From an uncultured Gemmatimonadaceae bacterium (GTDB lineage: Bacteria; Gemmatimonadota; Gemmatimonadetes; Gemmatimonadales; Gemmatimonadaceae), in contig CAWHHI010000009.1 of the NCBI GenBank assembly GCA_963829055.1, positions 64,001 to 128,000 on the forward strand: DNA of 64,000 nucleotides, given 5' to 3'. The translations under genes were made by a program, and so were the position numbers. Below are positions 1 through 64,000 of the stretch, one piece after another. Within the stretch, counting starts at the first letter, position 1; each line of letters starts with the position of its first letter. The notes under the pieces are model-generated. The model saw only the letters and a list, made by a program, of their open reading frames with translations, was not told the DNA's origin and ran no database searches.

Positions 1-105
1 ACTCATCCACTGTCTAGCAGAAGTGCAGAGGCACATCTGACGCGTCCGCTGCCGGACGTCGTCAGCGCAACCGAGCCGGACAAGCCGCACCCGACGAGTC
101 GAGCA

Positions 106-1524
106 ATGCAGAACCTCCGCCGTCATGCCTGGCGGGCCGGTCGGCGCATTGTCGCACTGATCGGCGTCGACGCTGTCTGTTTCCTGCTTGCCCGCGCGAT
201 CACACGACAGTTGGCGGAGACGCCATTCGGAAACGCTGCGGCGGTCGCGGGTATCCTCCCATCGAACGTTGGGTCGAGTGAGCTCGCACTCGCCGTCGCC
301 ATGTTCGTCGGCACCGCGATCTCCGGGACGTATGGTCCCGGGGACGCACGGCGGCATGTCGGGAGGTTGTTCCTCGCAGCAGCGCTGGCGAGCGCCTTAC
401 CGCTCTGGAGCAGTCTCTGGACTCAGCAGTCAGCCGGTGCGTTGCACACGTGGTTCGTCGTGTTCGCGCCGCTGTTCATCATGCTGGTCGCATTGCGAAC
501 CGTGTTCGATGTGCTCGTCCAACGCTGGTCGAATCGTGCGGGCACTACGCGCGCACGAACCGTACTGATTGGCACGGCGAGCGATTGCCTCGCGCGCCGC
601 GAGTGTGATGTCCTCACGCGCCGGTCAGGGTTCGAAATGCTCGGCTTCATAGACGTCTCAGCACGCCAACATACGGCTGCCCTTGGCGTCGTGACCGACA
701 TCGAGCGCCTCCTCGTCGAGCACGACGTCGACACCGTGGTCTTCTGCGGCTTCCCCAACTCGGCCACCACGAGTCGCGTGCTCCGCGCCGCGGCGGTCTC
801 GGAGTGCACGGTTCTGGCTTCCGCGCCGCAGTTCGAGCTGCCATCGGTTCGGCCCAACGTCATAAAGCGAGGAGGCCAACCACTGCTCGAGCTCCGTCCG
901 GTCGCGCTTCGCGCGGAACAGCTGATCGTGAAGCGCGCGATGGACCTCATTGGGTCGACTGTCATCCTGGTCTTGCTCGCGCCTGTGCTCGCTATCGTAG
1001 CGGTGATGGTGGCGCTCGACACACCGGGGCCGGTCATCTTCGTCCAGCGCCGCTTGGGGCGATATGGTCGTCCCATCCGCTGCTACAAATTCCGCTCGAT
1101 GCATCGCGATGCGGAAGCGCAGCTGCTGAACGACCCGGTGCTATACCGCCGATACGTCGAGCATGACTACAAGCTGCCGGAGTCCATCGACACGCGTATA
1201 ACGCGAATCGGGCGCTTTCTGCGGCGTACCAGCCTCGACGAGCTGCCGCAGCTCTGGAACGTGTTCAAAGGCGAGATGTCGCTCGTCGGTCCGCGCCCGA
1301 TCGTGCCAGACGAGATCCATCACTACAACGGTGAGGGCCCGCTCCTTCTGACCCTCAAGCCTGGACTGACTGGAGCGTGGCAAGTGGGTGGGCGCTCGTG
1401 CGTCGGTTACCCCAAGCGCGCCGCGGTCGAGCTCGAGTACGTCGAAGGTTGGAGCCTCTGGGGGGACATCGGGATCCTGCTCCGCACCTTTCCCGCGGTG
1501 CTGGCCACGCGTGGCGCACACTAA
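106..1524 (+). CDS. Priming sugar transferase (WcaJ/WbaP-like polyprenyl glycosylphosphotransferase)
   Basis: N-terminal TM helices, a Rossmann-like RTVLIG segment, and a C-terminal Bac_transf domain (KRAMDL...YKFRSM...[26 protein letters not shown]...[10 protein letters not shown]). Confidence 0.93.
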
Positions 1525-1579
1525 CGACACCAGTGCCGAGCCCATCAGTAATGAGCTCCAGGAGTTGTACCGCGCCCCC

Positions 1580-2503
1580 ATGGGCGAACCACGCATTTCC
1601 ATTGTCATAGTCTCGTATAGCCGCGCCGACGAGATCGAACACTGCCTCGCTGACCTGGCCGCGCAGCGCACCACGGTGAAGTTCGAGGTGTTGCTGCTGC
1701 TTCAGGCGTATCCTCGAGACGCTACCGACCGGTTGGTCAAGACGTTCTCTCACGCCTTTCCGCTGCACGTATTTCACGCGACGCAGGGGCTGGGCGTGCA
1801 CGTCGCGAGAAACGCGGCGCTCGCGCGGACATCCGCCGACATCATCGCGTTCCTCGATGACGACGTCCGTGTGCCGACGGACTGGGTCGAGTCGCTCGCA
1901 CCGTACTACGAGGACTCCTCGGTCGGCGGGGTCGGCGGCTTCGTGAGACATCCGGGCAGTCAGCGCGTCATCACGCGGGTGTTGCGCCCGGTACTCGGCC
2001 TTTCTTCACGACGCTACCGGATCGACTGGGGTGGCTTTCACGCGATCCCGTGGTCGTCGCATCCGTCACGCGACCAGGAGGCGGACTGGCTCTCGGGATG
2101 CAACATGTCGTTTCGCCGAGTGGCGCTCGAGCAGGTTGGCGGCTTCGATGAGGGGTATGGACGCTACGGATACAATGACGTCGACGTCAGTCTCCGCGTG
2201 CGTCAGGCGGGGTGGCGTCTCGTCTCCACGCGTCGGCTCGCCGTCAATCACTACCCGAGCGCCATCAACCGCGCCGCGCTTCCCGATCTCATCCGTGAGG
2301 AGGAGGCGCGGCGGGTGCGACTCGTCAGGCGCGCGATCGGCAACCGGCCCGCGTGGCGCGCTCGATATCTCGCGCGGTTCGCCTACCATTTGATAGCGCT
2401 GTCTCTGCAAGGGATCGCTCGCGGTTGTCCATCGCTTCCGCTTCGCGCGATGGATGGTGCTCGTCGTGGGCTGGCGCTATACGGACGAAACGGGGCGGCG
2501 TGA
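1580..2503 (+). CDS. Glycosyltransferase family 2
   Basis: ATG at 1580 (MGEPRISIVIVSY); ARNAAL...IIAFLDDD (DxD motif); GCNMSFRR...GGFDE. Confidence 0.9.
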   Translation: MGEPRISIVIVSYSRADEIEHCLADLAAQRTTVKFEVLLLLQAYPRDATDRLVKTFSHAFPLHVFHATQGLGVHVARNAALARTSADIIAFLDDDVRVPTDWVESLAPYYEDSSVGGVGGFVRHPGSQRVITRVLRPVLGLSSRRYRIDWGGFHAIPWSSHPSRDQEADWLSGCNMSFRRVALEQVGGFDEGYGRYGYNDVDVSLRVRQAGWRLVSTRRLAVNHYPSAINRAALPDLIREEEARRVRLVRRAIGNRPAWRARYLARFAYHLIALSLQGIARGCPSLPLRAMDGARRGLALYGRNGAA

Positions 2504-3795
2504 GTGACGAGCGCCGGAGCCTGGCGGACTGGTGGGCCGCACCCGCGGCTCCCTACATCGCCGCCGTCGCGGTGCGGACCGCGGCCCGCGCGGCATGGGG
2601 GCTGGCGCTGCCGACGCTGCTCACGGTTGCTGCCTACGGCAGCTATCAGGTAGTTGCGACGACGGCGGCAATGGCCGCCCAGCTCGCCTTGTTAGGCGCA
2701 CCGCAGACGATTGTTCGCTACGCTGGCCGTCGGCTTCCGATGCGCTTCCTCGTGCTGCATTCGGTTGCGCTCGCTGCGATCGCGATCGGCGCCGCGGCGG
2801 CATTCATACCTCGAACGCGCACACCGGCAATGCTCGGAGCGCTGGCGGCGGTGTCCCTGGCTACGCTCGGTGCGACATTGTTCGGCGCGCGAGCGAAGGC
2901 CCGCTTCGCGTTCGGCACGTCACTCCGCGCCGAGTTGGGCGGAGCGGTGGTATTGGTGGTCGCGGCAATCGTCGCTGTCGCGGGCATCGCGCGCACGGTG
3001 ATCACGCCCGGTGTCGCGCTGATGGTGGAATCGATTGCCCTTGGCGCGACCGCGGTGGTTCTCCTCCGAGCGCGCGACAGTCGAGCAACGACGACATCGA
3101 CGTCCAATGCGGCGCAGCCATCACCGCCTGTTCGACGCATGCTCGCCGACATCTACTCGGTCGGCGCCCTCGTACTGCTCGACGTCGTGCTGTTCCGGCG
3201 TCTCGAGGTGTACTTCCTCGAGCGCTCGCCCGACGGCCTCGTCGGCGTCGCCGTGCTCGGCTTGTCGCTGCAGATCGTGTCGATCGCGCTGCTCGTGCCG
3301 ACCGCGTTGCTCGAGACGTGGCAGCCGAGGCTCGCGCTTGCCCAGCACAGTGGCGGTGACGCCGGATTCGAGCGCGAGTTCGCGCGCCGGGGGAAGTGGT
3401 TCGCGCGCCTCATGGTCGGCGTTGTGCTGCTTGGCACCGCCGTTCCCCTCGTTGCGGTGCCACTGGTGTTTCCGCGGTACAGCCCGTGGTTAGGCTACAT
3501 CGTCGCGTTCGTATTCATCCGGCTCGCGTGTGCTGGCGCAGGCTTCTACTCGTCCGCGCTCTACGCAGCGGGCCGTCATCGCGCGCTCTATGCGCCAGCC
3601 GTCGTCGCTGTGGTGATCGCGATCGCGGGGAACGTGGTGTTCACCCGTCAGCTGGGGCTGCGCGGTGCGCTGGTCGCATACGGGGCGACGCAAGTGACGG
3701 TGGCGGTGCTCACGGTCGCCGCGTTCTACCGCGCGTCGACTCGAGTTGGCGCGGGGACGACACCGGAGCCCGCCGAGGCTCGGATAGTTGCCTAA
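2500..3795 (+). CDS. Polysaccharide flippase-like membrane protein (Wzx-like)
   Basis: GTGA overlap with the upstream stop; about 12 hydrophobic segments; located in a polysaccharide locus. Confidence 0.7.
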   Translation: MSDERRSLADWWAAPAAPYIAAVAVRTAARAAWGLALPTLLTVAAYGSYQVVATTAAMAAQLALLGAPQTIVRYAGRRLPMRFLVLHSVALAAIAIGAAAAFIPRTRTPAMLGALAAVSLATLGATLFGARAKARFAFGTSLRAELGGAVVLVVAAIVAVAGIARTVITPGVALMVESIALGATAVVLLRARDSRATTTSTSNAAQPSPPVRRMLADIYSVGALVLLDVVLFRRLEVYFLERSPDGLVGVAVLGLSLQIVSIALLVPTALLETWQPRLALAQHSGGDAGFEREFARRGKWFARLMVGVVLLGTAVPLVAVPLVFPRYSPWLGYIVAFVFIRLACAGAGFYSSALYAAGRHRALYAPAVVAVVIAIAGNVVFTRQLGLRGALVAYGATQVTVAVLTVAAFYRASTRVGAGTTPEPAEARIVA

Positions 3796-3854
3796 CGGCT
3801 CGGGTTGGCTATAGGCGTCATTCTCACGGGAACGTAGATCGCGGCTGGGCGCAA

Positions 3855-4265
3855 CAGCAGTTCACCGCGGAGGACGCAGAGAACTGCTTCAGCCAACCAT
3901 CTCAGACGACTGGGCGAACGGATGCGTCGGATCAGCCGGATTGATTCCCGTGACGGGACGGAGGCTACGGCAACGTGTTGTTGATGAGGGGAACGGCCTC
4001 GCGACACCATGGTGTCACGAGGCCGTGTGTCATCCCGAGCATCCGCGAGGGATCTTCTCGACGGTCATTGTGGCCAGAGCGGCCACGATACCAAGACAGA
4101 AGATCCCTCGCTGGCGCTCGGGATGACATCGCTGCCGTTCCATCACGGCCGTTACGCCGACTCGCCTTCCATGGAGTCAATCCGGCTGATCCGGCGCATC
4201 CGTTCGCCCCTTCGTCCTAGAAGCCTGCTGAAGCAGTTCTCTGCGTCCCGGCAATGAACTGCCGT
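3855..4265. repeat. Nested inverted-repeat (fold-back) region between convergent genes
   Basis: 3872-3893 is the exact reverse complement of 4227-4248; 3912-3948 pairs with 4173-4209 (2 mismatches); internal palindromes at 3993-4026 and 4028-4128. Confidence 0.88.
4028..4128. repeat. REP/MITE-like palindromic element, copy 1
   Basis: TGTCATCCCGAGC...CGAGGGATCTTCT...AGAAGATCCCTCG...GCTCGGGATGACA; a second copy lies at 52045-52153. Confidence 0.85.
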
Positions 4266-4269
4266 TCAG

Positions 4270-5313
4270 TCAACGATTGGTTCCCGCCAGTGATGGCGCA
4301 TCGCGATGGCTCGGCTCCGGTAGCCCGTTCGCCTCGCCGTTTCCGCTCGCGCCCTCGGGCAGCCGCCGCGTGAAGTCACCTTTCGCGAACAGCACCAGCG
4401 TCGCGACGAGCAGGCCAAGCGCGGTACCCAGCACGAGCTTGAGTGGAAGCCGGAGCGGGTCCGGCAAGAGGCGCGACGGAACGGAGTCGACCACCACCAC
4501 CGCGGGCGTCTCTTCCAGTTCGCGCGCCCTTGCCGTTTCGTAGTCGGTGCGGGCCTGGCTGTATACGGTCTGTGCGTCTTGCACTTCACGCTCCACCTGC
4601 TGACGCGACATCGCGGCGGTCGAGAATTGCGTGTACGCGCGGTTCGCGGAGAGAAATGACACGACGCGCTCCTCGGCCCGTCGCAACTGTCGCTCAGCGC
4701 TGTCCACCCGCTCGGCCTGAGCAACGCGCTGACTCGTCGCCTGCGCGCGGCTCACTCGCACGAACGTGTTACTCGCCGCTTCGACCAGGTGGTTGGCCAC
4801 CTGACGGACGACGGCGCTATCTGTGTGCGACGCACGGAGGGAGATCAAGCCCGTCTGCTTGTCGACTTCGGCGGCCAGGATGTCGCGCATCCCCGGTTCG
4901 ACTTGCGTGGGGCGGATCTTCGCCGCCGGACTCTCGAGGACCCGCTCGATCACGGTGCCGCCGCGCGCATCGGCGACGCGCTCCGACGCTACCTGCATGA
5001 TCACACTGCGCAGCAGGAGGAGCTTCGCGATGAAGTACGGCGTGGACTGGACGCCGCCGAGCTGAGCTTGCCCCAGGATCGCCGTGATCCCGCCCGAGAG
5101 CGAGGCTTGCCGCGCGTTAGGCACCGCCGCGAGCACGACCGACGCAGTGTACCGGCGCGCCGGGATGAGTGCGACCGCGAGCGCGAGCCCCCATGCGGCC
5201 ACGCAGATCGTGAGCACGAGGCGCCAGCGGCGGCGGTACGGCCGCACCAGTGCACCGAGCGGCAGCTCGGGATCGGTCTGCGGTACGAGGGCAAGCGAGG
5301 TATCACGCGGCAT
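4270..5313 (-). CDS. Polysaccharide chain-length determinant (Wzz/GNVR-like)
   Basis: Two TM helices flanking a coiled-coil region; RRYTASVVL near the N-terminus; Pro-rich stretch before the C-terminal TM. Start taken as MPRDTS. Confidence 0.82.
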   Translation of the reverse strand: MPRDTSLALVPQTDPELPLGALVRPYRRRWRLVLTICVAAWGLALAVALIPARRYTASVVLAAVPNARQASLSGGITAILGQAQLGGVQSTPYFIAKLLLLRSVIMQVASERVADARGGTVIERVLESPAAKIRPTQVEPGMRDILAAEVDKQTGLISLRASHTDSAVVRQVANHLVEAASNTFVRVSRAQATSQRVAQAERVDSAERQLRRAEERVVSFLSANRAYTQFSTAAMSRQQVEREVQDAQTVYSQARTDYETARARELEETPAVVVVDSVPSRLLPDPLRLPLKLVLGTALGLLVATLVLFAKGDFTRRLPEGASGNGEANGLPEPSHRDAPSLAGTNR

Positions 5314-6469
5314 AACGACAGTCGGACCGGTAGAGAGTGACGAGGCGATCGACCATGCGACCGATCTCGAAATGGCGAGCCTGCACGCGAGAAACGATGC
5401 GAGCGGCGCGAAGCGATTCGGGACGTTCGATGAACGCGCGTGCGGCCCCAGCGAGCGCTTCGGGCGTAGCGGCGGAGACGATCTCGCCGTTGCGTCCGCT
5501 GACGACACAGTCGCTCGCGCCGCCCACGGACGTGGTTACGATCGCACACCCCGCGTCCAGCGCTTCGAGCATCACGTACGAGAATCCCTCGTAGCCGCTC
5601 GTGACGAGCAGGATGTCGACTGCCGGAAGCACGTCGCGCCCGATCGCGCCGCGAAGCCAGCGCACGTGCGCGCTCAGCCCGGCTTTGTCGAGCGCCGCGG
5701 ACACGGCCGGCGCCTCGGGACCGTCTCCAGCGAGTACGAACCGGAGCGACGGGTAGGCGAGATGCAGGCGACGAAACGTCTCGACCGCGAGCAGCGGCGC
5801 CTTCTGCGGCACGAGTCGTCCCATGAAGCCGACGGTGATCTCGGCGTCGGTGATGCCTAACGACGAGCGCGCGAGCGCGCGCGCCAGATCGAGCGCCTCA
5901 TCGGAGCGCACGTCGATGCCATTCTCGATCACCGTCAGCTTGTGGTCCGGAATTCCGAGCGACCGGGCCAACAGTCGCTCCTCTCGCGACGTCGCGATCA
6001 CGCGATCGGTCGCGAGGGCCAGCCCATACTCGGCCAGGCCGTACAGCCGTCGCGCGACGGCCGACAGCGCTGGCGCCTGCGCGTAGAATGCATGCGGCGT
6101 GTAGAACACGCGCCGCGCACAACCCCAACGGGCGAGCCGGGCGAGCGCGCCGCCTTTTGCGCTGTGGCCGTGCAGCACGTCCGCGCCGCCGAATGCGCGG
6201 ACGGCACGCCGCAGCTGCAACGTGCCCACGACATCGTGCGGGCGCGGCGCGCGATGGACATCCACCCGCGCGAGCTCGTAGCCGTGGTCCGCGTGACGCG
6301 ACAGCCGTTCAGCGAAATCCGGTTCCGCGCGGCGGGTGGAGTGCACCACGAGCACCTCGAACCCGAGCTGCGGCAGTCGCTCCGCGACGTCGAGCACGTG
6401 CTTCCCGACGCCGCCGCCGGCAGCCTCGCACACGAGCACCACGCGCATCAGATCGCTCGAGGTGGTCAT
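5303..6469 (-). CDS. Glycosyltransferase family 4
   Basis: GGGVGKHV, HGHSAKGG, FMGRLVPQK and EGFSYVMLEA (EX7E motif). Confidence 0.92.
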   Translation of the reverse strand: MTTSSDLMRVVLVCEAAGGGVGKHVLDVAERLPQLGFEVLVVHSTRRAEPDFAERLSRHADHGYELARVDVHRAPRPHDVVGTLQLRRAVRAFGGADVLHGHSAKGGALARLARWGCARRVFYTPHAFYAQAPALSAVARRLYGLAEYGLALATDRVIATSREERLLARSLGIPDHKLTVIENGIDVRSDEALDLARALARSSLGITDAEITVGFMGRLVPQKAPLLAVETFRRLHLAYPSLRFVLAGDGPEAPAVSAALDKAGLSAHVRWLRGAIGRDVLPAVDILLVTSGYEGFSYVMLEALDAGCAIVTTSVGGASDCVVSGRNGEIVSAATPEALAGAARAFIERPESLRAARIVSRVQARHFEIGRMVDRLVTLYRSDCRYAA

Positions 6470-7299
6470 GCGGTCACCAGATCGGAGCGGCGGCTGCGCA
6501 TGGCCTTGATAGCGACGATCCACGAATACGGGATCGCGAACCTGCCTAACGTTTTGGCGACGCCGAACCAGCTCTCCCACGTCCCGGGCCGGAAGTACGC
6601 GAGCTGGATGCGCAGCGTGCTGCGAAGCTGTTGCCGACGACGTCGCATCGAGAGCCCCTGAGGATCGAAGCGAGTCACCAGGAGCGTCTCGGCCAGGTTC
6701 GCCACTCGATGCCGTCGAGCGATCCGCCAGAACAGCTCGTAGTCCTCGGCCGCCGGATACGCCGTGGAGTACACGCCGACGGTATCGATCACACTCGTGC
6801 GAAACATCACCGCCGGATGGATCAGTGCCGTGGTGTGGTGCATCGTGCGCACGATGTCGTCATGCGCGGTGGGTAGCTCGCGCACGAATCGCACGCGTCC
6901 GTCGTCATCGCGCCACTCTACGGCCGAGCCGACGAGGTGGACGTCGCGATGCGCGTCGAGATAGTCGCGCTGACTCGCGAGGCGCCCGGGAGCACATCGG
7001 TCACCGTTGTCGAGCCGCGCGATGTACGCGATGCCGCGGCGGCGGATGTAGTCGAGTCCCGTGTTCAGCGCCCGCTCGATGCCGCGGTTCGCATCGTGAC
7101 GCAGGATGACGATCTCGACCCCAGCCGAGTCCGCATCGCAGGCGAGCGGCGGCGTGCTTCCGTCGTCGACGACGACAGCCACGATGGGAACGCCCTGATC
7201 GCGCAGCGACCGAAGCGTGCTCGTTAGGAGGCCGCTGTCGTTGAACACCGGAATCAGCACGGCGACCGTCTCTGGCGCGTCCGTCATCTGCCCGGTCAC
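6466..7299 (-). CDS. Glycosyltransferase family 2
   Basis: VAVLIPVFN, VVVDDGS, ARLDNGD, HPAVMFR, AEDYELF. Confidence 0.92.
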   Translation of the reverse strand: MTGQMTDAPETVAVLIPVFNDSGLLTSTLRSLRDQGVPIVAVVVDDGSTPPLACDADSAGVEIVILRHDANRGIERALNTGLDYIRRRGIAYIARLDNGDRCAPGRLASQRDYLDAHRDVHLVGSAVEWRDDDGRVRFVRELPTAHDDIVRTMHHTTALIHPAVMFRTSVIDTVGVYSTAYPAAEDYELFWRIARRHRVANLAETLLVTRFDPQGLSMRRRRQQLRSTLRIQLAYFRPGTWESWFGVAKTLGRFAIPYSWIVAIKAMRSRRSDLVTA

Positions 7300-8606
7300 G
7301 GTGTTGCGCCACTGTGTTCACCGCTGCTCACGCCGGACTGCAGCCCGTACACGAGCCACAGCAGCGCGTCGACACCGGTGAACTGGATCGCGCCCGCCAC
7401 GAAGTACCCGGCGACGAACAGCAGCAGATGATCGCGGAAGCGGGTGGCGAAGACGCGGCGCGCCACGGACACAGCGAGCACCAATAGCGCGAGTAATCCC
7501 GGGATGCCCGTCTCCACCGCGTGCTGCAGGTAGATGTTGTGCAGGTTGTCCTCGGGGACGTCGACACCGAGGACGCGTCGCAACGTCGGCACTGCATTGC
7601 CGACGCCGACGCCCAGCGGGTATTCCGCGAACACGCGGAGCCCGCCGCGCCAGAGCATCATGCGGCCCAGCGAACCCGGCTCCTCGCCGATGGTCGAGAA
7701 GCGTTCGGCAACGTACGACGTGTCGCCGTACTGGCGCACTCTCGCCATCGCCCCCGCCATGACGACTACCGCTGCCGCTCCGACCGCGACGCCGAACAGG
7801 CGAGACCAGCGACGCCTAACGAAAGCGCGCGGCGACAGGTCGACGCGTCCAGCGCGCCGGCCGCCCCAGGCAAAGGCGATCGCAGCGCAGGCGGCCAGGC
7901 CGGCGATCACGAGACCGGCGCGGCTCGCGTACAGTGCGCTCGTGGCCGCGGCCGTCAGCACGAACGGAACGAACCACGCGGAACCTATGAGGAACACGGA
8001 CGACAGGGCGAGCCACGTCGCCTCCAGATTGAGCCCACCGCCGGACAGCGTGGGCACCTCCGGGTGCCCGAGCGGGCTGGCCAGATACGCGATGAAGGCC
8101 GGGATATGTTGCGTGTTCTTTGCAGTGACGAGCAGCAGGAACGCGACGCTCGCGACGCGGCACGCGCGGATGACGACCGTCGCACCCGCCGCGCGGCCGA
8201 CGCCGCCGGCAACGAGCGCGATGTAGAGCGAGATGAGCAGCTTGACGCCCGCGACGCGCGGCTCGTTGACGCTGTACGCGAGCAGTGTGGCCGCGGTCAT
8301 CACGGCGAAGTAGAGTAGTAACTCGGTCCGCGGACGTGCGATCCGTCCGCGGAAGACGATGACCGCGCCAGCAAGGAGCAGGGCGGCGTGGTAGAGTTTG
8401 GGTGTCGCGCCCGCATCGTCCGCTACGAGGGCGCCGGAGATGGTCACGGCGCTTGCGAACGCGGACACGACGAGCGTGGACAGCAGGGCCGTCGCCGTCC
8501 AGGGACGGAATCGTGCTGGATTCGTCATCCGCGCAGGCGTGACGTTCGGCGGGACCCCGAGGTTCATCTTTCCAAGCTCCTTAGTCGCTCCGAGCGACTC
8601 GGACAC
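7296..8606 (-). CDS. O-antigen ligase / Wzy polymerase family protein
   Basis: Polytopic membrane protein with ASRAG, R-x-x-LW...PLGVGVGN and HNIYLQ...ETGIPG (Wzy_C signature). Start uncertain. Confidence 0.85.
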   Translation of the reverse strand: MSESLGATKELGKMNLGVPPNVTPARMTNPARFRPWTATALLSTLVVSAFASAVTISGALVADDAGATPKLYHAALLLAGAVIVFRGRIARPRTELLLYFAVMTAATLLAYSVNEPRVAGVKLLISLYIALVAGGVGRAAGATVVIRACRVASVAFLLLVTAKNTQHIPAFIAYLASPLGHPEVPTLSGGGLNLEATWLALSSVFLIGSAWFVPFVLTAAATSALYASRAGLVIAGLAACAAIAFAWGGRRAGRVDLSPRAFVRRRWSRLFGVAVGAAAVVVMAGAMARVRQYGDTSYVAERFSTIGEEPGSLGRMMLWRGGLRVFAEYPLGVGVGNAVPTLRRVLGVDVPEDNLHNIYLQHAVETGIPGLLALLVLAVSVARRVFATRFRDHLLLFVAGYFVAGAIQFTGVDALLWLVYGLQSGVSSGEHSGATP

Positions 8607-8633
8607 ATATTGCCTTTGTCGCCTTTGTCACTC

Positions 8634-10218
8634 GTGCAGAACTTCTCCGCCCGCTGGTGGGTCACCGGCTTCGTCGTCGCCGCACTGCTTGGCGCGCAAG
8701 CGCAGGCCCAGACACAGTCGGCGCCGCGCTTCGCATCTCCCATACTACCAGCGGATCACTGGGCGGTCGATGCCGCGCGTCGCGCGGTCGTGGTTGGCCT
8801 TGCGCCGGCCGGGTTCGCCTGGGGCGAAGGAACGTTGACGCAAGGCGTTGCGGGGTGGGCGCTCTACGAGGCCAGCGAGCGAGCCACGCAGACAGCGTCA
8901 CCACTAGCGAATATAGCGGCCGGCGAGTGGCGTCGATTCGTGCGTGAGTTCCCGGCCGTCGCCGCGAGACTCGTCACCGAGCTGGACCGCGGAAAGCGCA
9001 GCAGTACGGCCGGCACGACCATGCCATTCAGCGCCAGCATGGATGGGCGATTCGTCACCGAGACCGGGCGATTGCTTCCGGTGCGTTCGCTGGACCGGAC
9101 GAGGGAGAACGTGTCGCCGCCCGTCCCGCTAGCGGACCTCGACGACGGCGAGCTCGAGCTCAGGGTCGGCACGATCGCCGGCCAGTACGTCGCCGGCGAG
9201 GTCGCAGGTGGACGGAACGATGAGCGGTGGCAGATCCACGACTGGCATGTCATGGCGCAGGCAAAGTCGATTGAAGCGTGGGTCGGCGAGCGGGCTCCCG
9301 ACTTGGGTCCGGGAGTCGGCGGTGGGCTAGTGATCGATGGCCGCGCGGTATTCGGCGGTGGAGGCTTCGGGTTCGCGAACCCGGTCCGCGCGCCGTGGAT
9401 CTTTCGCCACCTGGGCTACATCGACGGCGAAGCCTTTCTCTCGCGTATCGATAGCAGCGCAGCCACGCAGTCACCCGTGGGTCTTCGCGTCGCACCTGTC
9501 GTTCTCGCCGCACCGGCGACTCCTGCTCGGCGCAACGCAGGCCTTCATGTTCAGCGGCGATGGGGTGGCGCCGTTCACGTTTCGCAACTTCAAGGAAATG
9601 TTCCTGACGCACGGCATCAAAACGGCCGGCACGGAGTTCGAGAACGGCATCGCCTCCGTGGAGGCGCGATGGCGTCCGCCGGTGCCGGTCGTTCCGGTGG
9701 TGCTCTACGCGGAGTGGGCGTCGGACGACAATCACGGGGCGTGGTTCAAGTTTCCGGCGATCGTCGCTGGCGCGTCGGTACCGTCCATTCCCGGAATTCC
9801 GGGCCTGGCGATCGGTCTCGAGCACGCATCGTTCGCGAAGCCGTGTAGTAGCTGCAATGGATGCGCGTGCAACTTCTACGCGACCTGGTATCGCCACTAC
9901 GTGTTCATGGATGGCTGGACGCTCGACCGGAGACCGATAGGCCACCCACTCGGCGGCGACGGGACGGAGTGGCTGGCCTATGGCCGCTACGACGACGCAC
10001 CGCGTCGCATTCGTCTGGACGCGCGCGTGTTCGCCCGTGACCGCGGCCGATACAACATCTTCGCTCCTACGTTGGAGGGACGAAGTGTCGGTGGTGCGCT
10101 TGCCGCGGACTATCGACTGACGGATGCGGTCGAGCTCCGTCTGGCCGGGGACCTCGAGCATGGGCGCGCCGACTGGTCATCGTCGTCGTTTCGTGCGGGC
10201 GTGCGCTGGGTGCCGTGA
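8634..10218 (+). CDS. Capsule assembly Wzi-like outer-membrane protein (frameshift near 9470)
   Basis: Signal peptide; ORFs 8388..9848 and 9337..10218 join into one protein; YAEWASDD, WYRH...GWT...PIGHPLGGDG; C-terminal beta-strand. Confidence 0.72.
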
Positions 10219-10237
10219 CGTTTCGATGCTCTCTTCC

Positions 10238-10291
10238 GAATTGGGGTCAGACTCGAGTCTGACTCGAATTGGTCAGACTCATGACCCAATT
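10238..10291. terminator. Palindrome between convergent genes; possible bidirectional terminator or REP-like element
   Basis: AATTGGGGTCA...TGACCCAATT with an inner GAGTCTGAC/GTCAGACTC stem. Confidence 0.5.
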
Positions 10292-10380
10292 TCATCCAGC
10301 TTCAACGGCTTTCTTATCTGCGAGATCTGAGTCCTCAGAGCGCTCTGCGTTGCGTCGTTCCGGGCCGCGCACGCAGGCCT

Positions 10381-13002
10381 TTACCTCACAAGTACCGCCG
10401 CCAGCGTTACGAGGCTCGCGATGATAGACGCCACCACCGGGAGATTTTTCGCCCAGGACCCGTCGCTCGGCGGCTTTTCGGGCACCACGACGTGGCTCCC
10501 CGGGCCAGGTCTCGGCACGTCATCAGGGCCGAACGTTCGGCGTCGCACCGTCTCGACGTGCCCGCTCGCGTTCGTCACGTACGCGCGCGACGCGTCGCCC
10601 GCGCGATTCGGGCCACCGGCCGCCCTCATGTAGTAGTCGATGTTCGCGCCGGGTAGGTAGGCCACCGCCATCGGGGCGTTCACGGCCCCGGTGACCGTCA
10701 CGACTCCACTGTATCGCGAGATGTGGATCGAGTCGCCATCCTGGAGCACCAGGTTGTCCACCGCGCGTGCGTCGCGCAGCGCGCGCGGCAGGTCAATGCC
10801 AACTCGGCTGACGCCATCGCGATGGCGCTGGAACACGATGCCTGACGAGTCCGCGTTTGCGGTGAGGCCACCCGCGCGACGCACGAGCGACCCCAGCCTC
10901 TCGTCACGCTCCTTGAGCGCGTAGCGCCCCGGGAAGCGGACCTCGCCGCTCAGCACGACGGTTCGCGGCGGCAGCCAGTCCGGCTGTCGCAGAATGAGCA
11001 CGTGATCGTCCGGCCGGAGCACGACCTCACCACCAGCGGCAGGCGCGCCGCCCGCGGCCGAGCCGGGGCGAGCGAAGCGATACGTGGAGTCGAGACTGAC
11101 CCGCATCGTCTGCGCGCTCGCCCCGGCGGGGCGGTTCTCGGGAAAGCGCGCGATCTCGGCTTCGCCGAGGTAGGCCGTCTCGTCGAGACCGCCGGCGAGA
11201 AGGACGAGGTCGCGGAGCGTCATCCCGTCGCGGTATGCGACTCGGCCGCTCTGCTTCACTGCTCCCGTGATGGCCACGTACCGCTGCGGCCGAAACTCTG
11301 TGACGGAGAAGATGCGAATGTCATCATCGGGCGCGAGCGTCACCTCCTCGGCCGCGGTGCCGTCGGGGCGGAGCGCCGTCCGCAACTGTATGTGACTCGA
11401 GTCCGGGAGCGTGCGCGTAATGAGGACCTGGCCGAGATAGGCGTCGGGACGCAGTCCGCCGGCGTGCGCGATGGCATCGGACAGATTGAGGCCCGCCGTG
11501 AAGCCCTGCGATCCCGGCTGCCACACGTTGCCGGCGACGTTGATGCGGTTGCTGACGCGATCGGGAATCGCGAAGACGCGCACGACATCTCCATCCTCGA
11601 GCGCGACCTGCACCGTGTCAGACGGGCCAGCGCCGTCGCCCGGCGCGCGGCGCGTCCCGTACGCACTGACGTCGAGCACCACGCGCGCCGCACCCCCGTC
11701 CCGGCGCTGCGGCGCGGGCAGGATGCGTTCGACCTGCACGCGATTGATCACCGCCGTCGGACGATAGCCTCCGGCGGCACGAACGAGATCCGAGAGCGAT
11801 TCACCCGGACGGAGCTCGTACGTGGCTGGCCGGTTGATCTCACCGACGACGCGCACGCTGGGGCCGCGGATCGGCACGAAGACGACGTCGCCGGACTCGA
11901 GTCGCGGGTCGTGCGACGCGTCGCCGCGCAGCAGGTAGTCATACAGGTCGAGCACATCGACGACCTTCCCCGACCGGCGGATCTCGACCCGTCGCAGGCT
12001 CCCGTTAGGCGTCGGGCCGCTGGCCGCGTAGAGGGCCGTGAGCGCCGTGCCAGCACCGGACACGCGATAGCTGCCCGGCCGCACCACGTCTCCGGCGACG
12101 AACACCTGGTACGAACGCAGGCGCGCGACGTTGACCGAGAAGCGTGTCGTCGCGTTAGCTCCACGCCGCACGCCGGGGTACACGCGACCGAGCGTACCGT
12201 AGAGCAGGTTCTCGAGCTGCTGCACCGTGAGGTTCGCGACGTGCAGCTGGCCGACCTGGGGGATGAACACGAACCCTTCGCGCGTGACGTCGAGTCGATG
12301 CGCGAGCTCGACCTCGCCTGTCAGCAGGAGCACCAACTGGTCGCCGGGGCCGAGTTTGTACGAGCCGTCCACCGGGCCGGCAGCGTTCGGGTCGAACTGC
12401 GAGGTGGAACCTGCGAACAGGTCGAGCCCGAAGATCGTGCGGCCGCTGTCGGGCGGCGCGATCGGCCGCCCGTCCGACGTGCATTTGACCTCCGTTGGCT
12501 GGGAGCGCACGCGGCGTTGATCGAGCAGCACCGAATCCGCATTGCGGTCCGCCGCGGGCGCCGCGACCGTGTCGCACTGGACGACGGGGCGAGGCGGGCG
12601 CTCAACCGGTCGCTCGGCGCGGCGACCTGTGACACTCGCCGCCACCGAATCGGCTTCCGGGTCAACGGAGAGGGCACGAAGAGCGGAGACGACAGCGCTC
12701 GACGGAACCGAATCGGTCGCGCCGGCGGTCGTCGGCTGCATGTACGAATCCAGCAGCGTTTCCGGGTACCCCTCGGCGCGCAGACGCGCGCGCACCTGCT
12801 CCGGCGTTAGGCCGCTGTCGCGAAGGCGCTCGCGCACCTGTGCCGCGAGGTCGGGCCGCGCTTGAAGCAACGCCGCGGCGTCCTGCGGGCTTGGGCGCTG
12901 CGCGTGGGCAGTTGGGACAATGCACGCCAGGGCGATGCAGAGCACCGCCCAGCGGATGGTATATGGGATCATCATTGGGTGCGGCAGATGTTTGTGCTTC
13001 AA
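10381..13002 (-). CDS. Polysaccharide export protein with multiple SLBB domains (Wza/KpsD-like)
   Basis: YKLGPGDQL Poly_export motif; repeated V.V.G.V..PG.Y...L..AGG units; signal peptide. True start is probably slightly downstream of 13002. Confidence 0.92.
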   Translation of the reverse strand: MKHKHLPHPMMIPYTIRWAVLCIALACIVPTAHAQRPSPQDAAALLQARPDLAAQVRERLRDSGLTPEQVRARLRAEGYPETLLDSYMQPTTAGATDSVPSSAVVSALRALSVDPEADSVAASVTGRRAERPVERPPRPVVQCDTVAAPAADRNADSVLLDQRRVRSQPTEVKCTSDGRPIAPPDSGRTIFGLDLFAGSTSQFDPNAAGPVDGSYKLGPGDQLVLLLTGEVELAHRLDVTREGFVFIPQVGQLHVANLTVQQLENLLYGTLGRVYPGVRRGANATTRFSVNVARLRSYQVFVAGDVVRPGSYRVSGAGTALTALYAASGPTPNGSLRRVEIRRSGKVVDVLDLYDYLLRGDASHDPRLESGDVVFVPIRGPSVRVVGEINRPATYELRPGESLSDLVRAAGGYRPTAVINRVQVERILPAPQRRDGGAARVVLDVSAYGTRRAPGDGAGPSDTVQVALEDGDVVRVFAIPDRVSNRINVAGNVWQPGSQGFTAGLNLSDAIAHAGGLRPDAYLGQVLITRTLPDSSHIQLRTALRPDGTAAEEVTLAPDDDIRIFSVTEFRPQRYVAITGAVKQSGRVAYRDGMTLRDLVLLAGGLDETAYLGEAEIARFPENRPAGASAQTMRVSLDSTYRFARPGSAAGGAPAAGGEVVLRPDDHVLILRQPDWLPPRTVVLSGEVRFPGRYALKERDERLGSLVRRAGGLTANADSSGIVFQRHRDGVSRVGIDLPRALRDARAVDNLVLQDGDSIHISRYSGVVTVTGAVNAPMAVAYLPGANIDYYMRAAGGPNRAGDASRAYVTNASGHVETVRRRTFGPDDVPRPGPGSHVVVPEKPPSDGSWAKNLPVVASIIASLVTLAAVLVR

Positions 13003-13223
13003 CCCGCCATCGGATCAAGGCGTCACCTGGTGCGACGCCGTCCGTCGACCGCATTGACGGACTGCACACGCTTTAATCAGATAGGTGCGCAAATTTTGTC
13101 AACTCACCCGGGCAGGCCCAACGTGAGCCAGCACGATGCCCTGCTCTCCGATTCGGTCCCAAGTACCGATCGGTCAGCGCATCCCTTCGCTCTTCCTCGT
13201 CCCGACAACCGAGCGCGACAGTT

Positions 13224-13767
13224 TCAGCGCGACAGATGTTGGCGTGCGCTGGGTTGAACACCGCTCTCGAACGAGTACACGCGCCACGGATGCGCGTCGC
13301 CGGCGCGCTCCGACTCCACTCCGGTGCCCCCGGTGAACTCCGTGATCACGTCCCTCCAGAACTCCACGGCGCCAATCTTCCCCGAGGAAACGCGAACGAG
13401 CCACTTGCCCGGCAGACGCGTCCACAACAGTGCAGCCGCTCGACGACCCACGCTGCGAGCGGCGGTAGCTCCGAAGCACGAAGAACTCGGCCAGATCGAG
13501 CACGCTCGGATCGTCCGTGATGGGGGAGCCGCGGGTGACCAGCGCGAATCCCGCGAGGCGTGCATCACATCGGATGAGAAACGCGAACCGGTTTTCGGGC
13601 TCCGCCCAGTAGAGCGGAAGCCGGCGGTATCCAAAGCGCCCATCCGCACCGATCACGAGATGCGGGAATGCGTCACTCATCTCGTGGATGTACAACTCGA
13701 GCAGATTGGCCAACACTCCGGCATCGACGGATGTCGCTACGTCGAGGACGACATTGTGGGAGTGCAC
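13224..13767 (-). CDS. GNAT family N-acetyltransferase (frameshift near 13450)
   Basis: NLLELYIHEMS...LAEFFVLRSYRR, continuing in another frame as VGRRAA...PGKWLVRV...FWR. Confidence 0.82.
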
Positions 13768-14008
13768 TCGTATCGCATCCGGTCAGGGTACACCAGCTCG
13801 CCGTGGTCAAGTATCGATGGCCTGCGTGATTCGCCCCGAGTCCGTCCTCATCGCACCGTCAACTGCGACGAACGAATTTCCGTGTGCTGGACGCCGAACG
13901 GAAGCCCACTCACCGCAAAGTCACGACTGTCTGTCGGAGCGAGACGTCCTGAGCTAATGTCTGCGCGTCCGCATGATCGCCGGTCTCCCATCTACCCTCC
14001 GCCTCGCC

Positions 14009-15073
14009 ATGAGCTCGCCCGTCAAGCCTTCCGCTCCGCTCTCGAAAGCCGATTTCACCGCAATGGCGACGATCGCGAGGGCACGCAAGGAAAACCTGCA
14101 GACAATGTTCGGTGGTGCGACGATCGTGTACGGCAAGGTATCGGCGGCTGGCACGGCCAAGACCCTGCTATCGACTGGTAAGGGTATTTACAAGAACGTC
14201 AGGACCCTCGCCTCGGCGGGTGGGACCGCGGCGAGTGCCGCGTCGTCCAGCGGACTGCGTGCCCAGGCGCAGAAGCTGATTGTCGAGGCGGTCGGTGTGG
14301 ACAGTCTCCAGGACCTCATCGAAGTCATCACGAACGGCGTGGTGGAAGAGCTGGTGAAGGAGATGCTGCCCTACGTCGGCATCATCACCTCGAGCTACAA
14401 GGCGGCCAACGCCTGGAAGGCGGTCGTCGATCAGGCGCGCAAGGAGCTGGACTGGGACGCCTACACTGATTTCGTTCTTCCGGGCGACCCGCTCGCGGCG
14501 TGCGCCGCTGTCCGCACCATCCTGAGGCGCAACATCGCTCGCGACACCGTACAGGCGACCATTCAGACGGCCGCCGTCGCGTCGAAGATCGCAGGACTCG
14601 CCGGAGACTTCGGGTCAGGCGCGACCACGACGGTCATCGGGCTTGCGTCGGGTCTCGCCTCGCTCGCCGTCGAGCTCACGCAGCTCGGCATCGACATCCG
14701 TGAGATGCGCGCCGGCAACAAGCGACTCGCGAAGCCGGACACGCTGGACAAATCGATCTTCCGCGAGTGCCCGCTCGTCGGCTCCTACCTCCTCGCGTAT
14801 TCGCCGACATCCATGGTGCTCAACTTCTTCGTCGCCGACATCGGATTGCCTGGCTGGATGGATCGCATCGAGCAATTCAAGAAGCAGGGGTTGGACCCGG
14901 TCGTCGAAACGGCGGAGGCGCAGATTACGCGATCCCGCATCACCATCACGGGTTTCAACACCGGCAAGGGCGTGGTCGCCAGCAAGTCGATCAGCGACAA
15001 GCTCGCGTCGATCAATTACAAGAACGTCAAGTTTCAGTTCAACCGCGTCGTCCGCTCGAAGTTGCCGTTCTGA
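14009..15073 (+). CDS. Hypothetical protein, Ala/Gly/Thr-rich and probably helical
   Basis: Intact 354-codon ORF with strong GC3 codon bias; no family recognised. Confidence 0.8.
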   Translation: MSSPVKPSAPLSKADFTAMATIARARKENLQTMFGGATIVYGKVSAAGTAKTLLSTGKGIYKNVRTLASAGGTAASAASSSGLRAQAQKLIVEAVGVDSLQDLIEVITNGVVEELVKEMLPYVGIITSSYKAANAWKAVVDQARKELDWDAYTDFVLPGDPLAACAAVRTILRRNIARDTVQATIQTAAVASKIAGLAGDFGSGATTTVIGLASGLASLAVELTQLGIDIREMRAGNKRLAKPDTLDKSIFRECPLVGSYLLAYSPTSMVLNFFVADIGLPGWMDRIEQFKKQGLDPVVETAEAQITRSRITITGFNTGKGVVASKSISDKLASINYKNVKFQFNRVVRSKLPF

Positions 15074-15278
15074 CGACGCGCCAGGCACACGCGGCTGTGC
15101 CGCTCGCCTATTCGTTAGGCGGGGAAGTGGGGCGCTCTGAACCGTCGTCTCATCCGTAGTGACTGTCCGCAGGGGAGCCAAGAGGGTGTCTGGAGGCTGT
15201 AGCAATGCGAATCACGCTGGACGCCCTGCTTGTGCTCCTCGCGAAACGAAACCGCGCCCAGCGGAGCTCGGGACTGGC

Positions 15279-16644
15279 TCAGATGAATTTGAGGGTCCAT
15301 AACGCGTAGATCACCGCCATGGACACGACACCGTTCACGATCATCACGCCGCCGAACGAGATGAGCGCCGAGCGGAGCGGCATGCGCGTCAGCGACGTGC
15401 ACACCCAGAAGTAGCTCGAGTTCACGTACTTCGTGATGATGCCGCCGGCCGACGCGGCGAGCATCGTCGCCTCGGGACTCAGGCCGAGCGTCGCCATCAT
15501 TGGCGCGACGATCGACGCCGCCGTGATCACACCGACCGTCGTCGATCCGGTGATCATGTTGCCGACGACGCCTAACACGAACGGCAGGAAGATCGCCGGC
15601 AGTCCCGGTCGACTCCATCGCCTTTGGCGATCGCGTCGACCGCCGGCGTCTGGCGCAGGATCTGACTCAGCGCGCCGCCGAGTCCCACGACCATGATGAT
15701 CATGGCCGAGGTGCGGAGCGCGTTCTCGATCCACTCGCTCGTACGCGCGCTGCGCCTGATCGCGCTTCGTGTTGCGGTACGCGATGCAGCACGCCGATGC
15801 TCAGCGCGACGACGGGCCATCCGAGGTAGAGCATCGCCGCGATTCGACGATGTGTCCCTTGGGCAGCAGCATCGTCGCCGTGCTCTGCGCCGCGATCAGC
15901 AGCAGCGGAATGAGGATCGGCGCGAACGCCCAGAACGTCGTGGGCAGCTCGGCTTCGCGTCCGCGCTCGACGAACGACTGACCGATGAACTCGGGCGACG
16001 GCGGCGACGCGAGACGTGGCCCGACGGCCAGCGCGTACAGCCAGCCGAAGAAGCTCGCGATGATCGAGACGAAGCAGCCCCAGACGATCACGCGTCCCAT
16101 GTCGGCGTGCAGGATCGCGACGGCGGCGAGCGGGCCGGGCGTCGGCGGAACCATCGCGTGCGTCAACTGCATCGCGCCGATGAGTCCGGTGCTCATGACG
16201 CTCATGTTGAGCCCACTGCGGATGGCGGCGGAGTGGACGAGCGGGTTCAGGATGACGTAGCCGACGTCCGAGAAGATCGGAATGCCGATCACCCATCCGC
16301 TCAGCGTGAGCGCGAGCGGCATGCGCTTCTCGCCGACCCAGCGGATCATCGAAATCGTGATGCGCTCGATGCCGCCCGGTGTGCTTCAGCCCTTCGGCGA
16401 GGATGGTGCCGACGACGATCACGACGGCGATGCTCTGCACGGTCTTCCCGAATCCGATCTCGAACGCGCGCGATGAACACGGCGCGATCGATGCCGGGGA
16501 GGAGCGCGAACAGGAGGATGGGCACGAGCAGCGCGATGAAGACGTGCCATCGGAACTTCGTGATCAGCGAGGAACAGCAGCGCGACGACGCCGATCAGTC
16601 CGCCGAGGGCGATGAGCGTGCTGTCGGTGATCCTTGGGATCCAT
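15279..16644 (-). CDS. GntP-family permease (several frameshifts)
   Basis: IGIPIFSDVGYVIL, THAMVPPTPGPLA, TGSTTVGVITAASIVAP and YVNSSYFW spread across consecutive frames. Confidence 0.85.
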
Positions 16645-16825
16645 TCGTCAGGTGGTCAGGTGGTGGGTGCATTCGCGAACGCGGTGCAGTCCGGCGATCG
16701 CCGACGTAGATTCGCGACGCCGAGTCACGCAGATGCCACTAGACGACCGGTCGCAGGTCTGACGACAGACCATCGTGAATCTTCGAGTACGTGACCTGAT
16801 TCGCAGGACTCTACCGCGACGATCG

Positions 16826-16907
16826 CGATTCCTCATGCGCCCAGAGGCACCCGCGCCGCTTCGCGGCTCCGCTCGGAATGACACCCGCTCGCTCGGAATG
16901 ACGACAC
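16826..16907. repeat. Degenerate REP-like half element with internal direct repeat
   Basis: CGCTCGGAATGAC occurs at 16870 and 16890; it resembles the GCTCGGGATGAC terminus of the 4028 and 52045 elements. Confidence 0.6.
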
Positions 16908-19834
16908 ATTCCCGGACCAGCGTCACTGGATGCACTGCACGACGCGACGTGCCCTGCGCGATCTGCTGACGACACGACACGCCCGTCGCCGCGACGATCG
17001 CATCGGCGCGGCGCCTTCACCGCCGGAAAGAGCCGCATGCCGCCGATCTGCGAGCGACAGGTCGTAGTGCTCACGCTCGAAGCCGAACGAGCCCGCCATG
17101 CCGCAGCAGCCCGCGTCCAGCACATCCACCGTCGCGCCTGGAATGCGACGCAGCAGCGCAATGCTTCCCGCCGTCGCATTCGATGCCTTCTGGTGGCAGT
17201 GACCGTGAAAGAGGATCGGTCGTCCCGCCGACGGCCGCGTTAGGGTCCAGCGTCAAGACCGCCGTCGTCGATCGCCTCGCGCGAGCAGGTCGTCGACCAT
17301 GCGTGCCTGACGCGCAATCGCCGCGCGCGCTCGAATCGCCCGCGTGCGAGAGTCCGGCAGCTCGTCCTTGAGCGTGAACACGCATGACGGCTCGCAGCCG
17401 ACGATCGGAACGTCCCTCGCAGCGCCGCCGGCGCGAGCTGCGCGATCAGGTCGCGTGGCGCTGACGCGCGCTTCGTCGAGCAGTCCCTTCGAGATCAACG
17501 CGCGACCGCAGCAGACGTCGCCCGCGAGCTGCACATCCCAGCCCGCCATCTCGAGCAACTCGATCGCCGCGCGACCGATCTCCGGCTCCGTGTAGCTCGT
17601 GAACGAATCGGCGAGGAAGACCACCGGCCCGCGACGCACACCGTTCGTCGGGCGCCAGCGGTGCTCGCCGCGCGAACCAGCGCTGCAGCGTCTCTCGCTC
17701 GAACTGCGGCAGCGCACGGCGGCGATCGATGCCGCCGAAACGCTCGACCAGCGCACGCACCGGCCGCGACCCGGCGACCCAGTTCGACAGTGGCGCCAGC
17801 GCCGACGCCGACGCGATTGAGCGTTCGCACGTGACCGAACACGCGCGCGCGGAGCGGCACGCCGTGCTGCTGCGTGGTAGTGCGACAGGAACTCCGACTT
17901 GAGCGCCGCCATGTCCACCGACAGCGGACACTCCGTCTTGCACGCCTTGCACTCGAGGCAGAGGTCGAGCATCGTCGTGGAGGCCCTCGTCGCCTAACGC
18001 CGCATGCGGATCCGGCGACGACAGCGCGTGCACGAGCGCGTTCGCGCGACCGCGCGTCGAGTGCTGCTCGTCGCGCGTGGCCATGAACGACGGGCACATC
18101 GTGCGTGCCCGCCAGCTCCGACTTCCGGCACGCGCCGATTCGCGCGCAGCGGTTCGCGGCGCCGCGCATGCCGCCATCGGCCGTCGAACGAGAAACTGCG
18201 TCGCGACCGGCAGCGCCCTCGGCAGCGCCGGCTCGCGCAGATGCTCCGTCATGCGCGGCGCGTTCACCTTCTTGCCCGGGTTGAATCGGCCGTGCGGGTC
18301 GAAGATCTGCTTGAGCGAGCGCATCGCACCATACAGCTCGTCGCCGAAGATCCTGCGCGTTGAACTCACTGCGCACGAGACCGTCGCCGTGCTCGCTGCT
18401 GTTCGTTGCCGCCGAACTCCGTGACGAGCGCGCACACCTCGTCGGCGACTGCGCGCAGCGTCGTCGACCGCACCGGGCTTCGTCAGATCCATGAACGGCC
18501 GGATGTGCAGACACCCGGCCGACGCATGACCGTAGAAGCCCGCCCTCGAGCCCATGTCGCTCGAGCAGCTCGGCGAAGCGATGCGTGTATTCGCCGAGTC
18601 GCGTCGGATCGACCGCGGTGTCCTCGACGAACGCAACGGATCGCTCGCCACGCTCACCGGCCGCACTGAGCAGGCCGAGTCCCGCCTTCCGCAGCTCGCG
18701 AAAGCGCGTCAGGTCACCGCTGGTTTCGCGCGCGCAGCACGGCGTAGCCATGACCGTTCGCGCGCCACAGCGCCTCGAGTCGCTCCGCGGACGCCCGCGC
18801 TTCCGCCGGCGTGTCGCCGTAGAACTCGAGCCACAGCAGCGCGCCCGGATCACCGTCGAGCACGGACACGAGCTTGCCGTGCGCGGCCGAGCGACGCGCC
18901 AGATCGAGAATGAAGCGGTCCACCAGCTCGATGCACGGCGGCGTCGCACTCGCGCGCGTCGTCGGCGGCGGCGATCGCCTGCGGCGACCGTCTCGAAGTG
19001 GCCGGCGACGCCCACGACCGCCTTCGGCTGCGGAACGAGCCTAACGCTGGCCTCGACCACGACGGCCAGCGTGCCCTCTGAACCGACGACGAGGTTCGCG
19101 AGATTGAACGGGCCGCGCTCGGACAGCATGCGCTCGAGGCGATAGCCGCCGGACTTTCGCCAGAACGGCGGGAAGTCGCGACGGATCGCCGTCTCATGCT
19201 GCGCGACGAGACGCGGCACGTCGCGATGCAGACGCGCATCGAGCGAGTCGCCCTGCGCCGCGACGCGCGACCTCGCGCCGCGTCGAGCGGACCGAATCGC
19301 GCTCGGCTACCGTCCGACAGCACGACATCGAGCGACTCGACGTGATCGATCGTCATGCCGTAACGCGCCGAGCGCGCGCCGCACGAGTTGTTGCCGATCA
19401 TGCCGCCGAGCGTGGCGCGGTTCGACGTGGACGTATCGGGCGCGAACATGCAAGCGGTGCGCGCCGGCCGCCTTGTTCAGATCATCCTGGATGAGCCCCG
19501 GCTGCACGCGCGCGGTCATGGCGTCGGCGTCGAGGCTGATCGAGACGATGCATGTGCCGCGACATGTCGAGCACGACGGCGCGCCCGACCGTCTGGCCGG
19601 CGAGACTCGTCCCGGCACCGCGCGGCAGCACCGGCACGTCGAACTTGCCGGCGACCTCGACTGCCGCCGCGACGTCGTCCGCATCGCGCGGGAACGCGAC
19701 GCCTAACGGCTCGATGGCGTACAGGCTCGCATCGGTCGAGTACGAGATGGCGCGTGTATCGAATCGAACCGGATCTCGCCGCGCGAGCGCGGCGCGCAGC
19801 GCGCGCTTCGAGCTCTGCGTCAGCGACTCCGCAT
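16900..19834 (-). CDS. FAD-linked oxidase / Fe-S oxidoreductase fusion (GlcD-GlcF or D-lactate dehydrogenase-like; many frameshifts)
   Basis: PRGAGTSLAGQ, ATLGGMIGNNSCG, GSEGTL, GHASAGCLHIRP, EHGDG, MCPSF...HSTRGRAN, LDLCLECKACKTECP, GCEPSC, CCGMAGSFG, SCRQQI. 3' end approximate. Confidence 0.88.
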
Positions 19835-20651
19835 CAACGACCTTCCCACCGTGGCGTGCGCTTCTCGATGAAGGCGGCCACGCCTTCGCGAAAGTCGCGG
19901 CTGCCGTACGCGCGGCGCACGAGATCGTCGTCGATACTCCGGCCGTCATTGGCGAACGATCGGCTCACGATCCGGCGAACGGCTTCCCGCGTCACCTGCA
20001 GCGTGATCGGCGCGTTCGCCGCGACGCGCGTGCAGAGCGCGTCGAGCTCGCGAGTCGAACGCGTCGGGCTCGATGACGTCGAGCACGAAGCCGAACGCGC
20101 GCGCCTCCTCCGCAGACATCAAGTCGGCCGTGAGCAGCATGGCCTTCGTGCGCGACAGCTCCGAGCGCCGCGACGAGGCGCGCGTAGTTCGCCATCGAGA
20201 GGCAGTTGCCGAGCGTCTTCGCGATCGGAACGCCGAAGCGCGCGTCAGGCGTCGCAGACGCGCAGGTCGCACGCGGTGGCGAGCACCAGTCCACTACCGA
20301 CGGCGTAGCCCTCCACGGCCGCAATGGTGACGACGTGGCAGCGACTCCAGTTTCGCGATGACGGGCTCGAGCCGCCGCTCGTACGCGACGCCATCGTCCC
20401 CCGACGTGAACGACGACGAACTGCGCGATGTCCGTTCCGGCAACGAAGTGTCCGCCTGCGCCGCGCAACACGGCGACACGCAGATCCGGCTCCGAAGCGA
20501 CGCGATCCAGCGCCTGGTCGAGCTGCTCGTACATCGACCACGTCATCGCGTTGCGCGCGCTCGGTCGTTCGAACGTGATGACGGCGGTCGTCCCGCGCCG
20601 CTCGAAGCGGACGATGCCGCCGTCGGAGGCGCGCGGTGGGGTGTTGCTCAT
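19834..20651 (-). CDS. Enoyl-CoA hydratase/isomerase family protein (frameshifted)
   Basis: RPSARNAMT, FVAGTDI, AAVEGYAVGSG...ACDLR, FGVPIAKTLGN; its stop overlaps the next start. Confidence 0.88.
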
Positions 20652-20656
20652 CTCCG

Positions 20657-22864
20657 TCAGTCGTGGGGACGCGCGAGCGCGCGGTCGAAGAAAGCCGCCG
20701 TCGCCGAATCGACGCGCGCCCAGTTCGAGCGGCGCATCATGTGGTGCGTGTCATCCACGATCACCATTTCCTCGAACGGCACGCGCGCCGCCTCGAGTCG
20801 CCGCACGAGATCGACCGTTCCAGCGAAGCGCACGTTGCGGTCGTCGTCGCCGTGGATCAGCAGCACGGGTGAGCGCCACGTCGACACCGAGGCGACCGGC
20901 GACGACGTCCACGCCGTCTTCCGCGCGCGCTCGAGGTCCGGCGCCTCCTCGAAGCGTCCGCTCCCTGCCGAGGCGGCGAACGCCCGGCCTGCTCCGGAGT
21001 TGGGCGTCGTGAAGTCGTGCACGCCGTGGACGTCCACGCCGGCGGCAAACACGTCGGAGTTGCGGCCGAGCGCGAGCGCGACGAGGAAGCCGCCGTACGA
21101 GCCGCCGAAGATGCCGACGCGGCGCGCGTCGACGTCCGGCCGCGCCTGCAGCCACCGCGCTCCCGCGAGCACATCCTGGTACTCGGCCGCGCCCTGCGCG
21201 CCGGCGTTAGGCGGGTGGTGAAACTCGTTCCCGTAGCCGATGCCCAGCCGATAGTTCACCGAGAGCACGACGTATCCCTTGGCGGCGAGGTACTGGTTGG
21301 ACGCGTACGAGTTCGCGTAGTAGTCCATGTAGTGCCAGCCGAGCAGCATCTGGCGCTGCGGGCCGCCGTGGACGAAGACGAGCGCGGGACGCTTGCCGGT
21401 CACGTCGGTGCGGGCGAAGAGCTGCGCGTGCACCTCGGTCCCGTCCGGCGCCTTGTAGACGACCTGCCTCGGCGTCACGAGCTTGCGCGGCCGGGAAATC
21501 GGCGGGGATGCGGTCCTCACCGAGGAGCCGCGTCGAGCCACCTTCCGACTGCATGACCGCGGGCAGCGCTGGACGCTGCGCGGTGGCACTGAAAAACGCG
21601 ACCGCGCTTCCGTCGCCCGTCACCACCGGCGACGACTCGATCCCCGTTCCAGGCGTGAGCACCTCGGGCGCGGCGCGATCGACGGGCACTCGCGTTAGGT
21701 GGCGACGGTCGATGTCCTCGCGCGCGGGGCCGGTGTTCGCGGCGAACACGAGAAAGCGGCCGTCGGCGCTGAGCCTGACGTTCTCCGCCATGTACCGGCC
21801 TGGCGTCAGGAGCAGTGGCGTCCCGCCCGTGTCCGGCATCGAGTAGAGGTGTGGCCATCCATCGATGGTGGAGAGGAACGTGATGCGGCCGCCGGCCGCC
21901 CACTGCAGGTTCGCACCGCCGTCCGAGGTCGGCAGCGAGCCGCGCACCGTCGCCGGCGCCTGCCACAGCCGCCGTCCTTCGCCGGTGGCCACGTCGGCGG
22001 TCCAGACACCCCAGCGCACTCGACGCTGCGCGAGCAAGCGAGTCGGGTGCACCCCCAGTGCCGGGCGTGCGGACGAACGCGATGCGTCGTCCGTCCGGAG
22101 ACCAGCGCGGTGTCCTGTCACGCGAGGTCGACGGCGCGAGCCAGCGGATCGGCGTCGAGTCGTTCGTGTAGATCCCGATGAATGCGTGGTCGCCGCGGTT
22201 GGAGACGAACGCCAGGCTCGACCCGTTAGGCGCCCACTGCGGCTCTTCGGCGTCACCGTTCGCGGCGAAGAGGCGGCGGGCTGGCGCCGAGCCATCCACG
22301 GGCACCGTCCAGATCGCGTGGTCGCGGATGAATGCCACGGCGTCGCCCGCGGGGGACACGGTCGGCTCGTCGCCGTCCCCCAGGAGCTTCGGCTGGGCCG
22401 CCAGCGAATGGCACTGACCAGACCTGAATCTTCGGCGCGACCGGTAGTGAAAGCGGGTTGGGAGACGCGCCGCTCCAATTCCCTCCGTGATCGCCGCCGC
22501 GCACGTACACGACGTATCGGCCGTCGCGCGTCAGCTGGACGCTCGTGAGCTCCTGGCCGTCATCGCGGTCGTACGCCGTGATCTGTCGCGGGCGAAAATC
22601 CGGACCCTCCGCGACCCACAGATTGCGTCGCCCGGCTTCGTCGAGGGCCCACGCGATGCGGCTGCCGGTGGGTGCCGCGGTGAGCTCGGAGGGGAACGGG
22701 TAACCCGCGATCTGCGCGAGCGTGAACGGCGCTGCTGCCGGGCCCGACGGCGGCGCTGACTGGGCGGCGAGGGGAACGGCCACCAGCAGCGCCACGACCG
22801 GGACGCAGGAGCCGAGGTGGAACGAAGTACGGTCGTCAGCGCGACGGCGAAACGGACGCAACAT
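20657..22864 (-). CDS. S9 family peptidase with N-terminal beta-propeller (frameshifted)
   Basis: Signal peptide; PD40-like repeats; VHGGP, GGSYGG nucleophile elbow, HGDDDRNV, DDTHH. Confidence 0.9.
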
Positions 22865-23106
22865 TGGGAGGTGGCGCGGCTGGGGACGCCGGTGATCGCC
22901 CGCGTGGCGAACCGGCGTGCGAACGTATCGCGCGAACCCGGACCACGCTACCACTGTGCTACACCATGTGCCACGCGATGCCGGGCGCTGGCGGTCAGGG
23001 CGGTGCGCCTAACGCGAATAAAGCCGCCGACCCGTACAGCGCCGGCCAGAAGGGGCCTCTGGCATCGGCCGTGCGCCTGATGCGGCGCGATCCGCTTCCC
23101 AAAGGC

Positions 23107-23166
23107 CGCGGACGAACTATCCGGGGATCGCAATTATCGCGGACGAATTATCGCGGACGAATTATC
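23107..23166. repeat. Short direct repeats (CGCGGACGAATTAT-like) upstream of the AraC gene
   Basis: Exact 14-mers at 23138 and 23152, a one-mismatch copy at 23107, and a degenerate unit at 23121-23137. Confidence 0.75.
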
Positions 23167-23214
23167 AAGTGCCGGCCCGCCAGCGCTGTTACGATGAGAG
23201 TATCGGAGACGAAA

Positions 23215-24048
23215 ATGTCGCTTCCAGACAAGGCACTGTGGATCATAGAGCGCAACTCTACCCAACCCCTCACGCTCGACGGCATCGCCGCGGCGTGCGG
23301 TGTCTCACGGTCTCATCTGGCCCATGCCTTCGGCACCGCGACGGGCCTGTCAGTCATGCAATACGTGCGCGCGCGTCGCCTGTCGGCAACAGCGCAGGCA
23401 CTCGCGGCCGGCGCGCGTAACATCCTCTCGCTCGCACTGGAGGCGGGCTACGGTTCGCACGAAGCCTTTACACGCGCGTTCCGCGAGCGCTTCCAGCAAA
23501 CCCCCGAGAGCGTGCGCGAGCGGCGCAGTGTCGCCGGACTCGAGCTCGTTGGCCCACTCGAGCTGCGGCCTCACGCCAATGTCCGCCTCGATCCGCCTCG
23601 CATCGTCGACGAACACGTCATACGCGTTGTCGGCCTCGCCGAGCGTTGCTCGTTCGACACGACCATCACGATTCCCGCGCAGTGGCAGCGGTTCATGGAG
23701 CTCTACCCTGCCATTCCCCATAAGCGCGACCGCATTCCCGTCGGCGTGAACTACGGCGCGGACGACGACGGGCAGTTCCAGTACATGTGCGGCGCCGATG
23801 TGCATCGCTTCGGGGAGCGCATGCGAGGGCTGCTGCACCTCGAGATCCCGCCTCGACAGTATGCGGTGTTCGAGCACTGCGGACACGTGTCCACGATCTA
23901 CGAGACCTACCGCAGCATCTGGAGCGACGCGATGCCTAACACTGGCCGCTCTGTGGCTGATGCTCCGGTCATCGAGCGGCACAATCCGACGTTCGACCCA
24001 CGCACGGGAGAGGGCGGGCTGACGTTGTGGATACCCCTGACCTCGTGA
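23215..24048 (+). CDS. AraC family transcriptional regulator with GyrI-like effector domain
   Basis: GGAG RBS; N-terminal double HTH (ALEAGYGSHEAFTRAF); C-terminal IPAQWQRF...YAVFEH...LWIP. Confidence 0.92.
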   Translation: MSLPDKALWIIERNSTQPLTLDGIAAACGVSRSHLAHAFGTATGLSVMQYVRARRLSATAQALAAGARNILSLALEAGYGSHEAFTRAFRERFQQTPESVRERRSVAGLELVGPLELRPHANVRLDPPRIVDEHVIRVVGLAERCSFDTTITIPAQWQRFMELYPAIPHKRDRIPVGVNYGADDDGQFQYMCGADVHRFGERMRGLLHLEIPPRQYAVFEHCGHVSTIYETYRSIWSDAMPNTGRSVADAPVIERHNPTFDPRTGEGGLTLWIPLTS

Positions 24049-24097
24049 TCGATCGTGTGATGGATCGTGGTCCTGTCAACGATGAGGATGACCGGAA

Positions 24098-25319
24098 ATG
24101 CACTACGACAGCATTGGCGCACTGAGCAGACGTATCCAGGAACAGACCGTATCACCCGTCGACGTCGTCGACGCGTGCTTGAAACGCATCGCGACGTTGA
24201 ATCCCGTCCTGAACGCGTTCATCACCGTCATGGCCGACGATGCACGAGACCAGGCAAGGGAAGTCGAGGCGGAGATCAGGAGCGGAGGGTGGCGAGGCCC
24301 GCTGCACGGGGTGCCAGTCGCGGTGAAGGATTTCTATGACACGGCCGGCGTGGCGACAACAGCCGGGTCGGAGCAGTTCAAGGACCGCGTGCCGGATACG
24401 GACGCCGAAGCCGTCGGGAAATTGAGACGAGCCGGCGCGATCGTCATCGGCAAGACCAACATGGACGCACTCGGCATGGCGACCACGGGGTTGACCGGCT
24501 ACTTCGGACCGGTGCGCAACCCATGGAACGGCGACTACGTGACTGGTGGCTCGTCGGCTGGCTCGGCGGCGGCGGTGGCCGCTGGGCTGTGCTTCGCGAC
24601 GCTCGACACCGATGCGGTTGGTTCGGTGCGTCTCCCGGCGGCGTGTTGCGGCGTGGTGGGATTCAAGGGCAGCTCGGACTTGATCAGCATCAGGGGCATT
24701 CTGGGCGATCAGCCGGTGGATGACTTTGTCCGCTGGATGGCCCACGCCGCGGTGACGACACGCAGTGCCGCGGATACGGCGCTCGTGCTGAATGCGGTCG
24801 CTTCACGCGACGAGGATTTTGCCGCCGGAGTCGTTAGGGCCGACACAACGGTTCGAATCGGCGCGGGCAACAACTTTACCGCGGACGCCGAAGTCAAGCG
24901 GGCATTCGACAAGGCCGTGGCCGCGCTTCAGAGATGCTGGATACGACATCCGTGAGACCGCCGTGCCGTTCGGCGACCCCAGCCAGGGCAGCATGGCCAA
25001 CATCGAGGCTGACCGTCGCGGCATTGTCAGTGAAGCCTTCACGGATGTCGACGTCATGCTGCTCCCGACATTGGACTCGACTGTTCCAACCGTGGCCGAG
25101 GCGACGAAGAATCCCGAGCAGGGGGTTTCAGCGGAGTCCACTGCGTTTGCCAACTACTACAGCCTGCCGGTCGCGAGTGTGCCCTGCGGGTTCGATAGCC
25201 ACCACATGCCCATCGGCCTGCAGATCGTTGGCAAACCCGGTGGCGAACGCACCGTTCTGAACGTTGCGCACCAGTACGAGCTCGCCGCGAAGCTCGGGTC
25301 GATGCATCCGATCGCGTAG
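24098..25319 (+). CDS. Amidase signature family protein (frameshift near 24935)
   Basis: GPLHGVPVAVKD, GKTNMD, GGSSAGS, TDAVGSVRLPAA, PIGLQIVG. Confidence 0.9.
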
Positions 25320-25364
25320 GCACGCCCGCCGTCTACATCACACGCAACTGCAACCCGCGCACAC

Positions 25365-26364
25365 ATGAGGATCGAGGCATACGCGATCCACGAGCCGGGC
25401 GGCGCAGCAGAGCCGTTCGCCTATGAGACGTCACTCGGCAGCGCAGACGTTCTCGTGAGGATCACGCATCGAAGCCTGGCGAGGGGCGACATCCAGTTCA
25501 TCGACAATGCCTGGGGTGATGCTCGGTTCCCACTGGTCCCGGGCCACGAAATCATTGGCATCGTCGAAGCGGCAGGCTCCGACGTCGCCGACCTGCATCC
25601 GGGTGATCGTGTCGGTATCGGGTACCAGCAGCAGGCGTGTTTCGAATGTGCCTTCTGCAGGCGGGGCAGAGAGCAACTGTGCGTTAGGCAGAAAGTCATC
25701 GCCGTCGACTGCTACGGCGGCCTGGCGGAACACATCGTCGTCGATGGTCGGTTCGCATTCCGGCTCCCGCCGCAGATTCGACTCGGCCACATCGACGCCG
25801 TTGCTCTCGTCAGGCCTGACCGTATACGCGGGGATCCTTCGCGCAGGATTGCCTGCCGGCTCCCGAGCGGCGGTGCTCGGCGCGGGAGGACTCGGTCATC
25901 TGGCAATCCAGTTCCTTCACCGGATGGGGCACAGCGTGACCGCGTTCTCGCACTCGCCTAACAAGCGGGGGCTGATCGAGCGCCTGGGAGGGACGTTCGC
26001 GGACAGCTCCGACACGGGGCACCTGACGGAGCACAACGGCGCATTCGACTTCATCCTCTCGACGCTGAATGTCCCGTTCGACCTCGACGCATTCGTCAGA
26101 ATGCTGACGCCAGAGGGGCAGCTCTGCCTGGTCGCGTCGCCGCTGGAGCCGTTATCGCTGAGCGGCGGTCTGTTGAACAACTCTCGGCGATCGATCTATG
26201 GCAACTACATCGGGAGTCGGTCCGAGACCGTGGAGATGCTCGACTTCGCGGCGACGCATGGCATCCGGGCCGTCGTCGATGTGATGCCGTTCGCTCGAGT
26301 GAACGACGCCATCGAGCGGATCCGTCGAAGGGATGTCGCGACGAGTGTCGTGCTGGAGAGTTAG
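25365..26364 (+). CDS. Zn-dependent NAD(P) alcohol dehydrogenase (frameshift near 25775)
   Basis: PLVPGHE, GDRVG, C-x2-C-x2-C-x7-C structural Zn site, GAGGLG. Confidence 0.88.
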
Positions 26365-26382
26365 CAGACAGCGGCTGCTATT

Positions 26383-26413
26383 GCCTAACGCCCCAGTCGA
26401 GCTGCGGGGCGTC
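26383..26413 (-). repeat. attC right half (remnant)
   Basis: Minus strand reads CGCCCCGCAGCTCGACTGGGGC-GTTAGGC, matching the right arms of the intact attC sites; left arm missing. Confidence 0.6.
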
Positions 26414-26755
26414 TACTCGGGCGGGGGCGCAGCATTCTTGCGCGGGTGCGCCACCGAGTGGAGGTACAGCGACTCCACCTTGGCGCGCGCCCACGGCGTC
26501 CTTACGCAAGAACTCGAGCCAGCGGATCCATCGCCGCGCCGGAGCGCGATGGAGGAGGCGTGCCATCCAGGCGGTGAGCGCCGCAAGCAGAATAATGTCG
26601 CCGATCACTGCCGCGGCAGGATAGGAAACGCTGCCCGGCTGGGCCACGAGCCCCGGATTGCGCCCACGTTCCAGCACCAGCCAGGTGAAGCCGGCCCAGT
26701 GTAGAACCAACCAAGAGCGAGTCAGGCGGTGGGGCATTGCCATGCGTTGCGACAA
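26413..26755 (-). pseudogene. Mosaic remnant: membrane-protein fragment joined to a VF530/DUF2132-like C-terminus
   Basis: Minus strand reads LEFLRK/TPWARAKVESLYL (one extra base), preceded by unrelated hydrophobic sequence. Confidence 0.55.
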
Positions 26756-26766
26756 GGTCGCGTGCG

Positions 26767-26827
26767 GCCTAATGCTGCCGGTAACTCGCGAGCGAGTCGA
26801 AGAAAATCGCGAGTGCAGCGACGCCTA
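26767..26827 (-). repeat. Degenerate attC-like site
   Basis: Directly after the 26825 stop: ACTCGCGA...TCGCGAGT stem, then ACCGGCAGC-ATTAGGC (G>A in the core). Confidence 0.45.
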
Positions 26828-27541
26828 TCTGAATGGGGGCCTCGGCGTATTCCGCGACATGGGCCACCCAGGATCCAACGTTCCTGTTGCTTCGACGAGC
26901 ATGACGCGACGGTCTCGCCGGTCGCACCGTTCGATCAACCGATCGATCACGCCGACGGGTTGCGTGAGGCCCCTGAGAATTGACTTGGCCTCGGTGAACC
27001 TGCCGAGCTGACGATGTAGCTCGGCCTCGAGGAGGCGCTGGTCAGGCTCATCGCCCAACAACGTGAGGAGAATCTCCATGTTCCGACTGCCTTCCCCGGT
27101 CGGCGGTTCGTCCGGGGAAGCCGGCGGCTCGACGTGCTCACTCGCACCTGAATCTCGTGGCACGGTGCGCGCCTCGACGGACGCCCGGCGGTCGGCATCA
27201 TTGCGGCGCCACCACGCGCGGAGCCGCGCGTCGCGTTGAACGCTGGGAGCGGAGGAAAAATCTCCGCGAGCGAGCGCCGCGTGATACGCCTGCTCGCTCG
27301 GCTCCGCTATCCACGGCATGTCTCGCGACGGCGTTGGGGCTGGTGGTGCATCGGCCTGGTAGAAGCATCGATGGCACCTGGCGCATTCCACGACTGTTGG
27401 CCCGAGATCGGGGAGTGACTCGCGGAAGCCGTCACTCCACGTACGCGATCCCATGAAGGCGATCGAACCGTAGGTCGGCACCTGTGCTCGGGCCGAGCAG
27501 TTCGGGCATGCCAGTGCCGTCAGTGGTCCTGGTGTCGACAT
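26825..27541 (-). CDS. Cassette hypothetical protein with two CxxC motifs and a TPR-like C-terminal helix pair
   Basis: CPNC...RTWSDG...CARC; LLEAELHRQLGRFTEAKSIL. Confidence 0.75.
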   Translation of the reverse strand: MSTPGPLTALACPNCSARAQVPTYGSIAFMGSRTWSDGFRESLPDLGPTVVECARCHRCFYQADAPPAPTPSRDMPWIAEPSEQAYHAALARGDFSSAPSVQRDARLRAWWRRNDADRRASVEARTVPRDSGASEHVEPPASPDEPPTGEGSRNMEILLTLLGDEPDQRLLEAELHRQLGRFTEAKSILRGLTQPVGVIDRLIERCDRRDRRVMLVEATGTLDPGWPMSRNTPRPPFR

Positions 27542-27655
27542 CGGCGAGTCCGTGTGTCCGTCGTGAGGCGTAACGCATTAGGGAATGCGTCGAATCACAT
27601 GCATCCATGCAAGACCGCTGTGGTTCAAGCTAACGATTGGCTTAACGCCTGGCTG

Positions 27656-28063
27656 TCAGGGCCCTTTCGGCAGGGCGGTCGGCGGCCGATCTCGCTCGAG
27701 CAACTGCTCTACGAAGGCGAGCTTCTCCTCGAGCTCTCCCAGCCGGATCTGAGACTCGGCCAGCGCCTCACGCGTGCGATCGAGCTCCTCCATCGCGGAG
27801 ACGGTCGGGCTGGAGTCGGCCTGTAAATAGGCCGTGTACAGCGCGCGGGGTGCATCCACGTAGAGTTCCGTATACCCGCAGGCGCAGCACACTCGCGCGG
27901 TGAGATCGACGCGCTCGGGGCGCTTGAAGAGCATGGCATTCGGCCGACGCTGTACCTCGACCTGGAGGTCATAGCGCATGTTGTCATCGCCTCGCTCGGC
28001 GACGCGCGCTCGCGGGATCACTTCGTTGGAGCTACACCGGGGGCAGAGCAAAGGGTCAGGCAT
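27656..28063 (-). CDS. Cassette hypothetical protein: zinc ribbon plus coiled coil
   Basis: AGGAG RBS; MPDPLLCPRC...VCCACGYTELY; C-terminal RLGELEEKLAFVEQLLE. Confidence 0.8.
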   Translation of the reverse strand: MPDPLLCPRCSSNEVIPRARVAERGDDNMRYDLQVEVQRRPNAMLFKRPERVDLTARVCCACGYTELYVDAPRALYTAYLQADSSPTVSAMEELDRTREALAESQIRLGELEEKLAFVEQLLERDRPPTALPKGP

Positions 28064-28166
28064 ACCCGCTCCTGTCTGAGGGGGACGAGGGGCAGTGCAC
28101 CAGGGCCGAACCGCACAACGCCCAACGCCGCCAACCACAATCGGACGAACACACAGCCCTGTTGCG

Positions 28167-28266
28167 CTCTAACGCCTTAGCTCAGCTCAAGGGAGTCACG
28201 TAAGAGCGCCGAGCGGAGCTCGGCGCAACTCCTGAAATCCCTTGTCAGCTTCAGCGTTCGTTAGGC
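28167..28266 (-). repeat. attC site
   Basis: Minus strand: GCCTAAC-GAACGCTGAAGCTGACAAGGGA...TCCCTTGAGCTGAGCTAAGGC-GTTAGAG; 100 bp; the upstream gene's TAA lies in R''. Confidence 0.88.
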
Positions 28267-28840
28267 AACTGCAATGAGAACTGAATCGATAACGTGCTTC
28301 CACTGCGCATTGACAACGCTGATGCGGTCGGCGTAGAACTCGGTTTCTGAATGCTGCGGCGCCAAGAAGAAGACCACATGAGCAGTGCGAAACGCAAGAA
28401 CTTCGGTCGCCCCGGTAGCGTCAGCAATTCGCTGTGACATGTGGTCAATGTACTGCTGGCGATTGCGTCGCGGAAAATGTTGATAGACGAGCACCGAGTG
28501 GCCAGCCAGATAGGTATCCGTCAACTCGCGCCAAAGAAGGTATTTTGGGCTGTTCCGAGTTCCGGCCCGACAGCTGTCAACCTCAAGGCCGTTGTCCGGA
28601 TCGAAGAAAACAAGCTCATGGCCCGTCGCCTGGCGCAACATCTCCTCGAAATGCTGCCGCCTCGCATGTTTATCTTGGGGAACCACTTCTGAGTAAAACC
28701 GAGCTCCAGGCAAAATGTCCGCGGCCGCGACTTGATCGACTGATCGCCGGCCAGCGCGAACCAGCTCAACGAGCGCATCAAACAACTCTGGATCGCGCGG
28801 TCGCCATGCCAATGGGTGCGTCCAGATAGGAGGCGAGCCG
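28261..28840 (-). pseudogene. Apparently 5'-truncated cassette gene, conserved-hypothetical type, lower GC
   Basis: WRPRDPELFDAL...LVFFDPDNGLEV...SPKYL...SVLVYQHFPR. An out-of-frame YLDAP upstream suggests a lost N-terminus; no attC between it and the 28873 gene. Confidence 0.6.
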
Positions 28841-28872
28841 CGGACTCGAACTGGCGGTTCAGAGTACAGCTG

Positions 28873-29439
28873 TCAGCTCATCAAGCCCGCGAGAACTCCG
28901 TCCGACGTGACTTTGAGAAGTAGGACCTTTGCCTCAGAAGGCGGAGTAGTCATGGGCTCACCCCGCTTTCGGTCTGCGAAATTGACGTGGAGTTCTCGAG
29001 CCTCACTGCGGATCTCCATGGACTGCGGGGCTATTCTGTCGCCAATACGGAATGCGTTGGTTGCCGTGTATCCCCCGGCACTTTTCAGCGCGACAACCAC
29101 GTAGTAGAACGTGCCGCTCCCGCCCGACTCTTGGGTTACCCAGAACGCCAGATCCTCCAGGCCATCGCCATTGAGATCTCCTTCGGCCTCACTGCCAAGG
29201 TAGCGAGTAGTCGTGCTAGCAGAAGAGTTCTCCACTGGCGCGCTCGACACGCCGTTGACCAGCGTGACCAGCGTCCCGTTTACGGTAAAGGACGCATTCC
29301 TGCCAAACGTTGTCGCCTCCACGGGCGGCTGGGATAAGCGTTCGGTGTGCTCCGCGTCTTGCTCTGTAGAGCGACATCCTCCGATTCCTAGAACGCCAAG
29401 AATCATTAGACCGATCGCTTCTCGTTTTATCATGGTCAT
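28873..29439 (-). CDS. Cassette-encoded putative lipoprotein
   Basis: Lipobox-like GIGGC; GDLNGDGLEDLA...GGSGTFYY...IGDRI; starts about 45 bp after an attC GTT. Confidence 0.82.
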   Translation of the reverse strand: MTMIKREAIGLMILGVLGIGGCRSTEQDAEHTERLSQPPVEATTFGRNASFTVNGTLVTLVNGVSSAPVENSSASTTTRYLGSEAEGDLNGDGLEDLAFWVTQESGGSGTFYYVVVALKSAGGYTATNAFRIGDRIAPQSMEIRSEARELHVNFADRKRGEPMTTPPSEAKVLLLKVTSDGVLAGLMS

Positions 29440-29484
29440 AGCAGTAGTCGGTGGGACAGCTGGGGTGGTCGTGAACTCTCAGAC

Positions 29485-29582
29485 GTCTAACGCCTGAAGT
29501 TGAGCTGCGAGGGCACCCATAGGATGCGGCGACGCAGCCGCCGCCACCAAATCGCCCTCGACAGCTCCAACGGACGTTAGGC
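29485..29582 (-). repeat. attC site
   Basis: Minus strand: GCCTAAC-GTCC-GTTG(G)AGCTG(T)CGAGGGC...GCCCTCGCAGCTCAAC-TTCAGGC-GTTAGAC; 98 bp; two extrahelical bases on the left arm. Confidence 0.92.
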
Positions 29583-30052
29583 TGCAGCCACACGGAACCG
29601 CGGGCTAGATACTCTGGTTCGGCCGTGAGCGCTCGGGCCGAAAGCGAGTGTCGAAAGGTATCGGCGTCGGCGCGGTGCGCGCGTGGAGTTTCGATGCGAC
29701 CTCCCGCCCGTCGACGCGACACCCGAGGCAGTCAGCGTCACGACTTCCGTGAGCGTCCAGCGGACGGCTTGGCCGAAGGTGTTCAGTTTGGCCGTCCGGT
29801 GCAAGCTGACGTCAGACCGATCACATCTCCGCGCCGAGTCTACGGGACGCGTCATCCATGTTCTGCGTCGGCTCGCATTGGAGCCGGCGGCGAGGCCAGG
29901 TCTTGTGGAATCGCTCGCAGCACGGACTCTGCCCCGCGACGGGTTATTTAGCCTGGGTGCAGCGGCGGGCCAGCCTACGTTCCTTAGCTACCCTTTTCGC
30001 GTCGTGCGTGTCCAAGACCCGTTCCCAGGCTACCAAACTCGGAGACTCACCC

Positions 30053-31046
30053 ATGCTGCGACGGGCGGAAATCGGTTTCGCGATGCTCTTGGTTCCTCTC
30101 GTCGGAACCTTGGTAAGTCACCGTTCCACCCAGCCGCCCGGGACCAAGGTCCTGAGTGCCGAGGTCCTGAGGCCGACAGGAGAGTTGCCCAGGGTCGAGG
30201 TCGCAGCTCCGGGACCACGGCTTTGGCTGGCCACGAGCGGCGACGCGAAGGTCTACGTGTTCGGCTTCGGCGAAGCGAAGGATACGTCATGGCTCACGCC
30301 CTCCATTCGGCGCGCCTTCGAGCAAAGCTCCGAGCTCTGGTTGGAGACTGCGGGGCCCAGTGAGCCGACCAACCAAAGTCCAGCCGAGCGACGCGCGGCG
30401 GCGGAGCGAATGAAGCGCCTCGGTTACGAGCCCGGTCGGACTTTGTTCGAATGCGTTGGAGCCGTCGGTCCGGGAACGAACGCTCGCGTACATCGAGGAA
30501 CTCGGAATCAATCGGGACTCGATTCGACCAATGCGTCCCTGGAGGGCATACTACTCAATCGTCCGGGCATTCTGGTCCAAACGACCGGCGACCCACAACC
30601 AAGTCGACGTGGATGCTGTGCTCGGCTCGATGGCGCGGGCTGCCGACAAACGTGTCGACTATGAGTTTCCGAACAGCGAGCCGTTCACGACGCTCCTGGC
30701 TCTGATGCCGGACGCGGCGCAAAGCCAATACATCGAGTGGCTCCTGGATTTTCTGGATGATTACAAGAAAGGGCGCAATGACTCGACCGAATCGTTTCAG
30801 CTGGATCGACGGGGATCCGGGCGATGGTCCGACACGATCGCTCGATCGTATGCGGACCAAGAATGCCTGATCTGTATCAGGTGATGCAGCGGCAGCGGAA
30901 CGGGTGGTGGGCCCGAAAAGTCTTCGAATTGCTGGGGACTAAGGGGACGAGGATCGTCGCGATCGGGCAGCTGCACGTACTCGGGGCCGGATGGGTTACC
31001 TCGGCAACTCGAGCGCCTTGGGGTTACGCTCGAGTTGGTGCAATGA
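30053..31046 (+). CDS. TraB/GumN family protein (frameshifted), antisense to the array
   Basis: PRLWLA...VYVFG...RAFEQSSELWLE, MRPW, RQRNGWW...IVAIGQLHV, GPDGLPRQL across frames. Confidence 0.75.
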
Positions 31047-31127
31047 CACACCGTCAACTTTGGTGTTGGTGATGCCCAGCCCATGCGTATCCATGACTTG
31101 ATGGAGTGGTGGTTGTCGCGGTCCAAT

Positions 31128-31249
31128 GCATAACGTCAACCCGCGAGCGCCCGACCGGATGGAGCCAGCGATGGTGAGCTTAGGGTACCGGAATACTGGG
31201 CACGATACCGAATGCTTCTAGCGCTCGTCACCTTCTATGGACGTTAGGC
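31128..31249 (-). repeat. attC site (degenerate)
   Basis: Minus strand: GCCTAAC...TGACGAGCGC...GCGCTCGCGGGTTGAC-GTTATGC; the upstream gene's TAA lies in R''. Confidence 0.65.
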
Positions 31250-31573
31250 TGGAGGCGGCCCCGACTCGCCGGCCTGAGCGTGCGCCTCAACGAGCGCGAT
31301 GGCGAGCCCGACGAACTCCTCCGGAGGCGGGATGTACGAGCTGGAAGGCGCGGCCCATGCTTGGAGCTCGCGCATAACGGTTTCCACGTCGGCGTTTCCG
31401 TCGAGCACCGCAACCAGCCACTGGGCGGCCTCTCCGAGCGGCTCACCCAAGCCGGGTACGAACTTCGCTCGGGCAAGGACATCTTCGAGCGGCTGTTCAC
31501 GTTTGCGTATGAGAAGGAACAGGGGATCGTCCGGCGGGCGCTCCCAGAACGCGTTTACCATGTCGTCGGACAA
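31244..31573 (-). CDS. Cassette hypothetical protein
   Basis: AGGGAG RBS and TTG start just after GTTAGGC (31605-31599); stop inside the next GCCTAAC. Confidence 0.72.
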   Translation of the reverse strand: MSDDMVNAFWERPPDDPLFLLIRKREQPLEDVLARAKFVPGLGEPLGEAAQWLVAVLDGNADVETVMRELQAWAAPSSSYIPPPEEFVGLAIALVEAHAQAGESGPPPA

Positions 31574-31598
31574 CGTAGGCTCCCTAATGTGTACGTCA

Positions 31599-31680
31599 GC
31601 CTAACGCCAAATGGGTTGTCACGTTATCTCGCGAAGCCGACCCAAATGCTGTGGGGCTTCGCAAGATATGCCGTTGGTGT
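31599..31680 (-). repeat. Candidate first recombination site of the array (atypical attC or attI-like)
   Basis: Minus strand: CACCAAC...ATCTTGCGAAGCC...GGCTTCGCGAGAT hairpin...GGC-GTTAGGC, immediately upstream of the first cassette ORF. Confidence 0.45.
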
Positions 31681-32000
31681 CCGGAAGAGCAAACGCTAAG
31701 CCGCTTGGCGGCATGAGGTTGTGCGCCCAGGAAGCGGCGGTAGGCGGTTTCGTCTTGCGAGGGCTCGCAGGATATCGGCGCCAGGCGACCACGGGATTCA
31801 TAGCATCCCATACGGCACCCATAGAGTCCGCTCGTTGCCCGATCACGAAACTTGCCAGCCCCGCCACACTTCGCGCCCGCGCCGCCGCTGAGATCTGGTT
31901 CCTTGCTGTCGTCGAAGCAACGTGCCGCGCCGCTCGAGCCACGCTGGCGGAGTCGGTTTGCCGGCGCGCTCTTCGTCCGACCAACATGGTTGCGCCGGCA

Positions 32001-33137
32001 TCACGAGGTTCCCCACACCTCACCGAAGACGCGCATCCAGTTCCCGCCGATGATCTTCTCGACGCGCGTCGCCGAGTGCCCGCGTGTCAGAAGCTGGTCG
32101 GCGATCAGCTCCAGCCGCCGCGGCGTGTTGAGGTCCTTCACGAACATGTAGTCCTCCTCGCGCGGCGCGGCGATGCCACGCTGCTTGCGGCCTTCCACGA
32201 AGCGACGGTGCTTCGTCTCGTACTCCGCGTTCACGACGTGCGGCGTGATCGAGAGATCGCTGCCGATCCCGACGTGGTCCTCGCCGCAGACCTTGACCGC
32301 GTACTCGATCTGCTTGATGAGGTCCGCCGCCATCGGCTGCCCCTGCGCGTTGAGGAACGGCATCATGTAGATCCCGATCACACCGCCCTTGTTCGCCAGC
32401 GCGCGCAGGATGTCGTCCGTCTTGCTGCGCGGATGATCGAACACGCCGCGGCAGCCGCTGTGCGTGATCGCCACCGGTCTGGATGACGTGGCGATGCCGT
32501 CGGCCGTCGTCTGCAGCCCGCAGTGGCTCAGATCCACCAGCATGCGCAGCTCGTTCATCCGCGCGACCACATCTCGGCCGTGACGACTCAGGCCCGCGTT
32601 CGCCGGCTCCAGGCAGCCGTCGCCGAGGAGGTTGCGGTCGTTGTAGGTGAGCTGGATGATGCGGACGCCGAACCGTTGGAAGACGTCGAGGTTCGCCGCG
32701 TCGCCCTCGAGCATCGTCGCGTTCTGGAATCCGTAGATGAGCCCGAGGCGCCGCGTCTCCTTCGCGCGATGGAGATCGGCGACGGAGTAGATCTTCATGA
32801 GGACGTCGGGATGCGCCTGGAGCTCGCGCTCCCAGTATCCCATGTCGCGGAACGTCGCCGCGACGTTAGGCGCGCTGCTCACGGTCAGGTTCACGGCCGT
32901 GATGCCCGACGCTTTCGCGTTGGCGACCATCTCGGGCGTGAGCGGGTTGGCGGTGGCATCCGGCGTGTTGAACGGCCCCGGACTCGCGAGGCAGTCGATG
33001 GCTACCGCGCGCTCGTAGCCCGGCCACCCCGACGACACCCGCTCGGCGGCAGCACCGCGCGCTTCGCGACCGAGGAGCACCGCTCGTGGCGCAAGCGCTG
33101 TTACTCCGGCGAGTTTGGTGAAATCACGGCGATGCAT
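32001..33137 (-). CDS. Membrane dipeptidase (peptidase M19) with Tat-like signal
   Basis: MHRRDF; IQLTYN, LVDLSH, ITHS, HPRSKTD, HVGIGSD. Confidence 0.9.
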   Translation of the reverse strand: MHRRDFTKLAGVTALAPRAVLLGREARGAAAERVSSGWPGYERAVAIDCLASPGPFNTPDATANPLTPEMVANAKASGITAVNLTVSSAPNVAATFRDMGYWERELQAHPDVLMKIYSVADLHRAKETRRLGLIYGFQNATMLEGDAANLDVFQRFGVRIIQLTYNDRNLLGDGCLEPANAGLSRHGRDVVARMNELRMLVDLSHCGLQTTADGIATSSRPVAITHSGCRGVFDHPRSKTDDILRALANKGGVIGIYMMPFLNAQGQPMAADLIKQIEYAVKVCGEDHVGIGSDLSITPHVVNAEYETKHRRFVEGRKQRGIAAPREEDYMFVKDLNTPRRLELIADQLLTRGHSATRVEKIIGGNWMRVFGEVWGTS

Positions 33138-33168
33138 GGACGAATCACTCCGCGTGTGTGGAGACGAT

Positions 33169-35547
33169 CTACTTCAGCCCCGCGCGCCGCAGCATCGCCT
33201 GAAAGCGTGCGTCCGACCGGAGTGGCGCGAGACGGTTGTCGACGTTCATATAGGCGAGGATCGCCGCATTCGACGTGAAGCCGCGCTCGAGCCACGCGAT
33301 GGCTCGGTCGGCGTCGCCCATCGCGGCGTACATCTGAGCCGGCACCCGCTCGTCCAGGTAATGCTCGCGCGCCGCCGCCTCCACCAGTGCTGCCTCTCGC
33401 TTCGCTTCCGTTCCGCGCCCCAGCCGCGCGAGCGCCGCCGCCATGTGTGCGTGCGTCACCGGCGTTGGGTCGGCCTCGTGTCGGAGCGTGTCGACGAGTG
33501 CGGCGTACTGCCCGTTCGCGAACATCAGGTGCATGCGACAGCGATGGCCGACCGCCGCGGTGACGTCGCCCGCCGACGCGCAGGCCGCGTTCGCGTCGGC
33601 GAGCCGGCCAGCATAGACGAAGTTGACCGGCGCCCAGTAGGCGAGGAACTGTGACAGGGGGTCGATTCGGAACGCGCGATGGAGCACCGCCGCGGCCGAA
33701 TCCGGCCGGCCGGTGGCCGACAGGATGTTGGAGTAGCCCGTTGCCGCGTCCACGAGCGTCGAGTCGAGGGCGAGCGCGCGCACCCACTCGCGCTCGCCCT
33801 CGGCGTAGTCGCGGTCGTAGTAGGCCAACAGCGATGCATGCTGCGCGTGTGCGTCGGCAAGCGTGGAGTCGATGGCGAGCGCGCGCGCGACGGCCGTGCG
33901 GATGTGCGGCAGCGCCTCCGTCGCCGGAACGAAATCGTCGGCCAATCGGATCCACGCCTCTCCGAGTCCGCTCCAGGCGGCGGCGTACGTCGAGTCGAGA
34001 GCGAGCGCTTGCTCGTAGAGTGCGACGGAGCGGCGCAGCGATGGCCCGGTGTACACGTCGGCCAGGTACTGCGCGCGCAGCACGAGATCGTGCGCCTCGG
34101 CGCTCTCCGTGCCCTGACGCGAAGGTCGAAGCGTGCCGGCGAACCTAACGCTCAGCGCCGACGCGATGGCTCGTGCGACTTCGTCCTGGACGCGGAAAGC
34201 GTCCTTCATGTCGCGCGCGTACGTCTCGCTCCAGAGCTGCGTGCCATCGGTCACGTCCACGAGCTCCACCGACAGGCGAAGCTGCTGACCTTGCCGCCGT
34301 ACTCGGCCCGCGAGTACGGAACCCACGTTCAGTCGCCGGCCCGCGTCGCGCACGTCCACCCGACCGCGCGTATCGATGAGCGAAGCCGCGCTCCGCGATG
34401 CGACACGCAGTCCCGGTACTCGTGCCAGGGCGCCCGTGACTTCGTCTGTCATGCCGGCGGCGAAGTACGCGTTGGCCGTATCGCCCCCAACGTCTACCAG
34501 CGGCAATACCGCAACCGACTTCGCCGGCGCCGCGGTAGTGGCCGCGAGTGGAGCAGGTGAGGAAGCATCGCGCCGCAGGAGAATGGTGGTGGCACTCACC
34601 GCGACCACCACTAGCGCAGCCGCGGCCCCCCACCTGAGCCAGCGCCGCGGCCGAGGGAGGCTGACGCGCGATACCAACTCGGTGGGTGTGGTAACCGCTT
34701 CGAGCTCGGCGAGCACTTCGTCTCCGGACTGCGGCCGGTCAGCGGGGTGCTTCTCGAGCAGGCGCATAACGAGTACCGACAGCCGGTCGGGTACATTGGC
34801 TCGGCGGTTCGAGAGCGGCTCGGGGGCCTCCGTCGCGTGCGCCGCCACGAGCGCCTGCATCGAACGCCCGACGTACGGATGAGTTCCGGCGATGAGCTCG
34901 TAGGCGATCACGCCGAGTGCGTAGAGGTCTGCTCGATGATCGGCCGTGGAGTCACCGAGTGCCTGTTCGGGCGCCATGTAGGCTGGCGTCCCGAGTGCGA
35001 CACCGGCCGACGTCAGCGCTCCGTATCCGTCGGTGCCGCCGTCGGTCGCCGCGACGAGCGCTTTGGCGATGCCGAAGTCGGCGACGAGCGCGTCACCGTC
35101 CTCACCGAGCAGGATGTTCTCCGGCTTGACGTCGCGGTGGACGACGCCGCGCCGGTGCGCGTACGCGAGCGCCCGTGCCACGTCACGCAGTACCCGTACG
35201 ACGACACCAATCGGGAGCGCACCATCGCGGGCGAGGCGGCCGCGGAGGGTCTCGCCCGCGACGAACGGCATCGTATAGTACAGCAGGCCGTCGCTCTCTC
35301 CGGCGTTGAGCAGCGGAACGACGTGCGGGTGCTGGAGGCCGGCGGCCAGCTGGACCTCTCGTCGAAACCGCTCGGCGCTCACGAGCCCCAATGTCTCGGG
35401 CGGCAGCACCTTGACCACCACACGACGTCCGAGAGTAGTCTCGACGGCCATGAAGACGCGGCTCATTCCCCCGCCACCGAGCTCTCGCTCGATGGAGTAG
35501 GTACTACCGAGCGTTGTCCGGAGGTGCTCCCCCAGGTCGTTCTTCAT
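33169..35547 (-). CDS. Ser/Thr protein kinase with TM, TolB-like and TPR domains
   Basis: GGAGG RBS; ELGGGGMSRV, HRDVKPEN, DFG, GTPAYMAPE; TM; KSVAVLP...YFAAGMTDE; TPR-like helices. Confidence 0.93.
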   Translation of the reverse strand: MKNDLGEHLRTTLGSTYSIERELGGGGMSRVFMAVETTLGRRVVVKVLPPETLGLVSAERFRREVQLAAGLQHPHVVPLLNAGESDGLLYYTMPFVAGETLRGRLARDGALPIGVVVRVLRDVARALAYAHRRGVVHRDVKPENILLGEDGDALVADFGIAKALVAATDGGTDGYGALTSAGVALGTPAYMAPEQALGDSTADHRADLYALGVIAYELIAGTHPYVGRSMQALVAAHATEAPEPLSNRRANVPDRLSVLVMRLLEKHPADRPQSGDEVLAELEAVTTPTELVSRVSLPRPRRWLRWGAAAALVVVAVSATTILLRRDASSPAPLAATTAAPAKSVAVLPLVDVGGDTANAYFAAGMTDEVTGALARVPGLRVASRSAASLIDTRGRVDVRDAGRRLNVGSVLAGRVRRQGQQLRLSVELVDVTDGTQLWSETYARDMKDAFRVQDEVARAIASALSVRFAGTLRPSRQGTESAEAHDLVLRAQYLADVYTGPSLRRSVALYEQALALDSTYAAAWSGLGEAWIRLADDFVPATEALPHIRTAVARALAIDSTLADAHAQHASLLAYYDRDYAEGEREWVRALALDSTLVDAATGYSNILSATGRPDSAAAVLHRAFRIDPLSQFLAYWAPVNFVYAGRLADANAACASAGDVTAAVGHRCRMHLMFANGQYAALVDTLRHEADPTPVTHAHMAAALARLGRGTEAKREAALVEAAAREHYLDERVPAQMYAAMGDADRAIAWLERGFTSNAAILAYMNVDNRLAPLRSDARFQAMLRRAGLK

Positions 35548-35639
35548 GGCCCGCACCTCCGCGTCGCCGCCCAGCCAAGTTACGATGCGGGGTCACGCCC
35601 GCCAACAAGAGGTCCTCAGCCTCGAAGCCTAGGCGAGCC

Positions 35640-36000
35640 GTCCGGCGAGCGTGTGCAAGGGTCGAGTAGGCGGCAACCCGAGCCGCGATGCGATGAACGC
35701 CCACTGGTCCACCGATTCCGCGATGGCGGACGACTGCGAGGCGTAGCTATGGCTCGCGTTGCTCGAGACCGCGGAGCGCTGATGGGGCGGCTGCACTCCT
35801 GCGCCGCCTGGAGGGCCGCCGCGAACTTGTACGCGTGACTCGGCACCACGCGGTCGTCGTGGTCGCCCGTGAGCAGCATTGCGCGGGATAGCAGACGCCG
35901 TTCCTCACGTTATGCAGCGGTGAGTACGCGTGGCAGATAGCGGAACGCCACCGAGTCGTGCAGGCGAGCCATACTCGGGAATCGACCCCGCGCTGCATGG
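35640..36000 (-). pseudogene. Prolyl oligopeptidase (S9A) C-terminal remnant
   Basis: PEYGSP, AYSPLHNV...YPA and LLTGDHDDRVVPSHAYKFAAALQ in broken frames; no N-terminal part or catalytic Ser region. Confidence 0.78.
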
Positions 36001-36188
36001 ATCAAGTCGCTGGGTTCGGGGCGGCAAGGCACGATGTGATTCTCGTCCGACCGATGAGGCTGTCCAGTGACACGTGACCGCGCGCGCTTTTCTTCTCACC
36101 GACCAATCCCGGATTGGACTCGAGGGCGGCCGGTCCACTGGCCGCCCTCGAACCACCGAGACCCATGCCTAACGAACTGCGGTACGGT

Positions 36189-37372
36189 TCAGAATGGGCT
36201 GGGAGTCAGCAGCTGTCCTTCGGCTACTGGACTGATCGTGAACACGCGAGAGGCGCTGCCCGTCTTTCCAGCGTTGTCGGTGACGCGCGCCGTGGCCGTG
36301 ACCGTCGTCTTGCCATCCGGCAGGATGAACGAGCCACCCGCGACCCAGCTCGCCGTCGTGGTGACGATGCCATTGCCGCGATGATCCAGCGTGCTGCCCG
36401 CGATGTCGAACGCGGGCGCCAGATTCTGGCCGGCCGGGACGATGACGCCGTTCCCGCGCTTGAAGTCGACGTCGAACGTGAGGCTCAGGCCGCGGAAGTT
36501 GCGATTCTCGCCCGTGCCGCCGAACTGGCTGCCGTCGCGGATGAGTCCCACCGTGGGGCTGATGCCTTCCCCGTTCTCGTTGACGCCGATGCCAGCGCCG
36601 CTGCGATCGGACGCCGAGATCTGGAAGAACAGGAAGGACGGGGTCGTGGCCGTGCCCGTGCCTAACGCCAGGCTCGACTGGTCACGCGGGCCGACCAGCG
36701 TCACTTCGGGTCCGTCAATGTCGTCCAGGCCATCTCCGCCAAGCAGTTCTGGCGACGCGGGCGTCAGCGCCTGTCCGCTCGTGCCGTGCTTGTCGACCTT
36801 CACCTTCACCACATCCGTGCTGATATGGCCCGCCGCGTCGCGCACGCTCGCCGTGATGTTGAAGCTCTTCACGTCCTCGCCGAACGACTCGAGCACGTGC
36901 CAGCCGGTCCAGATCGTCACACCGGCGCCCGGCGAGTCATCGGAGCCGAGGGTGTTGAAGAGGTTCGCCAGGTTGGTGTTCTTGGGGATGATGCTGCCGT
37001 CCGGCTTGATCATGTCTTCGTCAATGAAGACGCTGAGGCCCGGGAAGTTGGGGTTGGCTTGTCCCAGGAGGTCCGTGTTGCGGATGTTGATGCTCTCGTT
37101 GGCGGCAACATCGGCCGCGTCTTTCGTCACGGTCTCGATGATGATCGTGAACGCCGATCCACCGGCGGGCGACCCCTGTTCCGTAGGCGCCCTTCACCAC
37201 CGGCCACGACGTCGTTGGTGACCGGGGAGGTGATTCGTACGACCGGACCATTCGATTCGATCACGCCGCCGTCGCCGTTTCCTGGCGCGGTGACTGGCTT
37301 GCTGTAGTCCTGACACGCGGCCGCCGCGGCGGCTGCAGCAATCAGGACGAGTTGCTTCGTGGTGACCCGCAT
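36189..37372 (-). CDS. Uncharacterised lipoprotein with two internally repeated beta-rich domains (frameshift near 37170)
   Basis: GAGGA RBS; lipobox AAAAC; ORFs 37127..37372 and 36189..37130 join. Confidence 0.8.
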
Positions 37373-37504
37373 CCTGTCCTCTTCATCAAATTGGTTGTTG
37401 GAGCAATGCGCTCCGTGTATTGCGTCGCGATATGCAAACGGATCACTTCAGCCCGACCGGTCATTTCACGCGCGTCCTTTACACTTCTGACACATGGTGG
37501 CCGA

Positions 37505-37607
37505 GTGCGTTCGCCGCATGAAATCGTGCGTTCGCCGCATGCAGTCGCGCTCGCCGTATCAGGGTGCGCACTCGCCGCATGAAGTCGCGTACTCGCCGCA
37601 TGTATGG
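37505..37607. repeat. ~21-bp tandem repeat, 5 units
   Basis: Units such as GTGCGTTCGCCGCATGAAATC at 37505, 37526, 37547 (19 bp), 37566 and 37587. Confidence 0.85.
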
Positions 37608-37920
37608 CGGCGAGCAGACAGTGCGTGCACCGCGCCTGGTATGACAACCATGCCGCGTCAGGTGGGGCGCGGCTGCATACGGATGAGCGCGCCTAACGCT
37701 GATCGACCCGATGGGGCGCGCCTCGCGCGGGCGCCCGTTTCAGGTTCACGCGCGTTCGAAGCGTCTCCGCGTCACTCGGCGTTGCGAGGCGGACACCATG
37801 CGTCACGCCGTCGCCGCAAGCACGCTGAAGCCGCAGAACGGAACGCGGCCTTCCAATTGGTCATGTCGCCGTCGCTGTAGTGCGGTAGGTTGAACACGTG
37901 CTTTCCCGGGTGATGACCAC

Positions 37921-40900
37921 GTGACTCGTACGCCTCTCTTCTCGCTCTCGATCGCGAGCATCCTGTTCGCATCCCTCGTCGGCCCTCATGCGACGCAGCC
38001 CATCGAGCCACGCCTCCTGGCCGGTCTCACGTGGCGCAACGTCGGCCCCTTCCGCGGCGGGCGAGTCGCCGCCGTGAGCGGCGTGATCGGCCAACCCGGC
38101 GTCTTCTACATCGGACTTCCAGGCGGCGGCGTGTGGAAGACCACGAGCGCGGGGCAGACCTGGTATCCGGTGTTCGACTCCGTCACTGCCGTGTCGTCGA
38201 TCGGCGCCGTGGAGGTCGCGCCGTCGGACCCGAACATCGTGTACGCCGGCACGGGCGATCTGATCACCGGCCTGGGGATCAACGAGGGAAACGGCGTCTA
38301 CAAGTCCACCGACGCCGGCGCGACGTGGCAGCACATGGGGCTCGACGAGACGCAAGCAGATCCCGTCGATGCTCGTCGATCCACGCGATCCGAACGTCGT
38401 GCTCGTCGCCGCGCAGGGCGACGTCCACAAGAAGACGCGACGTCCGCGGCGTGTTCCGCTCCACCGACGGCGGGCGGACGTGGACGAAGACGCTGTACGT
38501 GGACGACGAGACCGGCATCCAGAAGCTCGCGCGCGCGTTCGACGTGCCTAACGTGATCTTCGCGACGACCGTGCCGCACTACCAGTCGCCGACGCCGAGG
38601 CCTCGCCCGGCGGCGGATACAGGCCGGACCGGGACCGCGCTGTACAAGTCGACCGACGGCGGCGTCACCTGGAAGGAGATCACCGGCGGCGGACTGCCGC
38701 GCATGCGGGGACGCACGTCGATCGCCGTCGCGATGAACACGAACGCGCAGCGGGTGTTCATCATCACGAACTTGGGGCTCTGGCGCTCCGACGACGGCGG
38801 CACCACGTGGCGCCAGATGGCCGCGGACGATCGAGCGCATTCGCAACGGCCAGGGCGGCTACAACTGCGGCGTCTACGTCGACACGAAGAATCCCGACAT
38901 CGTCTACACGATCAGCACGACGAGCTACAAGTCCACCGACGGCGGCAAGACGTTCACCGGCTTCAAGGGCGGCTACAGCGGCGACGACCCGCAGCAGATG
39001 TGGATCGACCCCACGGACAGCAAGCGCATGCTCGTCGGCTTCGATCAGGGCGCGGTCGTGACGCTCGACGCCGGCGCGACGTGGAGCTCGTGGTACAATC
39101 AGTCCACGGAGCAGATCTATCACATCTCCACCGACAACTCCTATCCGTACTGGATCTACGCGACGCAGCAGGACGCCGGCGCCATCCGCACGCGGAGCCG
39201 CGGCAACCTCGGCGCAATCACTCCGCTGGACTGGAGTCCCGTGCCGGGATGGGAGTGGGGCACGATCGTCGCCGATCCGCTCGATCCTAACGTGGTGTAC
39301 GGGAGCGGGAACGGCATCGTGAAGATCACGTATCCGAGCGAGCAGTGGATCGACGTGAGCCCGGGCGTCGGATCCGAGCCTCGGCGCTGCAGGCAGGGCA
39401 TCTCGGAGCCGATCGTGTGGGCGCCGTGGAACCAGCGCGAGCTGCTCGCGGGATTCCAGTATCTCATGGCCACGACCGACGGCGGCGTGCACTGGCGCAA
39501 GCTGAGCCCCGACCTCGGGCGTTCCGCCTAACGACTCGACGTGCGCGCGCGGCACCGGTCCGCGCCCGCCTGGCGGCGTGATCGAGTCGATCTCCCGTCC
39601 ACCGTGGCGCGCGGGCACGATCTGGGTCGGCACGAACAACGGGCTGATCAAGCTCACGCGGGACGACGGGGAAGACGTGGACCGACGTGTCGATCCCGGA
39701 TCTGCCGACGCCGAGACGTGCGATCATCGCGTACGTCGACGCGTCGCATCACGACGCCGGCACGGCGTACGTGGCGGTGGATCTCCACAACCCCGGCGAC
39801 TACGCGCCGTATCTGTACCGAACGCGCGACTTCGGGAAGACGTGGACGAGGATCGTGACCGACCTCCCGACCGGGCAGCCGAGTGGGAGCTTCGCGCGCG
39901 CGATCCGCGCGGACACGAAGAGGGCAGGGCTCCTGTTCGCGGGAACGGAGAGCGGGATGTACGTGTCGTTCGACGACGGCGACCACTGGCAACCGCTGGG
40001 CGGATCTGCCTAACACGTCGTACCGCGACATCGCGATCAAGGGCAACGACCTCATCGTCGCGACGTATGGCCGCGGCCTCTGGGTGCTCGATGACATCTC
40101 GATGCTCGGCAGCTCGACGCCGGCGGTGGCGAGCGAGCCCGCGCATCTGTTCAAGCCGGGCGACGCGGTGCGGGTGCGCCGCAACGTGAACGCGAACACG
40201 CCGTTCCCGAAGGAGGTGCCGCACGCGCTCAACCCGTCGGGTGGCGTGATGATCGACTACACGCTCGCGCTCGGCGCCGCAGGGCGAGATCACGCTCGAC
40301 GTGCTGGACGCGTCTGGTGCGGTCGTCAGGCACATGTCGAGCGGGCCGGCGCATCCGGTGCCTGAGGCGGCGAGGCCGACGCTGCCCAACTTCTGGGAGG
40401 CGTCGCCGCTCGTGCTGCCGACGAAGGTCGGGGCGAACCGCGTGAGCTGGGATCTCAGGTACGACGCGCCGCCGGTGTTCGCGCACACGTTCGAGCTCAG
40501 CGCCAATCCGGGGCTGACGCCACCGTCGCCGGAGGGGCCGCTCGTGCTTCCGGGAACGTACACGGTTCGCCTGACGGTGGATGGACGGGCGTACACGCAG
40601 ACGGTTGCGGTGCGGCCGGATCCGAGGTCGGCGGCGACGCCTGCCGCGCTACAGGCGCAGCATGTGCTGGTCATGAAGCTCGTAAAGGGGATGAGGGTGA
40701 CGTTGGAGGGGTATCAGCAGGCTTCCACGCTTCGAGATGCGGCGCATCGGGCCGTGCCACCTAACGCGAGTACGGAAGTGACGGCGGCGCTCGCCGCTCT
40801 GGATGCGGCGATTGACTCCGTGACAGGCGATACGGCTGCGGCTCGAGCCTTCCACCTTGCGGGCGGTCCTGCGCCTGCGCCCAGATTCGTGGACGTGAAT

Positions 40901-41131
40901 GTCGCGCTGGCCTCCCAGCTCCTGGCACAGGACTACGCTGATCTCGCGCCAACGCCGGCGATGCTGGCGGGATTGGCGAAGACCTGTGCCGCGTTAGGGA
41001 CGACGGTGCGCAACTGGCAACGCGTGGTCACGCGCGACGTTCCTGCTTTCAGCGCGGTGCTCCGGCGAAATCAGATGGCGAATGTCCTGGCGACGCCCAG
41101 CCCGGTCGCGGCGCCCGAGTGTGGGGGCTAG
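37921..41131 (+). CDS. BNR/VPS10 beta-propeller glycosyl-hydrolase-like protein (several frameshifts)
   Basis: WRNVGPFRGGR; repeated Asp-boxes (S/T-x-D-G-G-x-T-W); ATYGRGLWVLDD; C-terminal WDLRY...GPLVLPGTYTVRL. Confidence 0.9.
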
Positions 41132-41140
41132 CGCCGTTCC

Positions 41141-42115
41141 TTACCTCGCCACGCGATGCTTGGCGATCGCCTCGCGAACCCTGTCCCACCCTTCGGGGTG
41201 CTCGCCGAAGACGCTCTCCTTCCAATCGTTCAGGTAGTAGTCGACCGAGAGACCGTGCTGGTTGACGACGTCCAGCTTCGCACCCTTCTCGATCAGGTAG
41301 AGCGCCGAGTCCCACTGCCGGGTCCCGATGAAACGCACGACCGCCGGCGTCCCGTCTGACTGGATGCGATCGATGTCCGCGCCGTTGTCGACGAACGCGC
41401 GCACCATCTCCGCATCGTCAGAGATCTCGCCCAGCGGCGTGTTACCGCTACGCGGGTCGACCGCGTTCGGATCCGCGCCATGCTCGAGCAACGCGCGCAT
41501 CGCGTCGTGCGCCGCCGGAGTGCGGCCATAGATCAGGTAGCTGGGCGGACTCTCGCCGCTCGCCATCTTCGTAGTGCGCGGGTCGGCGCCCGCGGCGAGC
41601 AGCGCGCGAACCGGTCCCGATCCACCCTCCTTCTCGCGCACGACGACGATCGCGTATGCGAGCAGGTCGTTCCCCGCGCGGTCCGTTCCTTCGGGCGGAC
41701 GCTTGCCGCCTAACAACTGCACCAGTGTCGCGGAGTCGTTCGCGGCGATCGCACGCGCCATCGACGCCAGCGTCGCGTCCTTGAAGTCGCCGACGCGCGC
41801 CTCGTCGTCGGCAAACCGACGGCTCTTATTCGCCCGCATCACCGGATCGGCGATGAAGAACACCAGCGGCCACGCGAGAATGACGGTCAGCGTGATCAGC
41901 CCCATCGTCGACTCCCTCCGCGCCGCAACCTTGAGCAACAGACCGGCACCGGCAAGCAATGCGAGGACGAACAGCACCGCAAAGATGCCGAGCCCGGGTC
42001 CGGCCTCGGGGCTCGACGTGCGCTCGGTGGAGACCCGCACGAGCCAATAGAGCAGCACGGCGAGCAGGATGCCCCAGAGCGTCCAGTTGACGGGGACGAG
42101 TATGCGCGTGTTCAC
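41141..42115 (-). CDS. Membrane-anchored ankyrin-repeat protein
   Basis: Three N-terminal TM helices; LLAAGADP, LLEHGADPN...GNTPL, FVDNGADI, LIEKGA. Confidence 0.85.
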   Translation of the reverse strand: MNTRILVPVNWTLWGILLAVLLYWLVRVSTERTSSPEAGPGLGIFAVLFVLALLAGAGLLLKVAARRESTMGLITLTVILAWPLVFFIADPVMRANKSRRFADDEARVGDFKDATLASMARAIAANDSATLVQLLGGKRPPEGTDRAGNDLLAYAIVVVREKEGGSGPVRALLAAGADPRTTKMASGESPPSYLIYGRTPAAHDAMRALLEHGADPNAVDPRSGNTPLGEISDDAEMVRAFVDNGADIDRIQSDGTPAVVRFIGTRQWDSALYLIEKGAKLDVVNQHGLSVDYYLNDWKESVFGEHPEGWDRVREAIAKHRVAR

Positions 42116-42243
42116 GGACTTTACGATGTGGGCCGACCGCCGCGCTCGTCCAGCCTTCCGGGTGAGCGTGACGCTGGACTCGTACCTTCACCGCCGATAA
42201 CGTGATGGATGACGTGATGCCTCCCCCAACGCGCGTGCCTGCC

Positions 42244-43354
42244 ATGCTCGACCTGATTCGCCGCACCGCCATTCTCCGGTTGCTCCCGCTGTTCTCGCTG
42301 CTCGGGCCGTCGCTCGCATCAGCCCAGCGGCACGACACGCCCAGCTTCACCGTGGGCACCGTGACCGCGCAGCGCGGCACGACAGCAACCGGCACCATCG
42401 CGGTACCCGCCGGCACCGACTCCGGGCTCTCGATTCCAGTGGCCGTGATCCACGGCGCGCGACCGGGCCCGATCGTCGCATTCGTCGCCGGAAGCCACGG
42501 CACCGAGTACAGCTCCATCGTCGCCCTGCAGCGGCTGATCCCGCGCATCGACGCGAAATCGCTCGCCGGCACGGTGATCATCGTTCCGATCATCAATATC
42601 GCGTCGTTCGAGCAGATGACGCCGCATCTCAATCCGGTCGACCGGAAGAGCATGAACGGGAATTACCCGGGCGATCCCAACGGGACACAGTCACAGCGGG
42701 CACTGGCGCTCATCACGAGCCAGGTCGTCGTGCCAGCGGACGTCGTCGTCGATCTCCACGGCGGAGACCTCGACGAGAATCTCCGCCCGTACAGCTACTG
42801 GTTCCGCGGCGGGCGCGCGGCGCAGGACTCGGCGGGGCTCAAGCTCGCGCTCGCGTTCGGGCTCGACCACATCATCGTCACCGACGTGAATCCCGATGCG
42901 CCTAACGCCGGACGATCGCTCTCGTCGCAGGCGCTGGTTCGCGGGAAGACGGTGCTTGGTCGCCGAAGCGGGCCGCAGCGGGATCGTTGCGCCGAGTGAC
43001 ATCACCGCGCTCGTCGATGGCTCGCTCAACGTGCTCGGCCAACTCGGGATGCTGCAGCGGCAGGTGCATCGGGTCGCGAATCCGATCTGGCTCGATGGCG
43101 CGGGGCCGAGGATCGCCGCCGACAGCACGAGCGTCTTCTTCGCCTCGGTCGACCGCGACGCCCGGGTGAAGAAAGGACAGGTGCTCGGCTACACCACGGA
43201 TCTCCTGGGAAAGAAGACCGGTGACGTGGTCGCGCCGATCGATGGACTGGTCACGTTCATTCGCGGCGTGCCGTCCGCCGCGCCGCGCGCGACTCTGGCG
43301 ACCGTGCTCGCGATCCTTCCATCACCACGTCCGTGGAAGGCTCCGACGCCGTGA
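42244..43354 (+). CDS. Succinylglutamate desuccinylase/aspartoacylase (M14) family protein (frameshift near 42958)
   Basis: AGSHGTEY, DLHGGD, VAEAG; C-terminal biotinyl-like VKKGQVLG; signal peptide. Confidence 0.88.
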
Positions 43355-43384
43355 TCATCGTCGCGCGGCGGACCTGCAATAGCG

Positions 43385-44644
43385 TTAGTCCCGGACCGAG
43401 GTCATCGCCTGGTACACGAGCACGGGAAACTTTCCGGCGACGTCCGACCGGTTCGGCAGCTGGTTCAGCATGAAGATGAGAACGACTCCCTGCTTACGAT
43501 CGACGCGATACTGGCTGCCATATGCGCCGCCCCAGCCGAACGCGCCGACCGAGAACAGCGTATTGTCCGCGCCGAGTCGCTCGACGATCGAGAAGCCGAG
43601 ACCGAAACCCTCGCCGCTCGTGGGATACAGCGTCCCAGTCTGGTTCGTAGTCATGAGCGCGACGGTCTGCGGCGACAGTACTCTCACGCCGTCGAGCTCA
43701 CCCCCGTTCAACATCATCTGCATGAGGCGCGCATAGTCGCGTGCCGTGGACACGAGACCCGCACCGCCCGAAAAACTGCGGCGCGGACCGTCCACGTAAT
43801 GCCCCTGTCCCTTCGCGCCGTCGGGCGCGCGAGCCACGTGATTGCCGGCATCGCTCGCGTAGACCGCGACCAGGCGCTCGCGCTTCGCGGCGGGCACGAA
43901 GAAGTGTGTGTCCTTCATTCCCAACGGCTGGGTGATGCGCGTCCTGATGAACTCGTCGAGCGGCAGTCCCGACGCAACCTCGACGACGCAGCCGAGAATG
44001 TCGGTGTTGTACCCGTACACCCACGCCTCGCCGGGTTGACTCGCGAATGGAAGCGACGCGAGGCGCTCCATCGTCGGACAAATGGGTTCGTCCTTGTCGG
44101 CCGTGTACCATCCCCAACCCGCCGCCGGCCCGAGCCCCTTCTCGCGATACAGCGACGCGAGCACGGAATCCGTGCCGTACGAGATCCCCGCGGTGTGAGT
44201 GAGCAGGTCGCGGATGGTGATCCGGCGCTTGGCCGGCATCTGCTGGCCGTTCACCATGACGGTCGTGCGGGCGTACGCGGGAATGAAGCGACTCACGGGA
44301 TCGTCCAGCGCGATCTTGCCTTCCTCGAACAGGATCATGGCCGCGATGCTCGTTAGGGCCTTGGTCTGTGAGGCGATCCGGAAGAGAGCGTCGGTCGTCA
44401 TGCGTCGCCCACTCTCCTTGTCGGCCCAGCCCACGGCGCGCTCGTAGACGACCTTCCCGTCGCGCAGCACGAGCCCGACCGCACCCGCGATCCTGCTGCT
44501 GTCTGTCTGCTGTAGGAGATACGCGTCCACGCGCTGCAAACGTTCGGCGGAGAAGCCGTTGTCCGAACGCGCGCTGGCGCGGCTCGCGGCCTGCGCGCTG
44601 AGTAGCGCCGGGAACGCTGCGACAAGGAGAAGGGTGCGCTGCAT
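43385..44644 (-). CDS. Serine hydrolase, beta-lactamase family
   Basis: Signal peptide MQRTLLL; FRIASQTK (SxxK), LLTHTAG, PGEAWVYG, FGWGG. Confidence 0.9.
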   Translation of the reverse strand: MQRTLLLVAAFPALLSAQAASRASARSDNGFSAERLQRVDAYLLQQTDSSRIAGAVGLVLRDGKVVYERAVGWADKESGRRMTTDALFRIASQTKALTSIAAMILFEEGKIALDDPVSRFIPAYARTTVMVNGQQMPAKRRITIRDLLTHTAGISYGTDSVLASLYREKGLGPAAGWGWYTADKDEPICPTMERLASLPFASQPGEAWVYGYNTDILGCVVEVASGLPLDEFIRTRITQPLGMKDTHFFVPAAKRERLVAVYASDAGNHVARAPDGAKGQGHYVDGPRRSFSGGAGLVSTARDYARLMQMMLNGGELDGVRVLSPQTVALMTTNQTGTLYPTSGEGFGLGFSIVERLGADNTLFSVGAFGWGGAYGSQYRVDRKQGVVLIFMLNQLPNRSDVAGKFPVLVYQAMTSVRD

Positions 44645-44682
44645 GGGAGTGATGGCTCGGTGTAGTTTTGGATTCGAGGCGC

Positions 44683-45850
44683 TCACGCGGCGTCTTCTCC
44701 CAGGCCGAGCTCTCGCAGAATCTCCGCCGAGTGCTGGCCGAGCAGCGGGGGTGGGCGCCTGACGCGCGGCGGCGTCTCGCTCATCTTGAGCGGAAAGCCT
44801 AACGTGCGCACTCGGCCGGCAACCGGATGGTCGATTTCCTCGATCATGTGACGGGCGTGCGTGTGTGGATCCGCGAAGACCTGGGCGAAGTCGTGAATCG
44901 GCCCCGCTGGTACGCCTACGGCGAGCATGCGCTCGACCCAGTCCGCGGTGGTACGCGCGGCCAGTGCGACCTCGATCTCGCGCACGAGCGCGGGGCGGTT
45001 CGCCATTCTCGCGGCGTTCGTCGCGAAGCGCGAATCGGACGTGAGCGTCCTCGCGATCCAGCGTCGCGCAGAGTCGCTCCCACTGCAGCGACGTGAGCGC
45101 GGCGAGCGTGATGTACCCATCGCTCGTGCGGAACGCCTGGTACGGTGCGCTCAACCGGTGGGCCGAGCCCATCGCGTGAGGCGCACTGCCCGTCGCCCAG
45201 TACTCGGTCGTTTCCCAGACGGACATCGCGAGCGCCGACTCGAACAGCGACGTGTCAATGTGCTGCCCGCGACCGGTTTTACCACGCGCGATGAGCGCCG
45301 CGAGTATGCCGTTCGTGGCAATGAGACCGACCGACAAGTCCGCGATCGGTACGCCGCATTTCACGGGCGTCCCGCCGGGCTCACCAGTCACGCTCATGAT
45401 GCCGCTCATGCCCTGCGCGATGAGGTCGAAGCCGGGTCGGTCCGCGTACGGGCCCGTCTGCCCGAAGCCGGATATGCTCGCGTAGATGAGACGCGGATTG
45501 AGCGCCGACACGGTTTCGTAGTCCACGCCGAGCCGCTTCGTGACGCCCGGGCGGAAGCTCTCGACGAGCACGTCCGCCGTGCGAACGAGCGCCGTCATCA
45601 CCGCACGGTCGGAGTCCCGTGTGAGGTCGAGGACGATGCTGCGCTTGTTTCGATTGAGCGCGAAGAACGGAGCGTTGTCGTTGCCAGGCATCCGCAACTG
45701 CGCGCCGCCCATCGATCGCGAGAGATCGCCGGTGGGCGGTTCGACCTTGATGACGTCGGCGCCAAGGTCGCCGAGCTGCATGGTGCAGAACGGGCCGCCC
45801 ATGACCTGCGTGAGGTCGACGACGCGCACGCCGTCGAGAGGGAGAGTCAT
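44683..45850 (-). CDS. CaiB/BaiF family III CoA-transferase (frameshift near 45050)
   Basis: PLDGVRVVDL, LGADVIKVE, NRNKRS, ISGFGQTGP; the true C-terminus PPPLLGQHSAEILRELG is in ORF 44683..45120. Confidence 0.92.
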
Positions 45851-45875
45851 GCGGGCAATTCTAGCTCGCCGCCGA

Positions 45876-47633
45876 TCATTTCACGACGCCCGCATCGAAC
45901 ACGACCTTCCCGTTGAAGATCGTCATCAGACACTTCGCGTCCTTGATCTCGGCCGTCGGCACCGAGTAGAAGTCGCGATCCCACACCGCGAGGTCCGCGT
46001 ACTTCCCGACCTCGATCGACCCGATCTTCTTCTCCAGGAACATCTGCCGCGCCGCCCAGATCGTCACCGCGCGCAAGCGCCGTGCGCACGTCCACCGACT
46101 CTGCGCGGCCGAACGGGTCCTTGCCGTAGACGCCTAACAACGGCTCGCGCGCGATCGCGGCCCAGATGCCATAGCGCGCCGGGAACGGCGTGACGCCGAT
46201 AGTCGGAGCCGTTGCGCCCACGTCATGCCCTTCGCGCGGAACGTCTTGAATGGATTCAGGCGAAGCGAACGCTTCGGCCCGAAGTTGCCCGCGTACGTGT
46301 CGCCGAGCCACCAGGTGAACGTCGCGGATGGCTCGGGATAGCCGGCGTCGAAGTCGCGCTGCAGCCTCGCCATCATGTCGATCGCGTGATCCGTCGGAAT
46401 GTTCGAGTGGATGATCGCGTGCCGGAGGCCCTTCTTCGGATTCTCGCGCATCGCCTGATCGTACGTGTCCACGACCCAGTCGATGCCGCGGTCGCCGATC
46501 GAGTGCACCGCGACGTGCATTCCGGCATCGTGGTACATGCGGATGAGCATGCGGATCGTGTCGGGATTCGACGCCGGATATCCGCGATTGCCCGGATCGG
46601 TGCCGCGATAGTCCTTGTTCCAGTCGTCGTAGAGCCACGCCGTGCGCGCGCCGCCCGAGCCGTCGATGTAGAGCTTCACGCCGCCGGCGATCACGTGATC
46701 GTCGCCAGTGCGTCTCGTACGGCTTCGTCATCGCCGCACGCTCGGCGATCAGCTCGCTTCGCGCTCATCGACCGAGCGCCCGCCTGACCAGAGCGCGAAC
46801 ACGCGCACGTTGAGCGCGCTGTCCTGCTCGACCTTCTTGTAGATGTCCCACGTCTGCGACGAGATGCCCGGGATCCTTGAGGCCGGTCATCCCCTCGGCG
46901 TTGAACGCCTTCACGAAGTCGCGGATCCCCGCTTCGGTCTCCGCGGCCGAGCGCTGGCGGGACGAGGCGACGCACGAGACCCGCCGCGCCTTCGCGCAAC
47001 AGGCCGGTCGGCGTGCCGTCGGCGTTGCGGTCGATCGTGCCGTTCGGCGGATCCCGCGTGTCCTTCGTGACGCCGGCGAGGCTAAGCGCGACGCTGTTCG
47101 CGACGACGTAGTGGCCGGTGGTCTGCGTGAGCACGACCGGGTTGTCGGGCGAGACGGCGTCGAGGTCCTTCGCCGTGATGACACGTCGCTCGGTGAGCTT
47201 GCCCTCGTCCCAGCCACGTCCCTGAATCCACGCGCCCTTGGCGCGACGTGGCCACCTTCGCGCGAATCGCGGCGGCGACATCCGCGATGCTCTTGACGTT
47301 CGGATAGCTCAGGTCGATCACGTACAGGCGGTCGGCGCCGCCGCCGGAGAAGTGCGCGTGCGCATCGAGCAATCCGGGCGTGACGGCGCGGCCGCCGAGG
47401 TCGATGCGTCGTGCGTTAGGCGCGGCGGCGCGTTCGACTTCAGCCGTCGACCCGACAGCGACGATGCGTCCGCCAGCAATACCCACGGCCTGTGCGATCC
47501 GATCGTTCGTATCGACGGTCAGCACGCGACCGTTCACGAGGATGAGATCGGCGCGTGGCTGCTGCGCGCTCAGCGGTGCCGCGATCGCGATGCACGTCGC
47601 GAGAACGAGCGAATGCTGCTTCATGGACTTCAT
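45876..47633 (-). CDS. Amidohydrolase (YtcJ-like; several frameshifts)
   Basis: PGLLDAHAH, GRGWD, VKLYIDGS, VHSIGD, KIGSIEVGKYADL. Confidence 0.9.
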
Positions 47634-47852
47634 GGACACGTGGGAGCGATGTAGGTCTGGAATGTGATTGGACGCGCCGGGCCGGCATGGCCATTGTGAG
47701 GTCGCCACCAACGGTGTGGTAGACGATCGCGGAATGTCCAGCGAGTGGCGACCGGTCGGTCCGGGCCGTATGATATCGCGCCGCCCGGTTCGGTTCCCGC
47801 TGTCGGGCGAAGCAACCCAGAGGATTTCTCTCTCTTGTCCGGAGGATGCTGT

Positions 47853-49129
47853 ATGCTGCGCGCAGCTCAGTTACGCCTTGCCCTCGCCGCCATCGCAGCT
47901 GTCGCCCTGGCCGCCTGCCAGGAAGACCAGACTCCGACGGCCGTGACCGTCCCCGCACAACCCTCGGCAAGCGCGCAGTCGTCGCAGGGCAACGGGCCAC
48001 CCACGGCCGACGAACTCGATCGGCAGGTGCCCGGTTTCGGTGGCTTCTTCCTCGATCGCGCGGGAGAGCCGACCGTGTACCTCGACGCGTGGTGCGAGCA
48101 GGGCTCCGGCGGAGCGCGCGCTCGGTGCGTATCTCGCGGCGCGCGGCCTGTCGAACGCGGCGGTGCACGTGCTCGAGGCCCGGTACGGATGGCAGCAGCT
48201 CCAGCGCTGGCAGGACGCGGCGACCGACGGTGCCTTCGAGGTCCCCGGGACGGTGTTCGTGGACAACGACGAGACGAGCAACCGTGTTCGCATCGGCGTC
48301 GAGAACGTGAATGCGGTCGGACAGGTTCGGGCGGCGTTGGCTCGCCGCGGTCTGCCTGACGACGCGGTGATCATCGAGCGCGCCGACCCGATCGTGCAGG
48401 TGGCGTCGCTCCAGAACGTCGTCGACCGCCCGGTGCGCGCTGGCGTTCAGATCAATTTCCCCGGATTCCTCTGCTCGGTCGGGTTCAACGCGACGTCGGG
48501 CGACGTAGAAGTCGTTCATCACCGCGTCGCACTGCACGACCAAGCAGGGTGGTGTCGAGAGCACTCCGTATTGGCAGCCGCTCCAGTCGGTGAATGGCAC
48601 GCAGATCGCGACGGAGGTTGCGGACCCGGTCTACTACGAAGGGCGCGGGCTGCCCGGGCGGCAAGACCTGTCGCTACAGCGACGCTTCGCGTGCGGCGTA
48701 CAGCGAACGGCGCCAACCAGGCGCTCGGCCTGATCGCGAGGACGAGCGGGCCTAACAACAACAGCCTCGAGATCACCGGCTCGTTCACGATCACGTCGGA
48801 CGACTGCGCAGACACGATCGGCGGATGCCTGCCAGTTGGCGCGACGGTGAACAAGGTCGGGCGCACCACCGGATGGACCAGGGCACCATCACGAACACGT
48901 GCGTCAACACCGGCGTGCAGGGCAGCAGGATCGTCCAGCTCTGCCAGACGTTCGTGTCGGCCGGAGTGGGCGGGGGCGACAGCGGCTCGGACGTCTTCCA
49001 GATCACGGGCGATGCACGAGCGTGAAGCTCGCTGGGATTCTCTGGGGCGGGAGCTCGAGCGGGACTCAGTTCGTGTTCAGCCCGTTCGGCAACGTGACGA
49101 GAGAGCTCGGCGCGCTGACCACGCACTGA
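47853..49129 (+). CDS. Secreted S1 (chymotrypsin/alpha-lytic-like) serine protease lipoprotein with pro-region (frameshifted)
   Basis: Lipobox LAAC; CSVGF, ITASHC, KVGRTTGWT, GGGDSGS and GILWGG across frames. Confidence 0.82.
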
Positions 49130-49139
49130 GCCGCCGACG

Positions 49140-49527
49140 CAGTATCCCGACGTTCACCTAACGCTGGAGGCACCGGCCCGCGCCCGTTCGGGCGAGCCGG
49201 TGCCTCTCGTTTTAACGGTCACGAACACCGGCACCGCTGTCCGTGACGTTGCAGCTCCTCGGCCGGAAACCCACCGCCGACTTCCGCATCTCGGACGCAG
49301 ACGGCCGCCCAATCTGGACTCGCCTTCGCGGCCAGACGATGCTCGGCGCGCTTCGCCTCTATCCGCTGGATGCAGGAAAGGCACTCGTATTCCGAGCGGT
49401 GTGGGATGGGCGTGACGACGGTGGAAGCCTGGCGCCGCCGGGCGAGTACCTGATCCGCGGCGTGCTACTGACTGACGACCCCGGAGGGCTGCCTTCCTCG
49501 CCCCTCCGGCTGCGCGTTGACGCCTAA
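49140..49527 (+). CDS. BsuPI-like putative proteinase inhibitor (start uncertain; frameshift near 49243)
   Basis: GEPVPLVLTVTNTG...DFRISDADGRPIW...VWDGRDDGG...PPGEYLIRG. Confidence 0.65.
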
Positions 49528-49545
49528 CGCCTCCGGGATCGACGC

Positions 49546-50598
49546 TCACACCCGCGGCATCACCTCGGCTGAAAACAGCTCCATACTGCGTAGCACCTGC
49601 TCGTGTGGGATGAGGCCGCCGAAGTTGAACCAGCAGATCACCCGCCCGGGGTTGAGCTCCTCCCTCACTTGCTGGAGCCGTTCCACGCACGCGGATGGCG
49701 TGTCGAAGATCCCCGTCACGGTGTTCACACTGTCGTACGTCATCCCGCAGATCTGCTCGAGAATCGCCTGCAGCTTCGGCCGCTCCGACTCAGGAGACTT
49801 CGCCACCCATGTCGCCGCCACCGACGCCGCCGTCTCCGCGAATTGCCTGACACTCGGCGCGACGTCACGCTCGACGCGACGCCGGTCGCTCCCGACGTAG
49901 ATCGGCATGAGCAGCGTTAGGTCCTCGCCCGCAGCCGTCGCATGGCCGGCGTCCGCGCGGGCGCGGCGGTAGAGCGGAATCAGCTCCCGCAGCTTCGGGA
50001 GCGGGTTGACGTTCGAGGCGACGAAGATCGGGTAGCCCTCACGGCCGGCCCACGTGGCGGTGTCTGCGCTGTTGGCGGCAACACGAATGGGTGGGTGCGG
50101 CTGCTGGATCGGCCTCGGCGCGAGTGCGAGGTCGTCCGCGTGGAAGAATCGCCCTCGGAACGAGAACCGCTCGGTTGTCCACGCTCGGCGGATGTAGTCG
50201 AGCGACTCTACCATGCGGTCGCGGCTCTCGGACATTGGCACGCCGAAGCCGCCGAAGTGGCTCGGGTTGCCGCCGCGCCCGACGCCGAGCTCGACACGGC
50301 CGCCACTGAGGACGTCGAGTGTCGCGATCTCCTCCGCCACACGCATCGGGTGCGCGAGCGGGAGCTGCACGATCGCGGTGCCGAGGCGGAGGGTGGTCGT
50401 GCGCGCCGCGATGGCCGCCAGGAGGAGGGTCGGGCAGGGAAGGATCGATACCGTCGGGTTGAAGTGGTGCTCGACCGGCCACACCGACTCGAATCCGAGC
50501 GCTTCGGCGCGCGTTGCCTGCTCTATGGTGTCACGATACCGTTGCGCGGGCGACTGGCCCTCGGCACACGATAACAGGTAGTGAAGTCCGAACTTCAT
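49546..50598 (-). CDS. LLM-class flavin-dependent oxidoreductase
   Basis: MKFGL, AEALGFESVWPVEHH, HPMRVAEEIATLDVLSGGRVELGVGRG, PIQQPHPP. Confidence 0.93.
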   Translation of the reverse strand: MKFGLHYLLSCAEGQSPAQRYRDTIEQATRAEALGFESVWPVEHHFNPTVSILPCPTLLLAAIAARTTTLRLGTAIVQLPLAHPMRVAEEIATLDVLSGGRVELGVGRGGNPSHFGGFGVPMSESRDRMVESLDYIRRAWTTERFSFRGRFFHADDLALAPRPIQQPHPPIRVAANSADTATWAGREGYPIFVASNVNPLPKLRELIPLYRRARADAGHATAAGEDLTLLMPIYVGSDRRRVERDVAPSVRQFAETAASVAATWVAKSPESERPKLQAILEQICGMTYDSVNTVTGIFDTPSACVERLQQVREELNPGRVICWFNFGGLIPHEQVLRSMELFSAEVMPRV

Positions 50599-50775
50599 CG
50601 TTCTACTCCTCGCCAATGCTCACTGTGCGTCGACCGCGACCGCCGCGGGTTGCACGGGAGGATGGTACGCGCGCGTGCCACGCGGGCGTATCTGGCGACT
50701 GGCCGATCTTGTCCCTGACGATGGTTGGGTCGGGCGCGTCGCGACGCGCCATGCGTCGCCTAACGAACCGGAATG

Positions 50776-52025
50776 CTACCTGGGCCGACTATCCGGACGG
50801 GGGCGGAGCCGCGCGTAGGCGAAGAGGGGATTCACCGCGGCTTTGCCTTGCACGAGCGCCGCGACGTGCTCGCCGAGCGCCGGCCCCATCTTGAAACCGT
50901 GCCCGGAGCCGCCGCCGACGAGCCACACGTTCTCGAGTTGCGGATGCTTGTCGATGAGGTAGTTGCCGTCGCTCGACGCCTCGTACTGACACACCCGCGC
51001 TTCCACGAGCGGCGCGTTGGCGAGAGCAGGGAAGCGCTCCGCCACGATTTTCTTCGCGCGCGCGAGGCCGTCGGCGCTCGGGACACGGTCGATCGTCGTG
51101 GGGTCGACTTCGTCGCCCGCTGTATCATCCGCGACCTTGAGGCCGCGTCGCTCGAAGCTCGGGACGCCGTAGACGAGCCGCTCGCCGATGTGCACCCATA
51201 CCGGTTGCGTCGGGGCGTCGAATCGGCGTGTCACCCGGCGGCGTGCCGAAGAAGAAGACCTCCTGTCGAGTCGCGACGATCCGGCGGCCGACGACGTCGG
51301 GGAACACCTGCCCCATCCACGGGCCGCACGCGAAGACGAAGCGGTCGGCGTCGAGAGCGCTGCCGGCCGGCAAGCCCGATGTTCGTTAGGCGACTGCCGG
51401 CCGTCCTTCCAGGGCGGACCATCGCCTGCCTGTACGTTCCGCCTTCGCGCACGAACGTCTCGCGCACGAGCTCGCACGCAACGCGCGCTGTGAGAAACCC
51501 GCCGTCCGGTTCGTGGAACACGCTGCGCACGTTCTGAAAGCCCATCTGCGGGAAGCGGCGCCGAGCCTCGGCCAGTGGCAGCTCTTCGAGGCCCAGCCCG
51601 ACCGCCTTCATGGGCGCGATCGACTTCCGCACGTAACTGTCGTCGGTTGCGCACATCCAGACGGCGCCGGTGCGGTAGTAGATCTGGCGCTTCCACCGCT
51701 GCTCGGCCTCACGCCACAGCTTCATGGCGCGAGCCGCCATCTGGCTGTAGTCGGGGACGCCGTTATACACCCCGCGGATGACGCGAGTCTCGCCGCCTGA
51801 CGACGCGCGCGAGTTGCCGGCACCCCACGCGTCCACGAGCGTTACGCGCATGCCTGCGCGGAGAAGCGAGAGCGCGGTCCAACCTCCGAATGCGCCAGCA
51901 CCCACGACGATGACGTGCTCCTGCGATGGCCGGAGCGCGCCGAATCGCAGCACGAACGGCGCCGCGACAGCGGAGGCGACGAACGAGCGCCGCGATACGT
52001 GGCGAGATGCAGGCGTTGTTGTCAT
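50776..52025 (-). CDS. FAD-dependent oxidoreductase (sarcosine oxidase/DAO-like) with Tat-like signal (frameshifted)
   Basis: [36 protein letters not shown]. Confidence 0.9.
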
Positions 52026-52044
52026 TCCAGCGAGCACCAGCCGC

Positions 52045-52153
52045 TGTCATCCCGAGGAGTGAAACGACGAGGGACCTTCTGTAACGTCATAGTGGCACGA
52101 CTGCCACGAGTACGTTACGAGAAGATCCCTCGCCTTGCTCGCTCGGGATGACA
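52045..52153. repeat. REP/MITE-like palindromic element, copy 2
   Basis: TGTCATCCCGAG...CGAGGGACCTTCT...AGAAGATCCCTCG...CTCGGGATGACA. Confidence 0.85.
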
Positions 52154-52248
52154 CGGTGGTTCGCGCGAGATGACGCCGCATTCTTCCTCCGCCCTCCGCC
52201 GTCCGTCCGCCGTCCGCCCCTCCTTCCCAAGGCCTCCTTCCTCAGGCC

Positions 52249-54904
52249 TCAGTAATTGAACGTCAGGTTCACACCTAACGTCCGTGGCTGGTTCGTGAGG
52301 TATCCTACACGAGCTCGCGTTCCACGCTCGCGGTCGAGCGACAGCAACGCCCGCTCGTCCGTGACGTTGTTGAGGAACAGCGCCGCTTCCCAGCCCGGTC
52401 GCGTGATCGCCAAGGCGCAGGTTGACCAGATTGTACGCCGGTAGCTCCGGGTCCCACGTGAACGTCGACGCCGTCAGCGGCCCGCCGATCGTGTTCGGCG
52501 CGAACGAGTTCAGGTCGAGCACGCCGAAGCCCGCCGCCTCGTCGTCGATCTGCGTGAAGCGCGAGCCCACGTAATTGTACGTCGCGGTGAGGAACCCGTC
52601 CGACCCCGACCGCAGCGGTCGATGCAGCGTGACCGCGGCCGCGCCCTGCACCTCCGGCACGCTCGGAAGCCGGTTGCCTTCCTCGATGCCCGACACGACG
52701 CTGACCTCCCCCGTGGAGCTCGTCGAGGTCAGGGTGGACCGCAGCTCCGCGTTGTTGAGCGTTCCGGTCAGCGCGAAGTCGAAATACTTGTTAGGTGCCG
52801 CCGTGAGCTCGAGCTCCAGGCCCTGGCTCACCGACTTGGGCACGTTGAAGACGAGCCGCGACGAGCACGAGCCCGCGGTCACGATCAGCTGCAGGTCGCG
52901 AATGTCCATGTAGAACGCGGACACGTTGAGCGACGCGCGCCCATCCATCCACTGGGACTTGGCGCCGACCTCGTAGTTCCACGCCGTCTCGTTCTCCCAC
53001 GACTCTCGACCGCTGAACGTCGCGAGATCCGCCGCCGTGCACAGCGGCACGTTGAGCGGGTCGTTGATGCCGCCGAGTCGGAAGCCCTGCGACGCCTGCG
53101 CGTTGAACGTGAGCCGGTCGTTCGCCTTGAAGCTGGCGATGACGCGCGGAGCGAAGCCGTCGGCGCTCGTGGACCCCGGCGTCGACACCACCGACGTTCC
53201 GGTATTGTCGTTCGCGAAGATGCCGTCGAAGACCTGCTCGCGATCCTCGTTGAAGTTGTAGTAGCGCAGCCCACCCGTGAGGTCGAGCCGGTTCGTCAGG
53301 CTCACCGTCGCTTCGCCGAACACCGCGGTCTGCCTGAGGTCGTACGACAGGTCGGAGTAGAACAGCACATCGGTCGGAGCGATGAGTCCCTTCGTGGGAA
53401 CGCCGGAAGCGGCCTCGAACCCGGACACGTCGAGGCTCTGGCCGTAGTCACGCAGGCTCTTGCTGAAGAAGCCCCCGACGAGCCACCGCGCGCGGCCGCC
53501 CCCACCGGCAAGGCGGAGCTCCTCGGTCACGACGTGACCCTTGGTCGCGTCATCGAGCGGCGAATTGAGCGTGTAGACGTCCTCGGGAAGACCGATGCTG
53601 CCACCGGTGATGCTCGACGTCAGTGCACCGGCGTCGCGCACCACGAGGATGTCGCGGTAGCTGTAGGACGTGACCGACGTCAGGTTCGCCTTCCCGAAGT
53701 CGTACTTCATGTTGAGATCGCCGAGCGTGTAGTTGTCGGTGAACGGCTCGGGGATCTGCGTGAACAGCTCGCGCTCACCTAACGTGACGGGAGGGCGCGT
53801 CGTGGTGTAGGGGTTCGCGAGAATGTTGTACGCGTCGATGCGGTTCCAGCCGTCCGCGCGCACGGTCTGGTAGACGACGCGCGGCGTGATGGTGAATCGG
53901 TCGTTAGGCTGGAACTGGAGCGCGGCACGCACACCGGTGCGTGTGCCGCTGTTCACGTTCTTCTCGACGCGCAGGCTCGGCTGCACCGCGTCCATGTAGC
54001 CACCGAGCTGGTTGTAGTACAACGCCACTCTCCCCGCCGCCCTGTTGCCGATCGGGACGTTCGCGCCGAGCTTGACGTTCGCGCCGATGCCACCACTGAG
54101 AACCTGGCTGGTTCCGACCTCGCCGAACGTGCTGCGAAGTCCGAGCTCCGGCTGGTTCGTGATGTAGCGGACCGTGCCCGCGAGCGACCCCGAGCCGAAC
54201 AGCGTGCCCTGTGGCCCACGCAGGACTTCGACGCGCGAGACGTCGAACAGGTCGAGGTCCGGCGTGAACAACGACAACGAGATGGGCGACTCGTCGAGGT
54301 AGACGCCTGCCTGTTCCTTGACCCCGGGTTGGTCACGCGCGATCTGGCCGGCAGACGCACCGCGGATGGCGACCTGGCTCTGACCGGGCCCGAGGTTCTG
54401 CACACTGAAACCAGCGACGTTCGTCGAGATGCCCTCGATGTTCTCCACTCCGCGCGACCGCAGGTCAGCCGCCGTCGGCGCGGCAACGGAGAAGGGGACG
54501 TCGGCCAGCTCCTGCTCGCGGAGCGTCGCGGTGACGGTGATCGCCTGGAGCGGCAGCGCCTGCAGCGTTAGGTCCACCGTCACGTCCTGATCGACGCGCA
54601 CGTCGGTGCGCGTGGTCCTTCGAAAACCGATCAGCGACGCGGAGACGGTGTAGGTGCCTGACGAGAGACCCGTGATGGTGTACGCACCATCAGCGCGCGT
54701 GGTCGTGCTTCGGGTGACGCCTGTCGCGTTGTTAGTGGCCCTGACCGTCGCCGCTTCCCGCGGGACGCCACCCGAGTCGCTCACTACCCCAGAAATGCGG
54801 CTGCTGCCGGGGGTCTGCGCGAGTGCGGGCGCAATGGCGGGGATACAGAGGAGTGCAGTCGTGAGCGCGACGAAGCTCGAGCACCGGCGAACCAGACAGA
54901 GCAT
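52249..54904 (-). CDS. TonB-dependent receptor with N-terminal carboxypeptidase-regulatory-like domain (frameshift near 52410)
   Basis: ITVTAT TonB-box-like motif; RVEVLRGPQGTLFG plug; the true C-terminus NNVTDE...PRTLGVNLTFNY-TGA is in an alternate frame. Confidence 0.92.
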
Positions 54905-54978
54905 GAAAGCCTCCCGTCAATGGATTTGCCTGCAGTGCGACCAGGTGCGTCGTTGGTATCCCTAGTACATGTGGTTTG

Positions 54979-56208
54979 TCAATGACGGACCGCCGGACGC
55001 TTAGTGGCGCGCCTAACGGCGGTCTCCTTGCGAGCTCGTCCGTTCTGGCGTGCGTGCTTGGCAGGCTCGACCAGTTTCCAGAACTGCCCCTCGCCAATCA
55101 CCTTCACGGCGTGGCCGCGCGCGGCCAACCGGCGGATCTCCATGAGCTTGAGACCTCCAACCGTGCCGGCGACCTGCAACGCGTTAGGTCTGCCGCGCAC
55201 CAGCACGTCCGTCGCCGAGCCAGGCTTGGACTGCACGACCGCGCCCGCCTTCCTCGCGGCGGCGATGGCTTCGCTCCTCGGACGGCTCAGGAATCCCGTG
55301 AAGGACACCCGCTTCCCGACCAGGCTTCCGACGCGACCGAGATGAAGCTCCGTCGGCCGTTGCCGAAGGGCCGCAATGAGCTCGCCCGCGGCTTCGTAGC
55401 GCTTTCCGCGTACGCCAAGGCATCGGTGGATGACTTCCTTGAGGTGGTCGCTGCACGGCAGGCCGCGCACGTCACGACTGCGCATCGGGCTCGTGATGTC
55501 GCCACGCAGCAGCATCGCGGCGATCTGCCCTATCTGATAGATGTCGTCGCGCTGCTGCCAGCGGCGGACCTTCCCCCACGCGATCTCCGTCGGCGCATTG
55601 AAGACGTTGAACGCGTCAGCGGTGACGCCACGTCGGCTGAGCTGATGTGTCGCGATACCGAAGTCGCCGAGCTTCAACTGCTCGTCACCGCAGACGAAGA
55701 CGTTGAACGGCGTGAGGTCGCGGTGCATCGCCTGCCCACGATGCACGACGTCGAGCGCGCGCAGGATGGCCGCGATCTCACGGCGCACGAACCGCTCGGA
55801 CTGCGCGCCCTTGCGAGCGAGCCAGGCGCCGAGGTCCCCGTGTTCCGCGTATTCCATCGCGAGGCAATACCGCATGCGCGACCCATCGACTTCGGCGAAC
55901 CGGTCATACACGCGAAGCGCGCGGGATTCTCGGCCGAGCAGCTCGGCGAAATACGCCTCGCGAAGCCACGCCGTGAGGCGATCGCTGATCTTGATGCAGA
56001 CCTGCTCGGGGAGGTCGTCGCGCGGTGTGGGCGTGGCGAGATACACCTCGCCAAACCCTCCCTTGCCGATCAGCCGGTCGAGTCGGTACGTGCGACCGCT
56101 CTCGTAGCTATAGGCTGTCGGGGCCGTCCCCGGGGAGGAAAGCGCGGCCGGCGCGGCCGCCCCATTGTCCTTGCTGTTCTGCGGAGAAAGTGGGCGGTGC
56201 GTTGCCAT
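54979..56208 (-). CDS. Ser/Thr-kinase-like protein with C-terminal BRCT domain
   Basis: GKGGFGEVY, VCIK, HRDLTPFN, DFG; C-terminal LVGKRVSFTGFL...GAVVQS...TDVLVRG...KVIGEGQFWKLV. Confidence 0.85.
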   Translation of the reverse strand: MATHRPLSPQNSKDNGAAAPAALSSPGTAPTAYSYESGRTYRLDRLIGKGGFGEVYLATPTPRDDLPEQVCIKISDRLTAWLREAYFAELLGRESRALRVYDRFAEVDGSRMRYCLAMEYAEHGDLGAWLARKGAQSERFVRREIAAILRALDVVHRGQAMHRDLTPFNVFVCGDEQLKLGDFGIATHQLSRRGVTADAFNVFNAPTEIAWGKVRRWQQRDDIYQIGQIAAMLLRGDITSPMRSRDVRGLPCSDHLKEVIHRCLGVRGKRYEAAGELIAALRQRPTELHLGRVGSLVGKRVSFTGFLSRPRSEAIAAARKAGAVVQSKPGSATDVLVRGRPNALQVAGTVGGLKLMEIRRLAARGHAVKVIGEGQFWKLVEPAKHARQNGRARKETAVRRATKRPAVRH

Positions 56209-56359
56209 TCGCCATCACGTGAGAGAGCGGGTAATCGACTGACGTTACCACGAGCGTCAAGCCGCGACGATGCGCGTTCGTTCCCGAGCGGAGACACTAT
56301 GATTGGCGCCCGCAGCCTCAGGGCATAAGTTGGCGTAGCGGCGGCCCAGGGAAGCGCGG

Positions 56360-59023
56360 ATGACGACCGAGCTGCAGGAGCACCTTCAGACGATCCTCGG
56401 CGGCGCCTACACACTCGAGCGCGAGCTCGGGGGCGGTGGGATGAGCCGCGTTTTCGTCGCCGAGGAGACGGCGCTCGGGCGGCGTGTGGTGATCAAGGTG
56501 CTCGCGCCGGAGCTCGCCGAGGGCCTCTCGGCCGAGCGGTTCAAGCGCGAGGTCCGCCTCGCCGCCCGGCTGCAGCACCCGCACATTGTCCCGCTGCTCG
56601 CTGCGGGCGCCCTGCCCGGCGGTGGCCTCTACTATACGATGCCCTACGTGGAGGGCGAGAGCCTTCGCGCGCGGCTCGGGCGCGACGGGGCGCTACCGCT
56701 CGCCGACGCCGTCCGTATCGTGGGGGATGTGGCCGGTGCGCTCGCCCACGCGCATCGCGCCGGCGTCGTCCACCGCGACGTCAAGCCCGAGAACATCCTC
56801 ATCGCCGACGGCGGCGCCGTGGTGGCCGACTTCGGCATCGCCAAGGCAATCCACGAGGCGCGTGCGGCGGCTGGTGGAGACGTGCGGCGCTCGTTGACGC
56901 TCACCGCGGAGGGCACGTCGCTGGGCACCCCGACGTACATGGCCCCCGAGCAGGCCCTCGGCGATCTGGTGGACCACCGCGCCGACCTGTACGCGCTCGG
57001 CGCCGTCGCCTACGAACTGCTCGTCGGCCGCGCCCCGTTCGACGGGCGCACGGCCCAGCAGCTCTTGGCCGCCCACGCCACCGAGCCGCCGGAGCCGATC
57101 GCGCGGCGCCGACCCACCACGCCACCCGCGGTCGCTGCGGTCGTAATGCGGCTCCTCGAGAAGAACCCGGCCGACCGACCGCAGTCGGCGGAGGAGGTGC
57201 TGCGTGCGCTCGAGGGAGTCACTGACGCGCCCCGAGTGACCGCGGCATCGGACACCGCCCGGCCTCGCGTCCTCCGTGCGGCGGCCTGGGCGCTCGTCGG
57301 CGTGGCGGCCACGGCGGGCGCGGTCGCGCTCGGCGCCGTGTTGGCCGCGCGGCGGGCGCCTCTCCGCGCGGAGTCGGCGCAGCCGATCGTCGCCTCGATC
57401 GTGGCGCCACCCGGCCACGAGTTGCGGCCGGAGGCCGGGTTCGCGCTCTCGCCGGCCGGCAGCCGCCTCGCATTCGTCGCGGCCGACGCGCGCGGCGCGA
57501 CGGCCATCTGGATCCGTCCGCTCGACAGCCTCACCGCGACGCGCGTCGAGGGCACCGAGCGCGGGTCGGGCCCCTTCTGGTCTCCCGATGGCGCGTCGTT
57601 CGGATTCTTCGCCGGAGGGCAGCTCATGGTCGCCGACCTCCGCGCCCGCACGCGACGCGCGTTGTGCCCTGCGCCACGGCCAGGCGGCGGCGCGTGGACC
57701 GACACCGGCGACATCGTCTACTCTCCCGACGCGATCGGTGCGACGCTGTTCCGGGTGCCGGCCGCCGGCGGGGCGTGCACGGCGCTCACGCGCTCACGCC
57801 CCGGAGACTTCGCCCACCGGCGCCCGTCGGCGCTCCCGGGCGGGCGGCGCGTCCTCTTCAACATCGCCCGCGCGAACGTCGTGCTCGCGGCCGATCTCAC
57901 CACCGGGGAGATCAGCGAAGTCCGGCGTCCAGGAACCGACGGCCAGTTCGCGCGGCCCGACTGGCTGCTCTTCCGCGAGGAGGACGGCGGTCCGCTCTAC
58001 GCGCAGCGCCTCGACCTCGCGACGCTGCGCACGGTCGGCGAGCCGGCCGTCGTGCTCGACCGGGTCAGCGGGTTCGCCGCGTTCGCGAGCCACACGGTGA
58101 CCGAGCACGCACTGGTCACCGTGCCGCCGGCCGCCGCGACGCAGTCGCTCGTGTCGGTGAACCGGAAGTCGGAGGTTGTGGACTCGCTCGTCGTGCCCGC
58201 GAACTCGCTTTCCCAGTTCGGCGCCGGCGGCGTGTTGCACAGCACGTCCCACGACGGGCGCCGGGTCGCGCTCGGCGGGCTCGGCCTGTGGCTTTACGAC
58301 CGCGACCGGCGCGTGGCCACGCGGGCTCGCGTGGAGACGATGGCCGGGCAGGGGATCCGAGACCCTTCGTGGGGCCCGGGCGACTCACTCATCGCGTACA
58401 GCACGGTCTTCCGCGGGCCGCTGATGCTGCGCGTGTATCACGCCGCGACCGGCACGTCGGACTCCCTGTTCGCGTCGGGGCGGCGAATCATCCGGTCACC
58501 CGACTGGTCGCCGGACGGCCGGCGCATCGCGTTCCAACTCGCCGCCGGCGATTCCGTGCTGCAGGACGAGATCTGGGTCTACTCCTTCGCCGAGCGGCGT
58601 GCGGCCCGCCTCTGGGAGCCCGCCGGGAACCTCGCCGCACCCCGCTGGTCCCCGGACGGGCGGTGGCTGGCCTACGTGTCGGACGAGAGCGGCACGCTGG
58701 AGGTGTACGTGCGGCCGGCGTCCGGCCCGGGCGTGACGGCGCGTGTCTCGACAGCCGGCGGCGAGGCCCCGCGCTGGCGTGGGGACGGGCGCGAGCTCTA
58801 CTACCGGGCGCCGGACGGCGCGATCATGGCGGTTGGCGTCCGGTCCGGGCCCGCACTTACCCTCTCGCCGCCACGCGTCGCGGTCGCAGGTCCGCCATTC
58901 AGCCGGTCCGCCCGGGGGTTCGAGGTCAGTCCCGACGGTGAGCAGTTCGTTGCCTTCGAGCGCGAGGCCCCACCGGTCTTCACGCTCGTCGTCAACTGGG
59001 CGGCGCGGCTCACGCCGCCATGA
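56360..59023 (+). CDS. Ser/Thr protein kinase with TM and PD40/TolB-like beta-propeller
   Basis: ELGGGGMSRV, HRDVKPEN, DFG, GTPTYMAPE; WSPDG repeats. Confidence 0.93.
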   Translation: MTTELQEHLQTILGGAYTLERELGGGGMSRVFVAEETALGRRVVIKVLAPELAEGLSAERFKREVRLAARLQHPHIVPLLAAGALPGGGLYYTMPYVEGESLRARLGRDGALPLADAVRIVGDVAGALAHAHRAGVVHRDVKPENILIADGGAVVADFGIAKAIHEARAAAGGDVRRSLTLTAEGTSLGTPTYMAPEQALGDLVDHRADLYALGAVAYELLVGRAPFDGRTAQQLLAAHATEPPEPIARRRPTTPPAVAAVVMRLLEKNPADRPQSAEEVLRALEGVTDAPRVTAASDTARPRVLRAAAWALVGVAATAGAVALGAVLAARRAPLRAESAQPIVASIVAPPGHELRPEAGFALSPAGSRLAFVAADARGATAIWIRPLDSLTATRVEGTERGSGPFWSPDGASFGFFAGGQLMVADLRARTRRALCPAPRPGGGAWTDTGDIVYSPDAIGATLFRVPAAGGACTALTRSRPGDFAHRRPSALPGGRRVLFNIARANVVLAADLTTGEISEVRRPGTDGQFARPDWLLFREEDGGPLYAQRLDLATLRTVGEPAVVLDRVSGFAAFASHTVTEHALVTVPPAAATQSLVSVNRKSEVVDSLVVPANSLSQFGAGGVLHSTSHDGRRVALGGLGLWLYDRDRRVATRARVETMAGQGIRDPSWGPGDSLIAYSTVFRGPLMLRVYHAATGTSDSLFASGRRIIRSPDWSPDGRRIAFQLAAGDSVLQDEIWVYSFAERRAARLWEPAGNLAAPRWSPDGRWLAYVSDESGTLEVYVRPASGPGVTARVSTAGGEAPRWRGDGRELYYRAPDGAIMAVGVRSGPALTLSPPRVAVAGPPFSRSARGFEVSPDGEQFVAFEREAPPVFTLVVNWAARLTPP

Positions 59024-59168
59024 CTCGCCCGCACGCTGCGCCACTCGGCGTGCCGTTCCGGCCGCCTCACCCACCGTTTCGAAACGACTTCTAGAGTCGA
59101 GAGGACGAGGTCGGTAACTTCGCCGGGCGCTTCCCAATAGCACCCCAACCGACGCCATCGAGAACTGG

Positions 59169-59570
59169 ATGACGCCCGTGAGCCGTACGACATTCTCGCC
59201 GCACCACCTCGTGCCCGAAGGCCGCGCCATGCTGTCCTGCTCCTGCCTGATGCCCGACGGGTGGGTGAACGTGCCGCTGCCGGACGAGACGTACGACCTC
59301 GACAACCCCGGCGTGTTTCTGCCGTTGCTCGTGTGCATGGCGCCTTACGGCGCGGTGGTGTTCTCCCTCGGAGCTCGACCCGCATACGCCGACGGATCGG
59401 TACAGGACTGGGCGGAGTTTCTGGCCGCCCAGAACGACCTGCGCATCGAACAGGTCCGGGAGGCGCGCGTCAACCGCATGCCCGGTATCCTCGTCGACGC
59501 GACGATGCCGTCCGAGGCCGGTCTGATGCGGTCGCGGAGCGTCTTTCTCGAGGATGGGCGACGGCTGTTC
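59169..59570 (+). pseudogene. Hypothetical protein, apparently 3'-truncated
   Basis: Codon-biased ORF up to FLEDGRRLF, then reads into the antisense strand of the LysR gene. Confidence 0.6.
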
Positions 59571-60190
59571 GAACTCCCAGCGATACGGCGGCGCGTCGGC
59601 GTCGGGTGCCAGTTGAGGCAGTCGTGCTCGGCCAGCTCGCGCGGGTGCTTCGGCGCGCCGCGCCGCGCGAAGTACGACGGCGCGCCCACGACGGCGAGCC
59701 GAAGGTCGCCGGTCACCGGCACGGCGATCATGTCCTTGTCGATCACCTCGCCGAGCTGGATCCCTGCGTCGAAGCCCTCCGCCACGATGTCGACCGGCGC
59801 GTCGCTCACGACGAGGTCGAGCTGGACGTGCGGGTGCTCCGCGAGGAAGCCGGTGAGGAACGGCTCGCCAATCATCGTCTGCGCGGCGCTCGACGTGTGC
59901 ACGCGCAGCGTGCCGCGCGGCTGGTCGCCCAGCTCGCCGACGGCGGCGACGGCGGCTCGCACTTCGTCGAGCGCCGGACGCACCGACGCGTAGAGCCGCT
60001 CTCCGGCTTCGGTGAGGTGCACGCTCCGCGTCGTCCGCCGCACGAGCGGAACGCCGAGCCGCTCCTCGAGCCGGCGCAGCGTCTGACTCACCGCCGAGTG
60101 GCTCACGCCGAGCCGCTCGCCCGCCGCGCGGAACCCCTTCGCCTCCGCCACGGCGACGAAGGTCGCGATCCCATCGAGCTCGTCGGCCAT
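59565..60190 (-). pseudogene. LysR family regulator, 3'-truncated
   Basis: FVAVAEAKGFRAAGERLGVS...RRTTRSVHLTEAG, GFDAGIQ, HDCL, YRWEFE; LysR similarity stops at about 205 codons. Confidence 0.8.
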
Positions 60191-60340
60191 TGGACGGAAT
60201 ACTGACCAGCGTGGACACCAATGGCAAGTAGATCAACCGAGCCGAGAGCGCTTGATTGAGGCAACGCGCCGGGAATCGCGAGGATCACCGACACCGGCGC
60301 GATACGTGACCCGCAACGGGTCTCCCAGCAGGAGAAGTCT

Positions 60341-61235
60341 ATGCCCGTGACAACACCCGTCCCGTCCATCACGCTGAACAACGGCGTCGAGCTGCCGGCC
60401 CTCGGCCTCGGCGTCTTCCAGAGTCCGCCGGAACAGACGACCTCCGCCGTCGAGGCGGCCCTCGCGGCCGGCTACCGCCTCATCGACACCGCGGCCGCGT
60501 ACGCGAACGAGCGCGAGGTCGGCGAAGGCATCCGCCGCTCCGGCGTTCCTCGCGACGAGGTGTTCATCGAGACGAAAGTCTGGATCAGCGACTACGGCTA
60601 CGACGCCACGCTGCACGCCTTCGAGAAGAGCGCGCGCAAGCTCGGCGTCGACCAGCTCGACCTGCTGCTCCTGCATCAGCCGCTGCCGTCGGCGTTCGAC
60701 CGCACGCTCGACGCCTACCGCGCGCTCGAGAAGCTGCTCGCCGACGGCAAGGTGCGCGCGATCGGCGTGAGCAACTTCATGCCCGAGCACCTCGACCGCC
60801 TGCTGGCCGAGACGTCCGTCGTGCCCGCCGTGAACCAGATCGAGGTCCATCCGTACTTCCAGCAGACGCGCGCTGCAGCGCGTGCACGCCGAGCACGGCA
60901 TCGCGACGCAGGCGTGGTCGCCCATCGGCGGGATCACGTCGTACCGGGGCATGGAGAGGCGCAGCTTCGACGACCCGACGCTGCTCGAGATCGCGCGCCA
61001 GCACGGCAAGTCGCCGCGCAGGTGATGCTCCGCTGGCACCTGCAGGAGGGCCGCTCCGCGATCCCGAAGTCGGTCAGGCCCGAGCGCATCGCCGAGAACT
61101 TCGACGTCTTCGACTTCGAGCTCACGCCGCGAGCAGATCGCCGCGATCGACGCGCTCGACACCGGAGTGCGCGGCGGACCGGAGCCCGACAGCATCACCC
61201 TCGAGGCCTACGGCAGGCCGATCCCCGAGGCGTGA
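60341..61235 (+). CDS. Aldo/keto reductase (2,5-DKG reductase-like; frameshifted)
   Basis: LNNGVELPALGLG, GYRLIDTAAAYANE, AIGVSNF, NQIEVHP, IPKSVRPERIAEN. Confidence 0.92.
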
Positions 61236-61328
61236 GTCGACCGGGTGACATCGACCACGAGAGACGGCGATGAGCAGGCACATTGCCGGCAAGAGCCTGA
61301 CCGCAACGCGTTGAAGGGAGATCCGACC

Positions 61329-62485
<1,157 letters not shown>

Positions 62486-62489
<4 letters not shown>

Positions 62490-63118
62490 AGTCGCTCGTC
62501 ATCGCCGCGACTACCTGCCTCCTGTCCCTGGGCTGCGAGGCCCAGCCACGCCCCGCGCAGGCGCAGCCGTCGAACAGCGAAGAGAAGGTGTTGATCGTGT
62601 ATCTATCCCGCACGAACAACACCAAGGCCATCGCCGAGATGATTCATGAAAAGGTCGGCGGGACGATGGTCCCGCTCGAATTGGAGACGCCGTATCCGAC
62701 TGACTACGCGGCGATCGTGCAGCAGGTCGCGCGGGAGAACGAGACGGGCTACCTGCCGCCGCTGAAGACGAAGATCGACCGGATCGAACAGTACGATATC
62801 GTATTTCTCGGCTTTCCGACGTGGGGAATGCGGCTGCCGCCGCCGGTCAAGAGTTTTCTGCGTCAATACAGTCTGAGTGGGAAGACGGTCATCCCGTTCA
62901 ACACGAACGCGGGATACGGCGAAGGGAGCAGCTTTCAGGCGGTGAGGGAACTCTGCCGGCAGTGCACCGTCGTGGACGGATTCGTGACGAGGGGTGGAGT
63001 GGAAAGGGACGGACAGTATCTGGTCATCAAAGAAGCAAGGGCGGAGGGAGCGAAGAAGGAACTCGAGAACTGGTTAAGGAAGATCGGCGTCGTATCCGCG
63101 CGATTGCACTCGCCGTGA
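62486..63118 (+). CDS. Flavodoxin with signal peptide/lipobox-like N-terminus
   Basis: ATGA overlap with the upstream stop; LSLGC; VYLSRTNNTKAIA, FLGFPTWG, PFNTNAGYG. Confidence 0.88.
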
Positions 63119-63188
63119 GCCGGCCCGTCGCCGCCGAGGTGTAAGCCGCGTTAGGCGCGCTGGGCCGCGGTGAAAGACGGCACGGTGG

Positions 63189-63292
63189 TCACGAGGCGGG
63201 GTCGTCGAGCTCGCGCGTCATCTCGATCATCGTGCGGCGGAAGCCCACCCTCGCGAAGAGCCGCTGCGCGGGGTCGTTCTGCTCGGCCGTCG
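63189..63292 (-). pseudogene. GNAT acetyltransferase C-terminal remnant
   Basis: Minus strand reads TAEQNDPAQRLFARVGFRRTMIEMTRELDDPAS-TGA with no upstream coding part. Confidence 0.6.
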
Positions 63293-63472
63293 CGGATTAC
63301 AGAGGTGCTCCCAGCGCGCGTGCGGGAGAATAGCCGCCCCCAAGCTGTATAGTTGGCTTGGCGGATTAGTCGTTAGGGCCGACGACGTTCGGGAATGGAG
63401 ACGTCTGACCCTCGGTCCTGGTTCCGGCGTCGAGGAGCGCGACGGCGGTGGCAAATGTCGTATGCCGAAGAC

Positions 63473-64000
63473 TCACGGCTGGTATCGCTTGTAGATGATC
63501 GGGTTCGTCGGAAGCTTGTCGCGGTCAATGATCACGCCGTCCTTGATCACCATCCGGATCTTCCGGATGTTCTTGATGTCCTGGAGCGGATCCGCGTCGA
63601 GCATCACCACGTCGGCGATCTTCCCCCGCTCGATCGTTCCTAACGAGTCGCCCATGCGATGAGGCAGGGCCTTCGCGCCGTTCTTCGTCGCGGCGACGAT
63701 CGCCTGCGCCGGCGTCATCCCGAAGTCCACGAGCGATTCGATCGACGCCAGCGTGCCGATGCCGGGCTCTCGCGCGCCCCACTGGTTCGGGTCGCGCGAG
63801 AACTCGATCGCCTGGGCCACCTGGTTGTCCGTTGCCGTCGTGATGGGGCAGCTCGTCTTCACGATTTTCTGGGCGTTGGCGCGCATGACGCGCGCGTTCG
63901 TGGCGCGGATCGAGTCCTCGATCATCTTCTCGGTCATCTTCGGCTTCGGCCAGCTGCGAAGCTCCGTGGGCTCCTTGTTCGCCCCCGCACCTCCAGCGCC
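63473..64000 (-). CDS. Amidohydrolase family protein, C-terminal part (5' end outside the window)
   Basis: ATDN, GMTPAQAIVAATKNGA, LGTIERGKIADVVMLDADPL...VIKDG. Confidence 0.88.
   Translation of the reverse strand, partial: GAGGAGANKEPTELRSWPKPKMTEKMIEDSIRATNARVMRANAQKIVKTSCPITTATDNQVAQAIEFSRDPNQWGAREPGIGTLASIESLVDFGMTPAQAIVAATKNGAKALPHRMGDSLGTIERGKIADVVMLDADPLQDIKNIRKIRMVIKDGVIIDRDKLPTNPIIYKRYQP

Follow-up and report, generated by a model that had tools for sequence, protein, structure and literature searches.

The question raised by this locus is why one short word, CCTAAC or its complement GTTAGG, recurs throughout a stretch of Gemmatimonadaceae DNA, mostly inside genes. We counted the word in the window, the whole 64-kb stretch of DNA analysed, and in the host genome, that of a soil bacterium, and compared related genomes.

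Copies of the word in the window

The window contained 62 hexamers (34 on the plus and 28 on the minus strand), the same figures as in the preliminary description, whereas 100 dinucleotide-preserving shuffles gave a mean of 6.45 and a maximum of 14. The heptamer CCTAACG/CGTTAGG, earlier put at about 52 copies, was found exactly 52 times (27 plus, 25 minus; shuffle mean 3.17, maximum 9), and the earlier zero-order expectation of about 7 heptamers was arithmetically correct. All 13 positions given there as examples were present in our hexamer list. The 62 copies comprised 35 full octamers (GCCTAACG), 17 other heptamers and 10 hexamers only, with the core consensus yGCCTAACGm. Two heptamers of similar composition were rare in the window (CCTAAGG, 0; CCATACG, 3) and genome-wide (65 and 474, respectively, vs 6,391 for CCTAACG). 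Genes were assigned by a crude gene call made in this analysis, which placed 40 of the 62 copies within called genes, in line with the earlier statement that copies are embedded in genes; at 3795 and 49527, as described earlier, a TAA within the word serves as the stop codon of a gene. Sixty copies are listed here (position, strand, setting); each is a full octamer unless another form and its context are given, and "outside" means outside called genes.

2691..2696, -, hexamer, GCCTAACA; antisense, gene 2500-3795, Leu-Leu-Gly (TTA)
3489..3494, -, hexamer, GCCTAACC; antisense, gene 2500-3795, Trp-Leu-Gly (TTA)
3791..3796, +; TAA 3793-3795 is the stop of gene 2500-3795
5116..5121, -; sense, gene 4270-5313(-), Pro-Asn-Ala (CCT AAC GCG)
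5856..5861, +; antisense, glycosyltransferase gene 5303-6469(-), Ser-Leu-Gly (TTA)
6545..6550, +; antisense, glycosyltransferase gene 6466-7299(-), Thr-Leu-Gly (TTA)
7223..7228, -, heptamer, TCCTAACG; sense, glycosyltransferase gene 6466-7299(-), Leu-Leu-Thr (CTA)
7815..7820, +; antisense, Wzy-like gene 7296-8606(-), Val-Arg (GTT AGG)
12004..12009, -; sense, polysaccharide export gene 10381-13002(-), Pro-Asn-Gly
12806..12811, -; sense, polysaccharide export gene 10381-13002(-), Gly-Leu-Thr (CTA)
15114..15119, -; outside
15571..15576, +, hexamer, GCCTAACA; antisense, GntP permease fragment 15279-15578(-)
17239..17244, -, heptamer, CCCTAACG; outside
17993..17998, +; outside
19040..19045, +; outside
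19702..19707, +; antisense, weakly scored ORF 19482-19949(-), Pro-Leu-Gly (TTA)
21206..21211, -; sense, peptidase S9 gene 20657-21478(-), Pro-Asn-Ala
21694..21699, -, heptamer, ACCTAACG; outside
22225..22230, -; outside
23008..23013, +; sense, AraC/GyrI-like regulator gene 22966-24048(+), Pro-Asn-Ala
23935..23940, +, hexamer, GCCTAACA; sense, AraC/GyrI-like regulator gene 22966-24048(+), Pro-Asn-Thr
24833..24838, -, heptamer, CCCTAACG; antisense, amidase fragment 24098-24955(+), Val-Arg
25683..25688, -; sense, weakly scored ORF 25431-25790(-), Pro-Asn-Ala
25957..25962, +, hexamer, GCCTAACA; sense, dehydrogenase fragment 25801-26364(+), Pro-Asn-Lys
26384..26389, +; outside, 20 bp past gene 25801-26364
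31243..31248, -; outside
31600..31605, +; sense, ORF 31361-31699(+), Ser-Leu-Thr (CTA)
32865..32870, -; sense, M19 dipeptidase gene 32001-33080(-), Pro-Asn-Val
34144..34149, +, heptamer, ACCTAACG; antisense, Ser/Thr kinase gene 33169-35556(-), Val-Arg
36168..36173, +; outside, just below gene 36189-37130(-)
36661..36666, +; antisense, gene 36189-37130(-), Ala-Leu-Gly (GCG TTA GGC)
37692..37697, +; outside
38547..38552, +; sense, end of ORF 37921-38556(+), Cys-Leu-Thr (CTA)
39286..39291, +, heptamer, TCCTAACG; sense, gene 38998-39531(+), Pro-Asn-Val
39527..39532, +; TAA 39529-39531 is the stop of gene 38998-39531(+)
40009..40014, +, hexamer, GCCTAACA; TAA 40011-40013 is the stop of ORF 39687-40013(+)
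40760..40765, +, heptamer, ACCTAACG; sense, gene 40301-41131(+), Pro-Asn-Ala
40993..40998, -, heptamer, CCCTAACG; antisense, gene 40301-41131(+), Ala-Leu-Gly (TTA)
41709..41714, +, hexamer, GCCTAACA; antisense, ankyrin-repeat gene 41141-42115(-), Leu-Leu-Gly (TTA)
42901..42906, +; sense, AstE/AspA-like gene 42202-42999(+), Pro-Asn-Ala
44352..44357, -, heptamer, CCCTAACG; sense, CoA-transferase/beta-lactamase-fold gene 43385-45850(-), Ala-Leu-Thr (CTA)
44798..44803, +; antisense, CoA-transferase/beta-lactamase-fold gene 43385-45850(-), Val-Arg (GTT AGG)
46133..46138, +, hexamer, GCCTAACA; outside, at the low end of gene 46134-46694(-)
47415..47420, -; sense, weakly scored ORF 47082-47639(-), Pro-Asn-Ala
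48751..48756, +, hexamer, GCCTAACA; outside
49157..49162, +, heptamer, ACCTAACG; outside
49523..49528, +; TAA 49525-49527 is the stop of ORF 49243-49527(+)
49916..49921, -, heptamer, ACCTAACG; sense, luciferase-like monooxygenase gene 49546-50598(-), Asp-Leu-Thr (CTA)
50759..50764, +; outside, intergenic
51385..51390, -; sense, FAD oxidoreductase fragment 51231-51953(-), Arg-Leu-Thr (CTA)
52274..52279, +, heptamer, ACCTAACG; antisense, TonB-dependent receptor gene 52115-54904(-), Val-Arg
52790..52795, -, hexamer, ACCTAACA; sense, TonB-dependent receptor gene 52115-54904(-), Pro-Asn-Lys
53778..53783, +, heptamer, ACCTAACG; antisense, TonB-dependent receptor gene 52115-54904(-), Thr-Leu-Gly (TTA)
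53903..53908, -; sense, TonB-dependent receptor gene 52115-54904(-), Pro-Asn-Asp
54567..54572, -, heptamer, ACCTAACG; sense, TonB-dependent receptor gene 52115-54904(-), Asp-Leu-Thr (CTA)
55012..55017, +; antisense, kinase gene 54979-56208(-), Val-Arg
55183..55188, -, heptamer, ACCTAACG; sense, kinase gene 54979-56208(-), Pro-Asn-Ala
63150..63155, -; outside, 32 bp past gene 62078-63118
63372..63377, -, heptamer, CCCTAACG; outside
63639..63644, +, heptamer, TCCTAACG; antisense, gene 63473-64969(-), which runs off the window end

Genome-wide excess and codon usage

Genome-wide, the octamer was present in 5,004 copies in 7.78 Mb, against Markov expectations of 131 (order 1) and 258 (order 3), a 19- to 38-fold excess, and the word ranked first at k = 6, 7 and 8 under both models. 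Shuffling synonymous codons within 5,200 confident genes gave 296 +/- 15 heptamers compared with 3,784 observed, so that the enrichment persisted under a codon-aware null. The rare-codon embedding described earlier was borne out, as 58% of TTA, 21% of CTA, 14% of CCT and 9% of AGG codons lay inside the word. The word occupied 1,094 of 1,780 P-N-[AVGDE] tripeptides (61.5%) and 1,499 of 5,321 [ATSP]-L-G tripeptides (28%). Relative to the reversed control, P-N-[AVGDE] was 1.7-2.0 times as frequent in three motif-rich genomes; in two motif-poor genomes, for which the samples were small (9,080 and 22,477 residues), the ratios were 0.3 and 0.9. A directional force thus pushes the word into genes, overriding codon bias and raising the frequency of the encoded peptides.

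In confident genes, 219 of 678 TAA stops lay inside CCTAACG and 164 of 1,354 TAG stops inside CGTTAGG. Inside genes the word occurred at 0.5-0.9 per kb, but its density rose to 2.05 per kb over the final 50 bp of a gene and was 1.67 per kb over the 50 bp that follow. Copies therefore accumulate at the least-cost sites, namely stop codons and positions directly downstream of genes. Terminator-like inverted pairs were not found, opposite-strand pairs 50-100 bp apart numbering only 42. Beyond positions -1 to +2 the flanks of the copies carried zero information, indicating a compact word. Three islands of 31-48 kb, classed as foreign or chimeric DNA, had no copy at all.

Orientation and spacing

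The absence of clear strand bias noted earlier holds genome-wide: 2,457 octamers were on the plus and 2,547 on the minus strand, counts were equal on every contig, and 1,815 copies in confident genes were sense and 1,969 antisense. Local orientation was likewise unskewed in 143 windows, each of 50 kb (z-score sd 1.07, largest |z| 2.66). The word is read as duplex DNA; its orientation is irrelevant and unlinked to the direction of replication or transcription.

Copies were evenly spaced, at about one per kb in genes, and under-dispersed (coefficient of variation 0.71 in genome G014 and 0.65 in G001). Gaps shorter than 200 bp numbered 408, compared with 978 expected. Occupancy of [ATSP]-L-G tripeptides rose with distance to the nearest other copy, from 2.9% below 50 bp through 8% (50-100 bp), 17% (100-200 bp) and 29% (200-300 bp) to 36-38% at 300-1,200 bp, and the P-N-x and R-L-T classes showed the same trend. 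This short-range exclusion was equal for same-strand and opposite-strand neighbours. The force saturates per DNA segment, a new copy seldom being added beside an existing one.

Distribution among relatives

The word was present in all seven genomes of the genus and in many other Gemmatimonadaceae genera, as expected of the lineage-specific genomic signal proposed in the preliminary description. In a sample of 301 family genomes, many genera were hyper-abundant in the word and others nearly lacked it, and within one genus (g59) it switched on or off between two subclades (G070, G170 and G258 rich; G128, G283 and G305 with almost none). Among 80 sites not shared by G000 and G001, 19 differed at one position and 61 at two to five; word gains were multi-substitution and mostly synonymous, for example Leu CTC to TTA. 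Shared sites numbered 14 within the genus (2.7 expected) and 7 between genera (3.4 expected), the latter with no excess within tripeptide classes. Positions thus turn over between genera while the word itself is unchanged. The presence of genes for an integron integrase, DNA methyltransferases, ComEC, PilM or ComEA did not track the word's abundance across genomes; a check for co-occurring methyltransferase, competence or IntI genes had been proposed earlier. No published description of the word was found in the literature searched.

Relation to integron attC sites

The match to the integron core consensus pointed out earlier proved literal, because the word is the R box of attC sites in the host order, which open with GCCTAACG and close with GTTAGGC or GTTAGAC. 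One array, in G027:C95, carries 23 such starts on a single strand within the initial 20 kb of that sequence, with three more in the 20 kb after that. Two real attC sites, holding the remaining two copies, lie in the window:

28168..28266, -; attC (integron cassette recombination site), about 99 nt; R'' GCCTAAC(G) 28266-28260, R' GTTAGAG; the TAA of R'' is the stop of ORF 28261-28812(-); includes word copy 28260-28265
29485..29582, -; attC, 98 nt; R'' GCCTAAC(G) 29582-29576, R' GTTAGAC; the TAA of R'' is the stop of ORF 29577-29855(-); DNA fold -29.8 kcal/mol; includes word copy 29576-29581

The dispersed copies are not attC sites. Their flanks lack an L box or second arm, and attC-like hairpins gave only 14 strand-specific matches genome-wide (about 9 distinct) from 334 candidate pairs. 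Other RYYYAAC-type words found in attC sites (GTCTAACG, 24; GCTTAACG, 24; GCCCAACG, 254) were all at or below expectation. The copies could still be half-sites or secondary targets of the integron integrase, spread or kept through integron recombination, and G000 encodes such an integrase (C20:208041-208958; 265.7 bits vs a cut-off of 265). However, of 41 relatives, the 24 with an integrase above the cut-off were mostly motif-poor, and within g59 it occurred in the poor G128 as well as the rich G070 and G258; the richest genome, G014, has only broken integrase pieces. Integrase chemistry is not known to leave an octamer footprint. This candidate of the preliminary description is weakened, and we regard it as very improbable.

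Discussion

The copies in the window are best explained as local instances of a self word of Gemmatimonadaceae, yGCCTAACGm, that is lineage-specific and extends across the genome. That the excess arises artefactually from composition, from codon or peptide usage or from assembly has next to no probability: the assembly contains many split genes and differs from independent contigs by single-base indels, but the codon-aware null falls short by 13-fold, the control words are rare, no copy in the window falls at a split point, and hyper-abundance recurs in independent assemblies of many genera, some of them 99-100% complete in 4 to 60 contigs. A polar guide motif of the Chi (RecBCD/AddAB) or KOPS (FtsK) kind, which a high-frequency octamer missing from foreign islands might suggest, is ruled out for practical purposes by the lack of skew, since orientation is random everywhere and exclusion is alike for both relative orientations; moreover, known excesses of Chi or KOPS fall far short of 19- to 38-fold.

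As Elhai's model proposes for HIP1, the word might be created and kept by a mismatch-repair bias that is linked to methylation or otherwise sequence-specific, CCTAAC being a methyltransferase site. CCTAAC resembles MmeI- or BREX-type adenine methylase sites in form, and there is a gene for a conserved, MmeI/PglX-like protein with an Eco57I domain (about 1,100 residues). Copies that deviate by one nucleotide mostly do so at either end of the octamer (ACCTAACG, 827; CCCTAACG, 428; GCCTAACA, 435), the inner hexamer being strict, and the same pattern has been reported for HIP1 (PMC4390886). Nevertheless, two motif-rich genomes, G070 and G258 (96% and 98% complete, respectively), lacked any PF01555 or PF00145 match, and PF02384 matched only the N-terminus of the MmeI/PglX-like protein. 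That protein occurred in rich and poor genomes alike (25 of 26) and followed the genus tree; 0 of its 1,072 alignment columns separated rich from poor. Local repair bias does not predict that one copy suppresses another 50-300 bp away, and single-mismatch repair is hard to reconcile with two to three substitutions per site. The methylation or repair candidate is thereby weakened and appears improbable. Alternatively, a chromosomal protein that organises the nucleoid, loads in condensin-like fashion or acts in repair or surveillance may bind or nucleate at the word, with selection keeping about one per few hundred to thousand bp and no role in DNA entry. Orientation-independent exclusion, under-dispersed spacing, within-genus site retention above chance and the scarcity of one-off variants of the inner hexamer, as for a strict site under purifying selection, agree with this, as does the argument that HIP1 is under selection and tied to chromosome structure (PMC5861425). 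Against it, about 5,000 sites of small effect would be difficult for selection to sustain, conservation of positions between genera does not exceed class propensity, congeners of rich genomes in g59 are almost without copies, and there is no known candidate protein. We consider it unlikely.

Of the four candidates put forward earlier (uptake sequence, methylation or repair, nucleoid-protein site, secondary recombinase target), an uptake sequence is the best fit, and a DNA-uptake process seems to account best for the word's properties. We tentatively suggest that the word is a duplex-DNA self tag kept by saturating, segment-level drive, most like DNA uptake sequences. Own-species fragments with the word would be bound and imported in preference to others by the type IV pilus/ComEA/ComEC competence machinery, then recombined; molecular drive would thereby spread word-creating alleles until nearly all fragments have a copy. 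Competence machinery is encoded (ComEC in 40 of 41 genomes, PilM in 37 of 37, a ComEA-like protein in 5 of 5), in motif-poor genomes as well, so its presence explains nothing of the on/off pattern. No receptor or reader-protein candidate was found, nor, in the literature searched, any work on uptake sequences in Gemmatimonads. Several findings count against uptake, among them the lack of terminator-like inverted pairs. Decaying uptake sequences usually leave many near-matches, whereas one-off variants of the inner hexamer were at or below background. The exclusion zone (<200-400 bp) is shorter than typical uptake fragments, so uptake fits only if effective fragments or recombination tracts are short. 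A chromosomal protein needing one site per stretch would fit segment-level saturation equally well.

The word resembles the self tags by which some bacteria recognise their own DNA. HIP1 is now proposed to be an uptake sequence (PMC13756078), and a proteome roughly doubled in uptake-sequence tripeptides has been described (PMC2817400). Neisseriaceae have dialects of their uptake word, whereas no alternative dialect word was found in two motif-poor Gemmatimonadaceae relatives. According to PMC7811141, uptake signal sequences (USS) of H. influenzae are about 1 kb apart with relatively even spacing, are under-represented in newly acquired segments, and give no added uptake when two lie within 100 bp. 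The Gemmatimonadaceae word parallels them in its even spacing of about 1 kb, its short-range exclusion and its absence from the foreign or chimeric islands.

Over-representation of the word

Hexamer CCTAAC/GTTAGG occurred 62 times in the window (34 on the plus strand and 28 on the minus strand), compared with a mean of 6.45 in dinucleotide-preserving shuffles, and heptamer CCTAACG/CGTTAGG occurred 52 times (27 and 25), compared with 3.17. None of the 100 shuffles approached either count. The preliminary description had reported a dispersed motif of this kind, and every coordinate that it quoted was found in the list of hexamer and heptamer matches. Alignment of the flanks revealed that the hexamer was mostly preceded by G, and the core was therefore taken as octamer GCCTAACG (hereafter, the word). 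The window copies comprised 35 full octamers, 17 other heptamers, and 10 with the hexamer only; in 9 of these 10, the final letter was A in place of G.

In the source genome, GCCTAACG occurred 5,004 times and CCTAACG 6,391 times. The expectation for the octamer was 131 under an order-1 Markov model and 258 under an order-3 model, and either model placed the word at the top for k = 6, 7, and 8. A maximal-order Markov ranking missed it because its sub-words were inflated too, and the order-1 and order-3 models exposed it. CTAA tetramers fell within CCTAAC in 7,103 of 8,933 cases. Synonymous codons were shuffled within each gene, so that the word's own rare codons stayed in the pool; this null gave 296 ± 15 heptamers and 129 ± 15 octamers, compared with 3,784 and 3,003 observed. 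The reported use of rare codons was also borne out, as 58% of TTA, 21% of CTA, 14% of CCT, and 9% of AGG codons lay inside the word. Control heptamers were scarce: CCTAAGG had no copy in the window and 65 in the genome, and CCATACG had 3 and 474, compared with 6,391 genomic copies of CCTAACG. The excess survived both Markov and codon-aware nulls, and thus the enrichment did not vanish in the ways that the preliminary description had allowed for.

A profile of 7,103 copies showed that the information was confined to positions −1 to +2 (y, G in 79%, CCTAAC, G in 90%, m); outside these positions, just the 3-base ripple of coding sequence was observed. One-letter deviations were tolerated at the outer letters (ACCTAACG, 827 copies; CCCTAACG, 428; GCCTAACA, 435; 5–17 times expectation) and at the third letter (GCATAACG, 583; 4–8 times). 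None of the remaining inner-hexamer changes exceeded expectation in this genome, the transitions GTCTAACG, GCTTAACG, and GCCTAATG having 24, 24, and 13 copies. In a 200-kb sample of relative G010 (loci L153–L162), the one-off GCCAAACG had 52 copies (6.7 times expectation), more than the 26 of GCCTAACG (7.4 times); GCCAAACG could be a variant word in the genus of G010.

Assembly and copy-free islands

The source assembly has 7.78 Mb in 20 contigs with a G+C content of 66–67%, and the neighbors of its RecA were metagenome-assembled genomes of Gemmatimonadales/Gemmatimonadaceae with 81–90% amino-acid identity. Several genes in the window were split, including those of a GntP permease, an amidase, and an FAD oxidoreductase.

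Split genes and indels in the window
15279–16349
24098–25316
37185
46074–46216
46710–46765
47243
50776–51953

Compared with the window, short-read contigs from soil and rhizosphere were missing single bases, at positions shared by 3–4 runs. Since independent contigs agree in these single-base deletions, the assembly contains indel errors, and these disrupt reading frames. Over window positions 32001–50000, the contigs of four soil and rhizosphere runs represented related strains with 1,198 differences; the stretch with the word was present in 20 runs from 16 studies. The window also holds an exopolysaccharide/capsule gene cluster (106–13002) with a sugar transferase, several glycosyltransferases, a Wzy-like polymerase, a Wzi fragment, and an SLBB/Poly_export protein of 873 aa.

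Three islands of 31–48 kb, all at contig ends (loci L189–L196), contained no copy of the word.

Islands without any copy in the source genome
Contig C6, 6854–55038
Contig C6, 591809–623330
Contig C11, 7377–44055

They encode FtsK, chorismate synthase, tryptophan synthase, DAHP synthase, glutamine synthetase (GlnA), and GreA. The islands probably stem from an organism without the word, either through chimeric joining or as DNA of that organism; given their location at contig ends and their housekeeping genes, assembly chimerism may explain them and not acquisition.

Position of the word in genes

Genes were called with a home-made codon and dicodon score, which covered 76% of the genome because of the many frameshifts in the assembly. 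For this reason, a position outside called genes is not necessarily intergenic, and coding statistics were limited to 5,200 confident genes (5.2 Mb). As one strand of the word contains TAA and the other TAG, four frames are open, and all four were occupied.

Copies of the word by reading frame in confident genes
xCG-TTA-GGx, Ala/Thr/Ser/Pro-Leu-Gly, 1,499 copies
CCT-AAC-Gxx, Pro-Asn-x, 1,094 copies
xxC-CTA-ACG, x-Leu-Thr, 721 copies
xxC-GTT-AGG, x-Val-Arg, 470 copies

The word filled 61.5% of Pro-Asn-[AVGDE] tripeptides (1,094/1,780), 28% of [ATSP]-Leu-Gly (1,499/5,321), and 28% of Arg-Leu-Thr (288/1,028). Relative to the reversed control, Pro-Asn-[AVGDE] was found 1.7–2.0 times as often in three genomes rich in the word, and 0.3 and 0.9 times in two poor ones, for which the samples were small (9,080 and 22,477 aa). 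The word also contributed stop codons, with 219 of 678 TAA and 164 of 1,354 TAG stops lying within it. Its density was 0.5–0.9 per kb inside genes, 2.05 per kb in their last 50 bp, and 1.67 per kb in the following 50 bp; copies thus gather where their cost is least. A role as an off-frame ("ambush") stop was rejected, since any stop codon would do and the word was enriched between genes too.

Orientation and spacing

The octamer was balanced between strands (2,457 plus and 2,547 minus), with equal counts on each contig. When orientation was scored in 143 windows of 50 kb, the z-scores had a standard deviation of 1.07 and a maximum of 2.66; neighbors shared orientation in 3,293 of 6,371 cases, and 1,815 copies in confident genes were sense and 1,969 antisense. 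Strand skew was absent at all scales examined (contigs, 50-kb windows, and neighbor pairs). This equality excludes a polar motif of the Chi or KOPS type, for which a skew co-oriented with replication was looked for and not found, as well as any role at the RNA level.

Copies avoided one another at short range. Gaps below 200 bp numbered 408, compared with 978 expected from an exponential distribution, and gaps of 400–1,500 bp were in excess. The occupancy of [ATSP]-Leu-Gly by the word was 2.9% when the nearest other copy lay within 50 bp, 8% at 50–100 bp, 17% at 100–200 bp, 29% at 200–300 bp, and 36–38% at 300–1,200 bp. Occupancy likewise climbed with distance from 18% to 72% for Pro-Asn-x and from approximately 4% to 39–48% for Arg-Leu-Thr. 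The exclusion was equal for same-strand and opposite-strand neighbors. Samples of relatives G014 and G001 had spacing CVs of 0.71 and 0.65 with mean gaps of 555 and 984 bp, respectively, and the width of the exclusion zone scaled with the mean gap. Such distance-dependent exclusion is not predicted by a bias of mutation or repair that acts only locally; it is predicted if one copy is needed per stretch of duplex.

Distribution and turnover

All seven genomes of the source genus had 2,501–5,112 copies, compared with approximately 250–370 of the reversed control word. We surveyed a sample of 301 Gemmatimonadaceae genomes from 77 genera; unpublished genomes G013, G055, G056, G154, G268, G286, G313, G355, and G382 were counted in the distribution tallies only. 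Hyper-abundance was observed in many genera. All seven genomes of genus g9 had 4,115–6,360 copies in 3.1–5.1 Mb, G209 (genus g72) had 7,821 in 6.1 Mb, and genera g58, g59, g65, g72, g83, g50, g38, g79, and g16 were also rich. Rich genomes that look complete included G061 (4 contigs) and G183 (6 contigs). Many other genera had few copies, fewer than of the control word, and the range across the 77 genera was graded, up to 1.3 per kb. G014, of another genus and with 62% G+C, carried this very word once per 570 bp and with identical flank preferences. Among 161 sampled genomes of the phylum, comparable abundance was not seen outside the family; one genome of a sister-family genus had 726 copies (control, 293), and three of another family had 177–561. 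Among approximately 12 Gemmatimonadota loci fetched by RecA, locus L005 alone had several copies. No alternative abundant word was found in samples of poor genomes G007 (200 kb) and G016 (112 kb).

Within genus g59, five genomes had 3,244–4,141 copies and three had 66, 8, and 4. The rich group consists of G070, G170, G202, G231, and G258, and the poor group of G128, G283, and G305. A quick IQ-TREE phylogeny with SH-aLRT support, built on a conserved MmeI-like protein, placed the rich and poor genomes in two sister subclades, and at least 3 changes of state in abundance were required across the 20 genomes of the tree, in which the row of G053 is a mis-picked long ORF with a very long branch.

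Alignments between G001 and the source genome (117 kb, median identity 80%) contained 64 shared sites, 37 found in G001 only, and 43 found in the source only; an arbitrary heptamer was identical in 25% of cases. Of the unshared sites, 61 of 80 differed at 2–5 positions, most commonly with Leu CTC where the other genome had TTA. We further examined tripeptides permissive in both species, using ORFs of at least 200 aa at 8 of 20 G001 loci. Of 110 such tripeptides within the genus, 14 had the word in both species, compared with 2.7 under independence. For pairs from different genera, the numbers were 7 of 114 and 3.4, and this excess disappeared once tripeptide classes were separated. Positions are thus kept between close relatives and re-drawn between distant ones, while the word stays constant.

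Integron sites

The preliminary description had noted a fit to the integron core, and indeed the word matches, letter for letter and with one further base, the R'' box that attC (the cassette recombination site) has in this bacterial order. In poor relatives, the few copies were clustered on one strand approximately 600 bp apart. Those of G027 contig C95 formed classical attC sites (GCCTAACG ... GCTTAAGCTG ... CAGCTTCAAGC ... GTTAGGC); on this contig (1–24000; loci L173 and L174), 23 GCCTAACG attC starts lay on one strand in the first 20 kb and 3 in the next 20 kb. Large chromosomal cassette arrays were also present in poor relatives on G027 contigs C43 and C80 and G025 contig C3, with very uniform attC sites of approximately 100 nt.

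Among the window copies, the folding inverted repeat R''-L''...L'-R' was found at two sites.

attC sites in the window
28168–28266, minus strand, TAA is the stop codon of ORF 28261–28812 (minus strand), no Pfam match
29485–29582, minus strand, TAA is the stop codon of ORF 29577–29855 (minus strand), no Pfam match

The surrounding region (26400–31700) is a small gene cassette cluster of lower G+C content (0.61–0.64) with no integrase nearby; its small minus-strand ORFs without a Pfam match lie at 28261–28812, 28873–29439, and 29577–29855. Elsewhere in the source genome, locus L198 (contig C20, 198001–218000) carries an integron integrase at locus positions 10041–10958 (minus strand) and an attC-like site at 7101–7191; upstream, 11 of 13 word copies lay on the plus strand, unlike in the rest of the genome.

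The flanks of the 7,103 dispersed copies were random, with no L boxes and no partner arm, and a search of 334 candidate pairs in the source genome gave 14 strand-specific hits, amounting to approximately 9 distinct attC-like hairpins. Of the variants that also fit RYYYAAC, GTCTAACG (24 copies), GCTTAACG (24), and GCCCAACG (254) did not exceed expectation; nor was there enrichment of GTCTAAC, which is complementary to GTTAGAC, an R' box used by attC. An integron integrase exceeded the cut-off in 24 of 41 relatives whatever their word abundance, including both rich and poor g59 genomes. With these random flanks, few hairpins, unenriched variants, and an integrase whose presence did not track abundance, the dispersed copies are not attC sites and do not resemble integrase products.

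Search for a reader protein

None of the candidate determinants tested tracked word abundance by presence or absence. ComEC was found in 40 of 41 genomes, including the source, PilM in 37 of 37, and a ComEA-like (HHH_3) protein in 5 of 5, poor genomes being included in each case; the competence core therefore did not discriminate between rich and poor. Rich g59 genomes G070 and G258 had no PF01555 (N6_N4), PF00145 (C5), or separate PF02384 (N6_Mtase) enzyme, and the sole methylase-like gene left encoded an MmeI/PglX-like Eco57I-domain protein of approximately 1,100 aa. This protein was present in 25 of 26 family genomes, rich and poor, and followed the genus tree; its alignment had no column separating the two groups.

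Across these 25 genomes, the MmeI/PglX-like protein (approximately 1,050–1,200 aa, loci L205–L224) had approximately 50% identity, and such conservation along the genus tree is unusual for a restriction-type enzyme. The copy in the source genome (contig C8, 73545–76749, L229) was broken into at least 5 frame pieces. The sole presence/absence difference seen was a large HHH_3 protein, found in poor genomes G128 (C164), G283 (C325), and G305 (C618) as frames of 531–822 aa with 94–101 bits and not found in the two rich g59 genomes searched. Its size fits a Tex-like protein, and it is probably unrelated to the word.

Interpretation

The word acts at the level of the duplex, is blind to orientation, belongs to particular lineages, and is installed against codon bias. 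The directional force behind it becomes saturated within each segment, and the positions of the word turn over. The nearest known process is the molecular drive of DNA uptake sequences, and by this analogy we tentatively favor uptake-type maintenance, at somewhat less than even confidence: DNA carrying the word would be taken up preferentially, and copies would spread until segments were saturated. The even spacing of approximately 1 kb and redundancy of close pairs described for Haemophilus (PMC7811141) run parallel to our observations. The rarity described there in new DNA may have a counterpart in the copy-free islands, and the rise in encoded tripeptides (PMC2817400) may have one in Pro-Asn-[AVGDE], for which our poor-genome samples are small; for HIP1, the other octamer of such abundance, a function as an uptake sequence was proposed very recently (PMC13756078). 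Against an uptake-type drive stand the short range of exclusion, the lack of dialects in two poor relatives, the few near-matches, and the lack of a receptor candidate. A chromosomal binding site kept by selection is a rather unlikely alternative reading of the word. Methylation or repair as the driving force appears improbable, as G070 and G258 lacked the methylase families tested, the MmeI/PglX-like protein occurred in rich and poor genomes, and local repair bias does not predict saturation per segment. A link to the integron integrase is the most doubtful of these four, given the random flanks, unenriched variants, and presence of integrase in rich and poor genomes alike. It is very unlikely, though conceivable, that a DNA-entry or self tag became fixed to equal the attC R box, through a shared reader or through transformation favoring word-bearing cassettes. 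Were this so, natural transformation would be coupled to cassette capture in a soil phylum, and genomes with the word at every gene end would be a possible nursery of new cassettes.

To our knowledge, hyper-abundant self words with a proven reader are limited to two proteobacterial families, with HIP1 a third, still debated case; with a new such word in the Gemmatimonadaceae, whose members are widespread in soil, the phenomenon would reach a new phylum. The graded abundance and the switch between sister subclades of g59 are near-ideal for phylogenetic profiling of a reader, and the unusually clean, quantifiable saturation per segment narrows the mechanism. For metagenome bins of the family, the word also serves as a sharp marker that sets own DNA apart from DNA that is foreign or mis-assembled, and its identity with the integron R box suggests a testable tie between self-recognition and gene-cassette traffic.

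Comparison with known systems

The attC R box (RYYYAAC ... GTTRRRY) resembles the word in that the TAA inside is often a stop codon, as in gene cassettes; unlike attC, the dispersed copies lack the hairpin, L boxes, and partner arm, and integrase presence does not track abundance. Chi and KOPS share octamer length and a chromosome-wide role marking own DNA, whereas the word has no strand skew and a far larger excess.

The uptake sequences of Neisseriaceae (DUS) have the core GCCGTCTGAA, and those of Pasteurellaceae (USS) are AAGTGCGGT and ACAAGCGGT; the Neisseria receptor with matching specificity is a ComP-type minor pilin. Like the word, DUS and USS are short, non-palindromic, and present approximately once per kb in both orientations. 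According to PMC7811141, USS of H. influenzae lie approximately 1 kb apart and fairly evenly, are scarce in newly acquired DNA, and give no added uptake when a second copy lies within 100 bp; according to PMC2817400, tripeptides encoded by uptake sequences are approximately doubled. The word is similar in its relatively even spacing and the redundancy of a nearby second copy, in occupying permissive frames of genes, and in being common to related genera. It may also resemble them in raising the encoded tripeptides (small poor-genome samples here) and in being rare in foreign segments (here, copy-free islands that may be chimeras). The competence machinery (type IV pilus, ComEA, and ComEC) is encoded, also in poor genomes. 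The word differs in being 8 bp only, without flanking AT tracts, extended consensus, or inverted terminator pairs; two poor relatives had no dialects, and inner-hexamer near-matches were not enriched. Our literature search found nothing on Gemmatimonad uptake sequences and no description of transformation in the phylum, a search with the word's sequence matched only primers and unrelated constructs, and the main text of Davenport and Tummler 2010 mentions neither the word nor the phylum.

HIP1 (GCGATCGC) is a palindrome with known cognate methyltransferases, whereas GCCTAACG is asymmetric and not its own reverse complement, and none of the three common families of DNA methyltransferase that were tested occurs as a separate enzyme in rich genomes G070 and G258. 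The abundance of HIP1 follows that of type IV pilus genes, whereas PilM, ComEC, and ComEA-like proteins occur here in rich and poor genomes alike. In PMC5861425, PMC4390886, and PMC13756078, this cyanobacterial octamer is described as 15- to 300-fold over-represented, occurring approximately once per gene, kept between related genomes, and varying by lineage, with exceptions nearly without it. After a long time without an assigned function, it was lately proposed as an uptake or transformation sequence (PMC13756078). HIP1 and the word are alike as over-represented octamers that are shared by related genomes, depend on lineage in their abundance, and tolerate one-letter deviations at the first and last letters.
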